Shown here: positions 1 to 64,000 of the stretch, piece by piece | Numbering within the stretch: the stretch's first letter is position 1 | Layout of the letters: the number at the start of each line of letters is the position of its first letter | Assembly: GCA_950097015.1 (NCBI GenBank) | Contig: CATNEN010000007.1 | Coordinates: forward strand, 10,974,001-11,038,000 | Source: Macrostomum hystrix | Taxonomy: Eukaryota > Animalia > Platyhelminthes | Length of the DNA stretch: 64,000 nt | Direction of reading: 5' to 3' | Translations under genes and position numbers: made by a program | Notes under the pieces: generated by a model | What the model saw: only the letters and a program-made list of their open reading frames with translations | What the model was told of the DNA's origin: nothing | Database searches by the model: none

Positions 1-1536
1 AAAATAACACTGCTACTAGCAACATTTTATGGGTGAAACTAAAGTAGCAAACATTTAATCACAGTGTTGATTTCAACTACTTATATGGTCATGCATCTAG
101 TTAGCTAGTCATTGAAAAAGAAAGTAGAACTGGTTAGCTAGAAGCTAGATAAACATAGCTAAAAGCAAAATGGCCAGCTATCTATAACTATAGGCCTAGG
201 CTACTCACTACTGGTTAACCAGCTAACATGATACTAGCTAGCAGTTTATTGAGGAACAAAATATTAGCTAACAACTGATTTAACTGATCAATTACATTGG
301 CCATCGATTTCAGTGATAGCTAGTCAAATATAGATTTGTCTAGATATACATACATTTATTCAGAAACAAGAAAATTAGATAACTTATAGCTTGTTTAGTT
401 TATGTTGTAGTGCTTCTTTTACAATTGCACTTTTCTAGTAATTCAAACTCTCCTCATACTGTAAGTAATTGGCCTAAACTTCTGACTTATTGCCTGTCAA
501 TCATTTTAGAGTGACATATACATTATACCACACCCCTGCTCGGGTGGACTTATGCAAACTACAGATAGTTTGGGTAGCGTGGCTCTTTGTCACGATATTT
601 CTGGCCTCCTGCCAGTTATATTCTAGATATTAAATCTAGTTAGATCTGGAGACAATGCTCTCAGGTGATTCAGACAAGTTTTGTCAGGTAATTCAGGCTC
701 TCTGGCCAGTCTGTACTCGGGCTTCCCCGGATCGGTTTCAACGGCTTCCACTTACTTTAGAAATAAGTAAGGCTTTTGTAAGATTGCTCACGAGGAGAAT
801 TGAACTGTTTCTAATAATGGTCACGAAACGGTTAGCTATCTAATTGAAACTGGGCTGTATTTATAGTAATTTTTCCACGTACGCTGGATATATGCTCAGT
901 ATAATTTTACATTTTAAACAAATCGAATAAGGCTAATATTACCAGTATACATACAGTATATTTTTCTAGCGCGGATTTAAATTTGACCCACAACATTTAG
1001 TTAGCTAGCTAGATGATAAATACTAAATAGCAAATAGCAGTGAAAAAGTTGTTTTTAGGCCTAGGCAGCGAGGCCTACCTGGCCTACAACATAAAAATCG
1101 AGCTATATTTCACTAAGCTATACTTGAATCACTTGATGCTATATTTAAAGCAAAATTAAATATAGCTAAGTGTAGTTAGCTTGCTACCTAGTCCTAAAAA
1201 CACAATAGCTAGCCCTATTCTTAGAAAGAATGCAGTTTGTTTTGCATATTAAAATCTAAAAAAAGTAACTCTTAGAAATTGAAGTGACTTCTTCACTTAT
1301 GTTAAGCAGCCTACTTCTAGTCTCCTATATTAATTAAACAAATATTTATATTATGGAGACAGACATGTAGCTAACAAGTTAACACTTAAATTCTCACTAT
1401 TTGTCAATGCAGACTTGCAATACAATGTGAGTCCCTAATGTCTGAAGTCCCTACAGTCATAATCATCATATTTGTAAATATGTCTAACGAGAAGCTACAG
1501 TTTTATCATAGGGCCTACAGGTGTCATGAATGATGA

Positions 1537-1928
1537 TCTATATATATAAAAGTGAAAACTCTGTGTGTGTGTCTGTGTGTGTGTGTGCAACCTTTTGTCT
1601 TTATAGACGCCGAAACCGCTCAACCAAATCGCACCAAACTTTGCACATACCTAAAACCACCTACGCTGAGTGCAATAGGCTACTCAAATTCCCGAAAAAT
1701 CATTTCCTTCCTGCTCAAAAGTGCAAAAAACTGCTCAAAAATCGTCAAAAAATCACTCAATTCGACATATCGTCGCCCCACTTTGTCAGATTTTCTCCAA
1801 ATTTGATCCACTTACACTTTACATGTTTTCCAACAATGCTGTCAATTTTGAACATCTCTACTCAATCCAGAGCAAAGCTGCATCATCTCAAAGTGAGTCA
1901 CTTTTTGTTTTCCGAGGACAGCCACCCC
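1537..1928 (+). mobile_element. Helitron 5' terminal segment
   Basis: Begins A|TCTATATATATAAAAGTG, followed by a (TG)n/TGTC microsatellite and AAACCGCTCAACCAAATCGCACCAAACTTTG, the typical 5' end of invertebrate Helitrons. A matching helicase remnant and CTAG|T end lie at 34019-35374. Confidence 0.65.
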
Positions 1929-1970
1929 AACTCCCCTCCGCCACTCTGCGGGCCAAATTTTACAGTCTAT

Positions 1971-2071
1971 GGCCGCGGGCTAGCCGGCCCCAGCTCATGC
2001 GTTTATTATGCGCCTAGCCAGGGTGCCCTCATGGTGAGGTGAGCTGGGCTAGCCGATCGCAGCTCATGAGC
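1971..2071 (+). repeat. Left subterminal inverted repeat with three CTAGCC-N7-(G/C)CTCA modules
   Basis: GGCCGCGGGCTAGCCGGCCCCAGCTCATG...GCAGCTCATGAGC aligns to the reverse complement of 33767-33868; CTAGCC occurs at 1980, 2014 and 2049. Confidence 0.75.
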
Positions 2072-2166
2072 CCAGCCCATGGGCCCAGGGTGCGCTCCTG
2101 GTGTGGGCCTCGGATATGGGATAGGAAGGTGACGGGGGGGAGGAGGAGGGGGAGAGGTTGCCCATG

Positions 2167-2430
2167 AGGGCGGATAGCTCAGTCAGTAAGGTGTCGGACT
2201 CTGGATCAGATGGTCCTGGGTTCGACTCCCGACCTAGTCTAGAACTATTCGTGCAGCCCTTGGCAAGCTGCTTTGCCCTGATGTGCACACAGTCTACTCA
2301 GCTGCAGATGAGTACCGACATTTCGTCGGGTAATAATAATTCTGGCTGGCGTGGAATAAAGCAGTTCTGTGCGGCAATTCTGTGGGGTTCGGATGCTGCC
2401 GATATGTTTGGAAAAATAAATTCTTTAAGA
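2167..2430 (+). mobile_element. tRNA-derived SINE
   Basis: A box TAGCTCAGTCAGTA, B box GGTTCGACTCCC and CTG anticodon-like loop, followed by a SINE-body-like segment (CCCTTGGCAAG...CTCAGCTGCAGATGAGTACC) and an AT-rich tail. The 3' boundary is approximate. Confidence 0.7.
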
Positions 2431-2444
2431 GTTTTCTTAATTTA

Positions 2445-3405
2445 AGAGTTTTTCAAAACATATAGGCTATCCTACTGTATGTGATTCCTTTGGTGCTTCG
2501 AATGTACTGTATAGTGCTGATATTGATGTAAATCAGCGTAAAACCGCTTTTTTCTTACTCAGCCGGATTAAGAAATGAGTAGGCTTATATGATGTTCTTG
2601 TTGTTCTGCAAAACATATAATCATTAATTTAAATAAAAAATGAGTCGAACCAACGACCCGCAGTTATCAGGCTGACGTGCTACCAGTTTCACCACTTGAC
2701 ATTGCCCATATACAACGAAGAATTACTATTTATTAGTATATTCTTTCGTTCGAATACTTTTTCAGAGTTTTTCAAAACATATAGGCTATTCTACTGTATG
2801 TGATTCCTTTGGTGCTTCGAGTGTACTGTATAGTGCTGATATTGATGTAAATCAGCGTAAAACCGCTTTTTTTCTTACTCAGCCGGATTAAGAAATGAGT
2901 AGGCTTATATGATGTTCTTGTTGTTCTGCAAAACATATAATCATTAATTTAAATAAAAAATGAGTCGAACCAACGACCCGCAGTTGTCAGGCTGACGTGC
3001 TACCAGTTAAACCACTTGACATTGCCAGTTTACAACGAAGAATTACTATTTATAAGTATATTCTTTCGTTCGAATACTTTTTCAGAGTTTTTCAAAACAT
3101 ATAGGCTATCCTACTGTATGTGATTCCTTTGGTGCTTCGAGTGTACTGTATAGTGCTGATATTTATGTAAATCAGCGTAAAACCGCTTTTTTTCTTACTC
3201 AGCCAGATTAAGAAATGAGTAGGCTTATATGATGTTCTTGTTGTTCTGCAAAACATATAATCATTAATTTAAATAAAAAATGAGTCGAACCAACGACCCG
3301 CAGTTATCAGGCTGACGTGCTACCAGTTTCACCACATGACATTGGCCAAATACAACGAAGAATTACTATTTATTAGTATATATTCTTTCGTTCGAATACT
3401 TTTTT
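2445..3405 (+). repeat. Tandem repeat, 3 x ~320 bp
   Basis: AGAGTTTTTCAAAACATATAGGCTAT starts at 2445, 2764 and 3084. Confidence 0.95.
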
Positions 3406-5380
3406 GGCTGCAGGCTGCAGCTTGTGCTTTCTTATTTTAAGCAATGGCCATCGTAGCGATCAAATTCGCAACGCAATATTAGCAACGCAAGCAAATATAT
3501 CGCGAGCTAGCGAATCGCTCCATTATCTAACGACGGGTCCAGCAGGTCCCCAAATTTTATCTGCAAAGCTTCAAAAACCAAAAGGGTGAACGTCAATATT
3601 ACAAATTTATTACAAACTCAGCAAAAGTCAAAATTATTAGCACCCGTAACGAAAGTCATCGATTTATCGTTGCACCAAACATTCTACTTATTTTTGTCAT
3701 TGCATGTAATCCATAAAGTTTTAAATAAAGACCAGCAAGGCAAAAATCATTATTTTTAAAGCATAAAAGTAACTTAAAAGAAAGGTTGAAGCGAAAATAG
3801 TTCGCTAAAAGATTTTTTTAAACACATACTGCATAAAAACGGCAAAACAGCGTTTAAATTTTGTAGGGTACGAAGTGCAATGCCTCACACCAGTATCTAA
3901 ATGTTTTACTTTGTTTAGAGTTACATAAAGTTTCCGGAACATTTAACCTTTTCGACAGAAATCAACATGATAAATAATCGACCAATTTATAAATCTAATT
4001 GATGCAAAGTCATTGCATTCTGTTGCAAAAGCAGTATAATCGCACGAGTTCAACCTACTGAAACATCGATTTAGTTAATTCATCTACAAATATTATATAT
4101 TTTTAATAAAAGTGTCTGAGCTTTCGTGTTCTGCTACAAAGTAGGGAAACCGTAAGAATTTCTGGTATATTAGGTCTTAATTTAATAATTCTCGAAAAAC
4201 CAAGGTATTCCAAATAATTAGCTACGAAACACATTATTTTCCTTTCTTGAAGATCGGCTCGATATTACCCGCAACTTACGTATGTAAACCGTAACGTACT
4301 CGTAGCGTTTGAGTTTAAAAAAACAAAATCGTAATAAAGGTATAGGCTACTTAATACTGCTTTGAAAAAACAAATAATTATGTTCTTAGACATATACATA
4401 AAGAAGGCTCTGCAGATTTTTTTGGCGCGGTTTAAATAATTTCAGATGCATGTTCGTCGGAGTTGTCCGCCATGTTGTTTTTAGCTTTTTCAAATTTTTA
4501 TTTTGAACTGAATTTTAATTAATTTAGTAATTTAATTTTCTCTTTGAATTCAACTGAAAGTGAAAGACAGGTAAATCGGGACAAAAAAGTACAAGATTGT
4601 ACCAATTGCAATCATTCCACATTACTGTTACTTTTTCTAGATTATTGCCACTTTGGTAGCTAATTTCGTTCTTCGTAAATCGTAATTAAGGTTAAAAACA
4701 AAAATATTTGTATTGTTTACTTCACTCTTCACTTAGTTTTGGACAAATCAGAGTCATTTGCACAAGGTAATTAAAAACTCGATAAATGTCTAAACAATGT
4801 CAGTTGGAAAATAACATATGTCGCTATATGGCAAAATTACATGGTTAATATGATGTAATATAACACTCTAGATAGCTAGTATTGAATAGGAAATATTATC
4901 TGACTATCTTTGGCAGGTTAGAAACTAGTTAACTCGGCAGTAAACCAGTACTATAGCTAGTGCCTATAAGCATTTACTCATATTTAGTTAACATTGAAGA
5001 TGGGTTAATCCAAAATTTTGTTAGAGGTTGTGCCAGTGTGTATTAAATTAGAAACAGTTGTCCGACTATAATATTCACTTTTATTTATTAAGTTCTGCTG
5101 CTAGTTTCTTTGCATTTCTTGCTTAACAGTGTACCAAGCTCTGCAACTTTTTATGAAGCAACAGTCACTAATTTCATTTGGTCTTTAGACCTAGCCTCCT
5201 AGCCTACTTCCAGAGTCAAAAAGGTGGCTCTGTGTGCCAGAAAGAAATTATAAACAATGTAATAAGTGACATGCACCACCAATATAAGTAACTTTAACAT
5301 TGAGTCAAGTAGGCTTTGGTAAATAGTAAATAAAGTAAATAGTTAATAGGGCAAGATCTCAAAAAAACTAATGCATACTC

Positions 5381-5814
5381 GGCAATGTTTTACTTCCGTT
5401 CGTTATATTATTTTTTCGTTTGAATTGACATGGCTTTGCCGTGACTTGACACTTGGATCTATGTCTATGGCAAAATCTGGCAAATATGGGGGAACAGGAA
5501 GCTTAGGCACAGAAATTCTGCAGCTGAAGATTTTGTGAAGGCCAAGCTGCGTCAAATGCATGGCACGAATGCTGCTCTATTCGAAAGCCACCTCAAAGAA
5601 TTCTTATGGCACTGTCTATACCCCAAGAATAGCTTCGGTGCCCTCCTCTACTGGATTAGGCACTTACCCGGTTTGAAAGAAGAAAGACTGACCAAGACTT
5701 TTCAGAACTGTCTGATCAAACTACAGACTTATTGTTACCGTTAAACTTGTTTTTGTCGTTATCTGTCATTTGCAAATGAAAAAATAATATAACGAACGGA
5801 AGTAGAACATTGCC
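5381..5814 (+). mobile_element. Non-autonomous Merlin (IS1016/IS1595-like) DNA transposon
   Basis: ~36-bp TIRs GGCAATGTT(T/C)TACTTCCGTTCGTTATATTATTTTTT; perfect 8-bp TSD GCATACTC (5373-5380, 5815-5822); residual ORF 5535-5744 (KAKLRQMHGT...FESHLKEFLW...FGALL) resembles the Merlin transposase C-terminus. Confidence 0.85.
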
Positions 5815-6420
5815 GCATACTCTTTGCACATAAAGGCTTCTTTCCAGTGGACCTTGAACTTAAGATCAATATTTATATCGTAAATAGTGAAATTGAAATC
5901 TTGAAATCAATCACTTGAGAAGGTATTCGACTGAGATTAGTGGCAATCCATTGGAGGATTAGAGAAGTCCATGCTGGTATCAGTATCAGACAGGCTGATC
6001 ATCTAGGCAGAATAGCTGCAGCTGGACACTGCAGCATGACAGTCTGGCCCTGGCAAAGCTGAGCAAACTGCCACCCCAAGTCTGCCAATCTTTGTCACAT
6101 TCCATGGAGTCCATGGGTGGCAGTAATGTGTTAATTTGTGAGAGTGAGAAAAAGGGATTTGTGTGCAAATTTTTAAGTAAATGTTCAATTCTTTATATTC
6201 AAGCAAGTGTATAGAAATGACGCCCAAGTGCAGGTCAGCAATCTCCACAGACTGTAGTTACATGGCCACAATACTTGTGGGAATATATGTTGAATATAAG
6301 TGCTATGATTTCATTATAGAATATATAAAACTTTATAGTATTAAATAGAAAACAGTTGTCTGTCTACAATATTAAATACTGTAAACCAATGATTATAAAT
6401 TACTTTCTCATTTCCAGACA

Positions 6421-8868
6421 ATGTATCGCGGCATCGAACTGAAGCGTGTTGTCAAAGCTACACTGCAAACTGGCTGTCGTGGGCGACCCAGAAAGATTAA
6501 GACAATCATTAGCGGCCGAAATCGAGGCTCAACATCTCGGCGTCCTGTGTCTGAAACTACTCCTGTTCCAGTGGAAGCTAGCACCGAGAATGATGTCGGT
6601 ATGCCTGAGTCTTTTGCTCCTACAGTAGAAGATGTTGAATGGGTAGATTTTGACAGCTTTGCTGAGAAATACAGAGGTAGTTACGAGAAGCATTTTCTCT
6701 TAAATCTGTGTTCCTCTTGCTATGAGCACGAAGGTGTATATCGATGTGTTACTTGTCGACTTAGCTTATGTGCCAGCTGTAAGAATGAGACGCATAAAAA
6801 GTTTTCAGCCCACAAGTTTCTCATATGGAATAAGGAGAGTCTAATGTTTCAGGAACTGGATGCTACTCACGATGCTTTTGAAATGTTTTGCTGCGCTTCT
6901 AGTAAATTGAATCTGAATGTCTGTGCGGCTACAAAAGTTGACCTTATAGATCTGGCTGGAAGCGTAAAGGTCATTTTTATTACCTGCGACTCCTGTGATC
7001 TTATTGGTGCACTCCTTTCTCAAGGGTTCTTCCCTTGTTGCGAAGGGTCAAAGCCTGATTCAGATGGGTATGCATTCTTTTCTTTTACCTTTTTGTCCCT
7101 GCTAGACAGTTTGTGTATGACTGGGCAGTTGCCTGTTCACAGAGCGGTCAGTACACTGCTCATTGGGCCAACTCTGGGACAAGGTACATATAATTTGGCT
7201 CTTGTAAAAAGCACTTATCAACGCATTCAACGACATGATGTTTTGCTGCGGTTTCGCCACCTGCAAATGGCCTCAGCAAAATGGCCAAATAATTGTCTTC
7301 TCTGTCCAGATAATCACGCTGTGCGCAAAACTGTTGTCTGTGCAGATGCTCTATTTGGTTGGCAGCGCTTTAAAGCCAGGGGGCGTACACAACTGGAAAT
7401 ACCATCAGATGGTCGTCCATTACCTACGCCGCTTGTCTATGTAGATATTAAAGCGGATGTGCCAAAAAATCGAGCAGAGGAACAGAATTGTCCTAATTGG
7501 AAGGCCGGTGCTCATGAACCATTAAGCCGTGAGCAGAGACATGATGTCACGGGTTTCTTTGGATTATTCTGTCGTCACAATCGCCTTTTGTGTGGCTCAA
7601 ATATCACAACTGGTGGAGAAAAGTTTTGCTACCTGGAACAGTGCCTTGAACACTTTCTGCGAAACGTCAAAGTGTCTAAGGAATTACTTGTCGTATATGA
7701 CGTGGGTAAGTTTATTATTATTTTATAAAATGCATACAATCTATGAAATACTGTTGCTTGTGTACAGTTATATGACAACATGACTTACTCTTTATCCCAA
7801 TTCACAGGCTGTCGCGTATCCAGCCGGGTTAAATCCGCTATTGCGAAGTCTGGTGCCAACATTCAAGCGAGTAGCTGTGCAATAAACGCTTTTCATGCTC
7901 TTGGTCACCTGCCCAGTTGTCAAAAAAAGTTTTCTGTTCGCGTTACTCCAGGCGCAGGTCTATGCGATGGAGAGAATACTGAGCGAGCCTGGTCTCAACT
8001 CAGGCCGTTCGGTAAGTTTTTAAAGTACATGCGGAAAGACCGACGAGCACAATACATGGCGCATATTCTATACTTCTTTAATGCACAACAGCTTCTTAGC
8101 GCTTCTGGGTGGTTTACACAACGTATTAAGCTTATGGTAGGTGCGGGAAAAAGCATTCTAAGTGAACTAAAAGAGCTACAAAGCCAGTCTGCGATTTTGC
8201 AGCACTCGGGGGTCCGAAATGACAGTCTGGTCATCTCTGAGGATGAAATTTTGGATTTAGGCTCCCAATGGTATGAAGATTCCCTCCGAGTAGCTGTACA
8301 CAACTCGGAAGATGATATCCTATGTGAGCTACGCGCTCTTGCAGTGCACAGAGATCATTGGAGTAAACAGGTTGGTAAGTCAGTTGGCCAAAGTCAAACC
8401 AGAATGTGCTTGCGAAAGGTTAAAAGTTATGCATCCGACATGAAAAAACTCTACGCTCGTCTTCCAATTGAAGACAGAGCTTCTTTCGATGAATATAAAA
8501 AACCGCGTAGTGCGAAATATGAACATTTGTCTGGAACCGACCTTTCCATCCGATTTCGTCAGCGGGCTATAGACGTCAGTAACAAATATAAACGCCTAAA
8601 AGAAGAAGCGCATATTATTTCAGATGAGTGGGTTGACCTTCAGGTTAATTTGCAGAGCCTCTGTGATGACTTAGCGAATCAGCCGGGCTTAGCCGCTCAA
8701 TTTCGGGAATTGTTTAGAAGACTGCTTGAAGATGTTGCAAGTAAAAGCGTGACTGATGCTGTAAAATATCTTCTTGCGAATAAATTCTCCCTCAGCACAC
8801 TGAGTCAGAGCGCTAATGAAGCGGTTGCTTCAGAAGATTCGGAGTCTTCTGATAGCGACTCCGATTAA
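6421..8868 (+). CDS. KDZ (Kyakuja-Dileera-Zisupton) transposase with N-terminal Cys-rich (CxC) region; exons 6421-7705 and 7808-8868, 781 aa
   Basis: Splicing a GT-AG intron (7706-7807) restores YDVGC. Other KDZ motifs present: CADA, GxxxxxCRH, GEKFCY, FHALGHxxxC and GLCDGENTERAWS. N-terminal CxxC...RCxxC...CxxC...H...H cluster. No stops. An acceptor (TTTCCAG, 6417) hints at an upstream exon. Confidence 0.85.
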
Positions 8869-8940
8869 GTATCCAACCAGTGTACTGATGATTCCACCGT
8901 TACTTGTGTTTTTAATTGAAGTCAAGCGCTGCCTTGTAAA

Positions 8941-9619
8941 GTCACTCTGCACCTACTTTTGTGTGGGTGCTGTGAAGCGTTAAGTTTAAGATCGCTAAAA
9001 TTAATACCATTAAGCCCAAAATTTGGACACATTTCTTTCAACTAGCAAATTTTTTGCAGGTCACTTTGCACATGCAATACAATGTGCTGTGAAGCGTTAA
9101 GTTTAAGAACGCTAAAATTAATACCAGTAAGCCCAAAGTTTGGACACATATTTCTTTCAACTAGCAAAATATTTACAGGTCACTTTGCACATGCAATTCA
9201 ATGTGCTGTGAAGCGCTACATTTTAAAGCGCTATGAGCCCATGTGTCAGCCTTCTCGCGGCGGACTCGTTGAGCGCGAATAAAATCTGCTAATTACCGTG
9301 CGCTGCCAATCTTACCGTGCATGTTTGCACTATCCAGCGGACTGGCAGTGTACTTACGTTAGCTGTTTTTATTCGTGGGACTAATGACACTATTAAATTC
9401 GTTCATTTATCAGCTTTTCCGTTCAATTCCGTTTTATTATTATTATATAGCTCACAGTTTCATTGTCTGTCAAATAAATGGAGGGGCTCCTAAACAGTGT
9501 TTCTCGTTCTTATTTTTTCATTGCTTGCCGTGCCTGATAAACATGTTTTCCTTTTTTAGCATTTACATACTTGCGCCTATATACGTCACCGATTTCAGCG
9601 AAACGCAGGCAACTTAAAT
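8941..9619 (+). repeat. Intergenic repeat block copy 1 (with internal ~118-bp duplication)
   Basis: Near-identical to 10785-11345 and 12202-12650; contains AATAAA (9278), polypyrimidine-AG (9546-9559) and CCTATATA just upstream of ATG 9667. Confidence 0.95.
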
Positions 9620-9666
9620 AAACTCTTTAAAAAATCAAAATTCAGATTTCAAATTCAAAAGACAGC

Positions 9667-10679
9667 ATGCCCACTGATAAGCTCGATTGTCCGTTATGTC
9701 TTCCTGGTTTATCTGCCTATTCGGCCAGACCTGACAGGCTCGCTCTGCATATTGAAACGCATCATCCAAACGCGAAAGGGAAGACGGAATGCATCATTCA
9801 ATATCTACGTTGGTCGAAGAAGGCCGATGCAAAATTGTGCCAGCTATGCGATACATTCTATGTACATTTGCGGCAGCACTATAAGCTGATTCACACCATC
9901 GAATTCCGGCGACTTAACACTTTGCTGACAGGTCAACCAGCCATGCGACTCGCGCGAAAGCGTGGTGTTAAACGTTTTGGTGAAATATTCTGGTGGTTTA
10001 CTTCCAATCAGCCGTTGCCAAACTATCCGTCCTCAGATGGCGACTGTGTTGGAAAGCTGGAAGAACAAAGGTAATTAATTTGTGAAGGGCATGTCACGAT
10101 CTCATTTAAAGCTTAGTTACGTAAAATGCAAACTGCCTGTGCCATCTGTATTTTCTAAGTCTTGTCAACACTTCCCACAGGCACTGCGAATCTTCTGCTG
10201 GCCAACGATCATGCATAGATGTCTACAGGAAAAGTTCAAATTTCGTCCCAGCCAAGGTTTTAGTGAAGCCTTCTGGTGAGAAGGGTCTCGGTATTTTTGC
10301 TGGTGAACTAATTAGAGCTGATTCATTCGTGTGCTTCTATGGTGGCACCGTAATATCTAGAAAACAAGGACTCGCCAGAGAGCAGGAGAGGGCATCTAAA
10401 GGCGAGTCACCTTGTTTTGCGTTTTTCTTTTTTTATGGCTCCCAATCGCTTTGCGAAGATGCTACTGATAGTTTTTCCCTTGGTCGGTTTATTAATCACA
10501 GTCGGTTGACTCCAAATCTAATGCCAAGGGCGATACCACCATGTAAAGAAATCGGACGGAACGTCTGCAGGATCGCTTTTTTTGCTATTCGGGACATTCT
10601 AGAAGGGCAAGAATTGCTCTTCGATTATTCTGAAACTGACGAAGAGTGTCTAAAGAGGTTTCCCTGGCTGCAATCTTAA
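9667..10679 (+). CDS. Double C2H2-like zinc finger fused to PR-Set7/SETD8-type SET lysine methyltransferase; exons 9667-10070 and 10181-10679, 300 aa
   Basis: A GT-AG intron (10071-10180) joins the two ORFs in frame. CPLC...HxxxHH and CQLC...HxxxxH fingers. SET motifs KGLGIFA, FVxxYxG, CEDAT, LGRFINHS, RDIxxGQELLFDY and C-terminal PWL match KMT5A/SETD8. Confidence 0.85.
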
Positions 10680-10784
10680 AAGTTCAAAAAATTGTACCAA
10701 CTAGTCACTGCTAATCATTTTGAATTTGTTGCACATGCGTCAGACAAATTTCTTCAAAACTTGTCGCATAAAACATTACAGCAG

Positions 10785-11345
10785 GTCACTCTGCACCTAC
10801 TTTTGTGTGGGTGCTGTGAAGCGTTAAGTTTAAGAACGCTAAAATTAATACCAGTAAGCCCAAAGTTTGGACACATATTTCTTTCAACTAGCAAAATATT
10901 TACAGGTCACTTTGCACATGCAATTCAATGTGCTGTGAAGCGCTACATTTTAAAGCGCTATGAGCCCATGTGTCAGCCTTCTCGCGGCGGACTCGTTGAG
11001 CGCGAATAAAATCTGCTAATTACCGTGCTCTGCCAATCTTACCGTGCATGTTTGCACTATCCAGCGGACTGGCAGTGTACTTACGTTAGCTGTTTTTATT
11101 CGTGGGACTAATGACACTATTAAATTCGTTCATTTATCAGCTTTTCCGTTCAATTCCGTTTTATTATTATTATATAGCTCACAGTTTCATTGTCTGTCAA
11201 ATAAATGGAGGGGCTCCTAAACAGTGTTTCTCGTTCTTATTTTTTCATTGCTTGCCGTGCTTGATAAACATGTTTTCCTTTTTTAGCATTTACATACTTG
11301 TGCCTATATACGTCACCGATTTCAGCGAAACGCAGGCAACTTAAA
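10785..11345 (+). repeat. Intergenic repeat block copy 2
   Basis: GTCACTCTGCACCTAC...GCAGGCAACTTAAA, nearly identical to copy 1. Confidence 0.95.
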
Positions 11346-11386
11346 AAAAACTTTAAACTTCAAACTGTAAACACACAAAACTCATC

Positions 11387-12121
11387 ATGCCCAACAAACA
11401 CGCGAAAGTGTCCTGTCTTGTCTGTTCCAATTGGACTGGTAGATCCTACATGCTTTGGAGGCATTGCGAGAAAAGGCACCCCGCTCTGGAGGATGACAGG
11501 ATTCAGGCGATGATTGACTTCGCGAAGGCGACTTCAAAAGCGAAGCCGGTGTGTCTCTGTCCGATATGCGGGGCTCTGATTTCTCACCAAAGAGCGCATT
11601 TTAAGAGATGCCACGTACCTGAATATGGCTCTACATACCGCCGCAAAGCCCTCTCGGGTCGTGCGGCTGTCCTGAAATTACGCGAATCAGGTTCGCGGCG
11701 TGTAGCAGAACTTCACAAACTTGCTACAGAAGAAAAGCATCCACTCCAATACATGGAACTTGAGTTCGCTGCTAGTCAGCTATCTATTCTGGTTGAGATG
11801 TACAAGGATATCGGCGAGGTACAAATTACATCAGCAACTAGCCAAGAGACGAGTGCGTCAACAAAACTTCCCGCAGAACAGCAGCAGCAGGAAGAGCGCT
11901 GCAACTCTTCTGAAGGTGCTCCTAAAAGTCCTAAACCTACGCCAGAAACTCATCGAGTTCCAGCTAAAATCTGTCGAAACCCATTACCATTTGTGATTCC
12001 TCCAAGAGTCCCTTATTGCGTCAAACCCTTACCGCCTATTGTCTTGCGTAAATCTGCTACCAACTTGACCCGATATAACCCGAAAATTCCCACCTCGTCT
12101 CCCATAAAAATTGCTACCTGA
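11387..12121 (+). CDS. Double C2H2-like zinc-finger protein, paralogue of the 9667 N-terminus, with Pro/Lys-rich tail
   Basis: CLVC...HCEKRHP and CPIC...HFKRCH fingers, then LSGRAA..LRESGSRRVAE aligning to LTGQPA..ARKRGVKRFGE of the 9667 ORF; same position downstream of the repeat block. Confidence 0.7.
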   Translation: MPNKHAKVSCLVCSNWTGRSYMLWRHCEKRHPALEDDRIQAMIDFAKATSKAKPVCLCPICGALISHQRAHFKRCHVPEYGSTYRRKALSGRAAVLKLRESGSRRVAELHKLATEEKHPLQYMELEFAASQLSILVEMYKDIGEVQITSATSQETSASTKLPAEQQQQEERCNSSEGAPKSPKPTPETHRVPAKICRNPLPFVIPPRVPYCVKPLPPIVLRKSATNLTRYNPKIPTSSPIKIAT

Positions 12122-12201
12122 GGTCTTCCTGTTGGAACAAAATACCATACCACCCCTATCCCATGGAAAAATTGGTATATCGACAGAGCCAATTACAGCA
12201 A

Positions 12202-12650
12202 GTCACTCTGCACCTACTTTTGTGTGGGTGCTGTGAAGCGTTAAGTTTAAGAGCGCTAAAATGAATACCAGTGAGGCCAAATTTTGGATACAATTCATTC
12301 AACTAGCAAAATATTTACAGGTCACTTTGCACATGCAATTCAATGTGCTGTGAAGCGCTACGTTTTAAAGCGCTATGAGCCCATGTGTCAGCCTTCTCGC
12401 GGCGGACTCGTTGAGCGCGAATAAAATCTGCTAATTACCGTGCGCTGCCAATCTTACCGTGCATGTTTGCACTATCCAGCGGACTGGCAGTGTACTTACG
12501 TTAGCTGTTTTTATTCGTGGGACTAATGACACTATTAAATTCGTTCATTTATCAGCTTTTCCGTTCAATTCCGTTTTATTATTATTATATAGCTCACAGT
12601 TTCATTGTCTGTCAAATAAATGGAGGGGCTCCTAAACAGTGTTTCGCGTT
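12202..12650 (+). repeat. Intergenic repeat block copy 3 (3'-truncated/diverged)
   Basis: Matches copies 1 and 2 up to CCTAAACAGTGTTTC, then diverges. Confidence 0.95.
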
Positions 12651-12914
12651 TTCGTTTTTTAATTGCTTGTTTTTTAGATGCGCTTTCTTTCTGCTCATTA
12701 GTTGGCTGTGCAGGGAACAACTAGGACAAATGGAGATAGATGTGCATTTGAGAATAGACTGCCTGCTTTATACAATTATATGCATGGCAGATCAATGTCC
12801 TTATTAGCGTTTATATATTAGCGTTCACGCCTTCATTTAGGGTCTAGCTTTAATTGTCAACGTTTCAAACTTCAATCTCGAATAAATTTCAGGCCAGCAT
12901 CACTTCCATTGAAA

Positions 12915-12959
12915 GTTGATGACACCTCCCAACATTGGGAGTTGGGAGGTGTCATCAAC
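12915..12959. repeat. Perfect 19-bp hairpin
   Basis: GTTGATGACACCTCCCAAC-ATTGGGA-GTTGGGAGGTGTCATCAAC. Confidence 0.85.
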
Positions 12960-13409
12960 ATTGGGATGACGTGCGCGATGTCAACATGATGACGTGCGCG
13001 AGCATTCAACACAATGGAAATGACGATCCATACAATTTTTTAGGCGGTGTTTCTGGTCTTTCAACCGTTGTGACCAATATTTGAAGAAGCATCTTGCTAA
13101 CGATATTTTAGCTTTTATAACTATTTGCACAATTAAAGGTACGTGGCTACGCACTTCTACGCCTTTAGCCTTGTCTAATGTCATTTTTCAATTCCCTCCA
13201 GTCGTCCAAGGCGTTTTGTTGTTATGCGAACTCGGCCAATCTGACTTCATAATTGCTTCATATGCGTTCATATGCATACAAGTGTGAATGCTCATATGCG
13301 TGTGTACACCTTTCGTGTCTGCTTGCCTGCAATCCTACTTGTGCATGTATTTGACTTACCTATAGTCATTACACTTAGCTAGAGTAATTTAGCCCAGGTG
13401 TGGCAACAA

Positions 13410-14324
13410 TGGTCAGAGGAGAGCTAGAGTCAAACTGTTCAGAATATGTTCCGATGACTAAATTATTCAGTTTTCCCTGGTAGTCATGCAATTTCTTGGA
13501 TGGTCAGAGGAGAGCTAGAGTCAAACTGTTCAGAATATGTTCCGATGACTAAATTATTCAGTTTTCCCTGGTAGTCATGCAATTTCTTCAATGGTCAGAG
13601 GAGGGCTAGAGTCAAACTGTTCAGAATATGTTCCGATGACTAAATTATTCAGTTTTCCCTGGTAGTCATGCAATTTCTTGGATGGTCAGAGGAGAGCTAG
13701 AGTCAAACTGTTCAGAATATGTTCCGATGACTAAATTATTCAGTTTTCCCTGGTAGTCATGCAATTTCTTGGATGGTCAGAGGAGAGCTAGAGTCAAACT
13801 GTTCAGAATATGTTCCGATGACTAAATTATTCAGTTTTCCCTGGTAGTCATGCAATTTCTTCAATGGTCAGAGGAGAGCTAGAGTCAAACTGTTCAGAAT
13901 ATGTTCCGATGACTAAATTATTCAGTTTTCCCTGGTAGTCATGCAATTTCTTGGATGGTCAGAGGAGAGCTAGAGTCAAACTGTTCAGAATATGTTCCGA
14001 TGACTAAATTATTCAGTTTTCCCTGGTAGTCATGCAATTTCTTCAATGGTCAGAGGAGGGCTAGAGTCAAACTGTTCAGAATATGTTCCGATGACTAAAT
14101 TATTCAGTTTTCCCTGGTAGTCATGCAATTTCTTGGATGGTCAGAGGAGAGCTAGAGTCAAACTGTTCAGAATATGTTCCGATGACTAAATTATTCAGTT
14201 TTCCCTGGTAGTCATGCAATTTCTTGGATGGTCAGAGGAGAGCTAGAGTCAAACTGTTCAGAATATGTTCCGATGACTAAATTATTCAGTTTTCCCTGGT
14301 AGTCATGCAATTTCTTCAATGGTC
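13410..14324 (+). repeat. 91-bp tandem repeat, ~10 copies
   Basis: TGGTCAGAGGAGAGCTAGAGTCAAACTG... at 13410, 13501 and onward. Confidence 0.97.
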
Positions 14325-14689
14325 GTGCTCCCTTGCAAACGAGCAGCGGAGTGAGAGGAGAGAGTTCTGAAGTTCTGAACGCGTTTGACAATGATAAAAT
14401 ATCAAACTCTAATACCTGCTTTCTTTATGCTCACTGTGCATGCACTGTATGTGTTTTTACGTGAGGGTCTGTACTTTGTTCAATTAATGTTTCTGTCTAA
14501 CTAGGACTTTTCACCAATTCTTTTCCGTGTCAATCTTCAGGGAAAATACATAAGCTAATTTATCAAAACATATCAGCGCATCTCATTGGCAAAAATTGTG
14601 CCGCACAGGCACGGCATAGGTGACCTGCTGCAAGGTATACTGACTAAAATTATTATTATGTTATTATTATTACTTCTTTCTTGGAATCA

Positions 14690-14962
14690 CAGGGTGAGGT
14701 GACAGAGAAGAGGGTGAGGTGACAGAGGAGAGAGTGGGGTGACAGAGAGGAGAGAGTGAGGGCACAGAGGAGAAAGTGAGGGCACAGAGGAGAAAGTGAG
14801 GGCACAGAGGAGAAAGTGAGGGCACAGAGGAGAAAGTGAGGGCACAGAGGAGAAAGTGAGGGCACAGAGGAGAAAGTGAGGGCACAGAGTGGAGAAAGTG
14901 AGGGCACAAAGGAGAAAGTGAGGGCACAGAGTGGAGAAAGTGAGGGCACAGAGAGGAGAAAG
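14690..14962 (+). repeat. 20-bp minisatellite (GTGAGGGCACAGAGGAGAAA)
   Basis: Tandem copies visible directly. Confidence 0.95.
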
Positions 14963-15075
14963 TTAACTTTGATGAATTTCGATGGGATTTGATTCCCCGT
15001 ATTCTGGGATAGACGTAGAAGCGATCCCTGTCGAAATCCGGGGTCAATAAGTAAGCCTGCGGCGTCGCATCACAC

Positions 15076-18000
15076 AGACTATACTTAATTATTACTATTG
15101 TAGCCAGATTTATAAACTTGAACTGGAGCTTGTGGGCACCTATTGCCGTTTAGGAAAATTCAAGAAACCAACAATTGCAGTGCCACGCTTGGCCTCAACT
15201 ACATGATTTTCGCACTACAAAGACTATACTTAATTACTATTGTAGCCCGATTTATAAACTTGAACTGGAGCTTGTGGGCACCTATTGCCGTTTAGGAAAA
15301 TTCAAGAAACCAACAATTGCAGTGCCACGCTTGGCCTCAACTACATGATTTTCGCACTACAAAGACTATACTTAATTACTATTGTAGCCAGATTTATAAA
15401 CTTGAACTGGAGCTTGTGGGCACCTATTGCCGTTTAGGAAAATTCAAGAAACCAACAATTGCAGTGCCACGCTTGGCCTCAACTACATGATTTTCGCACT
15501 ACAAAGACTATACTTAATTACTATTGTAGCCAGATTTATAAACTTGAACTGGAGCTTGTGGGCACCTATTGCCGTTTAGGAAAATTCAAGAAACCAACAA
15601 TTGCAGTGCCACGCTTGGCCTCAACTACATGATTTTCGCACTACAAAGACTATACTTAATTACTATTGTAGCCAGATTTATAAACTTGAACTGGAGCTTG
15701 TGGGCACCTATTGCCGTTTAGGAAAATTCAAGAAACCAACAATTGCAGTGCCACGCTTGGCCTCAACTACATGATTTTCGCACTACAAAGACTATACTTA
15801 ATTACTATTGTAGCCAGATTTATAAACTTGAACTGGAGCTTGTGGGCACCTATTGCCGTTTAGGAAAATTCAAGAAACCAACAATTGCAGTGCCACGCTT
15901 GGCCTCAACTACATGATTTTCGCACTACAAAGACTATACTTAATTACTATTGTAGCCAGATTTATAAACTTGAACTGGAGCTTGTGGGCACCTATTGCCG
16001 TTTAGGAAAATTCAAGAAACCAACAATTGCAGTGCCACGCTTGGCCTCAACTACATGATTTTCGCACTACAAAGACTATACTTAATTACTATTGTAGCCA
16101 GATTTATAAACTTGAACTGGAGCTTGTGGGCACCTATTGCCGTTTAGGAAAATTCAAGAAACCAACAATTGCAGTGCCACGCTTGGCCTCAACTACATGA
16201 TTTTCGCACTACAAAGACTATACTTAATTACTATTGTAGCCAGATTTATAAACTTGAACTGGAGCTTGTGGGCACCTATTGCCGTTTAGGAAAATTCAAG
16301 AAACCAACAATTGCAGTGCCACGCTTGGCCTCAACTACATGATTTTCGCACTACAAAGACTATACTTAATTACTATTGTAGCCAGATTTATAAACTTGAA
16401 CTGGAGCTTGTGGGCACCTATTGCCGTTTAGGAAAATTCAAGAAACCAACAATTGGTGCCACGCTTGACCTCAACTACATGATTTTCGCACTTCAAAGAC
16501 TATACTTAATTACTATTGTAGCCAGATTTATAAACTTGAACTGGAGCTTGTGGGCACCTATTGCCGTTTAGGAAAATTCAAGAAACCAACAATTGCAGTG
16601 CCACGCTTGGCCTCAACTACATGATTTTCGCACTACAAAGACTATACTTAATTACTATTGTAGCCAGGTTTATAAACTTGAACTGGAGCTTGTGGGCACC
16701 TATTGCTGTTTAGGAAAATGCAAGAAACCAACAATTGGTGCCACGCTTGACCTCAACTACATGATTTTCGCACTTCAAAGACTATACTTAATTACTATTG
16801 TAGCCAGATTTATAAACTTGAACTGGAGCTTGTGGGCACCTATTGCTGTTTAGGAAAATGCAAGAAACCAACAATTGGTGCCACGCTTGGCCTCAACTAC
16901 ATGATTTTCGCACTTCAAAGACTATACTTAATTACTATTGTAGCCAGATTTATAAACTTGAACTGGAGCTTGTGGGCACCTATTGCTGTTTAGGAAAATG
17001 CAAGAAACCAACAATTGGTGCCACGCTTGACCTCAACTACATGATTTTCGCACTTCAAAGACTATACTTAATTACTATTGTAGCCAGATTTATAAACTTG
17101 AACTGGAGCTTGTGGGCACCTATTGCCGTTTAGGAAAATTCAAGAAACCAACAATTGCAGTGCCACGCTTGGCCTCAACTACATGATTTTCGCACTACAA
17201 AGACTATACTTAATTACTATTGTAGCCAGGTTTATAAACTTGAACTGGAGCTTGTGGGCACCTATTGCTGTTTAGGAAAATGCAAGAAACCAACAATTGG
17301 TGCCACGCTTGACCTCAACTACATGATTTTCGCACTTCAAAGACTATACTTAATTACTATTGTAGCCAGATTTATAAACTTGAACTGGAGCTTGTGGGCA
17401 CCTATTGCCGTTTAGGAAAATTCAAGAAACCAACAATTGCAGTGCCACGCTTGGCCTCAACTACATGATTTTCGCACTTCAAAGACTATACTGAATTACT
17501 ATTGTAGCCAGATTTATAAACTTGAACTGGAGCTTGTGGGCACCTATTGCTGTTTAGGAAAATGCAAGAAACCAACAATTGGTGCCACGCTTGACCTCAA
17601 CTACATGATTTTCGCACTTCAAAGACTATACTTAATTACTATTGTAGCCAGATTTATAAACTTGAACTGGAGCTTGTGGGCACCTATTGCCGTTTAGGAA
17701 AATTCAAGAAACCAACAATTGCAGTGCCACGCTTGGCCTCAACTACATGATTTTCGCACTACAAAGACTATACTTAATTACTATTGTAGCCAGGTTTATA
17801 AACTTGAACTGGAGCTTGTGGGCACCTATTGCTGTTTAGGAAAATGCAAGAAACCAACAATTGGTGCCACGCTTGACCTCAACTACATGATTTTCGCACT
17901 TCAAAGACTATACTTAATTACTATTGTAGCCAGATTTATAAACTTGAACTGGAGCTTGTGGGCACCTATTGCTGTTTAGGAAAATGCAAGAAACCAACAA

Positions 18001-19162
18001 TTGGTGCCACGCTTGGCCTCAACTACATGATTTTCGCACTTCAAAGACTATACTTAATTACTATTGTAGCCAGATTTATAAACTTGAACTGGAGCTTGTG
18101 GGCACCTATTGCTGTTTAGGAAAATGCAAGAAACCAACAATTGGTGCCACGCTTGACCTCAACTACATGATTTTCGCACTTCAAAGACTATACTTAATTA
18201 CTATTGTAGCCAGATTTATAAACTTGAACTGGAGCTTGTGGGCACCTATTGCCGTTTAGGAAAATTCAAGAAACCAACAATTGCAGTGCCACGCTTGGCC
18301 TCAACTACATGATTTTCGCACTACAAAGACTATACTTAATTACTATTGTAGCCAGGTTTATAAACTTGAACTGGAGCTTGTGGGCACCTATTGCTGTTTA
18401 GGAAAATGCAAGAAACCAACAATTGGTGCCACGCTTGACCTCAACTACATGATTTTCGCACTTCAAAGACTATACTTAATTACTATTGTAGCCAGATTTA
18501 TAAACTTGAACTGGAGCTTGTGGGCACCTATTGCCGTTTAGGAAAATTCAAGAAACCAACAATTGCAGTGCCACGCTTGGCCTCAACTACATGATTTTCG
18601 CACTTCAAAGACTATACTGAATTACTATTGTAGCCAGATTTATAAACTTGAACTGGAGCTTGTGGGCACCTATTGCTGTTTAGGAAAATGCAAGAAACCA
18701 ACAATTGGTGCCACGCTTGACCTCAACTACATGATTTTCGCACTTCAAAGACTATACTTAATTACTATTGTAGCCAGATTTATAAACTTGAACTGGAGCT
18801 TGTGGGCACCTATTGCTGTTTAGGAAAATGCAAGAAACCAACAATTGGTGCCACGCTTGACCTCAACTACATGATTTTCGCACTTCAAAGACTATACTTA
18901 ATTACTATTGTAGCCAGATTTATAAACTTGAACTGGAGCTTGTGGGCACCTATTGCTGTTTAGGAAAATGCAAGAAACCAACAATTGGTGCCACGCTTGA
19001 CCTCAACTACATGATTTTCGCACTTCAAAGACTATACTTAATTACTATTGTAGCCAGATTTATAAACTTGAACTGGAGCTTGTGGGCACCTATTGCTGTT
19101 TAGGAAAATGCAAGAAACCAACAATTGGTGCCACGCTTGACCTCAACTACATGATTTTCGCA
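15076..19162 (+). repeat. 140/142-bp satellite, ~29 copies, with higher-order structure
   Basis: Monomer AGACTATACTTAATTACTATTGTAGCCAG...; identical ORFs recur at a 1126-bp offset (16593/17719, 16843/17969). Confidence 0.97.
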
Positions 19163-20036
19163 GCCAGTTTCCCAGTTTCCCCAGTTTCTCCAGTTTCCAT
19201 GGAGAGACCTGGCGTATATTGTTGTTGTTGTTGTTGTTGTTTCGCAGCACACAGACTACTTAATTATTACTATTGTAGCCAGAGTTATAAACTTTAACTG
19301 GGGCTCGAGCTTGTGGGCACCTATTGCCGTTTGCATGCACTTGTCACCACTGTCTGCTGTTGTTTGTGTCTCATGCTTGGTTTGCGTGCGACTGGGTTGG
19401 GCCGTCTGTCTGGGATCCCCCAAATCCCCAGCCCTGCAGGGTCTGGAAATTAGACTGCATGAACGCATATATAAGGAGCCGCGATATCAGACTGGTTCTT
19501 TACTGTGTGTTTCAATTCTGGCCTTACTTCTGCCTTTGAGTTATTACAACTTACTCAAGAAGCCGTTTACAAATTATCAGTAAGATATATACATGTAGCT
19601 TGTGGATGCACAGCACGATTTTGTGAATGTCACACGATATGACATCCCTCAGAGAAACGGAAATTAAAGGGAAGCATTCTTCATGAACTTATACTCATCT
19701 ATGAGCAAAATGAGGTGTGCAACGAAGCCAATAATGAGGTAAGTCAGAGTTTAACAAACACTAGCCCATATCAAAATAATAAATATATATGTGTGTGTAT
19801 CTGGCTTAACCTAAAGTCAGTACAACTACTGTACCGTACTTTATGTTTGTCAGTAGATGAATCGGAGATAATCCGAGAATCCATCAATAAATTATTTTTA
19901 TGAGGCCTATAAACCAATATCAAGAGCAATGTTTCAAAATACGGATATATGACTTAGTATTTATTTTTTAAGTTAGTAATCAGCACCAACAGCTTGGAAC
20001 TTGAAAGTTCATTCAGTCCATTGTGCTAAGCTGTTT

Positions 20037-20459
20037 TCAAAAAGAAATGACGAAGCAAAACCAGCCTAGACAGTGTCTCGTCAGAAAGGATCGTGAACGA
20101 ACTTTGGTCAGAAAAGTTCCACTGACCGAAAAGGCGCGCTCAGCTTCAACACTTGTCGGAGGGATGAGCATCACAGCTTCACGCTGCTGTGCAATGCGAA
20201 GAATCTCTCGACCAATGCGACTCTCCAGTGACATGCAGTGTGTTTTAGGCTTAGAGCTCTTCTCTAGGAATGACTTCACTTGATCAGCCAGACCGCTTTC
20301 ATCTGCCACATCATCATTGTCGTCACCATAATGGGCATTTGTGGCTGAACTCAAATCAATGGAAGCTGAACTGGTGTCTTTATCAGTAGCAACTTGGGCA
20401 GCATCTTCAGCTGCATATAGGTTTAACTTACTAGCCAGTGTGATCAGTGAATACTTCAC
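20037..20459 (-). pseudogene. hAT transposase C-terminal (dimerisation domain) remnant
   Basis: LIPPTSVEAERAFSVSGTFLTKVRSR matches the hAT C-terminal P(T/S)SxxxERxFS motif; the rest of the transposase is absent. Confidence 0.7.
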
Positions 20460-21679
20460 AGCATTTAACTCACTTTGTGAGTCAGTGATTCCATACCGAG
20501 ATAAAAATCAGGCGAATCGCGATTCGAGACTAGAAGCAATCTGAATTAAACAAAGCATCTCAAAATTTTCTCATTTACACGTTGCATGAGCAGTTGCTTA
20601 ACTTTATACTCGCAATCAGGCATGAGTCGCTTTCTGTTATTTTTGTAATTAAAAAACACAAAAACAATAAAAAGCACAGCTAAGCAAGAGTGAGAAGATA
20701 AGCAAAAAAGGCGTTCGACAGGGTGACGGAAAAAAATCTCGTTTATAAGGTGAGCGGCATGTTGAATCAAAGGCTCATAGGCTCATAGATTCGTAGCAAA
20801 AGCCGTAGCAGGAATCGTTGCCAGAATCGCAGCACAGCAGTACAAGATTGAGCACAGAGAAGCAATAATGAGCACATAAGCAATAATGAGCACAAATAAG
20901 CAATAATGAGCACAGATTAAGCAGGAGCACATACAAAAGCGGGCGCAACAGGAGAAAGATTCAGTCTTTAAAATTTCATCAACTTTCGGCGGACAAACCG
21001 TTACTGTTGATTGCGACTGATTACATTTGACTACTGTGCATGGGTCTGTGCAAAGTCTGCAAAATACCTTATTTCTGTAAATGTATTAATTTTGGACTGC
21101 TCCTGCACAGCCCTCTGTTATGTATATTTGTATTATTGCATCCCATGCTTGGCTTGGATCAGTGATGCATCCTACATGTGGAAGTCAGTCACGAATTTCC
21201 CCTCTCAATCGGCAAGTAATCGGCGAGACAGCTTGCCACCTGTCTCACTGAGGTCAGTCCAGGGTTTGCACTTTCTCAACACGCAAGTCAGGCGTCGGTG
21301 AGGCAGGTCTGCGGATCCAATATCGGCAGCACGGGTGTCACCTGGCCTTGCTTCCGTCTGCCGGTGGCGCCACCGCCGCTTCCGCCGCGACGCCGCCTCC
21401 GCCACCGAAGCCGCCAACCCAGGCAGCAGACGTCCAGGCCCATTCGCTTGACCTCCGGTTTCGAGCGCAGCTCCGTGATCAGGTTGGTCTGCAGCAGCTC
21501 CTGTAGAAGGTCCTGGCGGGACAAGCCTGGAGCTGATGGATTGTCCAAGTTGACAACCAAGTTTGAGAGCCCGTTGATGCGTCTGATGAAGACTATACGT
21601 GTCGGTAGGCCTGTTTGAGTAGTGCAGGTGAGTACGGGCTTGATGTCTAACAGGTACCATGCCAAGCAGAACAGGTGAA

Positions 21680-21880
21680 CACTGTGTCTAACAGAACAGG
21701 TGATCACAGGCTCTGTCTAACAGGTGACGCTCTCTGTCTAACAGTTGACGCTGTCGGCCTAACAAATGACGCTCTTTGTCTAACAGGTGACGCTCTTTGT
21801 CTACCAGGTGGCGCTCTCTGTCTAACAATTGACGCTGTCGGCCTAACAAATGACGCTCTTGGTCTAACAGGTATTTCTAA
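21680..21880 (+). repeat. Degenerate ~21-bp minisatellite (CTCTGTCTAACAGGTGACG)
   Basis: Tandem copies visible directly. Confidence 0.8.
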
Positions 21881-22850
21881 CAGAAATGAATTCCAGAATG
21901 ACAGATTTAGAATGACAAATGAATTCCAGAATGACTAGTGATGGACAGATTAAAACAGGACTTGATCTTCATTCATATTCACATTAGAAAATGTCAAGTA
22001 ACTTACTGGAAATGCAGGCGCATCACTGATCTAGACCACAGGTCGAAGAGAGGTAGCCACGTGGCTAGTGCACTAGGCAGAATCGCACATCAAGAGTCAG
22101 CAGCTGCCATCAGACACAAGTTAATCCTGGAATGGTGCAGGCTTTAGCACAACGTATTAATAATGTCAAATCAAAGTGAATGAAGTACTGCGATAAAATG
22201 ACTCCGTGATGGCAAAGGAAAGAAGATTAAAGGCAACACAATTATCCAAAAATAGGCTTCAGGCCATCCACCATCCACCATTCACGCGAAGCATAAAAGA
22301 CTTGGCCTTTGCAGAAATATTTAATAGTATTCAGCGGTACTTGTAACTGTCTAAATAGACACTTGTACAAGCCTTCCGCACAAGTAGGAGATGCAAGTTG
22401 GGCGAATGTTTATGAGTTCGATTTTTCAGACACGGTTTACATATTCGAGAAACAGTAATTGACTTTTGTCTAAATTTATTCTTGTCAAAAGGTGTGTTTG
22501 AGATCGACCCATTTTATTTTTAAATACAAGGCTGCTTTGCTGATCGGGCTATTTGTATTTAGCAGAATTTAATTTGTAAGAAATTCATAAAGTACACTTT
22601 TCCTATTGTCTTAAATCATGTCATTCAATTACCATAGTGTTCGCTTTAATTATCTGTTTTTTGAGCCAAGAAAAGTTGAAAAAATTCTTTCTGAAGAAGA
22701 GAAGCTTTAGAAACAAATATTAGTTTTAAAAAATTTCACGATAAGTCGTTTATCTCTACGACTTAGAGACGAAAAACAATTATATAGGGTGCGTACGAAA
22801 ACAATTATAACTATCTAATTATAATTATAACTTCCACCAATAATTGGAGA

Positions 22851-23012
22851 GGCAATCTTCGGCTGAATATGCGGACTTTGACTATAACTATAAATCAACT
22901 ATATAATCAACTGTAAATAATCAACTAATAATCAACTAATAATCAACTATGAATATTCAACTATATATAATATTAAAATATCCTAAGTCCGCAGATTCAG
23001 CCGAAGATTGCC
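22851..23012. mobile_element. MITE-like element with 28-bp terminal inverted repeats
   Basis: GGCAATCTTCGGCTGAATATGCGGACTT / AAGTCCGCAGATTCAGCCGAAGATTGCC around an AT-rich ATAATCAACT-repeat core; no clear TSD. Confidence 0.6.
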
Positions 23013-23066
23013 CGATCTAAGGCGTCTTAGTCTTAGGCGTATTCTTCTTCTTTTTCTCTCCGCGAC

Positions 23067-23105
<39 letters not shown>
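23067..23105 (+). repeat. (GGC)n microsatellite
   Basis: Visible directly. Confidence 0.95.
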
Positions 23106-23108
<3 letters not shown>

Positions 23109-25277
23109 ATCCACCATATTCTGGAATTTTGCATTAAATGCAAATTTTTTTATAAATGAGCAATAACAATAATGTGTTGTAAGGCATGCTCTGTGGAAAA
23201 GTTAGCCCATTTAAATGGGCATCAGAAAGTCAGAATTAAAATGAGATTTTTTATGACCGAGCAACAACAGTTATGAAACGACTTGCTTTCTAGGAAATAT
23301 GGTTTCTATTCTGCATGTTATGAGGGACCATTTAAATTAACGTTTCGCGGTCAATTTCTATGAAGACAAGGGTTACGTCAAGTTATAAATTGCTTGTTTC
23401 ACAGTATAAAAGCGAGGCATTTTGTGAAAGCGGAGAATATTGAAATTTAGCAGAATACAATATGAAGTAATGTGCAGAGCTGGACAAGTGTTACTGCTAA
23501 TCACAGGCTTGGGGAGGCAGTATGAGTCTGCTGTTTGTTTTATGTTTGACTTGCACAGTCGAAGTGTTTGACTCAAACAATATGAATCTACTGCTCTCAA
23601 CCCAGTGCCGATGTCCTAACTTGTCAGCTTGGCTCATAGCTAATATGTGACCTGCTATGATCATCACTAAATGAATGCACCCTCATTCTATTCACGTATT
23701 AAAATGTACACCTCTAAGAGTATAAAGTTTCAGTGTATTATAAATAGTGAGCTATCCAAGCCTTTTTACATAGGCTACAGAGTTTATGCTTATCTTAATA
23801 AGTCTTAATATTAGGAAAAAAACTGTATAGTGGGTCTATACGCATAGCTTATTGGCTGGCCACTCGTCATAATTGTATAGAAACAATGCATTATTCTAAA
23901 TGAAATTAGGACCCAGGAATATAAATTCTTATTAAGATTTCCAAGCAACTACTGGGATATGGGATCTATGACCTGGGAGCCTAGGATCAAGGACTAGTAT
24001 TGCCATTGCAGTTTGGCCTTTTTTCTGTAGCCCTAAAAAAATTCCGCAGGGCTTAATTCTATGATTGAATTGATAATTAGTGGAATATGTAATCCAAAGT
24101 AAACTAATTGACTATTGTATATCCACTTCCAAAAATGGTATTATCAGTATGGTATACTTGCCAATTTGCACCCACTTCATAGGTCACATATTTAAAAGAA
24201 TTGTGCTTTTAAATGAAAGATTGAATAAAATGAGGGGAAGAAATAAGAAAATTGGAACCAAAGTCTAACATCTGTCATCTATAGGGTAATGTATCATCAA
24301 CCAAACAAGAATGTGTATTTTTTAACTTCGAACCTAAGCTACAGATTTTCTATTTAAGATATGATGATAAATCAAAAGCCAAGTTATAGAAAACAGTTAC
24401 ATCTTTCTAAAAAGTGTCTGCTTTTGCTATTTTGTCAAATAGAAAAAAGTTATTCCTGTAACTAGGTTTCATCTAAAACCTAACAATGATTTTCATGTAT
24501 CTTCAAACCAAATGGAGAAGTTGGTGTTTGGTTTTACAATTTGAGTGAGTGGTTTAATCTTATTTTGCCATATGAAGTGCTGTCAAAGTGTAGACTACAA
24601 TTCTGTGTAAGCTAGAAGGATAGGAATGTGAGGGATGGGAATGTGAGTGAATAGGAATGGGAGGAAGGGAAAAGGATCCCTGTGGCCCCGTGGCACTTGG
24701 GTGCCGCAGCCCCTCATGCAGCAGCTACATGAGTTTAATACTCTGGCACCTTCTATTTGCTGCTGAGCATAGCTCACACAGGTAGGAAACATTGGCAACT
24801 ATAAAAATTTCTGCTACATATTTTTAATGCCATCCAAACAAAAATAACTGCCTATGTCCCATAGCTACTGAACTTGAGCTCTGAGTGAGCATGGACATGG
24901 TCAGGTTTATTAAATGTTTTTAGTGGGATCACATTTTTCACATTGCTTGAATGGGGAGTAGGTTATCTAGGGAATATAAGATCTATGGACACTGACCTAT
25001 TAGGACAGGGTTGGTAACCATTTTTATCTTGTAGGCCAGATAGAGATTTGAGCACATGGGTCATGGCTTATGAACACATGGAAGAAGTGGAAGTGTAAGT
25101 AGAAGAGTAGAAGCTTAGAGGGTGGAGTGGAGAGGAGGCTGCATTGGGTGGGGTTGGGTTTGGTAGATTTGGGCTAGATTTAGTAAGCCATGCAAGTAAA
25201 GTATGGGGTAGATATCTGCTCCTGTCCTGTCTGTCTACCTGTCTGTCTGCCTACCTGCCTGCCTGCCTGCTTGCCTG

Positions 25278-25590
25278 AGGGCACTGGTCCCCTCTATAAC
25301 AGGGGGGCACTGACCCCTCTCTAGCAGGGAGGGCACTGATCACTCTAGCAGGGAGGGAACTGGCCCCTCTAGCAGGGAGGGCACTGACCCCTCTCTAGCA
25401 GGGAGGGCACTGATCACTCTAGCAGGGAGGGAACTGGCCCCTCTAGCAGGGAGGGCACTGACCCCTCTCTAGCAGGGAGGGCACTGATCACTCTAGCAGG
25501 GAGGGAACTGGCCCCTCTAGCAGGGAGGGCACTGACCCCTCTCTAGCAGGGAGGGCACTGACCCCTCTCTAGCAAGGAGGGCACTGACCA
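25278..25590 (+). repeat. 23-26-bp minisatellite (CTCTAGCAGGGAGGGCACTGACCC) with 72-bp super-period
   Basis: Tandem copies visible directly. Confidence 0.9.
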
Positions 25591-27615
25591 CTTTCCAATC
25601 CCACGATCCCCTTTCCAATCCCATGATCTCAATTCTAATCCCATGATCTCAATTCTCTCCTCTCTGCCCCTTACTCCCTCCTGTCTGCCCGAATTAAACA
25701 ATGAACAATATAAACAATCCACAATACGAAAATAGTCAATAATATAGTCAACAAAATTAGCCATTTTTAATAAAAGAAACGAAATAATGATGTTTAGTTG
25801 TTCCTTGGTCTTTAATAAAGAGGAGAGTTAGGGAGAATGCGATGAGAATATGTTCTTCTCAGAGTTCTTCTGTTTTTCTCAATCTCAGATAGTCTTTGCA
25901 AAGCTCAACGTTATAAAAATAAAGATGGACTAAAGTTTATTAGATTCGATAAACAATTTTCTTTCTTAGTGGAATCAACAAGTCCACTGTCTAATGACAA
26001 AATAGTTTGAGAGTCGAGACTGAACGAGCGTCTTTTTCTGGTCTTGTGTTAAATAGATGGTGTGATATGCAGGACACCATAATAGGCAAGCCAGGAGCCT
26101 CAAGACAGAGAGGACACGCGATTATGGGGTTTGGGAAATGGGGTGGGTGTCATTAAATGAATCACAGCGAATCGCACGCGAATATGGGGTTTTGGGAATG
26201 GGGTGGGTGTTAAATGACTGACAAATATTTTTGGTTTGGAAGGATCGATAAATTAAACGGCCGTTAGTTTGGCTCGGTGTGAGAAGGGTTTAGTCAAAGG
26301 ACCCCTATATAGCAGCATCTGCACTGGAAGCTAAACGGAAAAGTTTAGTTTGTAGTTAAAATTAGTAGTTATTTGCAAGGACTACTAGAGTAGAAGGACG
26401 CGACACTTGAAGACTATGTAAATTTTATTAAAGGCCACTTTTCTAAGCGATGTCTTTTTTAAACGGATGCACATAGAAATTTACTTTTTTCGCTGGGACC
26501 TTCGAAATTTATTGCCCTTGAAGATAAAATACATTTGCGTCTGGATAAACATATTTTTTAAACTCGCTAATCTGATGGCCCCTGCTACCCCTGATGTGGG
26601 ATAACTGCTGAAGTGGGATAACTGCTGCACTGGGAAAACTGCAGAAGTTGAATTACTGGATGAAGTTAGATAACTGCTGAAGTAAGATAACAGGTTAAGT
26701 GGGATTACTCCTGAAGTGGGCTATCTGATGAAATGGGATTTCTGCCGATATGGGATAACTGTAGATGGGGGATAACTGGTGAAAGGGGATAGCTGCTTAA
26801 GGGGATATCTGATGAAGTGACGAATTTAGTTAGTGACGAATTTTTTAATAACTGAATAATTCGGGGCGGCTTAATTGCTATTCACATTCTAAAATTAAAA
26901 TTTGGACTGGAAGCGGAGCTGATATCTTCCTTTTTTCTAAGACTTGTGGCCAATAAAATTGCCCGATTTACACAGGGGCAGGGCAGATAGACAGGATCAG
27001 GCACACATAGACAGAAAATAGCGTATATATTTTTTGGCTGGACCGACTTTTCCAAATTTTTGCTTCCCCAGAACTCACCAAAAAGCGATGCCGCCGCCTC
27101 CTGGCGGCCCGCCCGGGCCCCAATGCCAGGGCGGCATGAATCCAAAATTTCTGCAAAATACAAGGCCTTCTGGCAATTGAATTGATTTAGAGAATTCCAT
27201 CATTAGCTGTGAATCAGACAAAAAATTAACTTACCCTCGGCAAAAGGCGGACAAGCTCCGGAGCTTTACCTGCTCCATCAGGAGCAGGTAAGCTCGCACG
27301 CTGTCTCTCTGCAAATTTATAAAACAAAAAATATAGAGCAAGGACGAAGGACGGTTGTTAGTACAATCCTGTATAACTGATAAACGGGGATAACTCATGA
27401 AATGGGATAACTAATGAACGGGGATGATTGCATGATAAAGTCAATAACTGAAGAAGTGGGATTTTGGAGAAGGATTTGGGATCAGAGAAGGACTTTGGAT
27501 CTGGGATTAAAGCTGTAAATCCCAAAACCCCGAATCAACGAATAAATGCATATTTCTGCTATTGACTGCACTGAAGAATTAATTTATAAAGTTAGGAGGG
27601 TCACTGTCAACAGCA

Positions 27616-28161
27616 CTATTTAAAGGCACAGAAACTCACATTCATCTTCCAATTTCGCCACTTGCGGCCTCCCCGATGATGAGGGCGGCCGCGGCGAATC
27701 TGCTGCTGGGGATGGGGGGGAGGGTGGGCTGGGCCTGGGTTGGGTTGGGGAGGGATGGGACGGGCTGGACGGGGGGGTTGGCCGACTGGGGCAGGGGTGG
27801 TAAGGGTGGGTTGTGGGCCTGGGTTGGGTTGAGGAGGGATGGGGCGGGCTGGACGGGGCGGTTGGCCGACTGGGGCAGGGGTGGTGAGGGTGGGTTGTGG
27901 GCCTGGGTTGGGTTGAGGAGGGATGGGGCGGGCTGGAAGGTTGGGTTGGGCGGGGAGAAGAGGGCGGACTGGGGCAGGGGCAGGCTGGGTCGGGATCGGG
28001 GGGGGAGCGCCGGCCACCCGGGCATATGAAGCCCTGGTGGCCGGCCTGGACGGTGGCGGCGAAGGCGGCGGCGTTGGCGGTGGCGGGGGGCGGGGCGGGG
28101 CCCGCAAGGGACGGGCGTCGGCCCGACCCTTTTTTCTGCCGGCCGATTTTTTCTTTGATGC
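27616..28161 (-). CDS. Proline-rich, basic-tailed putative terminal exon
   Basis: GC island open in the frame ASKKKSAGRKKG...PPPTPPPSPPP..ASYARVAG..(PARPIPPQPNPGP)x3..RRGRPHHRGGRKW; TTTCAG acceptor at 28162. Low complexity, so coding status is uncertain. Confidence 0.4.
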   Translation of the reverse strand, partial: ASKKKSAGRKKGRADARPLRAPPRPPPPPTPPPSPPPSRPATRASYARVAGAPPPIPTQPAPAPVRPLLPAQPNLPARPIPPQPNPGPQPTLTTPAPVGQPPRPARPIPPQPNPGPQPTLTTPAPVGQPPRPARPIPPQPNPGPAHPPPHPQQQIRRGRPHHRGGRKWRNWKMNVSFCAFK

Positions 28162-30036
28162 CTGAAATTATGTATTGCAAAACTCGTTAATCACGCAAAT
28201 TATGTTTCTTGGAAATTAACAAATATGATTCAAGGAAGTGTTGTACCAGTAAACTAACGGTGAGGTAGCTATAGCAGTATATGTAAGTTATAGGTGAGTT
28301 TGTCAGTTCAAATATTACCTGGCCTCTTTGGACACATGAAAGAGTTTTTCTTTTCTAAGAAAATACCAAAACTTTGCCACTTAATAGCTTTATTGTTTAA
28401 GATAATCATACTTGATTTTCTTCATCAAATTCTTAAATTTTTTCTTTGACTTTACTAAGTTTAATTTTACTCTAAAAGTTGGGTAAAGTTTAGCACTTTA
28501 ATATACCAATGATCTAATATCATGCATAGAAGGACAAATAATTTGGTTTCTGCATTAAAAAATTCGAATTTTTATATAAAAAATTAGATAGAAAGTCAGA
28601 TACAACAAACAGTAGTACTAATGTAGGATCACATATATCATTTGTGTGAATTATCTATGTGAGTTTCTTGTAAACATTTGCTATAGCATAGCTATAGCTA
28701 TGCCCTATGCGAATCTTTAAAAAATTAAAGTCTCTTTTGAAGAGGACAGAACAGAAGTAGCTAGTCCTATATGAAGAAACTAATTTCTTAGCTTAAATTT
28801 AGCTATTATATGTTTTTATTGGAATAAATGTTACAGTTACAACCCTATTTGGCTAGAGGAATTCCTTCAGTTTAAGGATGGAATAAATATTTATATTTAG
28901 ACATAACTAGCTATGCCTATAATCAGTGCTGCTCTTATTTTCATAGACCAAATTTAATAATTTAATAACTAAAAATTTCCTCTCCTTGCTATCTAATTAT
29001 ATCTATGTTATCTATGTTATCTATCTAATTATATCTATGTTATAACTAGGCATAAATTCAAAATTATGGCTTTTTAGTCTAAAAATGAGAACTATACACT
29101 CAATATAGTTGCCCAGGGTTTGAAAAAGAATTGAATATTTTTTCAAAGTTTTGTATTCCTTGAATGAACTTATTTAGTCTCCAAAAAGACAAAGTCTTGA
29201 GTAGACCTTCTAGTCAAATAAAAACTTTTCAATTGTTTCAGAATTCAAGTAAATGTCTTGTAACCCTTTTATTATGCAAGATAATTTCATGAATTTTGTC
29301 CACATGAAGATAACATGAATGAAATTAGAAATATCAAATAAAAAGCAAGTAGAACATGATTCAAAAGGGAAAAATAATGGCTCTAGGAATATAGTCAGGC
29401 TATAACATTGCTTTGTATCAATTTTTCTTATGTGTATATTGAACTAGCAAAGTGAAATAATAATTTAAGATCAAATAGTAGAGTAGACTATATAGCTACT
29501 TGTTTAGAAAGGGAAGCAAATAATTATTTTGTATATGTTGGTATATGTAAAACATAATATATATTGGTAATTTTTAACTGGAATTGGCTCTCTATTGTAA
29601 ACATTTTTATAATGCTAGAATACAAGGTTATCACCTTGTATAGTAGCAAAATAACTGTATACAAAAGATTATCAGGCACACCAGATGGCAAATATGGATC
29701 TCAGATTTAAATAGTGAGTTGACAGCTGACCCTACCTATATTTTTATCCATTTTTGCCAAGCGAGAAGGTTTCCAGAAGTGCCCATAGATTTAGAGTGCA
29801 AGGTATTCAGAGCTTTGGTCAATTTTTAAGACTTTAGCTTCACAGCACTATGTTAAATGCAAGTGGTTAAAATGAATACAGCACATAATAGCTATATCAA
29901 TCTACATTAAAAAGCTTTCTACTGAGGCTTACAGCACTTCTAAAGAGTGCAATGTACATTATCCTCATTGATTTTAATAGCACATCTATAAAGTGCAATA
30001 TACTGAACTGTTTTATTTAACAATTTGCAGTCTAGT

Positions 30037-31172
30037 CTATCTAGGAAAAAGATGGACTGTCCTACTGTTTGGCTGTTGTGAGATAACATGTTCTTCAGCA
30101 GCACTTTGCTGTGTCATATGTGACAGGCTTGGTAATGAAAATTGTAAAGGTACCTGAGGAGGTACTTGAGACTCAGATATCTGTATTTCATCTGGCAATA
30201 ACATACCTGGGTAATAATTCTGCGAAAACTGAGCAAGACGTAGGTGACTATGTATTACTTGATTTTGAGAACTTCTAAGTTGCTGCAAATGAATGTCTTC
30301 TAAATAAGCATCTGGATTTTGGAATAAATTGTCAATACTATTGATATTTGAAGTAGTATTGTTGAGACTGGTAATATCATTGACATTACTTTGTGATGCT
30401 TCTGCACTTTGACTACATTCTTCATTGAGGCTTATCTCAGCCTCAGCAGCATAGTCATTTTGCTGTGTAGCCACTATTGCAGAATCATTACCATTTGCAC
30501 TAGTACCTTGCATGCCAACAAGCAATGCTTGATTTTGGTTTGCTAGAGTACCTTCAGTGCTAATTGTAGGTGCTACATTTCTCTCATTCCATTCTGAATG
30601 AGACCAAAATTTTACTTCACCATGATCAGAAATTGCCTGAAATTGTGCAACACATTGCTGTTGGTTAAGATTATGGGGTGAAGAGAAGTTGGGAATAAAA
30701 CGTCCTGGCCCTTTCTTCTGACCTGTAGCTAAATCAGAAGCTATAAGTGCCCATTGAATTGCACCAGAGTTGCCTGCCCTTTCATAAGCGTCCTTAGCTA
30801 TTTTACTAAGCTCTTTGCGCATGTAGACAACACCCTTTTTAATAATTTCTTCAAACTTTCCTTCTGTTTGAGGAAGCTGCTGCAAATTTTGAAGCCTGTG
30901 TTGCGCTTGCTTATCTGCTCTTATAAAATCAACAATAGAACTACATGCTTCTTGGACCTGTCCACTCAAAGTGCCAGTGACATCTTTAGAACAGTGATAA
31001 ATGGCTCTGTCATGTTCAGTAATTCTAATAACAATGTAAGTTTCTTTATGTTTGTCCAAGTCCTGAATGATTCTTTTAATTGGGCGAGGTCGATTTTTAG
31101 CAGCTTTTCTTAGTCGTTCTTTTTTTGCTATACTTAGACCCCTATACTTCTCTAGCAATGCTGAAGTCCAAG
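30037..31172 (-). CDS. Uncharacterised protein, large terminal exon (>=373 aa), probable transposon accessory gene
   Basis: 1.1-kb stop-free frame in AT-rich DNA; CATTTCAG acceptor at 31173; basic helical N-part (EKYRGLSIAKKERLRKAAK) and Q/S/N-rich disordered tail. Confidence 0.55.
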
Positions 31173-33305
31173 CTGAAATGAAGAAGTATATGATATTAAA
31201 AATATTTAAACGAGATTTCCACTAAACTAGGCTTTTGTCCAGAACTGCAAGAATTAAAAGTGAGGCCATGCTTAAGGTAATCTCCCCTTGACCTCAGGGG
31301 AGAGAACAACACCATCACTGAATTAACTGTTTAAATATAAAATGAAAAATTAACACCCAAACCAGCATTATGCATGAAAGCATATTTACCAAGTTTTTAA
31401 GGCAGTCACCCATTTTTTAGAAACTAAGAAAGCTGCCCTTTTCCTTTTTCCAGTCAGCTGTACAATTCTGAACAAAAACCAAGTTCGTAGGTGCAGAAAT
31501 GCCCAATTCCTTTAAATCTTACTGTATATAAAACACTTACTAGCACAGCCCTTCTTTCGAAGAAATTCATTGCCGCTAGTAGGTCCCATCTAAAATTAAG
31601 TTTTTAGCAATATGTAAATCAAATGTCTGTCACATGAACTATTTACCTACACTTCATTGGCAAACTATATATTTTTGGAGTCTATAGGCATGTCAAGTAA
31701 TACCATATTATAGGGCCACAAAATGGTCAAGTTAGAAAATCCAAAACTGTAACATGTCACCATTGCTATTAATAGGAAAAAGCATAAAAAATTCATGAAA
31801 TACAATTTCGAATTCTTAACTTGAAAATTAGTTCTACTTTGAAACTTTTTCTTCAGGAATTATTTAGCATGGGCATGGTGAATTTTTTGGTCTTGGAACA
31901 GCTATTTAAGTATTCTATAGCTACCAGTGGGACTGATATATTCATTTCCTTGAAGGTACTCTTAACAGGCCCTAGTCAAAACACATGCTGCACACATTTC
32001 ACAAGCTTTGAGTTTTTTCAACTTTTAAAGAGGTAATCACAGTTTAATCATGGTTTTCTGTTTTTGCACTAAATATTGATACTAATACATTTTCCTCAAA
32101 CATTTCCAGCCTGCCTTGCTTGCTGCCTGACTGTTCGCTTGTCAACATTATGGACTCTAATGGACGACTAGGTCTATGCTGTCAAACTGCCATTGTCTGG
32201 TTCTAGGCAAGCCTCAAGTTACTGCAATACTTTTGCTCTCAGAGCTAGCTACTATCAGCCTGCAGCTCGACTCTTTGGACGAGCGTGAGTTAATATTGAT
32301 TGCTTTTGTGAAAGTTACAGTTCAATGTGAATTCAAATGCAATGGCCCTCATTTTTTATAAACAGGTGTTTTGGCCCTATATGGTCCCATTCTATTAATG
32401 CTACATGCTAATACCAATAATTAAACGAGGACTCGATTCCATGTGATTCTCAGATTCTCCTCTCTACATCAGCCTCGAGGAGACATGCCCGCTATGGTCA
32501 GGCATTTTCCTTATATTTAACACACTGACTTTGACAAATAGAGGCTGTTCCTGTTTCTAACTTTCAATTACATTCAAATTCTGCCGCTTTCCACAGTGCT
32601 TTTTTCATCTGCTCTCTCTCCCGATCTCTCCGTCATTCCCCTTTTCTCCTGCGCCAGATGCAGAGTAAGAACGGCTAACAGTTGATACTACTCCTCATCT
32701 AGTAGTCTGTGTCGCAACTTTTCTGTATTGGTTTGACTGAAATATTCACTTCCTTGAAGGCACTCTTAACAGGTCATAGTCACAGGCCACAGGGCATGTT
32801 ACATATTTCTCCGGGCTGCAGGTGTGGGTGCACTGATTAAGAGTTGGACTATCTAAGATTTGACACCTTGATCTGAATGGCGTAGGCGAGGGGGTCATAC
32901 TAGCTACTAGTAGCCGAACACTAGTAGTATGGGTTACCAGAAATCTGCCTAACACAGGGGAAATAGGAGAGCGTGCATTTGAATGGGAGAGGGTGGCCTA
33001 TACTCTGCATATAGGATAGGTGACGCTGTGACGATCTATGTGGCTGAGGGGTTGGAGCCCCATTACAATTACTCAACAGAATTCTGAGCACCAAAAATTA
33101 GCGAAAATTATCAGCATGAGCTTGCCGTGACACCCGAGACAGTAATGACCCCTGGAATGGATTTCTAGGCTATGTATGCCACTGTTTAGATCTGCATGAA
33201 AAGCTTGTTTAGCAGGCAGCATTAATGAGCTATTACTACTATAAATATTGATAGTAATATTTATAATACCAGCAATTTCCAACTATGTAGATTATTATAC
33301 AGCAG

Positions 33306-33475
33306 TAACAAATATGGATTGATTTTGACATGCCACAAACTCTTACAATACATTATTACAAATACGAAAATATTAAACTGACATGGGTCAAATAACAAAT
33401 ATGGATTGATTTTGACATGCCACAAACTCTTACAATACATTATTACAAATAGGAAAATATTAAACCGACATGGGC
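33306..33475 (+). repeat. Tandem duplication, 2 x ~87 bp
   Basis: TAACAAATATGGATTGATTTTGACATGCC... repeated. Confidence 0.9.
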
Positions 33476-33766
33476 ACCTAAACTTGGCTTACCTGTCAGT
33501 TCTTATTTGAGCTAATAAAAAAGGTTTCTATTTAACAATTCTAGCTAGTATAGGATATAGAATTAGATTTAAAGTTTTGACTCGACGAGCTCTTTACTAT
33601 TCGAGTTTTGGTGGGAAGAGGAAAAACAGCTCGTTCCCCTTTGTCCCCCGCTCAAATAGGGATGTATGGCACCATCGTCTAGTTCGTTCCCAAGTTCGCG
33701 TAAACAACCCCTCCCAGCCAACCACGCTTCATCATGGGGTTCCCACGCTTCACGTTCCCACAGGGA

Positions 33767-33868
33767 GCTCATGAGCTGCACTCGTCTAGCCGGACTCATG
33801 GCACGGTGAGGTGACCTGGGCTAGCCGTCTAATTTTTACCGTGAGCTGAGGCCGGCTAGTCCACGGCC
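33767..33868 (-). repeat. Right subterminal inverted repeat
   Basis: Reverse complement GGCCGTGGACTAGCCGGCCTCAGCTCACG...GCAGCTCATGAGC aligns with 1971-2071. Confidence 0.75.
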
Positions 33869-34018
33869 GTTAGGTGAAATTTTATTACAGCCACCCCCTC
33901 CCTTCCCCGGGCGCCGAAGCCCCAGACTGTACATTGTATTTCAAGCCGTGAATGTACACAGCCCAAACCCCTAGACTGTCTACTGGCCCCCAAGCAGCAC
34001 TGAGACTGAGTGCGGTGA

Positions 34019-34714
34019 GTGCGGTGGCGTCCCAGTGCGCAGGGCTCTCCGGTTGATATTTCTCTCCAGCCAGCCTATTTCTCTCGATATGCTGACGTTG
34101 ACTGGCTGTCAGAGAGGGCAATTCTGTGTCCTAGAAATGATGCCGCCAACGAAATTAACTACCAACTGCTTCAGGAGTTGCCAGGTGCAGTTTTCACCTA
34201 CAAGTCAATTGATACAACGTTGACTGATGACACCGCTGTGGAGTATCCTGTTGAGTTTCTGAAATCTCTAGATCCTCCTGGAACTCCATCGCACAACTTG
34301 CAGCTGAAAGTTGGGGCACCAATTATGCTCCTCCGCAACCTGAATGCGCCAAGGCTGTGTAACGGCACCAGACTGATAGTCAGGCGGCTCTTCCCACACG
34401 TGATTGAGGCCACGATAATGACTGGATCTGGCAGAGGAGAGTCTGTGTTCGTTCCCCGGATTCCAATTATCCCCACGGACCTGCCATTTCAGTTCAAGCG
34501 ACTGCAGTTCCCTGTGAGAGTGTGCTTTGCGATGACTATTAACAAGGCTCAGGGACAGTCGCTGAAGGTGGCTGGCATCAACCTGGAGACTCCTTGCTTC
34601 TCGCATGGGCAGCTTTATGTCGCCTGCTCCCGTGTTGGAACTCCAGCTGGCCTATTCATTTTCGCACCAAGGGGAAGAACGAAGAATGTGGTGTATCCCC
34701 AGGCCTTGAGGTGA
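34019..34714 (+). pseudogene. Helitron PIF1-like helicase, C-terminal fragment
   Basis: WLSERAILCPRN, LKVGAPIMLLRNL, LCNGTRL, VPRIP, RLQFPVRVCFAMTINKAQGQSL, FSHGQLYVACSRV and TKNVVY; lacks the Rep domain and Walker A. Confidence 0.92.
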
Positions 34715-34866
34715 CTCGCAAGCAATTAATAGAAAAGTAGTCACGAATTGACCTTGACCTGTCTAACTCTGAACTCTGAAACAGTTTAATTTTGTTTCTT
34801 TGACATTGTTATTGTTATGTCATGGCTATTTTCCTTATGTATACGCGTGTACATGCATACTGTATA

Positions 34867-35138
34867 CAGAGGCAGATTTAGGGGGGGCGGGGGGGCAGTC
34901 GCCCCCCTAAATTTTAATCATGGGAATAAGATGCCCCCACCAGGGGCCCCAGTCGCAGCACTGGCGCCCCTTTTCGGCCGCTGGCGCCCCTTTTTCAGCC
35001 GCTGGCTCCCGTTTTTCAGCCGCTGGCGCCCTTTCTTGGCTCCTGGCGCCCTTTTTCGGCCGCTGGCACCCCCTCTGTGATTCTCATGGCGCTCCCCTGA
35101 CAGACCGCCCCAAAACAAAATTCCTGGATCTGCCACTG
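34867..35138 (+). mobile_element. hAT-type MITE nested in the Helitron
   Basis: TIRs CAGAGGCAGAT / ATCTGCCACTG; perfect 8-bp TSD ACTGTATA (34859-34866, 35139-35146); internal GCTGGCGCCC repeats. Confidence 0.88.
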
Positions 35139-37105
35139 ACTGTATAGAGGAGTGGCTGAGAGACATGTTTCTAAAGAAGTAATCAAGAGGGGCTGTTTGG
35201 ACAAACTTTTCACTTATTTTTTACTTAAAACGCCCTTAAACAAACTCTTCACTTTTCATTAATGCAGTAAATAAATAAATGGTGACCTTCACTATAAAGT
35301 TAATACAGAGACGTGAATTGCTTACTGCTTTGCTTTAAATTTCTGCCCCAAAAACAACGGGCAAAAAAAGCTAGTAATGCATATAAAATTATAACTGACA
35401 ATGGACATAATATTATTTTATGTTAGAAAATTCATGTCATTCACTGATCCGCGTACATTTAAGATCTATTATATTTTAATCCATGCGCAAAAAACACCGT
35501 GTGCAGCGGATAGATTTACATTTTTGGTACTATTAAATGTGCACATTTTTAGTACTACATGTAGTAGGCTGTTAGGAACATGAGTTATACTACAATGAAG
35601 TAAAAATACTTCATTTTTTTAATGATCAGAAACCGTTTTTAGGAGTGTTTTGCTTCTTCAGCATTTGTTGAGCACTAATATTGAATTTTAAGACAGCTCT
35701 CAACAGTGATGCGTAGTACTGTATGTACCAGCGGGGAAATCCACTTGACAATGTTTTTGCTGTGCCTGAGCCGAGCAACGTAAGGCAGAAATTCTGGAAA
35801 AATTAGGACAAACTTTTCGTTGGCGCATCTTCTGAAACAAGAATTAAGTCGCCATCTCTTCAGAACGCCCAGATAGATATTTAACGATTCTGACAGTAGG
35901 TCCACTTTTGCTAATCCATTCAGTGAATCATGCAGCGCTGCTGCACAGTGCTGACCACAATGGCTGTATAATTTAAGCATTCTGTATCAACTGGCCTTCC
36001 CCTAGGAGGAGGTTCTGGACATTCAAAGGTTGGCTACGGAATTTGTCGCAAATTTATCCTGTCTTGCTGATCAAGCGCTGGAAAATACACTGCCAATTGA
36101 ACTTGTTGTTGAAGTAACAAATTGTATTAGAAAAGCCACTGGTGGTATGACGTAGTTGCTTTCAAGTGCAGCAAAACAATTCTAGGCTACTGTTAGGAAA
36201 TAAACAAAGGCTTGAATATCAAAAGAAATATTGTATTCACGAGCACTGCTCAAGATAAGTGTAACGAAGTTACTAGACGGAAAAGCCGGAGGGAACAAGC
36301 AGTTCTGAGTAATGTATTTTGGTAAACAATAAATGAGCGAATTTAAGCGAGCTGATGAATAAATTGTGACAGATATTTGCAAAAAAACAAAAAACCGAAG
36401 GGAAAAGCACAATGGCTCCGAAACCGAGCAGAGAACAGCCAATACAGGACTCGGAGGTGAGCACACACGCCCTGAGTGAGTACTGAGCGAGCAAAAAAAC
36501 AAAAGGAAACCCACCAGCGAGCAAAGTAGAACAAAAAGCTGAAAACACCACGACACCAGCAGCGGCCTTGTGTACCAGGAAGCGTAATTAAGAAAATAGG
36601 TGTGAATAGGCCAGAAGAAGCTGCAAACAGCTGTCAGGAAAACAATAAAAAACAGGAAAAACAGAAGACGTGCTCCGTGAGACTGTCGTGTACACGGGCC
36701 GGCTCTGATCGGCTGAAAGCAAGTTAAAACAGCAAGAAACTGGTAAGACAAAAAAGCGAATGTCAGACCAGACAGGAAATAAATCTAAATAATTTTGTAT
36801 ACCATAAAAGCAGCAGAAAACCAATTAAGCTCAGCATAAAAGAATAAAATCAGTCAGTCAATCGATTAATCAGAAAATCTGTTAAATAAGAACCTCGTCC
36901 ATAAAAATCAATAATAAAGCTATGAAAATACAAGCTGTCTAAAAGCATGCGGTGAAAACACTGCATCGACCTAAAAAATTGACTGAGCAGCTCAGGTCTC
37001 AGCACTAAGCAAGACTCATAGATGCACCACCCAGCTGGGCTACTGGCCTCAATGTTTGCCAGCAGACCGGCTTCAAGCAGCTGAAGGAGCTGCAACTGCT
37101 GAGCC

Positions 37106-40100
37106 TCACTCCACAGTCTCCACAAAGCCGCACTCCTTCAGCCCTGCGTAGAACTTGCCCTCCAGATCTTCCAGATCCTCCAGATCCGACTTCTTGGTGT
37201 ACAGCCGAACAATGGTCATGGCCAGCGAGGACAGCAGCAGGTCCGGGAACTGCGGAGGAGGAGTTGGGGTGGTGGTTGATGATCACAGACCGATTGAAAC
37301 ACAACCCTATCTATATGCAGGTCGTGGGAAACTCTCAGGCACCGCTAAATGCCGCAGCTGAGTTTGCAGCTAGCGTTAAAATCTGGGCCAAGTTTGAGAG
37401 GCTGCAGACCGGCTTGTCCCTGACAGCGACCTGCAGGCTTGCTGAGCCATTCCAGACACATCTGGGGTGTCCGGTTTCAGATTGCCTGGAGGGCCTCAGT
37501 GCCTGGCGCAGCCTTGCCACCCAGACTGCTGCCGTCAGAGGCATAAATGGGCCCGAGGTAAATCATTTGAGTCAATAGAGAAGCATTTGAGTCAATAGAG
37601 AAGCATTTGAGTCAGTACAGAAGCATTTGAGTCAGTAGAGAAGCATTTGAGTCAATAGAGAAGCATTTGAGTCAATAGAGAAGCATTTGAGTCAGTAGAG
37701 AAGCATTTGAGTCAGTAGAGAAGCATTTGAGTCAGTAGAGAAGCATTTGAGTCAGTAGAGAAGCATTTGAGTCAGTAGAGAAGCATTTGAGTCAATAGAG
37801 AAGCATTTGAGTCAGTACAGAAGCATTTGAGTCAGTAGAGAAGCATTTGAGTCAGTAGAGAAGCATTTGAGTCAGTAGAGAAGCATTTGAGTCAGTAGAG
37901 AAGCATTTGAGTCAGTAGAGAAGCATTTGAGTCAGTAGAGAAGCATTTGAGTCAGTAGAGAAGCATTTGAGTCAGTAGAGAAGCATTTGAGTCAGTAGAG
38001 AAGCATTTGACTTACTTGACTTAGCGGCAGGGAGCCTCCATGACGGACGCAGCGAGGAGGCGGCAGATGCCGCCCATATCGCTAACCCCTGGCAGGAGAA
38101 GCATTTGAGTCAGTAGAGAAGCATTTGAGTCAATAGAGAAGCATTTGAGTCAGTAGAGAAGCATTTGAGTCAGTAGAGAAGCATTTGAGTCAATAGAGAA
38201 GCATTTGAGTCAGTAGAGAAGCATTTGAGTCAATAGAGAAGCATTTGAGTCAATAGAGAAGCATTTGAGTCAATAGAGAAGCATTTGAGTCAGTAGAGAA
38301 GCATTTGAGTCAGTATAGAAGCATTTGAGTCAATAGAGAAGCATTTGAGTCAGTAGAGAAGCATTTGAGTCAGTAGAGAAGCATTTGAGTCAGTAGAGAA
38401 GCATTTGAGTCAGTAGAGAAGCATTTGAGTCAGTAGAGAAGCATTTGAGTCAATAGAGAAGCATTTGAGTCAGTACAGAAGCATTTGAGTCAGTAGAGAA
38501 GCATTTGAGTCAGTAGAGAAGCATTTGAGTCAGTAGAGAAGCATTTGAGTCAGTAGAGAAGCATTTGAGTCAGTAGAGAAGCATTTGAGTCAGTAGAGAA
38601 GCATTTGAGTCAGTAGAGAAGCATTTGAGTCAGTAGAGAAGCATTTGAGTCAGTAGAGAAGCATTTGACTTACTTGACTTAGCGGCAGGGAGCCTCCATG
38701 ACGGACGCAGCGAGGAGGCGGCAGATGCCGCCCATATCGCTAACCCCTGGCAGGAGAAGCATTTGAGTCAGTAGAGAAGCATTTGAGTCAATAGAGAAGC
38801 ATTTGAGTCAGTAGAGAAGCATTTGAGTCAGTAGAGAAGCATTTGAGTCAATAGAGAAGCATTTGAGTCAGTAGAGAAGCATTTGAGTCAATAGAGAAGC
38901 ATTTGAGTCAATAGAGAAGCATTTGAGTCAATAGAGAAGCATTTGAGTCAGTAGAGAAGCATTTGAGTCAGTAGAGAAGCATTTGAGTCAGTAGAGAAGC
39001 ATTTGAGTCAATAGAGAAGCATTTGAGTCAGTAGAGAAGCATTTGAGTCAGTAGAGAAGCATTTGAGTCAATAGAGAAGCATTTGAGTCAGTATAGAAAG
39101 GGAAGCGTTTGAGACGTTAAAGAGGCGTTCGAAACGTTTCCATGACACTGCTTGTCATCACAAATCATCAGCATAAAAAACCGACCGGGGGCCAGTCACA
39201 AGTCACAAGTCTGCTCACCAACAGGCTCTTTTCGCTGCAGAGCTGGCCCCTCTCTGGCTCCAGCTTGGTGTAATAGTACACCTCGCTGAGCGGGTGGCTC
39301 AGGCCGGAGCCGTAGTCGATCTTACGTAGCTCAGCCACGGTGCCAGGTTCCTCCCTGTTCCACTTCTCAAGGAATTTCCTGGCTGCAGCTACAGACTTCA
39401 TGTAGTCCTGCTGCCCCTCCGGAGCCTTCAGCGCGAGGCGCGCCGTGGCCACGCGGCGGTACATCTTCCGAGTGACCAGGCGCTGCATTAACTCCTTGGC
39501 TACTGGGCCGCAGTGCTCCGTCAGCAGCAGCTCCAGGCGGGCGTCAGTGAGCCAGCAGAGCGACTCGATTGAGCCGGACTGATCTAGCAGGTAGCGGCGG
39601 GCTGTTTCATTTGCCTCAGAGCTACCTGACTCCAGGTACTCGCGACCGGCTTGCAGAGCATCGCCCAGACTACGGATAGTGATCAGGTAGGTGTGAGATG
39701 CTTCAGGTGGGTGATGGAATGCTTCAGGTAGGTGTGGGATGCTTCAGGTAGGTGTGGGATGCTTCAGGTAGGTGTGGGATGCTTCAGGTAGGTGTGGGAT
39801 GCTTCAGGTAGGTGTGGGATGCTTCAGGTGGGTGATGGGATGCTTCAGATAGGTGTGGGATGCTTCAGGTGGGTGATGGGATGCTTCAGGTAGGTGTGGG
39901 ATGCTTCAGGTGGGTGATGGGATGCTTCAGGTAGGTGTGGGATGCTTCAGGTGGGTGATGCAATGCTTCAGGTGGGTGTGGGATGCTTCAGGTGGGTGAT
40001 GCAATGCTTCAGGTGGGTGTGGGATGCTTCAGGTGGGTGATGCAATGCCTCAGTTAGGTGTGGGATGCTTCAGGTGGGTGATGCAATGCTTCAGTTAGGT

Positions 40101-43100
40101 GTGGGATGCTTCAGGTGGGTGATGGCATGCTTCAGGTGGGTGATGGGATGCTTCAGGTAGGTGTGGGATGCTTCAGGTGGGTGATGCAATGCTTCAGGTG
40201 GGTGTGGGATGCTTCAGGTAGGTGATGCAATGCTTCAGTTAGGTGTGGGATGCTTCAGGTGGGTGATGGCATGCTTCAGGTGGGTGATGGGATGCTTCAG
40301 GTGGGTGATGGGATGCTTCAGGTAGGTGTGGGATGCTTCAGGTGGGTGATGCAATGCTTCAGGTGGGTGTGGGATGCTTCAGGTGGGTGATGCAATGCCT
40401 CAGTTAGGTGTGGGATGCTTCAGGTGGGTGATGCAATGCTTCAGGTGGGTGTGGGATGCTTCAGGTGGGTGATGCAATGCTTCAGTTAGGTGTGGGATGC
40501 TTCAGGTGGGTGATGGCATGCTTCAGGTGGGTGATGGGATGCTTCAGGTGGGTGATGGGATGCTTCAGGTGGGTGATGGGATGCTTCAGGTGGGTGATGG
40601 GATGCTTCAGGTGGGTGATGGGATGCTTCAGGTGGGTGATGGGATGCTTCAGGTGGGTGATGGGATGCTTCAGGTGGGTGATGGGATGCTTCAGGTGGGT
40701 GATGGGATGCTTCAGGTGGGTGATGGGATGCTTCAGGTGGGTGATGGGATGCTTCAGGTGGGTGATGGGATGCTTCAGGTAAGGTGTGGGATGCTTCAGG
40801 TGGGTGATGCAATGCTTCAGGTAGGTGTGGGATGCTTCAGGTGGGTGATGGGATGCCTCAGGTGGGTGATGGGATGCTTCAGGTGGGTGATGGGATGCTT
40901 CACTGATGGTGATGGGAGCATCACTCACAGCTTCTCGAAGCCAATGACCTTGATGTGCTGATAGCCAACGTAGTGGTTGACCCTGCGGGCCACCAGCAGC
41001 TGGATGTACTCCAGAACCTGCTTGTCACGGATGACCAGCAGGTTCCGCTTTTCGCCGCTCTCAGACTGGCACGGCAGCACCCTCAGCATGGCGAGCTGGC
41101 GCTGGCAGTCCATGCGGTTGTTCAGGCCCAGGTAGTACGAGTCCCGGTTGATGTAGTCCCACTTGTCCACGTCAAAGCCTGTGCGCTTGTTGTTGATGAT
41201 CTGCGGATAAACCAATGACCTGGCTATGCCACAATGACCTGGCTATGCCACAATGACCTGGCTATGCCACAATGACCTGGCTATGCCACAATGACCTGGC
41301 TATGCCACAATGACCTGGCTATGCCACAATGACCTGGCTATGACCATACAGTTCCGACTCAAGCTCACCTCATACAAAAAATGTCTCTTTGGCGGTATCT
41401 TCCCCTTCCCATTGTCTGGCGCGCCCAGCACGAGCTGCTTGATAAGCTCGCGGTTCGAGCCGCCTGAGGCTGGGTGCTCTGGTCTCCTGGTCATGAAGTC
41501 CCTGAAGTCTTGGGCGCCTGGCTGATCCTGGGCAGACACTTTCTCGATGATTCTATCGATGAGTTGCACACTCATATCTTCATGGTGATAGTTCTGATAC
41601 AGACCTCCAGTCTTCACCAGGGTCTCCCACAGGTGCGAGAACGGACCGTGGCCCAGGTCATGGCAGAGACCGGCCAGAGCCACGCACAGAACCTCATCGT
41701 CAGTGAGCGTCGTGTCCGGGGTCGTGGCGCGAGCCTTCAGCTTCTTGGCGAGCTGCCAGGCCAGGTGGTACGTGCTGCAATGTGAGCAGTGTGCTGGCTG
41801 GCGCACGCAAAGTCACACACTGCTCAACCTCACAGCACTCCAGTCTCACACTGCTCAACTCACAGCACTCCAGTCTCACACTGCTCAACTCACAGCACTC
41901 CAGTCTCACACTGCTCAACTCACAGCACTCCAGTCTCACACTGCTCAACTCACAGCACTCCAGTCTCACACTGCTCAACTCACAGCACTCCAGTCTCACA
42001 CTGCTCAACTCACAGCACTCCATGACTCACCCAACAGAATGCTCAAAGCGGCTGTGAGTAGCAGACGGGTACACCAGGTACGTGACCCCCAGCTGTTTTA
42101 GGTGCCGCAGGCGCTGGAACTCAGCTGTGCCCATGATGAGCTCGGCAAACTTGTGGATCTCGATGGTGCCGTGAATGGGGTCGTTGATCACCTGCGGAAT
42201 TCGGTGTTGGTTCTGGTCTCAGGCTTTGGCTTTTATTGAAGTTTGAGATCATTCTGATATGAGCTGATGATTCGCTTGAGACTGTCCTAAATCAGCTTAA
42301 ATCACAGTACAACAAGCTCAAATTGTTCCGCATAAATGTAAGCTAACATCACCTAACACCGCAACCAGGGACTTTACCTTAGCGTTCTGAAAGATTGCGT
42401 ATAGGAAACTTATTAAAGCTGCTGGCAAAATACACAAAGAGCAAAGTGAATTAACTAGGAAGCAATCTTGTAACAAAAATAATCGAGTCACCAAAAAATT
42501 AAATCAACAATTTGAGACCTAAGATGGATTGAATAAGCCTGAAAAGAAAAGCCTGCCATGCTCACGAACTTGGAGTGCCAAAGCAGTTGAAGATAATTGA
42601 CTCAATATATTTATTGCACTGCAAAAATGCTAGAGCTAAGGGTCGGGGGGTCAGGGGTCTGCTCCCTGTGCCACTTCAGGCGAGTCAGAATCTGGTCAGC
42701 ATCTCGGAGCCCAGCACTGCAGAGTTAGCAAAATAATCCAGCCACTCGAGCTGCAGCCTGGTACCGACGTCTTCAGCTCTCGAAGAAATCCCTGGCGGAT
42801 GCGGCAGCTGAAAGTTGTCGACAACTCTGGAGGAGAGCACAGCAGTGGTGTCGTTGGCGGCGCACCCAAAGCACGACTCGTCGACGGTTGTGATGACACC
42901 GCCGAGGCTGACGGCCGCCGGCATGAAGCGAACAATCGGCGCGTAGTGGTGCGAGGCCTTGCTCACAGCGGTCAGGGGGCAGCGGAGCAGCGCAGGAGCT
43001 GTTTGATCCCGGCGGCGCGGGTCAGCGCAGGAGGATGATGACAGGCGGGAGCCAGCTGACACGGCATCGATGTCCACCGATTGCTCCTCCAGCAGCCGCA

Positions 43101-44201
43101 GGTTGAAGTCAGCTTCAGGGTTCATGAAGGACACAAAAGCGAGGCCACAGCAGTGCACGAAGGTGCTTCCGCGCAGGATGTCTTCGGCCACCTTGCTGAG
43201 GCAGATGGCGAGGTGAACAGTGTCAGCTGCCGCGGCAGTGTCGGGTCCGGAGGATGACGCGGAGGGCTGAGGCTTCATTGACAGCAGCAGGCGCCCAGCA
43301 GTGCCGGAGGTCTCTGACTGCCGCCTTTCCAGCAGCGATGTGAGCAGCTGCTCGCAGGTGCGCGGGTCGCCGCAGCGGTCCTTGTAGCGGAGCTGGAGCC
43401 GGCTGAAATCGGACCCAACGCCGCTATCGGCGTAGACTTGAACTCGGCAGCGCGTCAGCAGCTCGATGGCGCGCAGCTGCGGGTCAGACGGTCGCTGCAG
43501 CAGGCGTATGCAGTCAGATGACATCAGGAACTGCTCCGACCGCTGGCCGGAGGTCGAGGACCCTTCTTTGAATTGCGGCGACTGCAATGGCAGCAAAGGC
43601 GGCATCGGCGGCGGCGCCAACGGCTTTGAGGTGTCCTCGGCTAACTTGGAGGCATTGCGCGGCGTCAAGCGTGGCATTGGCACGGGCTTCAGTAGCATCT
43701 CAGCTGCTTGGTAAGTGGCTCTCTTGCCTTGCCCATGGCTCAGCCCGTGAGTTGCCAAAATTTTATGGACACTCGAGTTGTCTATGGCCCGACTCGGGCA
43801 CCGAAGAGCAAGCCATTCTCAGTCACTTCATGCCAGTCAATTTCAATTAGCTTTATGCAAGCTGTTTGCTTTGTCCTCATGAATTACTAGGCAACATTTG
43901 CGGGTTGAATAAGTTGCCCTTGGCCTTATGTCAAGTTGCAATTGGAACAGTAACTATCTTAGTAATCAATATAAGTCCATACATTAGTTACAACGATAGT
44001 TACAAGTTGTTCGCTATTCTAATTGGCTCTTTCTAAAGTCTTCAATTTGTATTTTCCCATAAGTTTTAATGATTATTTTTACACTTTTACAAGCCCCTTG
44101 CTCTATATAGCTATTGTGATAGCAATATATCTAAAATTAGTTCCAGGATTGGGTGCTTAAATCTCAAATGAACTTACTTTCAGAGCAGTAGGACTATCCA
44201 T
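37106..44201 (-). CDS. SAMHD1: SAMHD1-like HD-domain dNTP triphosphohydrolase, paralogue A (no SAM domain); exons 44178-44201 (putative), 42031-42191, 41369-41774, 40929-41200, 39219-39669, 37106-37249
   Basis: [49 protein letters not shown] and YQH; all junctions are GT-AG and phase-compatible. The first exon (MDSPTALK) is less certain. Confidence 0.88.
37563..39097 (+). repeat. 20-bp intronic minisatellite (AGAAGCATTTGAGTCAGTAG) with two identical ~85-bp GC-rich inserts
   Basis: Inserts at 38011 and 38669, 658 bp apart. Confidence 0.97.
39684..40902 (+). repeat. 20/21-bp intronic minisatellite (GATGCTTCAGGTGGGTGATGG)
   Basis: Visible directly; fills an intron of paralogue A. Confidence 0.97.
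41213..41343 (+). repeat. 19-bp intronic minisatellite (AATGACCTGGCTATGCCAC)
   Basis: Visible directly. Confidence 0.95.
41813..42022 (+). repeat. 30-bp intronic minisatellite
   Basis: CTGCTCAACTCACAGCACTCCAGTCTCACA x ~7. Confidence 0.95.
42685..43758 (-). CDS. Uncharacterised intronless ORF (~340-357 aa)
   Basis: 1.07-kb GC-rich open frame with exon-like composition in AT-rich surroundings; first ATG at 43699; no recognisable domain. Confidence 0.55.
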   Translation of the reverse strand: MATHGLSHGQGKRATYQAAEMLLKPVPMPRLTPRNASKLAEDTSKPLAPPPMPPLLPLQSPQFKEGSSTSGQRSEQFLMSSDCIRLLQRPSDPQLRAIELLTRCRVQVYADSGVGSDFSRLQLRYKDRCGDPRTCEQLLTSLLERRQSETSGTAGRLLLSMKPQPSASSSGPDTAAAADTVHLAICLSKVAEDILRGSTFVHCCGLAFVSFMNPEADFNLRLLEEQSVDIDAVSAGSRLSSSSCADPRRRDQTAPALLRCPLTAVSKASHHYAPIVRFMPAAVSLGGVITTVDESCFGCAANDTTAVLSSRVVDNFQLPHPPGISSRAEDVGTRLQLEWLDYFANSAVLGSEMLTRF

Positions 44202-45289
44202 GACAAAGGGCCTTATACTCTGGAAAAAGAAATGGTTCATCTTGGTTAGCCTTTTTAGCTAATTTACAAACTAAAATTTGATTGATAAGCACATAGCCAT
44301 CACTAATACGAGTACAATTAGAATTAAATCAAATTTACTGCATATGCCTAAGCAAAACATTGACTTGTTACATTAATAGGGGGCCTAAATTTAATGCAAT
44401 TTATGTATACATGATAAATTTAGATCAATTCATAAATTTTCTTTATTTAACTTGAGGTAGATGAATTCGATGTTGACCAAAATACTAAAATTAGTATTTG
44501 GTATTGATCTACAAAAGGTTTAAGATCAGCAAGGTACTGTCTATTTTTATGTATAACTTTTTTTCTAGATTTACAAGGTTAACAAAGAACAAAAAATATT
44601 ATTATGCTAAATGCACACAAAATACTCGTAGTTGAACTTAACAAGCTATCTTTTTATAACATAAGTTTATTTGCTGCTACTGTTCTAAAATTTTAGCTAC
44701 ACACTATGGACATGGTGAATTTAAAATCTAAATTCTTTCCCATGCTATCCCATTCGTTTGTAAGCAAAAAAATATAGAGAAAACTAAAATTAATCAAAAT
44801 TTTGTACAACTGGATATCTATATTGTATTATCTGATGTCTGACATATTTTCTGACAATACATGAAAACATTAACTAGCAAGTAAAAACGTGTCTAGCTAG
44901 TTAAAACAATATGAATTAATGGAGTGTTTAATCTTTAATGGAAATAAAAGTGGATAGGCCCCTAAAAAACGTTGAGTTTAAGTGTAATAGCAGCTTTAGG
45001 CGCATTTTAAGAACAATCATGGACTTTCACTTTATTGCTTCAAAGAAAATAACGCATTTAAATTTTCGCAACAAAAAGTTTCGCAAAACAAAACTTTTTT
45101 TGCTTTCCTGAAGATGCTTGAGTGTACCGAGAATATGGTTTAATAACTTTCTAACGTTTTATTAAAACGAATGGATGGTATTATTAAAATGTGTATCAGC
45201 CATGAAGCCCCACTTCAACCGATGACCGACCGCCCAGCAAAGGAACACAAGAAGAAGACAGGCTGACAGGCGCAGACAGGCAGACAGAA

Positions 45290-45610
45290 GATATAGGATA
45301 AGACAGCCTGATCAGACCCGATGCACATGTAGGATAAGACAGTGTTGTCAGACCCGATGCACATATCGGATAAGACAGTGTTGTCAGACCCGATGCACAT
45401 GTAGGATAAGACAGTGTTGTTGCAGACCCGATGCACATATCGGATAAGACAGTGTTGTCAGACCCGATGCAAATGTAGGATAAGACAGTGTTGTCAGACC
45501 CGATGCACATGTAGGATAAGACAGTGTTGTTGCAGACCCGATGCACATATAGGAGTGTTGCAGACCCGATGCACATGTAGGTCGAGTGTTGTAAGACCCG
45601 ATGCACATTA
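45290..45610 (+). repeat. ~36-39-bp minisatellite (CAGACCCGATGCACATGTAGGATAAGACAGTGTTGT)
   Basis: Visible directly; reverse complement related to the 44-bp array at 46030. Confidence 0.92.
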
Positions 45611-46029
45611 CGCACGAGCTCGTAGGGCATCTTACGCATGGGAGTTTGTTCATCGGCTGAAGCTAGGGCAGATGTGACTGATTTATCTGGGATTTCTGGC
45701 GCATGGTTCCGTGAACGGTGTACTTTACTAAGTAGTATCCTTGCTCACGTTTCAACCCTTTACTTTAAGACTTCACATATACTCTTTCTGTTGAATAGCT
45801 ATAAGCCTTTTAGCCTTACTTATGAGCCGCGATAACTGGACCGTGGCCTTCAGACAAAAACTCTGCAGTTTCCATGCACCCATCACAAGCTGAGGGCGGA
45901 TGTCTGATGGAGAGTAAGGCTTGCTTGATCAGCTACATATGTACAAAGGGCTGCTGATCAGAATTCAATTTCGCATTACCACATTAAATCGGAGGTTTTA
46001 ATCAAGGTGTAAACTAGACCGTGCTATAG

Positions 46030-47383
46030 CCTACACATACATCGGGTCTGGCAAGTGACAAACTGTCATATCCTACACACATACATCGGGTCTGGTAAGT
46101 GACAAACTGTCATACCCTACACACATACATCGGGTCTGGCAAGTGACAAACTGTCATATCCTACACACATACATCGGGTCTGACAAGTGACAAACTGTCA
46201 TATCCTACACACATACATCGGGTCTGACAAGTGACAAACTGTCATACCCTACACACATACATCGGGTCTGGCAAGTGACAAACTGTCATACCCTACACAC
46301 ATACATCGGGTCTGGCAAGTGACAAACTGTCATACCCTACACACATACATCGGGTCTGACAAGTGACAAACTGTCATATCCTACACACATACATCGGGTC
46401 TGACAAGTGACAAACTGTCATACCCTACACACATACATCGGGTCTGACAAGTGACAAACTGTCATATCCTACACACATACATCGGGTCTGACAAGTGACA
46501 AACTGTCATACCCTACACACATACATCGGGTCTGACAAGTGACAAACTGTCATATCCTACACACATACATCGGGTCTGGCAAGTGACAAACTGTCATATC
46601 CTACACACATACATCGGGTCTGGCAAGTGACAAACTGTCATACCCTACACACACATCGGGTCTGACAAGTGACAAACTGTCATATCCTACACACATACAT
46701 CGGGTCTGACAAGTGACAAACTGTCATACCCTACACACATACATCGGGTCTGGCAAGTGACAAACTGTCATATCCTACACACATACATCGGGTCTGACAA
46801 GTGACAAACTGTCATACCCTACACACATACATCGGGTCTGGCAAGTGACAAACTGTCATATCCTACACACATACATCGGGTCTGGCAAGTGACAAACTGT
46901 CATATCCTACACACATACATCGGGTCTGGCAAGTGACAAACTGTCATACCCTACACACATACATCGGGTCTGGCAAGTGACAAACTGTCATATCCTACAC
47001 ACATACATCGGGTCTGACAAGTGACAAACTGTCATACCCTACACACATACATCGGGTCTGGCAAGTGACAAACTGTCATATCCTAAACACATACATCGGG
47101 TCTGACAAGTGACAAACTGTCATACCCTACACACATACATCGGGTCTGACAAGTGACAAACTGTCATATCCTACACACATACATCGGGTCTGACAAGTGA
47201 CAAACTGTCATACCCTACACACATACATCGGGTCTGACAAGTGACAAACTGTCATACCCTACACACATACATCGGGTCTGACAAGTGACAAACTGTCATA
47301 CCCTAAACACATACATCGGGTCTGACAAGTGACAAACTGTCATACCCTACACACATACATCGGGTCTGGCAAGTGACAAACTG
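46030..47383 (+). repeat. 44-bp minisatellite, ~30 copies
   Basis: CATACATCGGGTCTG(G/A)CAAGTGACAAACTGTCATA(T/C)CCTACACA. Confidence 0.97.
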
Positions 47384-48186
47384 CCGAGATTGGAGCACCC
47401 ATCATGCAGGGTTGCCACACATCCAACAGCAATCTTGGCTAGGCGGCTTTGGGCCGGAGCATGAGCATGCTCTGATCCTAGCCCGGCTTGAGACCACACT
47501 TTTTGCAGCTCCGTTCCGACGAGGCGGTTGGTCATCGGGTGGCCGCTTAGGTCTGCCGGCTGAGATTGCGGAGTGAGTTGTATAATGAACTAATGAAAGA
47601 GAAGCAAGCTAAAAGCTATATTTGTCAAGAAGAAAATGATTTTCTAAGCTATTTTATCGCTGTCATAAACAACCTGTTAAAACTTTGCATTTAGTAAAAG
47701 CCATACTGGCAGAGGCCATTAAAATACGAGTTACGAATTCAAAGTACTCATAGTTCTTTGCTGCATGATTTGCAAGAGATGCAATCCACCAGTGATCACC
47801 AGATGTGCCTAGCTTTTATGCGTATTCTCTGTCTCTCTCTAGAATTATTTTTTGTCTGACCAGTACTGCTCCCCGAAGGGGGGGCAAAACTTGCTAGTCT
47901 AAGTATCTAAAACTCTAAATAAATAAGAAACTGCATTTGAAAATTAACCATCCACCAAGCAATAATGGTGCGTAAGAATGATGTTATTTATTTCTTATAA
48001 GTATACAGGCGTGGAGATATAGCTAATGAGAATTCCGCTTTATTCTGAACATGACAAAGTAGATCCGATCAGACCAACGCAAAGCCAGAAATGAGTTTTA
48101 TTTTTTTTTAAAGTTTTTGAGTTTTCAAATGGCTTTCAAAACGTGTTTATGATGAGTCTATCCGCTGCACTTTTACCGCCACATTC

Positions 48187-51100
48187 TCAGCGCTCGCAGA
48201 TCTCACTGGTCGATCGTGGCGGGTCTCCGTCGGCTGATCCGATTGGGGCGGCTGCTGGTCGCCCGCTGCTCCGTAGCTCGAGTTGCTGCAATCGACGGAG
48301 CGCAGAAGGAATGAGTTTGGAGCAGCTCAGCAGCCCTTGAGTCCTAATTGGAACCCTCGATGAACTTGGGATTTTTACTATAATCCCTATCTGTACGTGA
48401 ATCCCATGCCTCTATTCGAGCAGGTTCTTGAGCAGCCGTGCACCTTCTTGAATGCTCAGATAGCGACTCACAATTTCTCCAGCAGCCGCCGGTTGAGCGC
48501 CTCCCTGTACGGCTTGTCGATGGGGTAAAAGTGCATGAGCAGCAGGGCCAGGCAGACGCACACGATGGGCCCGGGCCCCACCAGGTAGCGCAGTGCCAGG
48601 GCTACCGAGTACGGCTGCTCGCAGGAGTTGCTGTCGTAGCCGCTGACACTGAGCACCAGCTGCGACAGGGCGAGGCTGGCCCCGGAGGCGAACTTGGTGA
48701 AGAAGACGTACAGAGAGTAGAACGTGGCCTCCTTGCGCTCCCCCGTGCGGCAGTAGAAGTCATCGATGACATCAGGCAGCATGGACCAGGGCAGCAACAT
48801 GGCCACCGAGATCGACAGGCCGGACATGCCGATCATCGCGTAGTAGGCGACCACACTGCTCGGCGGCAGAGTCGTTGCCACCATCAGACAGGGCAGCTGC
48901 GGCTGTGGTATGGCCGCCTGGCTTTATGAACTCGCATGTACGAACTGTACTGAGCCAATCACCCCGCCTCCACTGCTTCCACCCCGCCTCCACTGTTTCT
49001 ACCCCGCCTCCACTGCTTCCACCCCGCCTCCACTGTTTCTACCCCGCCTCCACTGTTTCTACCCCGCTTCCACTGTTTCTACCCCGCTTCCACTGTTTCT
49101 ACCCTGCCTCCAGTCCTTCTACCCCGCTTCCACTGTTTCTACCCCGCTTACACTGTTTCTACCCCGCCTCCAGTCCTTCTACCCCGCTTACACTGTTTCT
49201 ACCCCGCCTCCAGTCCTTCTACCCCGCCTCCACTGTTTCTACCCCGCCTCCACTGTTTCTACCCCGCCTCCAGTCCTTCTACCCCGCTTCCACTGTTTCT
49301 ACCCCGCCTCCACTGTTTCTACCCTGCCTCCAGTCCTTCTACACCGCCTCCACTGTTTCTACCCCGCCTCCACTGTTTCTACCCCGCTTCCACTGTTTCT
49401 ACCCCGCCACCAGTCCTTCTACCCCGCTTCCACTGTTTCTACCCCGCTTCCACTGTTTCTACCCCGCCTCCAGTCCTTCTACCCCGCCTCCACTGTTTCT
49501 ACCCTGCCTCCAGTCCTTCTACCCCGCTTCCACTGTTTCTACCCCACCTCCACTGTTTCTACCCTGCCTCCAGTCCTTCTACCCCGCCTCCACTGTTTCT
49601 ACCCCGCCTCCAGTCCTTCTACCCCGCCTCCACTGTTTCTACCCCGCCTCCACTGTTTCTACCCCGCCTCCAGTCCTTCTACCCCGCCTCCAGTCCTTCT
49701 ACCCCGCCTCCAGTCCTTCTACCCCGCCTCCACTGTTTCTACCCCGCCTCCACTGTTTCTACCCCGCCTCCAGTCCTTCTACCCCGCCTCCACTGTTTCT
49801 ACCCCGCCTCCACTGTTTCTACCCCGCCTCCACTGTTTCTACCCCTCCTCCAGTCCTTCTACCCCGCTTCCACTGTTTCTACCCTGCCTCCAGTCCTTCT
49901 ACCCCGCCTCCACTGTTTCTACCCCGCCTCCACTGTTTCTACCCTGCCTCCAGTCCTTCTACCCCGCCTCCACTGCTTCTACCCCGCTTCCACTGTTTCT
50001 ACCCCGCTTACACTGTTTCTACCCCGCCTCCAGTCCTTCTACCCCGCTTACACTGTTTCTACCCCGCCTCCAGTCCTTCTACCCCGCCTCCACTGTTTCT
50101 ACCCCGCCTCCACTGTTTCTACCACGCCTCCAGTCCTTCTACCCCGCCTCCACTGTTTCTACCCCGCCTCCACTGTTTCTACCCCGCCTCCAGTCCTTCT
50201 ACCCCGCCTCCAGTCCTTCTACCCCGCCTCCAGTCCTTCTACCCCGCCTCCACTGTTTCTACCCCACCTCCACTGTTTCTACCCTGCCTCCAGTCCTTCT
50301 ACCCCGCCTCCACTGTTTCTACCCCGCCTCCAGTCCTTCTACCCCGCCTCCACTGTTTCTACCCCGCTTCCACTGTTTCTACCCCGCCTCCAGTCCTTCT
50401 ACCCCGCTTCCACTGTTTCTACCCTGCCTCCAGTCCTTCTACCCCGCCTCCACTGTTTCTACCCTGCCTCCAGTCCTTCTACCCCGCTTCCACTGTTTCT
50501 ACCCTGCCTCCAGTCCTTCTACCCCGCTTCCACTGTTTCTACCCCGCTTACACTGTTTCTACCCCGCCTCCAGTCCTTCTACCCCGCCTCCACTGTTTCT
50601 ACCCCGCCTCCAGTCCTTCTACCCCGCCTCCACTGTTTCTACCCCGCCTCCACTGTTTCTGCCCCGCCTCCAGTCCTTCTACCCCGCTTCCACTGTTTCT
50701 ACCCTGCCTCCAGTCCTTCTACCCCGCCTCCACTGTTTCTACCCCGCCTCCAGTCCTTCTACCCCGCTTCCACTGTTTCTACCCTGCCTCCAGTCCTTCT
50801 ACCCCGCCTCCACTGTTTCTACCCCGCCTCCACTGTTTCTACCCCGCCTCCACTGTTTCTACCCCGCCTCCACTGTTTCTACCCTGCCTCCAGTCCTTCT
50901 ACCCCGCTTCCACTGTTTCTACCCTGCCTCCAGTCCTTCTACCCCGCTTCCACTGTTTCTACCCCGCTTACACTGTTTCTACCCCGCCTCCAGTCCTTCT
51001 ACCCCGCCTCCACTGTTTCTACCCCGCCTCCAGTCCTTCTACCCCGCCTCCAGTCCTTCTACCCCGCCTCCACTGTTTCTACCCCGCCTCCACTGTTTCT

Positions 51101-54100
51101 GCCCCGCCTCCAGTCCTTCTACCCCGCTTCCACTGTTTCTACCCTGCCTCCAGTCCTTCTACCCCGCCTCCACTGTTTCTACCCCGCCTCCAGTCCTTCT
51201 ACCCCGCTTCCACTGTTTCTACCCTGCCTCCAGTCCTTCTACCCCGCCTCCAAAGTTTCTACCCAGCCTCCACTGTTTCTACCCCGCCTCCACTGTTTCT
51301 ACCCCGCCTCCACTGTTTCTACCCCGCCTCCAGTCCTTCTACCCCGCCTCCAGTCCTTCTACCCCGCCTCCACTGTTTCTGCCCCGCCTCCAGTCCTTCT
51401 ACCCCGCCTCCACTGTTTCTACCCCGCCTCCACTGTTTCTACCCTGCCTCCAGTCCTTCTACCCCGCCTCCACTGTTTCTACCCCGCTTACACTGTTTCT
51501 ACCCCGCCACCACTGTTTCTACCCTGCCTCCAGTCCTTCTACCCCGCCTCCACTGTTTCTACTCCGCTTCAACTGTTTCTACCCCGCCTCCAGTCCTTCT
51601 ACCCCGCCTCCACTGTTTCTACCCCGCCTCCACTGTTTCTACCCCGCCTCCAGTCCTTCTACCCCGCCTCCAGTCCTTCTACCCCGCCTCCACTGTTTCT
51701 ACCCTGCCTCCAGTTCTTCTACCCCGCCTCCACTGTTTCTACCCCGCCTCCACTGTTTCTACCCCGCCTCCAGTCCTTCTACCCCGCTTCCACTGTTTCT
51801 ACCCTGCCTCCAGTCCTTCTACCCCGCCTCCACTGTTTCTACCCCGCCTCCACTGTTTCTACCCCGCCTCCACTGTTTCTACCCCGCTTCCACTGTTTCT
51901 ACCCTGCCTCCACTGTTTCTACCCTGCCTCCAGTCCTTCTACCCCGCCTCCACTGTTTCTACCCCGCCTCCAGTCCTTCTACCCCGCTTCCACTGTTTCT
52001 ACCCCGCCTCCACTGTTTCTACCCCGCTTCCACTGCTTCTACGCCCATTCCTACCCAGCACTAGTGCAGCACTTCTCCCTTCGCATCCCGGCAACTCACA
52101 ACGAGGCCGAGCATGAAAACCCTCTTCTTGCCGAACCTGTCGCACATGTGCGACCAGAACGGCACCAGCAGAACGGCCACGGTCAGCACGGTGAAGATGC
52201 CGGAGTTCATGTGGCTGCCCATGCCGAGGCTGTGCGTGGTGTACAGGCCAAGGTTTGCCTGCACCGTCTGGAATGTGGAGCGAGTGGATCGTGCCTTGTC
52301 ACTGCGGGCTCGTGTAAGCGACCCGCAAGCAATTTACTCGGCTTCAAGACGTGTGGGGGCCCACCTGGATTCCCAGCGACATGAATAGGAAGGCCAGCAT
52401 GAGCAGCACGTACGGCCGGTGGCCCAGCGCACTGCGCACGTTGCTCAGCAGGGAGTCCCGCCTGGCGTCCAGCTTCACGCGCTCCCGGATGCCGAAGGTG
52501 GCAATGAGACCGTTGGCGAAGTAGATCGCAGAGATTGTCAGCGCCGCGATGGCGTAGCCACGGCGCTGCACGGAAAGGGAACCGAGGTTAGAATGGAATC
52601 GAAGCAGCTCATGAAACTTGATGAAATAAGGGGAGAATGATATGAGGGGAGAATGATATTAGGGGAGAATGATATGAGGGAGAATGAAGTGAGGGCAGAA
52701 TGAAGTGAGGGGAGAATAAAGCGAGGGGAGAATGAAGTGAGGGGAGAATGACGTCAGGGGAGAATGAAGTGAGGGGAGAATGAAGTGAGGGCAGAATGAA
52801 GTGAGGGGAGAATGAAGTGAGGGGAGAATGAGGTGAGGGCAGAATGAAGTGAGGGGAGAATGAGGTGAGGGGAGAATGAAGTGAGGGGAGAATGAAGTGA
52901 GGGGAGAAGGATATGAGGGGGAGAATATGTAGCGATTAAAAGTAGTGAAGAGTTAGGAAAAAAGGCAGGTTATGATTCCCAGTGTCAGGAAAAGCTGAAG
53001 TGCAGTGTGGGGAGCTCGAGAAAGGGGAGACAGGGATTGGAGGCGGGCTGAATGTGTTGTCAAGGACGCCGAGGAACCGGCTGAGACCTTGTTGTGTTCT
53101 TGTCCAACGTTGTGTCGGAGCACGTTTATTAGTATCGTATGAGAATACACAGGCTCGAGGCCTAACAAACACAGAGTGAATAAATGTATCGCAGCTGCTT
53201 AGCGGGCATACACTAGCTTTCGCTCTGCGACTAGAGTGGCCATAGACAGACATCTATCTTAAAGCTTAAAGCGCAGACATCACAGACCTCATCCAACAGG
53301 CTGTCGGGCGAGGCGGATTCGTTGGCATCACCCGCGCTGCAGTCAGCCGCCAGTCGGTGGCGGCTGCTGATGGCGCCGAAGACGCCAGTGCCGATGATGG
53401 TGAAGAGCAGCTCGAAGCCGATCCTGCAGGCAGTGGCGCCGTCCTTGTCCTTGGCGCAGTCCGAGATCAGCATGGTCGATGATGCATAGGGCACGTGATA
53501 GCACTGCGGGAGCGGGTTGCGAGCGCTGCTTGCTACTAACTGGCTAAAGTGAGTAGTGTGTTGCGGCTATGGGTTAGTCCCAGCCCGGATCAAATGCAAC
53601 ACCGCTGGCAGCTCACGGTGATGCATGCGCAGTAGGCCAGGTAGCAGAGCAGGTGGTAGAGGAACTGGGAGCTCTGGATGCCGCCGCCGCTGAGCCACAT
53701 GGCCAAGAAGGAGGCCGGGCCCACCACGGTGGCCACTGCCAGCCAGGGCTTCGTGCGGCCGCAGCGGGTTCGAGTCCGCAGCACCAGCTGGCCGACCAGC
53801 GGGTCCGTGGCCGCGTCCCAGGCCCGGCCAGAGAAGGTGATGACGGACACCTGGGCTGGGGTGAGGCGCACGGCCTCCAGCAGGTAGAGGCTGAAGTAGA
53901 AGCCGCAGATGTTGCTCGTCATCTGCAGCGGCGGCGCCGCCAAGCCGAAGAGCAGCTTCCGACACAGCGACAGGCGGGACTGCGGCCCCTGATTGGGCTC
54001 GATGAGCAGACCCTGGTATGATTGATTGATTTCCGATAAGTGGTCAGCTCGTGACTTGGTTGCTTGTTTAATTTAAAAATAGATTTAAAAAATAGGTTGG

Positions 54101-56120
54101 TAGGTAATTGAGTTTCGAGTTGCTCCTATTTTTAGAAGTTTCGTAGGGAACCCCTTCTTTAAGACATCAACCCAGTCACGTGACTTGACCCCTGTCATGG
54201 CCGAATCTCACCAAGTTGGAGTTTGGACGTATTTAAACAAGCCTTGACTTAAGTAGCTTACTGACCTACAGGCGGAGATTGAGTAGTGCTAAATTGACTA
54301 GCTGGTGGAACAGATTAGCAAGCCTTGACTTAAGTAGCTTACTGACCTACAGGCGGAGATTGAGTAGTGCTAAATTGACTAGCTGGTGGAACAGATTAGC
54401 AAGCCTTGACTTAAGTAGCTTACTGACCTACAGGCGGAGATTGAGTAGTGCTAAATTGACTAGCTGGTGGAACAGATTAGCAAGCCTTGACTTAAGTAGC
54501 TTACTGACCTACAGGCGGAGATTGAGTAGTGCTAAATTGACTAGCTGGTGGAACAGATTAGCAAGCCTTGACTTAAGTAGCTTACTGACCTACAGGCGGA
54601 GATTGAGTAGTGCTAAATTGACTAGCTGGTGGAACAGATTAGCAAGCCTTGACTTAAGTAGCTTACTGACCTACAGGCGGAGATTGAGTAGTGCTAAATT
54701 GACTAGCTGGTGGAACAGATTAGCAAGCCTTGACTTAAGTAGCTTACTGACCTACAGGCGGAGATTGAGTAGTGCTAAATTGACTAGCTGGTGGAACAGA
54801 TTAGCAAGCCTTGACTTAAGTAGCTTACTGACCTACAGGCGGAGATTGAGTAGTGCTAAATTGACTAGCTGGTGGAACAGATTAGCAAGCCTTGACTTAA
54901 GTAGCTTACTGACCTACAGGCGGAGATTGAGTAGTGCTAAATTGACTAGCTGGTGGAACAGATTAGCAAGCCTTGACTTAAGTAGCTTACTGACCTACAG
55001 GCGGAGATTGAGTAGTGCTAAATTGACTAGCTGGTGGAACAGATTAGCAAATTTCAGTTTAATCACAGCTTTTCGCTGCTGCAAATTGAAACCACTATTG
55101 GCAGTGCGTCACTAGTATGTGAATGTTATGTTTAGCGATCGAGATAGCTTTGACCCACAGGCAGCAATGGATTGCGGAAATAAATCCAATAAATCAAGTA
55201 CATGTTAATGTTAAGTGCATTTGAAATATTTAGGGTCCTGATCTAGCCACTGAAAGGTGGAATGGATTGCTGATCTAGCCACTGAAAGGTGGAATGGATT
55301 GCTGATCTATCCACTGAAAGGTGGAATGGATTGCTGATCTAGCCACTGAAAGGTGGAATGGATTGCTGATCTAGCCACTGAAAGGTGGAATGGATTGCTG
55401 ATCTAGCCACTGAAAGGTGGAATGGATTGCTGATCTAGCCACTGAAAGGTGGAATGGATTGCTGATCTAGCCACTGAAAGGTGGAATGGATTGCTGATCT
55501 ATCCACTGAAAGGTGGAATGGATTGCTGATCTAGCCACTGAAAGGTTGAATGGATTGCTGATCTAGCCACTGAAAGGTGGAATGGATTGCTGATCTAGCC
55601 ACTGAAAGGTGGAATGGATTGCTGATCTATCCACTGAAAGGTGGAATGGATTGCTGATCTAGCCACTGAAAGGTGGAATGGATTGCTGATCTATCCACTG
55701 AAAGGTGGAATGGATTGCTGATCTAGCCACTGAAAGGTGGAATGGATTGCTGATCTAGCCACTGAAAGGTGGAATGGATTGCTGATCTAGCCACTGAAAG
55801 GTGGAATGGATTGCTGATCTAGCCACTGAAAGGTGGAATGGATTGCTGATCTAGCCACTGAAAGGTGGAATGGATTGGTGATCTAGCCACTGAAAGATGG
55901 AATGGATTGCTGATCTAGTCACTGAAAGGTGGAATGGATTGCTGATCTAGCCACTGAAAGGTGGAATGGATTGCTGATCTAGCCACTGAAAGGTGGAATG
56001 GATTGCTGATCTAGTCACTGAAAGGTGGAATGGATTGCTAGCCCATGCAGTTTAATCAGAGTGAAGGATAAATCAGGAACTCACCTTGTCTTTGTCATCC
56101 TGCCCAATGTCAGAGGACAT
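48187..56120 (-). CDS. MFSD2: MFSD2-like (GPH/MelB family) MFS transporter; exons 56085-56120, 53617-54012, 53288-53503, 52365-52565, 52100-52267, 48472-48896, 48187-48343
   Basis: GRAWDAATDPLVG, RTRCGRTKPW, CYHVPY, ATACRIGFE, RFGKK, LLPWSMLPDVIDDF, EATFYSLYVFFTKFASG and FYPI; phase-compatible GT-AG introns. Terminal exons are less certain. Confidence 0.88.
48960..52042 (+). repeat. 20-bp intronic minisatellite, ~154 copies (ACCCCGCCTCCACTGTTTCT and variants)
   Basis: Strict 20-bp register across 3.1 kb inside an MFSD2-like intron. Confidence 0.98.
52630..52925 (+). repeat. 18-bp intronic minisatellite (GGGGAGAATGAAGTGA-type)
   Basis: Visible directly. Confidence 0.9.
54238..55050 (+). repeat. 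81-bp tandem repeat, 10 copies
   Basis: AGCCTTGACTTAAGTAGC... at 54240, 54321 and onward. Confidence 0.97.
55238..56039 (+). repeat. 32-bp minisatellite, ~25 copies
   Basis: CTGATCTAGCCACTGAAAGGTGGAATGGATTG. Confidence 0.97.
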
Positions 56121-56799
56121 TGTTGGCACCAGCTGTCCTCAGTGTCAGGTGCTCAGTTGTGGCAGATTCAACATGGAAGCTAAACTGCTGTATACACACC
56201 TGTGCGCAATCTTGTGTAAAACACTGAGTCAGTGCAGTCAGTGAGCTTTGTTATACCTGTGCTCTTTACCAACAGTAAGTGTACTCATTCGGAGACCTTT
56301 GGCCTGCATGAGCTGCTCGGGTGGGCCTCAACGCTCATTTTTGCAGATAAGAGGAATGCTCAACTCGTCAATCTATGCTATTTAGATCACAAAGCTAAGT
56401 TAGATGAAGAAAACATTTTAGGAGCCTGATTGAATACATCTGCTTTGAAACTGGACAGATAATGTTGTGCTGCAGTAAATATGTAATTCAATATTTAATT
56501 TATTTTTCAATTTTTATTTATTAAATTTGAAAAAATCATACACAATCGAGCCAGATTAACTTCATATTGCTGGACTGGATTGGGGTAGGGGTAACTCAAT
56601 AAGCCTAGAAAATGTATATAACTGATAAGAATATTTATTGCACATTCTGGAACCTCACTGTGATTGGCTACGGCTGCAGACAGCTGGCACTTCACTGTGA
56701 TTGGCTGCAGCTGCAGACAGCTGGCACCTCGATCACTGTGATTGGCTGGCACCCACCTCAATCATCCCAGTTCAAAGCAGCACCGCAAAAGTCTCACTC

Positions 56800-59700
56800 T
56801 CACTCAGCCGTCGGCTCGAAGCCGAACTCTTTGAAGGCGGCGCGGAATTCCTGCTCTTCCTGTTTCCGCCAGTCAGCCAGAGGCTCTTCGGCCTTGCGCT
56901 CGTACAGCCGCACCACCGTGATGTGCAGCGCGGCCAGCTGCAGATCAGTGAACTGGAAGGCGAAGCGGACAGATTCGTGTGCTACGGAGTGACAGTTCAG
57001 AGGCTCGAGGATATGGCTGCGGGCATCTCACCAGCAAACTCCCTGGCGGACCGCTGCCCCAGCACTGCCTGACCTCGCCAGATTTCGAGTAACAGAAGAC
57101 CTCGTTGAGCGGATGCCGCGGCCCGCAGCCATAGTCGAATTTCCGCAGTTCGGCGATGCTGCCCCGCCTGCTGGAGTTCCAGTCGCTCACGGCACCCTCC
57201 GCCTTCCGCAGCTGCTCCGCGTAGCTCTCCGCATCCGCCTCCGAGCGCAACGCCATCCGGACGCTGGCCAGGTGGGGATACTTGCCGCGCTCCTCCAGCT
57301 GCTTCATCAGCCGCGCAGCCTCCGAGCCGCAGCTCAGCTTCAGCAGCTCCATGAGGCGATCGTCGGTGAGCCAGAGTAGCGACTCCAGCGACTCCGGACT
57401 GTCCAACAGGTACTGGACGGCCCTAGGATCCGTTCCAGGCTCCGAGCGGTGGCTCTTCAGGTGATCGCGGGCTGCAGACAAGGCGTCCTGGAAGCTGCAG
57501 ATGGCGCCAATGCGCATTAAGTGTTAATTCAGCTTTTGATTTGCTTGTGTGTGTGTGTGTCTAACAGGTGTGCGTCTTACAGGTGTGTGTCTTACAGGTG
57601 TGTGTCTTAAAGGTGTGTGTCTGTCTAACAGGTGTGTGTGTGTCTAACAGGTGTGTGTGTGTCTAACAGGTGTGTGTCTGTCTAAAAGGTGTGTGTCTGT
57701 CTAACAGGTGTGTGTGTGTCTAACAGGTGTGTGTCTGTCTAACAGGTGTGTGTCTGTCTAAAAGGTGTGTGTCTGTCTAACAGGTGTGTGTGTGTGTCTA
57801 ACAGGTGTGTGTCTTACATGTGTGTGTCTTACATGTGTGTGTCGATCTAACAGGTGTGTGTCTGTTTAACAGGTGTGTGTCTGTTTAACAGGTGTGTGTG
57901 TCTGTCTTCTGCTCACACTTTCTCGAAGGCAATAGACTTCACGTGCTGGTAGGCAATGTAGTGCATCTGCCTGCGAGCAACCAGCAGATTGATGTAGTCC
58001 AGCACCTGCTTGTCCCTCAGCACTAGCAGCATGCGCGTCGCAGCGGGACTAGCGGGGTCGCGGCACGGCAGCACGCGCAGCAGTGACAGCTGGCGGCTCG
58101 CGTCGAAGCGGGTCGTCAGGCCGAGGCTCTGGGCGTCGCGGTTCAGGTAGTCGATCTTGTCTACGTCGAAGCCGGTCCGCTTGTTGTTCACGATCTGCCG
58201 GTTTTCAGTGGCGGTTTCGCGACACTGTTCGTGACCCCGACTTTCCAACAAGGCGCCACAAACCTTGGGTTTCCAACTAGTGAAACTTACTGTGGGGCAG
58301 GCTTGGGTTTCCAACTAGTGAAACATGTGGGGTGGGGCAGGCTTGGGTTTCCAACTAGTGAAACATGTGGGGTGGGGCAGGCTTGGGTTTCCAACTAGTG
58401 AAACATGTGGGGTGGGGCAGACTTGGGTTTCCAACTAGTGAAACATGTGGGGTGGGGCAGGCTTGGGTTTCCAACTAGTGAAACATGTGGGGTGGGGCAG
58501 GCTTGGGTTTCCAACTAGTGAAACATGTGGGGTGGGGCAGGCTTGGGTTTCCAACTAGTGAAACATGTGGGGTGGGGGCAGGCTTGGGTTTCCAACTAGT
58601 GGGGTGGGGCAGGCGGGACTGACCTCGTACAGGAATTGCTTCTCGGGCGGTATCTTCGAACACTCGCCGTCCGGTGCGCCTAGAATGAGGTCGCCGATGA
58701 GCTTCTGGTGGGTGCAGCCGCCGGGCCAGCGGGTCTGCATGAAGTGCGAGAACTCCTGTGAATCCGAGTCCTGCCTGCGGGCAACGTCATCCACGATGGA
58801 GTTGAGAACCTGCACGCTCATGCGCTCGTGGTGATACTTGATGCCCTGTGAGTTCAGCAGCGACTCCCACAGGTGCGAATAGGGACCGTGGCCGAGGTCG
58901 TGGCACAGGCCTGCAATGGCCACGCAGACAGCCTCCTCCTCGCTGAACTGCTCCTCGGACAAGCAGCCACGCAGCTTCTTGGCCATCTCCCAGGCCAGGT
59001 GGTAGGTGCTGCGTGACGGGGTTTGACGGTGCGGCTGATGCATCCGTGATGGATCCCTCTTTGATTGGCTTCCTATTCAGCTCCTTGGCTTCCTATTCAG
59101 CTCCTTGGCTTCCTATTCAGCTCCTTGGCTTCCTATTCAGCTCCTTGACTTCCTATTCAGCTCCTTGGCTTCCACTCAGCTCCTTGGCCTCCTATTCAGC
59201 TCCTTGGCTTCCACTCAGCTCCTTGGCTTCCACTCAGCTCCTTGGCTTCCTATTCAGCTCCTTGGCTTCCTATTCAGCTCCTTGGCTTCCACTCAGCTCC
59301 TTGGCTTCCACTCAGCTCCTTGGCTTCCACTCAGCTCCTTGGCTTCCTATTCAGCTCCTTGGCCTCCTATTCAGCTCCTTGACTTCCTATTCAGCTCCTT
59401 GGCCTCCTATTCAGCTCCTTGACTTCCTATTCAGCTCCTTGACTTCCTATTCAGCTCCTTGGCCTCCTATTCAGCTCCTTGGCCTCCTATTCAGCTCCTT
59501 GGCCTCCTATTCAGCTCCTTGGCCTCCTATTCAGCTCCTTAGCTTCCACTCAGCTCCTTGACTCTTTACTCGGCAGCTCCGTCAGCTCGAGCTGCACTCA
59601 CCCAATGCTGTGCTCAAACCGAGTTTTAGTTGCTGAAGGATAGACCAGGTCGGTCAGGGCGAGCTGCTTGAGTCGCCTCAATCGCTGGAACTGCGGCCTG

Positions 59701-59950
59701 TCCATGATCACCTGGGCGAAGGTGTGCAGCTGTATGGTGCCATGCACCGGGTCATTGATGGTCTGCAGTGGCAATGTTAACAGGGGCTGATAGTTCTTGC
59801 CTTCTGTTTTCATTTCAGTTAAAAGCTACAAAGTAGACTGTGTAATTCCCATCTCATACTAGTGGCAAACTGAGCAACTGCTACAGCCGAAGGCTGAGAT
59901 CTCACCTTCACGGACTGGAAGCTAGCTCGAGCATCCGGTTGAGACTGCAT
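56800..59950 (-). CDS. SAMHD1: SAMHD1-like HD-domain dNTP triphosphohydrolase, paralogue B (no SAM domain), 494 aa; exons 59906-59950, 59602-59762, 58624-59008, 57917-58194, 57032-57494, 56800-56952
   Basis: [46 protein letters not shown] and YQH; same intron positions and phases as paralogue A. Confidence 0.9.
57546..57905 (+). repeat. TG-rich intronic minisatellite (TCTAACAGGTGTGTG)
   Basis: Visible directly. Confidence 0.92.
58263..58613 (+). repeat. 40-bp intronic minisatellite
   Basis: GCTTGGGTTTCCAACTAGTGAAACATGTGGGGTGGGGCAG. Confidence 0.95.
59064..59563 (+). repeat. 19/20-bp intronic minisatellite (TTGGCTTCCTATTCAGCTCC)
   Basis: Visible directly. Confidence 0.95.
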
Positions 59951-62615
59951 TCTGAGCTGGAACCGGATTGGCGATAGAGATTGGTCTGGAGTAGCTTAGT
60001 GTGTATGCGTTTCGTATAGCACAGTTAGATCTGGTGCAGAAGCTCGGTCACTGGAACCCACACAACAATAGCACAGTAACGGCACGGATAGTCTGACGGT
60101 TTGTCTGTTTGCTTAAGAAAACAAGTGCCAGAAATGAGCTTATCGCGCCATCTGGACTGTTTTAAACTTCAGGCTCTGCTGTTTATCGGTGGGGGCAGCA
60201 CTAATGCTGATTCACTCTGTCTGTGCAGACGACTGAGAGTGTACGTTTGTTTGCACACAATTCCACAGTTCTCTGTGAGTTTTAGCAGCTACATGAAACT
60301 ATTCAAATTACATTCATGTATTTATTTTTATGACTTAGCAGATCGCTGCTGGAGCCAGTGGACCATCTATAACCATTTTCGTTATCGCAATTGTCCTGAA
60401 AATTGACAATGCAGTGTAAAAGACTATAAAGTAGCCAACTAAATTCGTCTTATTTTTTCTTACGATTGTCTTATTTCGAGCGTATCCCTAATTTTTGTCT
60501 TAGAGATGACAGTTTTCGTATTTGTTCTTCAACTTCAAGCGTCAACTATAATACAGAGGATTTATTCGGCTTTCTAACGAAACAAACACTTTGAAAATCT
60601 GTTGCACGATACGGAACTTATCAGCGGTTTTCTACAATTAGTGCATCACAATTTCCTATCTGCCCAGTGTTACTCGTATTTTCGTGTCAGCCAATCAGCC
60701 GGTCCGCAAAATGAAGGTCTGGCGGGGAGTTATCTCTCTATAGTTTCTAGATTCAGAGCTCCATGCCTCATCCTTTCGCACTAGTCCACCTCTGATGGCA
60801 TTGGTAGATTTTGGGTGTGACTGAGTGGCCAAGATCCCAGGGACCAAGGACCTGCAAGGCAGGGCTGCCATCAGCTGGGAGTGCTTTTGGCTCACCCCAA
60901 GGCCCACGGCCGGAAATAGGGACACTGATGCGAGGTGTTCACAGGGAGTAGGCGGTTCAGCAAAAGTGGGGACTTATGCATAGGGGATTCTTAGCGATGC
61001 AGCTAAAGATAGAGGGCCTGACCCAAGCTTGAGAATGTCCGGTAGAGACAGTCTATGCTCTTACTATAGGATTCAATATTTACCCCTAAACACCATGCAG
61101 GCCCCAACGATGCAAGTAACATGTTGAGGATCGGCTTCTATGTAATCTCATTTGCAAGGACTACCTAAACCTAAGAGTACATTAGACTTACATTAGCCTT
61201 ACATTAGGCTCACATTTGAACATACTGTATTGATATTGAAGTACATTTGGCGCTTGGATCTCAAAGCGATCAAGCCATCCATCTCGTATCGATGGATTTA
61301 GGCCCTGTCTGTCAGATTTAGCTCATTCTGATCAGTTCATGCTCTCATTTTTCGACTCTAGCCCTGTCTGTCAGATTTAGCTCATTCTGATCAGTTCATG
61401 CTCTCATTCAGTCATTCTTCAATGATACATCAATGTAACACACTATAAGTGGGGAACGAACCTCGCGCTGGCAGACCGAGACCGGTTTCTGGCTTGTTTG
61501 CCTTCGTCAGTCAGCCATAGCCACACGCAGTCCTCTCCCACCACTCTTAGTGTGCACAGAAGTCTCTTGTAAGCTTGCCATTTTTATGGCGATTTTTTTT
61601 AGTGTTATGTGAGAGTTTTGCAGCCAAGTCTTTGCTTTTCTACTGTTGTCAGTAGTCTGAATTGTATCTCTCACAATCAACATCGCATGACACTGGCCGT
61701 TTGTAAAACCATGAGTCATATGACTCAAGATGGCAAAAAGCTACCCGTGCTTTTTTGCTCCTAGCTCGTACTTCCAAAACATTATACCTATATGTTCTTC
61801 TGTCAAATGAATATTTTTTATCAATTTTATGTTGTCTCGATCTTTCACTTTTATTAACATAGCTCTTTTAATTTTAAGCTAATTTTCTTCACACTGTTCG
61901 TGTGTGCTTTTGCTAAAATTTTAGTGTCCTGTCAATAATTTGGTAAAATCACGCAACCACGCACACAACTACAGTAGTGCCTACTCCCACTGTTCACTTC
62001 GCTGCAATGCATCTCAAAAGATTAAATTACTATTTTATATTTTATTCTATAATTTATTATTTCTTTAATCAAACTCGTTATTTTGCGCACATTTTTGCTA
62101 TTTCCGCACAATTCCTTTTTTAAGATTGGTGGTTGCTATGCGAACTATGGATAGACACAAATAGGTCGAGATAGGTTTGTCTAGGGTTTAGGGTTATTTG
62201 TAAAATATTCCAAACCTACTTACAGACCTACTATTGGTATTGCATATTGGCTTGGCAGGATATTAACCTCTGCTAAACTATTTCTGCTAGCTATAGGCCT
62301 AGCTAATCTCAGTGTGCCATGCCACCTCCAGCCCCAGGCTGATCCCCGCTGGACGCCATCCATAATAATGGCCCCTGGTTACAATAGAGAAACTGTGCAT
62401 TTCTCACTTAGGCTGCAAAAATCCTTAGAATTCGATGTTAAAAGGCATAGATAGATATTCATTTTGTTAGCTAAATTTAGGCCTATGCTACGTAATTTAC
62501 TATCTCACATCCAGTGTTGAGAATTGACACTCTAAAAAGTATCGAATTAAAGCGATGCTCCGATACCGATACTCAAAAAGGTATCGGCGATTCGATACCA
62601 AAATTTGAGTATCGT

Positions 62616-63000
62616 CGATACTTTAGTCCGATACTTTAGTCCGATACTTTAGTCCGATACTTTAGTCCGATACTTTAGTCCGATACTTTAGTCCGATACT
62701 TTAGTCCGATACTTTAGTCCGATACTTTAGTCCGATACTTTAGTCCGATACTTTAGTCCGATACTTTAGTCCGATACTTTAGTCCGATACTTTAGTCCGA
62801 TACTTTAGTCCGATACTTTAGTCCGATACTTTAGTCCGATACTTTAGTCCGATACTTTAGTCCGATACTTTAGTCCGATACTTTAGTCCGATACTTTAGT
62901 CCGATACTTTAGTCCGATACTTTAGTCCGATACTTTAGTCCGATACTTTAGTCCGATACTTTAGTCCGATACTTTAGTCCGATACTTTAGTCCGATACTT
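62616..63000 (+). repeat. 13-bp minisatellite (CCGATACTTTAGT) within a probable hAT-like element end starting CAGTGTTG at 62512
   Basis: ~29 perfect copies, preceded by scattered CGATAC/GTATCG motifs. Confidence 0.9.
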
Positions 63001-64000
63001 CAGAAAATAGAAAAAATATATCTACAAAATGCAAAAACATGAAATTTTACCATGTACCAAACAGTTTCACTGTACTTACTACTTTAATTTGTGACAGAAA
63101 CTTAGAGACAACTGTTTTATTAAGCCTTTTAGATTTTATGATGTTGTGGCAGCAAAGGTTGGTGTTGCGTGGTTTGGGCTTTATTTATTTGTGCGATGTC
63201 GATGTACAAAGTTGAGGCAAGAGAGCAAGAGATCGCGTAAACAAGGAATTAGCAAGTCATTCCAACCCCCAAAGTTTTCGCACACAAGTGTGCGGCTTGC
63301 ACAAAAGGACGGCCAGGCATGAGGTGCAACACTCACTAATCACAAATTGTCATCAGCAATGTCAGATAAAAAATGATACACTAGTCAGAATGCTTAACAA
63401 TGCTTGCCACTAATTTCATTAGATGCTGATTGCCTCTGAGAAAAGGTAGGCTCATTAGAGTCATGTCAGCGACTACCATCAACAGACCCATGATGGCAGA
63501 TAGCTTCAATTAAAAAAACTTTCTTATCTCTGGCCAAAGATCATTGTCATCCTGTTTAAGTTCCACCTGTTTTGCTGTCGTTGAATAGAACTATCCTCAT
63601 TGTCATTGCCCATGGCCATATCAATGTGACAATGTCACCATGCACCACCAGTCAGTAACCACTCAATAGTCAAACGAGTCAAGTGACGTCAGATGAGATC
63701 AGAGATGTCACTATAGGATAACTAAATTGCTACACATGTCACTTCACTGTCACTACTCACTACTAAAGAAAGGATAATTGCAGTTCAATTTATTTTTGTA
63801 GTGTAGTCCACTGGCAAGCAATTACTGCATGTTAGTTGATTAATTAATGACTTGACTTTCTTTGAATTTTTAAAATAATGGTTATATAAATTCAAATTAA
63901 AACAGTTTTACGCATTTACGTACTTACACATTATAGAAAAAAGAGCAAAAATGTTGCAATTTTTAGTCAAACGTCTTTTTCATAATTTAAATACATATTT

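Follow-up and report, generated by a model that had tools for sequence, protein, structure and literature searches.

A probable family of young, giant KDZ-superfamily transposons with passenger genes in a Macrostomum flatworm

Members of the KDZ superfamily in fungi carry extra open reading frames, among them chromatin-related cargo of the TET/JBP type (Kojima 2025, PMC12730594). Target-site duplications measure 8 bp in the Zisupton and Dileera lineages and 7 bp in Kyakuja, whose termini read CA..TG (PMC12730594). The KDZ1–3 elements of Cryptococcus, termed 'gigantic', span 6.4–10.9 kb (bioRxiv 10.1101/2024.08.15.608186). Zisupton, found in fish, nematodes and other animals, is the KDZ lineage known in animals, according to the account of Bohne et al. 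2012 relayed in PMC9297572 and PMC12730594.

The window analysed here, a stretch of 64,000 nucleotides, contains at positions 1963–33876 what we regard, with a probability of roughly 85%, as a representative of a young KDZ-superfamily family in a Macrostomum flatworm, with multiple giant copies of 6.5–46 kb that move autonomously by cut and paste. The original prediction of a single giant animal KDZ element with accessory genes, lodged in a Helitron, is upheld by many copies with different duplications, by empty sites, by an intact, expressed transposase and by expressed passenger genes. The target and the junctions are as follows.

1537–1962, plus strand: 5' part of the target Helitron-like repeat; TC after A; 40 scored genomic copies at 99–100%
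1955–1962, no strand: 8-bp target-site duplication AAATTTTA, left copy; at empty sites the matches of both flanks share exactly 8 bp
1963–2075, plus strand: left terminal inverted repeat, starting CAGTCTATGGCC, with repeated ~20-bp GGCTAGCC...CAGCTCA motifs; boundary sharp in more than 20 copies
33765–33876, plus strand: right terminal inverted repeat; final letters ...GCTAGTCCACGGCCGTTAGGTG; motif present three times at 35-bp spacing
33877–33884, no strand: right copy of the duplication AAATTTTA
33885–35374, plus strand: remainder of the Helitron on its 3' side; Pif1 2B fragment, hairpin and CTAG end

Comparison with other genomic copies delimits an element of 31,914 bp with 5'-CA...TG-3' termini, its ends reading CAGTC...AGGTG. 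In every other genomic copy the first letters on the left are CAGTCTATGG (window 1963) and the last ones on the right ...GTTAGGTG (window 33876), and similarity among copies breaks off sharply at one identical base. A repeat search detected imperfect inverted repeats at 2005–2071 and 33767–33833 (73% complementary), which global alignment extends to the true termini over ~110 bp. Such repeats had been noted just inside an 11-bp direct repeat taken as the target-site duplication. Both features exist, but the 11-bp repeat is not the duplication and the boundaries drawn from it were wrong. The 11-mer ACAGCCACCCC, at 1918–1928 and 33887–33897, was rejected: both copies are native Helitron sequence, uninterrupted Helitrons have the two of them with a single AAATTTTA in between, and excision of the interval that they bound would remove ~45 bp of native Helitron. 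Other copies and uninterrupted Helitrons identify the 8-bp AAATTTTA as the real duplication.

The flanks belong, as had been foreseen, to one Helitron of ~1.9 kb: removal of 1963–33884 leaves 1,916 bp. Its 5' end lies at A/TC (1536/1537) and reads A/TCTATATA..., and its 3' end is a hairpin followed by CTAG/T at 35371–35375 (...TGCCCC-loop-GGGCA-A7-GCTAG/T). The repeat displays the 5' TC, the 3' CTRR after a hairpin, the A/T insertion point and the absence of a duplication that mark Helitrons; a Pfam profile search locates the Pif1 2B helicase fragment at 34019–34714, and copies number in the hundreds in the genome. Searches with the flanks, along the lines suggested in the original prediction, recovered uninterrupted copies with a single AAATTTTA. 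There are 358 such sites, as counted with a 28-mer that bridges the site; the control 28-mer gave 0.

Searches with the inverted repeats located 20 or more left ends and 21 or more right ends in the genome. The KDZ gene is present in at least 15 copies at 97–100% identity. At least 11 pairs of ends lie 6.5–46 kb apart with distinct duplications. Six of these duplications are 8 bp long (AAATTTTA, CTATAGGC, TAAGAGCT, GCAGGGGA, CGAAGTTA and CTCTCTAT) and five are 7 bp (GTGGCGG, CTGCGGG, CCCAAGC, GGAAGGC and GCCTCGG), three of the 7-bp ones and the 8-bp one of the window having been checked against an uninterrupted Helitron. Several copies are 99.9–100% identical across 2.6–8.9 kb, as compared by segment searches and a few short sequence retrievals. 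The age of the movement is further constrained by a nested insertion.

5381–5814, no strand: 434-bp MITE; inverted ends of 43 bp; duplication GCATACTC (8 bp) at 5373–5380/5815–5822

This MITE is present in only the eight youngest copies, whose flanks differ, and is absent from older copies. Since these eight copies share it, the whole unit moved after the MITE had been gained. Judged by these sequence comparisons, 1963–33876 is a real, recently mobile DNA transposon of ~32 kb.

The candidate for the enzyme that moves it is encoded close to the left end.

6417–8968, plus strand: KDZ transposase gene; acceptor ag/6417; coding sequence 6421–7704 and 7807–8868 (428 + 353 codons); intron 7705–7806

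This gene is intact, with two exons and 781 codons. The KDZ domain (PF18758, 217 profile positions) was detected by Pfam in the open reading frames 6421–7728 and 7780–8868, with 38.6 bits for exon 1 (profile 3–125) and 59.9 bits for exon 2 (profile 125–214), both above the gathering cut-off of 26.6 bits. A full HMMER scan with the exon 1 protein returned 14 matches. Residues invariant in nine homologues, Cys/His and acidic ones included, are all kept in an alignment; searches and alignments treated the exons one by one, never as a joined protein. The CxC1 match (15.6 bits) lies under the Pfam cut-off of 26.9, with the Cys/His pattern conserved; in Priapulus and Tubulanus, more distant relatives exceed the cut-off for CxC1/CxC2, and relatives also match B-box. 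Neither exon, nor the closest relatives, matches SWIM or CxC4. The gene is identical in the youngest copies, and synonymous changes are enriched in it relative to open reading frames of the middle region. No other transposase domain was detected among open reading frames of at least 70 amino acids inside the element, in line with the expectation that the KDZ type would be the only intact transposase there.

Downstream, passenger genes are flanked by near-identical spacer blocks, and gene number differs between copies.

8941–9631, plus strand: spacer blocks B0/B1, ending in the acceptor gatttcag/cgaaacgc (9591–9598, then 9599)
9599–10814, plus strand: zinc-finger-SET passenger gene; coding sequence 9667–10068 and 10179–10679 (300 codons); intron 10069–10178
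10781–11357, plus strand: spacer block B2, 97% identical to B1, with the same acceptor
11387–12121, plus strand: second passenger gene, for a zinc-finger protein (244 codons) without a Pfam match; a contig that covers 11459 onward bears the leader
12192–12669, plus strand: last spacer block B3, truncated; transcribed sequence runs on past it

The SET domain scores E 1.3e-15 in Pfam, and the best solved matches of the protein are 4ldg (3e-19) and SETD8/KMT5A (1e-14), which places it nearest to the KMT5A family and suggests a histone-methyltransferase-like cargo. A Hes-type WRPW motif is absent from the window in all frames, and no EnSpm domain was seen in the window.

Expression was followed in assembled transcriptome contigs from one study. 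KDZ transcripts are spliced at the GT..AG joint 7704/7807 in two runs (X4 and X6). Zinc-finger-SET transcripts are spliced at the GT..AG joint 10068/10179, with a leader-bearing contig in the same two runs. The leader TGCGAAGACTCAATTTATTGCAT was found at three 5' ends, belonging to three genes; its 23 letters are the 3' end of the published spliced leader of Macrostomum lignano (PMC5173321), and AG acceptors lie at 6415–6416 and 9597–9598. A 16-mer of the leader has 38 genomic occurrences, some of them in tandem units.

The rest of the interior is dominated by repeats and by conserved sequence.

2168–2440, plus strand: tRNA-derived SINE-like module with A and B boxes, in all copies examined
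2441–3404, no strand: 320-bp internal satellite, three copies here and 2–3 in other element copies
13409–14324, no strand: 91-bp internal satellite, 10 copies
15076–19162, no strand: 142-bp internal satellite, 29 units here; shared by most family members
19200–27000, no strand: conserved middle region without a supported gene; 88–98% identity in many copies
28958–29541, no strand: 584-bp block, in only six copies
30040–31221, minus strand: orphan open reading frame (394 codons) that lacks an in-frame ATG upstream of codon 133; conserved in 12 or more copies

The satellites and the SINE module had been interpreted as later enlargements; as they occur in most or all copies, they are instead part of the family architecture, and the only lineage-specific additions are the 434-bp MITE and the 584-bp block. 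A hAT insertion had also been postulated, but no hAT insertion or remnant was found inside the element. ARAGORN and Rfam call no tRNA at the SINE-like module, and tRNA and Rfam scans of 1–37000 gave no matches. The middle region (19.2–27 kb) shows no Pfam match and no synonymous excess against a diverged copy. The 394-codon frame has no Pfam match and no homologue within the searched length range, and its single-sequence AlphaFold model (mean pLDDT 34) is unusable.

We infer that the KDZ protein mobilises the element, with the end motifs as its binding sites. The 781-codon transposase, in which B-box-like and CxC-type zinc modules would precede the KDZ catalytic domain, would bind the ~20-bp motifs repeated within the ~110-bp imperfect inverted ends and move the whole unit, with staggered target cuts 7 or 8 bp apart. 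The passenger array, a zinc-finger-SETD8-like gene and then a zinc-finger gene, lies downstream on the same strand, and each gene is preceded by a near-identical block of 480–580 bp. The mRNA from upstream ends ~30 nt into the block, which also furnishes the spliced-leader acceptor of the gene after it. Passenger content varies, with none, one or two of these genes, or different ones, in a given copy, and recombination between blocks is proposed as the reason. Transcription of the array as a single unit is likewise a prediction, as is the function of the SET protein. A broader picture would make the element a mobile gene-cassette platform: a single co-oriented, leader-resolved array of exchangeable chromatin and transcription regulators, shuffled through the blocks, with cargo that shapes local chromatin and a Helitron segment that acts as a safe harbour. 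This picture is speculative, and we consider it doubtful as a whole.

Spread of the copies by segmental duplication or by recombination between repeats, rather than by transposition, would sit well with the concentration of most copies on one contig (C1), with tandem arrays of deleted derivatives at 3.60–3.62 Mb of that contig and with a solo left-end fragment on another (C38) that retains the junction of the window itself. It is contradicted for the bulk of the copies by the 11 that have different flanks and each its own direct duplication of 7–8 bp, by the common base at which similarity ends in all of them and by the 358 empty sites, and its probability is close to nil. A different transposase, such as one of hAT type, might instead move the unit in trans, with the KDZ gene a mere passenger. 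This would be improbable, even though hAT elements also typically show 8-bp duplications and a CAG terminus, and one subgroup of fungal hATs makes 7-bp duplications. Here the second terminus reads CAC inward and not CAG, and the internal frames of at least 70 amino acids encode no transposase domain, of hAT or any other type, besides KDZ. The youngest copies share one identical, intact KDZ gene, which is expressed, and KDZ lineages fit both the CA..TG termini and duplications of 7–8 bp.

Seven of ~21 independent left junctions fall at Helitron positions 408–614, a stretch of ~210 bp that, at ~358 Helitron copies, corresponds to ~0.03% of the genome. These insertions occur in both orientations, and another repeat took two further insertions, 4 bp apart. 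The target stretch and the element ends have only chance 7–8-mers in common. Recurrent landing in one short segment points to a target preference, for which the GC-rich 210-bp stretch of the abundant 1.9-kb Helitron would be the preferred site. The clustering might otherwise reflect tolerance or retention of insertions, or local hopping in a repeat-rich contig, with no active choice of target. Insertions into repeats are probably neutral, the repeat-rich contig with most copies is also one where Helitrons are common, and a bias in retention could contribute to the association; tolerance alone, however, would be expected to leave insertions across the whole Helitron and in other repeats, against the seven independent hits in both orientations within ~210 bp and the pair 4 bp apart. 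We judge this account unlikely, although less so than mobilisation in trans.

Cut-and-paste transposons are thought to become less efficient as the distance between their ends grows. To our knowledge the largest KDZ elements described are fungal and measure ~11 kb. A giant KDZ family that moved very recently in an animal, with copies of 26–46 kb, would stretch this size limit. It would also indicate that working host-like genes, one of them histone-methyltransferase-like, can travel on animal DNA transposons, a parallel to the TET/JBP genes that fungal KDZ elements transport. An array of spacer blocks with leader acceptors represents a possible route to multi-gene expression from a compact unit. 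Should the target preference prove real, a transposase that takes large cargo to preferred sites would hold practical interest, as the flatworm is amenable to transgenesis.

Co-oriented genes are found in bacterial integron arrays and in nematode and flatworm operons, with junction repeats and variable gene number in integrons and leader trans-splicing of the downstream genes in operons. By analogy, the flatworm array may be likened to both in its co-oriented genes, repeated junction sequences and gene number that varies between copies. Unlike integrons, the element has neither integrase nor attC-type sites; compared with classical operons, its spacers of ~500 bp are far longer, and its cotranscription is predicted. 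Teratorn, Polinton/Maverick, the enlarged EnSpm elements of red algae and fungal Starships also reach tens of kb and harbour several extra genes (reviewed in PMC6431247). Their enzymes are, respectively, piggyBac, a retroviral-type integrase with polymerase B, EnSpm and a tyrosine recombinase; ends and duplications differ, and for none of them has an array of genes with spacer blocks and spliced-leader processing been reported.

Within the KDZ superfamily, the flatworm family displays PF18758, duplications of 7–8 bp, CA..TG termini with inverted repeats, and multiple copies. Zisupton, as portrayed in PMC9297572 and PMC12730594, appears similar in its 8-bp duplications, inverted ends and multi-exon transposase genes. 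Its proteins reach ~1,400 amino acids with CxC4 and SWIM, whereas the flatworm gene model has 781 codons, lacks CxC4/SWIM and has relatives with CxC1/CxC2 and B-box, so that it falls outside Zisupton in the strict sense; these two accounts describe no cargo array for Zisupton. The fungal Kyakuja and Dileera resemble the flatworm family in the KDZ catalytic domain, the 7- or 8-bp duplications, the CA..TG termini and the extra open reading frames with chromatin cargo, and possibly in a CxC-type zinc module ahead of the KDZ domain. The termini and the half of the duplications that are 7 bp long fit Kyakuja, but clear imperfect inverted ends of ~110 bp are present here and Kyakuja is reported without any. 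A mixture of 7- and 8-bp duplications has not been described within any single KDZ lineage. In contrast with Kyakuja and Dileera, the flatworm element is three to four times longer, resides in an animal, contains large internal satellites, employs spliced-leader processing and carries, in place of TET/JBP, a SETD8-like methyltransferase gene and zinc-finger genes.

The borders of the element are demarcated by imperfect inverted repeats, which the original prediction had put at ~100 bp. The repeats are present: the stretches 2005–2071 and 33767–33833 display 73% complementarity, and global alignment extends them outward to 1963 and 33876, equivalent to ~110 bp. The genome assembly (220 Mb, 42 contigs) was searched with both element ends as queries, which revealed at least 20 left ends and at least 21 right ends. 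In all of those found, left-end similarity starts at CAGTCTATGGCC (1963) and right-end similarity ends at GTTAGGTG (33876). As AAATTTTA adjoins the element immediately outside both borders (1955–1962 and 33877–33884), the target-site duplication is 8 bp long. The 11-mer ACAGCCACCCC (1918–1928 and 33887–33897), previously taken for the duplication, was rejected: it lies outside the true borders and is Helitron sequence, naturally present twice in the Helitron.

Principal features of the element and its Helitron target
5381–5814: nested 434-bp MITE with duplication GCATACTC; many free copies elsewhere
6421–7728 and 7780–8868: ORFs with the KDZ transposase domain (Pfam)
6421–7704 + 7807–8868: transposase coding sequence, 428 + 353 codons, free of stops
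9667–10068 + 10179–10679: zinc-finger-SET gene, zinc-finger exon joined to SET exon
11387–12121: zinc-finger gene, coding for a zinc-finger protein
9056–9631, 10781–11357 and 12192–12669 (truncated): spacer blocks, 96–97% identical to one another
30040–31221 (minus strand): 394-codon ORF on the right arm
34019–34714: ORF with a Pif1 2B fragment (Pfam), part of the Helitron

Both flanks belong to one Helitron, characterized by a 5' TC after A at 1537 and, on the 3' side, a hairpin and CTAG followed by T at 35371–35375. Excision of 1963–33884 in silico yields a Helitron of 1,916 bp, in agreement with the ~1.9 kb anticipated for the rejoined flanks. The uninterrupted copies that had been proposed as a check do exist: a 28-mer that bridges the empty site has 358 matches in the genome (≤2 mismatches) versus 0 for the reversed control, and at many loci the left- and right-flank matches adjoin each other and share exactly 8 bp (for example C1:26473633–26474058 and 26474051–26475564). 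Furthermore, two independent Helitron copies that bear a sister element at another point are continuous across the insertion point in the window. Past the Helitron, the window has a GC-rich part in which two minus-strand ORFs, 41300–41803 and 58555–59040, show HD-domain matches (E ~1e-5).

Left and right ends form pairs 6.5 to 46 kb apart. Eleven pairs each have a direct duplication of their own: six are of 8 bp (AAATTTTA, CTATAGGC, TAAGAGCT, GCAGGGGA, CGAAGTTA and CTCTCTAT) and five of 7 bp (GTGGCGG, CTGCGGG, CCCAAGC, GGAAGGC and GCCTCGG), the length being verified against the uninterrupted target for 4 of the 11. A left-end fragment on contig C38, which has the window's own junction and stops after 276 bp, was left out of the independent count. 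Internal segments are collinear between copies. For the KDZ gene region there are at least 15 copies with 97–100% identity, six of them at 100%; the right arm is present at least 12 times, and the middle region (19200–27000) and a 142-bp satellite are found in most copies. Over 8.9 kb, a 10-kb piece of the copy on contig C25 shows 99.92% identity with the window. The nested MITE resides in eight element copies with differing flanks and is absent from older ones; therefore the whole 30-kb unit still moved after the MITE had been gained. Judged from sequence, the element is very likely (probability about 0.85) a copy of a young, autonomous, multi-copy family of giant KDZ transposons carrying passenger genes. 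The earlier observation is thus partly confirmed, and its interpretation was correct in its core: a giant animal KDZ element with accessory genes inside a Helitron is borne out by copies, duplications, empty sites and expressed genes.

Almost all copies are located on contig C1 (27.56 Mb); elsewhere only C5, C7, C25, C26 and the C38 fragment are represented. C1:3605776–3620388 accommodates internally deleted derivatives of ~6.5 kb in tandem (right end, 564-bp spacer, left end, repeated), and partial left ends are present in triplicate at C1:3457916–3458337.

The match to the KDZ profile (Pfam) extends over positions 3–125 and 125–214 of 217, with B-box and CxC1 matches, both weak, upstream of the domain. 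The transposase exons were searched and aligned one at a time, never as a joined protein. In this exon-by-exon alignment every residue that is invariant in nine homologues is kept, including Cys/His clusters and acidic residues. Among the codon differences from two 97%-identical copies, 37 are synonymous and 49 non-synonymous; the synonymous share in ORFs of the middle region is ~1 in 5. Older copies contain transposase exons with stops and indels. Only 14 proteins among 1.84 billion representatives reached E 0.001. The nearest relatives are multi-copy Macrostomum lignano proteins of 808–830 aa (PAA68011.1, 54% identity over exon 1; PAA74961.1, 45%), followed by Priapulus and Tubulanus proteins at 25–28% identity. 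Taken with the spliced leader on the transcripts, these relatives mark the host as a Macrostomum flatworm. A second, distant KDZ family is also present in the genome, with 68% nucleotide identity over 317 bp to window 7805–8121 and at least 12 copies over many contigs (for example C39:1209846, C38:26298554 and C34:1199943).

The transposase, zinc-finger-SET and zinc-finger genes share one orientation and are separated by the spacer blocks. The SET domain was recognized by Pfam at E 1.3e-15, and the best solved relatives are 4ldg and SETD8/KMT5A; the SET exon reads ELLFDY (10600–10679), as does 4ldg, the best solved match. A Pfam search of the zinc-finger gene gave no match. Each full spacer block ends with the same acceptor, gatttcag/cgaaacgc, and upstream transcript contigs stop ~30 nt into a block, at 8968 and 10814. 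Both passenger genes are present in six element copies. Other copies on C1 differ: that at 19.42 Mb harbours the SET gene only, that at 19.18 Mb the zinc-finger gene only, that at 18.68 Mb spacer blocks without genes, and that at 23.19 Mb a different zinc-finger gene at the same place together with a foreign insertion of 7.4 kb (C1:23200084–23207510), which is GC-rich and contains a 370-codon ORF. Recombination between spacer blocks is the simplest explanation for this varying gene content. A WRPW motif was looked for in the window and is absent. At least 20 more SET8-like ORFs, 31–41% identical to the cargo SET exon, are scattered in the genome, nearly all on C1 (for example 3999791–4000198, 15910628–15911035 and 18151899–18152306). 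Several score identically, and they resemble passenger genes of repeat families other than this one.

Transcript evidence consists of assembled contigs from two sequencing runs (X4 and X6) of a single study, in both of which GT..AG joints occur at 7704/7807 and 10068/10179. The unaligned 5' ends of transcript contigs are TGCGAAGACTCAATTTATTGCAT, the 3' end of the published M. lignano spliced leader (PMC5173321). The leader is attached at 6417, at 9598/9599 and on a contig beginning at 11459, with canonical AG acceptors directly before 6417 and 9599. The leader 16-mer has 38 occurrences in the genome, partly within 11.6-kb tandem units. On contigs C15, C17 and C42 it recurs every ~11.6 kb (for example C17:2766, 14411, 26056 and 37701), and these are probably the genes for the leader RNA, embedded in a tandem repeat of larger size. 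At 11326–11459, contigs join the leader and CGAAACGC straight to 11459, skipping ~120 nt including the ATG at 11387; the gap is explained by an intron of GC..AG type or by a deletion in a different copy. A run labelled as another organism (X9) contains short pieces 99% identical to 8220–8372, 9245–9487 and 10545–10789, which could mean either that a related species has the element or that samples were cross-contaminated.

Sister copies also contain the tRNA-like SINE module and the satellites of 320, 91 and 142 bp, with repeat numbers that differ from copy to copy. These sequences consequently belong to the family as such, and the earlier view of them as later enlargement is not upheld. The 394-codon ORF is conserved among copies, yet orphan. 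Each element end displays several copies of a ~20-bp motif (GGCTAGCC...CAGCTCA), twice direct and once inverted on the left and three times, with 35-bp spacing and in opposite orientation, on the right. These are candidate transposase-binding sites.

Insertion appears far from evenly spread. Helitron positions 408–614 hold 7 of ~21 independent left junctions, which occupy different bases and include both orientations; a further two are separated by 4 bp within another repeat, and ends of sister elements hold two or three. Given ~358 Helitron copies, this 210-bp stretch makes up ~0.03% of the genome, and by our own arithmetic the chance of 7 in 21 falling within it is of the order of 1e-19. It is the GC-richest part (50–66%) of the Helitron's first 650 bp, and sequence comparison disclosed no likeness to the element ends beyond chance. 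Retention bias may contribute to the clustering in Helitrons, without explaining its narrow focus.

Our literature search found no paper linking Macrostomum to KDZ elements, and KDZ goes unmentioned in a 2019 review of giant transposons in eukaryotes (PMC6431247). Zisupton occurs in animals (PMC9297572, PMC12730594). Zisupton and Dileera generate 8-bp duplications and Kyakuja 7-bp ones with CA..TG termini (PMC12730594); the 7- and 8-bp duplications and the termini of the element match these published features. In contrast, the Zisupton protein, with CxC4, SWIM and up to ~1,400 aa, has an architecture that the element's transposase does not share. The element is accordingly filed in the KDZ superfamily, probably nearer Kyakuja/Dileera. 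The largest KDZ elements described, those of Cryptococcus, span 6.4–10.9 kb and were already termed gigantic (bioRxiv 10.1101/2024.08.15.608186). The element stands out from known KDZ elements as a new variant by its size and host, by its cargo and internal architecture, and by its apparent target preference.

What the first reader, a model, noticed from the sequence alone, without database searches (positions are those of the whole stretch)
9667..10679. Transposon-linked zinc-finger-SET fusion: a PR-Set7/SETD8-like histone methyltransferase as cargo
Seen: 800 bp downstream of the KDZ transposase, on the same strand, a spliced 300-aa ORF joins two C2H2-like fingers to a complete SET domain. 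Established: LGRxINHS, ELLxDY and terminal PWL mark KMT5A/SETD8 (H4K20), which normally has no zinc fingers. Inference: the element encodes its own sequence-targeted chromatin writer for self-regulation or evasion of silencing, an animal counterpart of the fungal KDZ-TET/JBP association.
Basis: partly seen in the sequence, partly recalled or inferred. Interest (0 to 1): 0.9.

Follow-up and report, generated by a model that had tools for sequence, protein, structure and literature searches.

The report
Flatworm jumping gene carrying SET8-like enzyme
A 32-kb, recently active KDZ "cut-and-paste" transposon of a Macrostomum-type flatworm carries, just behind its transposase, an expressed gene that fuses two zinc fingers to a SET8/PR-Set7-like lysine methyltransferase, so the mobile element seems to bring its own chromatin-writing enzyme.

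Summary
A two-exon gene (9667-10070, 10181-10679; 300 codons) encodes two conserved Cys2-His2 fingers and a complete SET domain, 799 bp behind a KDZ transposase on the same strand. Transcript contigs from two public runs of one study carry exactly the 10070/10181 junction and the Macrostomum spliced leader at 9598/9599.

The SET domain matches SET8/KMT5A best by sequence and by predicted fold (TM about 0.8) and keeps every invariant family residue. It has Phe at the Tyr334 switch, as do 18 of 68 relatives.

It is not the host orthologue, which is a separate single-copy gene on contig C1 at 7.77 Mb. All 8 genomic copies lie 2402-2406 bp behind a KDZ copy.

The element here is window 1963-33876 (31,914 bp). 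It has 5'-CA..TG-3' ends, imperfect terminal inverted repeats of about 115 bp, an 8-bp target duplication AAATTTTA and empty-site paralogues. Other equally young copies lack the SET cassette, which is bounded by near-identical 550-bp spacers.

M. lignano has a 300-aa homologue at about 61% identity. Cargo status is well supported. "Self-targeted chromatin writer" remains inference.

SET genes in oomycete transposons and TET/JBP genes in fungal KDZ elements are known, so this is a new variant of a known kind. The scan noted the same element before on other copies (s1-408106, s1-253534).

The parts
1963..33876 (+). Whole KDZ DNA transposon, 31,914 bp, with 5'-CA..TG-3' termini
   Evidence: At least 11 other genomic copies start at 1963 and at least 13 end at 33876. 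Length.
1955..1962 (.). Left copy of the 8-bp target-site duplication AAATTTTA
   Evidence: Empty-site paralogues of the flanking repeat overlap by exactly 8 bp, e.g. C1:26473632-26474058 with 26474051-26474474.
33877..33884 (.). Right copy of the 8-bp target-site duplication AAATTTTA
1963..2080 (+). Left terminal inverted repeat (imperfect, about 115 bp, with GGCTAGCC / CAGCTCATG sub-repeats)
33760..33876 (-). Right terminal inverted repeat
6421..7705 (+). KDZ transposase exon 1 (weak B-box-like and CxC1 matches, N-terminal half of the KDZ domain)
   Evidence: Pfam PF18758, E 1.2e-9. Donor G|GTAAG read.
7808..8868 (+). KDZ transposase exon 2 (C-terminal half of the KDZ domain). The intron 7706-7807 is inferred from frame and profile continuity.
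   Evidence: Pfam PF18758, E 3.8e-16, profile positions 125-214. Sequence. Contigs of 1281 and 1275 nt, laid on 8800-8926 (X3) and 8800-8968 (X4) and running on upstream of the laid stretch, cover its 3' end.
9084..9631 (+). Spacer repeat R1. It is 99% identical to R2 and, over 9084-9527, about 97% identical to R3. It carries the spliced-leader acceptor TTTCAG|CGAAACGC at 9598/9599.
9599..9666 (+). 5' UTR of the ZnF-SET mRNA downstream of the spliced leader
   Evidence: The contig begins with 16 loose letters equal to the 3' end of the M. lignano leader (PMC8629364).
9667..10070 (+). ZnF-SET exon 1: finger 1 (nt 9688-9765), finger 2 (nt 9838-9894), then a basic helix
10071..10180 (+). Intron, 110 nt, GT..AG
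   Evidence: Absent from the contigs of X3 and X4.
10181..10679 (+). ZnF-SET exon 2: SET8-like SET domain (Pfam match nt 10284-10631), Phe at the Tyr334-equivalent switch (nt 10620-10622), C-terminal FPWLQS, stop at 10677-10679
10775..11357 (+). Spacer repeat R2, with the same leader acceptor at 11325/11326. The SET mRNA's 3' end lies in its first ~150 nt; contigs stop at 10936.
11387..12121 (+). Gene 2: zinc-finger-only paralogue (same N-terminal module, low-complexity tail, no SET)
   Evidence: BLASTP against exon 1: 27% identity, E 5e-9. Alignment A1. Expressed.
12192..12936 (+). Spacer repeat R3, which diverges from R1/R2 after 12669
13409..19162 (.). Satellite arrays inside the element (91-bp x10, 20-bp x13, 140/142-bp x29). 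They are also present in other copies.

Best explanation
What is shown.
- The gene is an accessory (cargo) gene of a recently active ~32-kb KDZ-superfamily DNA transposon in a Macrostomum flatworm genome.
- It is transcribed, its 110-nt intron is removed, and its 5' end receives the Macrostomum spliced leader at an acceptor inside a ~550-bp spacer. That spacer is repeated almost identically before the next gene.
- By the 1-kb distance criterion used for M. lignano, transposase, ZnF-SET and gene 2 would count as an operon-like unit.
- The protein has an N-terminal module with two conserved Cys2-His2 zinc sites followed by a basic helix. Its C-terminal SET domain is SET8/KMT5A-like in sequence and predicted fold and keeps all invariant catalytic residues.
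- It is a lineage distinct from the host's own KMT5A orthologue, and M. lignano has a homologue.

What is inferred.
- The protein is an active lysine methyltransferase, probably acting on H4K20 or a similar basic-tail lysine. Phe at the Tyr334 switch allows dimethylation, as in the SET8 Y334F mutant.
- I rate at about 0.35-0.4 that the finger module tethers it to DNA, most plausibly to repeated sequences of the element itself (terminal sub-repeats or internal satellites), and that the resulting mark keeps the element's chromatin competent for expression or transposition.

The confidence given below is for 'functional cargo methyltransferase of the KDZ element', not for the targeting model.
For: Linkage and mobility:
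- All 8 genomic matches to exon 2 at 88-100% identity lie 2402-2406 bp behind a KDZ copy on the same strand.
- The element's ends are defined by at least a dozen copies at each end, with an 8-bp duplication and empty-site paralogues.
- Four copies differ by 0-1 nt over 3.5 kb yet have different flanks.

Expression:
- A spliced, leader-bearing 1123-nt contig occurs in X3 and X4. The leader identity comes from PMC8629364.

Enzyme:
- Pfam SET, E 1e-15.
- Best PDB sequence hits are CpSET8 (3e-19) and human KMT5A (1e-14), against EZH2 at 3e-11.
- The AlphaFold model has pLDDT 89. Its top Foldseek hits are human SET8 at TM 0.73-0.81; MLL1 follows at 0.64-0.72.
- Y53, G55, D93, H106, E144 and Y149 are invariant, and the NHS and PWL motifs are kept.

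Conservation:
- M. lignano P0003 is 300 aa, about 61% identical in both exons, with the same architecture.
- In the somewhat diverged copies L005 and L007 the coding part changed less (0.3-0.6%) than the spacers (1.5-5%).

Not the host gene:
- The canonical orthologue lies at C1:7767641-7768375, with E 6e-52 to a trematode KMT5A.
- In the careful tree it sits in the canonical clade, while the window's gene plus P0003 lie outside it.
Against: - No activity, substrate or DNA-binding data exist.
- Element copies as young as the SET-bearing ones (99-100% identical transposase) carry only gene 2 or no cassette. SET is therefore dispensable in cis.
- Two of the 8 copies are broken: two TAA stops in one, frameshifts in another.
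- The leader's own AUG opens a 97-codon out-of-frame ORF that overlaps the start codon, which may limit translation.
- The finger module has no significant Pfam, PDB or Foldseek match.
- The runs that hold the spliced contig are not on record as RNA. RNA is inferred from the leader and the missing intron.
- Both runs come from a single study.
Confidence: 0.8

Rival explanations
1. Passenger capture. A member of a Macrostomum-specific host family of ZnF-SET genes was picked up between the spacer repeats of the element. It is co-transcribed and amplified with the element but does nothing for it.
For: ZnF-SET paralogues exist outside the element, each matched at only one place in this genome: C7:1.43 Mb (396 aa, intact) and C1:17.49 Mb. 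The cassette is bounded by 97-99% identical spacers and is absent from equally young copies. A single origin of all ZnF-SET lineages is not rejected (AU p 0.21).
Against: No copy of this lineage lies outside KDZ elements in this genome. The M. lignano homologue (~61% identity, same length) is far closer than any in-genome paralogue (31-40%), so the lineage is old and has kept every catalytic residue. A finger-only paralogue rides in the same array.
Confidence: 0.12
2. Repair helper rather than anti-silencing factor. The enzyme deposits H4K20me1/2 at the double-strand breaks made by cut-and-paste transposition and steers their repair. This would work like the SET part of SETMAR or like SET8 in the DNA damage response.
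For: SET8 has documented roles in the DNA damage response (reviews PMC5034662 and PMC8897848, seen). Phe at the switch would permit dimethylation: PDB 3F9X is SET8 Y334F with dimethyl-lysine (PMC3529403). The gene sits immediately behind the transposase and is expressed in the same runs.
Against: Nothing in the sequence points to break recognition. The conserved finger module suggests a fixed DNA or protein target. Phe at the switch is common in the family (18 of 68). SET-less copies are equally young.
Confidence: 0.2
3. The SET domain acts on a non-histone protein (for example the transposase, PCNA or a silencing factor), or serves only as a binding scaffold.
For: KMT5A also methylates PCNA and p53 (PMC5034662 abstract). 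The domain is only ~28% identical to human SET8 in the structural alignments and 36-38% identical to the host orthologue, and it lies on a long branch outside the canonical clade.
Against: All invariant catalytic and cofactor residues are kept, and the fold matches SET8 over its whole length, including the N- and C-flanking helices that shape the H4 groove.
Confidence: 0.1
4. It is the host's own PR-Set7 gene that merely happens to lie next to a transposase.
For: None beyond the family resemblance.
Against: There are eight copies, all in the same place inside the element. A target duplication and empty sites are present. A separate single-copy canonical orthologue exists.
Confidence: 0.01

Closest known systems
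KMT5A / SETD8 / PR-Set7 (H4K20 monomethyltransferase)
   Same: The SET domain sits at the extreme C-terminus, with GxG, NHS, ELxxDY and PWL motifs. KMT5A is the best sequence and fold match. All family-invariant residues are present.
   Different: It has two N-terminal Cys2-His2 fingers in place of the usual N-terminus. It has Phe at Tyr334. It lies outside the canonical orthologue clade in the best tree. It is multicopy and transposon-borne, and the host keeps its own orthologue.
Fungal KDZ (Kyakuja-Dileera-Zisupton) transposons carrying TET/JBP dioxygenase genes (PMC12730594)
   Same: Same transposase superfamily (Pfam KDZ). The 8-bp duplication matches that reported for Zisupton and Dileera, and the termini are CA..TG. 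An epigenetic-modifier gene rides next to the transposase.
   Different: The host is an animal. The cargo is a histone-type lysine methyltransferase fused to fingers, not a DNA-base dioxygenase. The genes are processed by spliced-leader trans-splicing. The sub-lineage within KDZ was not determined here.
HarbingerS and MuDR families of Phytophthora that encode a SET histone methyltransferase (Repbase Reports 2014, cited in PMC12730594)
   Same: A DNA transposon that has taken in a SET methyltransferase gene.
   Different: A different transposase superfamily and a different kingdom. The relation of those SET domains to SET8 was not examined here, because no sequences were at hand.
SETMAR (primate SET-mariner fusion)
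   Same: A SET methyltransferase physically coupled to a cut-and-paste transposase locus.
   Different: SETMAR is a single-copy, domesticated host gene that fuses SET to the transposase itself. Here the SET gene is separate, inside a mobile multicopy element, and belongs to a different SET subfamily (SETMAR E 3e-7 against SET8 1e-14).
VANDAL (MuDR) VANC anti-silencing proteins of Arabidopsis (cited in PMC12730594)
   Same: The concept of a transposon-encoded factor that alters the element's own epigenetic state in a sequence-specific way.
   Different: No homology. VANC causes loss of DNA methylation and is not a histone methyltransferase. The function here is untested.

Membership tests
SET8 / KMT5A family | SET domain with the cofactor and catalytic motifs (GxG, NHS, ELxxDY with catalytic Tyr, Tyr245 equivalent) | tested here: met
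   Pfam SET, E 1.1e-15. Y53, G55, D93, H106, E144 and Y149 are invariant across 68 relatives and are present here.
SET8 / KMT5A family | Closest solved relatives by sequence are SET8-type enzymes | tested here: met
   4ldg CpSET8 at 2.8e-19 and human SETD8/KMT5A at 1.4e-14 to 5e-13. The next family, EZH2, scores 2.7e-11.
SET8 / KMT5A family | SET8 fold over the full catalytic fragment, including the N-flanking helix and the C-flanking PWL segment | tested here: met
   Model pLDDT 89.1. The top Foldseek hits are human SET8 at TM 0.73-0.81 over 161-170 columns; MLL1 scores 0.64-0.72.
SET8 / KMT5A family | Orthology: groups with canonical KMT5A proteins, including the host's | tested here: inconclusive
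   In the careful tree the window's gene plus P0003 (100/99) lie outside the canonical group (88/94), which holds the host gene L068. Forcing them together with the flatworm KMT5A proteins costs 25.6 lnL, AU p 0.09.
SET8 / KMT5A family | Tyr at the Phe/Tyr switch (Tyr334), tied to monomethylase product specificity | tested here: not met
   Phe at exon-2 residue 147 (nt 10620-10622). 18 of 68 relatives also have Phe. The M. lignano homologue has Tyr.
SET8 / KMT5A family | Methylates H4K20 on nucleosomes | not testable with these tools
   Needs an enzyme assay.
Cargo gene of a KDZ DNA transposon | KDZ transposase domain in the element | tested here: met
   PF18758 on both transposase exons, 38.6 and 59.9 bits against a cut-off of 26.6.
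Cargo gene of a KDZ DNA transposon | Defined termini with inverted repeats and a target-site duplication, plus empty sites | tested here: met
   Ends at 1963 and 33876 are shared by at least a dozen copies each. There is an 8-bp AAATTTTA duplication. Paralogues of the flanking repeat are uninterrupted and overlap by 8 bp.
Cargo gene of a KDZ DNA transposon | The gene lies inside the termini in every copy and nowhere else | tested here: met
   8 of 8 copies lie 2402-2406 bp behind a KDZ copy, and there are no stray copies. The cassette is optional among element copies.
Cargo gene of a KDZ DNA transposon | Linkage conserved in other species | not tested
KDZ protein searches returned only unnamed Logan proteins.
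C2H2 zinc finger | Cys-x2-Cys ... His-x4-His ligand sets conserved among homologues | tested here: met
   C8, C11, H28, H33 and C58, C61, H71, H76 are invariant in 7 sequences of 26-59% identity.
C2H2 zinc finger | Match to a curated C2H2 profile, or to the beta-beta-alpha fold | tested here: inconclusive
   The window's protein has no Pfam hit. Homologue P0007 scores 21.5 bits on zf-C2H2 against a cut-off of 25.2. The model has pLDDT 75, with a hairpin plus helix at finger 2. No Foldseek match better than E 2; many of the weak rows are C2H2 arrays.
Spliced-leader trans-spliced operon (Macrostomum type) | Leader on downstream genes, and same-strand neighbours under 1 kb apart | tested here: met
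   The leader's 3' end is on the ZnF-SET and gene-2 contigs (leader sequence in PMC8629364). Stop-to-acceptor distances are 730 and 646 nt, against the 1-kb criterion of PMC8629364.
Spliced-leader trans-spliced operon (Macrostomum type) | A single polycistronic precursor | not tested
   Only contigs were available.

The most novel reading that the evidence does not exclude
The element is a mobile, spliced-leader-processed operon with exchangeable cassettes. Near-identical ~550-bp spacers, each carrying an mRNA 3' end and a leader acceptor, let zinc-finger genes be swapped in and out behind the transposase. One of these genes is a finger-tethered SET8-like H4K20 mono/dimethylase that writes a mark on the element's own chromatin, or at its breaks, to the element's benefit. 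If so, it would be the first animal transposon I could find described with its own histone methyltransferase.
Probability: 0.25. Interest if true: 0.8.

Novelty: new variant of a known kind. Interest (0 to 1): 0.6.

Why it matters
Transposons that carry enzymes acting on epigenetic marks are known from fungi (TET/JBP in KDZ and other elements), plants (VANC) and oomycetes (SET in HarbingerS and MuDR). My literature searches found no animal DNA transposon described as encoding a histone-type methyltransferase.

Here the case is clean. The element is complete and recently active, with defined ends. The cargo gene is expressed, apparently intact in six of the eight copies and has a homologue in a second species. 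Natural copies with and without the cassette sit in one genome, and the genus is amenable to RNAi and transgenesis. That makes a long-standing question directly testable: can mobile elements manipulate host chromatin to their own advantage? It also shows an unusual gene-expression layout for a transposon, with spliced-leader trans-splicing of several cargo genes.

Tried and rejected
Exons were handled separately by reference. Only its length and frame were counted in a script.
SET-less copies were therefore characterised from hit coordinates only.
- The search for homologous proteins found one short relative for exon 2's open frame and one unnamed Logan protein for each transposase exon. No named flatworm transposase was recovered.
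- The finger module gave nothing significant in Pfam, PDB sequence search, Foldseek or the ESM Atlas.
- The AU tests were not decisive: one origin of all ZnF-SET lineages p 0.21; cargo SET placed with flatworm KMT5A p 0.09. The groups were named after the first tree had been seen.
- The names of the nearest unnamed SET relatives were uninformative.
[quoted passage not shown] The contig fits a genomic deletion copy at C1:18.29 Mb, in which spacer position 9611 is joined to 11459 through a 5-nt AGGCA microhomology.
- 'No transcript over the spacer centre' was considered and dropped. Contigs that fit several spacer copies are laid on one copy only, so holes prove nothing.
- ARAGORN found no tRNA in a tRNA-like stretch near the left end.
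Full report
**Observation**

- An ORF starts at ATG 9667, which is 799 bp after the stop (8866-8868) of a KDZ transposase on the same strand.
- It runs to a donor AAAG|GTAATT at 10070/10071. A polypyrimidine tract and CACAG|G at 10180/10181 restore the frame, which continues to TAA at 10677-10679.
- The model is 903 nt, that is 300 codons plus stop. Only length and frame were counted for the joined model.
- Exon 2 carries a full Pfam SET domain (E 1.1e-15).
- Exon 1 has no Pfam or PDB match. It is nevertheless homologous to the N-terminus of the next gene (11387-12121; 27% identity, E 5e-9) and to five other proteins.
- Across these seven sequences (26-59% identity) two ligand sets are invariant: C8, C11, H28, H33 and C58, C61, H71, H76. 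A homologue, P0007, scores just under Pfam's zf-C2H2 cut-off.
- The AlphaFold model of exon 1 (pLDDT 75) shows a hairpin plus helix at finger 2 and a long basic helix after it. Foldseek found nothing significant.
- 'Two C2H2-like fingers' is therefore supported by conservation, but not by a profile or fold match.

**The junction is used**

- Contigs of two public runs (X3 and X4, one study, kind not on record) include a 1123-nt record. It covers 9598-10068 joined to 10179-10814 and skips 110 nt with GT..AG ends, which is the 10070/10181 junction. It shows no other difference from the window.
- The record begins with 16 letters that lie nowhere in the stretch. Together with G at 9598 they are the last 17 nt of the 35-nt spliced leader of Macrostomum lignano (PMC8629364).
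- The leader and the missing intron make RNA the only simple reading of these runs. None of the genomic copies lacks the intron.
- The acceptor TTTCAG|CGAAACGC occurs twice in the window, at 9598/9599 and at 11325/11326 before gene 2. The gene-2 contig carries the same leader.
- The leader's terminal AUG is out of frame with the 9667 AUG and opens a 97-codon overlapping ORF. This is a caveat for translation.

**Organism and relatives**

- The nearest protein among 1.84 billion representatives is P0003, a 300-aa 'SET domain-containing protein' of M. lignano. It is about 61% identical in both exons and has the same architecture.
- The window therefore comes from another Macrostomum-type flatworm, with a 220-Mb assembly in 42 contigs.
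- Only three of the 150 nearest SET relatives carry the finger module: P0003 and P0007 of M. lignano, and P0010 from an unnamed assembly.

**What kind of SET domain**

- By sequence, the best solved relatives are Cryptosporidium CpSET8 (2.8e-19) and human SETD8/KMT5A (about 1e-14). EZH2 follows at 3e-11, and SUV39, G9a and MLL at 1e-9 or weaker.
- The model of exon 2 (68-row alignment, pLDDT 89.1) is closest to human SET8 structures. These take the top Foldseek ranks at TM 0.73-0.81 over the whole catalytic fragment. MLL1 follows at 0.64-0.72.
- Every invariant column of 68 SET8-like proteins is kept (Y53, G55, D93, H106, E144, Y149), as are the near-invariant NHS, D148 and W162-L163.
- The Tyr334-equivalent is Phe. 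SET8 Y334F was crystallised with dimethyl-lysine (3F9X; PMC3529403). However, 18 of 68 natural relatives also have Phe and the M. lignano homologue has Tyr, so I give this little weight.
- The host's canonical orthologue is a different, single-copy gene at C1:7767641-7768375. It has GCYMYYF, RLLNHS, ELLYDYGDR and HPWLK, scores E 6e-52 to a trematode KMT5A, and is 36-38% identical to the window's domain.
- In a careful maximum-likelihood tree of 46 domains the host gene sits in the canonical group (88/94). The window's gene plus P0003 (100/99) lie outside it on a long stem.
- Forcing them next to the flatworm KMT5A proteins costs 25.6 log-likelihood units (AU p 0.09). One origin for all ZnF-SET lineages is not rejected (p 0.21).
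- I therefore call the protein SET8-like, not a KMT5A orthologue.

**The gene is inside a transposon**

- Exon 2 has 7 copies at 98-100% identity and one decayed copy. Each lies 2402-2406 bp behind a KDZ copy on the same strand, on four contigs. Exon 1 shows the same eight places.
- Comparison of copies puts the left end of the element at window 1963 and the right end at 33876. At least a dozen copies share each end.
- The element is 31,914 bp. It begins CAGTCT.. and ends ..AGGTG, giving 5'-CA..TG-3' termini. It has imperfect inverted repeats of about 115 bp and is flanked by AAATTTTA on both sides.
- It sits inside an abundant repeat. Uninterrupted paralogues of that repeat elsewhere overlap by exactly 8 bp at the insertion point, e.g. 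C1:26473632-26474058 with 26474051-26474474. These serve as empty sites.
- An 8-bp duplication is what is reported for Zisupton and Dileera, whereas fungal Kyakuja make 7 bp (PMC12730594). I did not place the transposase within KDZ.
- The transposase is a two-exon gene (6421-7705, 7808-8868). Contigs of the same runs cover its 3' end.
- Four copies differ by 0-1 nt over 3.5 kb but have different flanks, so the element moved very recently.

**Cassette layout**

- Behind the transposase lie three copies of a ~550-bp spacer: R1 9084-9631, R2 10811-11357 and R3 12228-12669, which are 97-99% identical.
- The spacers alternate with the ZnF-SET gene and with gene 2, a finger-only paralogue.
- The contigs laid on the 3' ends of the SET gene and of gene 2 stop about 150 nt into the next spacer, at 10936 and 12351. 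The leader acceptor lies at the far end of each of R1 and R2.
- Stop-to-acceptor distances are 730 and 646 nt. Both are under the 1-kb limit used to call operons in M. lignano (PMC8629364). A polycistronic precursor was not shown.
- Copies differ in cassette content:
  - SET plus gene 2 in six copies.
  - SET alone in two copies: one has two stop codons, and the other is the decayed copy with frameshifts, in which gene 2 was not found.
  - Gene 2 alone in two copies. One has a 5' deletion through an AGGCA microhomology, and this copy is the source of the expressed gene-2 contig.
  - A single spacer with neither gene in at least nine, including copies whose transposase is 99-100% identical to this one.
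- The cassette is thus optional in cis. Whether spacers gained cassettes or lost them by unequal recombination cannot be told from this.

**Mechanism**

Shown:
- An active-looking transposon.
- A cargo gene that is expressed and processed.
- A homologue with the same architecture in a second species.
- A SET8-type catalytic domain with all invariant residues.
- A conserved two-finger module that also occurs alone in the neighbouring gene.

Inferred:
- The protein methylates H4K20 or a similar lysine.
- The fingers tether it to DNA. The terminal sub-repeats and the 6 kb of internal satellites (13409-19162, shared by other copies) are the obvious candidate targets.
- The mark benefits the element.

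I rate 'functional cargo methyltransferase' at 0.8 and the self-targeting model at 0.35-0.4. The rivals are a repair-helper role at transposition breaks (0.2), neutral passenger capture (0.12) and a non-histone or scaffold role (0.1). 'Host gene beside a transposase' is refuted.

**Comparison with what is known, and novelty**

- KDZ elements with TET/JBP genes in fungi, VANC in plant VANDAL elements, and SET genes in HarbingerS and MuDR elements of Phytophthora are on record (PMC12730594).
- SETMAR is a domesticated SET-transposase fusion.
- Literature searches found nothing on KDZ, SETD8 or transposon-borne SET genes in Macrostomum or other animals.
- This is a new variant of a known kind: an animal KDZ element with a finger-tethered SET8-like gene expressed by spliced-leader trans-splicing.

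**Earlier notes of this scan**

- Other copies of this element were noted before in this genome (s1-408106, s1-253534). The follow-up readings there agree with mine.
- One of them states that ends and mobility had not been shown. They are shown here.
- The cassette array and the Phe switch were noted by first readers (s1-840582, s1-840751).

**Limits**

- The runs are contigs from one study, of unrecorded kind.
- No raw reads were seen.

Noticed in passing
window 11326-11464; genome C1:18287818-18290607: The expressed gene-2 contig (depth 27-32, higher than SET at 13) comes from a deletion copy. In it, spacer position 9611 is joined to 11459 through a 5-nt AGGCA microhomology, which removes the start codon and the first Cys pair of gene 2. 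It still carries the spliced leader.
   Followed up: partly
window 9084-9631, 10811-11357, 12228-12669: Three near-identical ~550-bp spacers each combine the 3' end of one mRNA with the leader acceptor of the next. Element copies differ by whole cassettes between them, as if cassettes were swapped or lost by recombination in the spacers.
   Followed up: partly
window 9596-9890: The AUG donated by the spliced leader is out of frame with the 9667 start and opens a 97-codon ORF that overlaps it. Which AUG is used is unknown.
   Followed up: no
L015-L029 (about 20 places on contig C1, e.g. C1:3999791-4000198): A multicopy family of stand-alone ~190-aa SET8-like ORFs (31-34% identity to the window's domain, NHS and PWL kept). 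In the tree it groups (100/100) with the ZnF-SET protein P0010. No finger exon was seen within 1.5 kb, and its carrier element is unknown.
   Followed up: partly
L013 (C7:1432689-1433879, minus strand); L010 (C1:17488657-17490102): Two further ZnF-SET paralogues lie outside the element. One is intact, intronless and 396 aa. The other is the orthologue of M. lignano P0007 and has an Ala-rich repeat and an in-frame TAA inside the SET domain.
   Followed up: partly
window 5380-5815: A 436-bp insertion with 43-bp inverted ends (95% complementary), absent from the copy at C1:3.57 Mb. It is probably a small non-autonomous element nested in this copy.
   Followed up: no
window 13409-19162: About 6 kb of satellite arrays (91-bp, 20-bp and alternating 140/142-bp units) lie inside the transposon and are shared by other copies. 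They are possible binding arrays for the element's finger proteins.
   Followed up: no
window 19870-21223: Many copies lack this segment, which holds a 140-aa minus-strand ORF (20037-20459) with no Pfam hit. It is probably a nested insertion or a variable region.
   Followed up: no
window 1536-1962 and 33877-34714: The element is inserted in a very abundant repeat (hundreds of first-look candidates). Just beyond it lies a Pif1-helicase 2B-domain fragment (34019-34714, Pfam E 2e-18), perhaps Helitron-derived.
   Followed up: no
genome contig C1, 14-19.7 Mb: Most copies of this KDZ family and of the stand-alone SET family cluster in one region of a 27.6-Mb contig, which suggests a transposon-rich compartment.
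   Followed up: no
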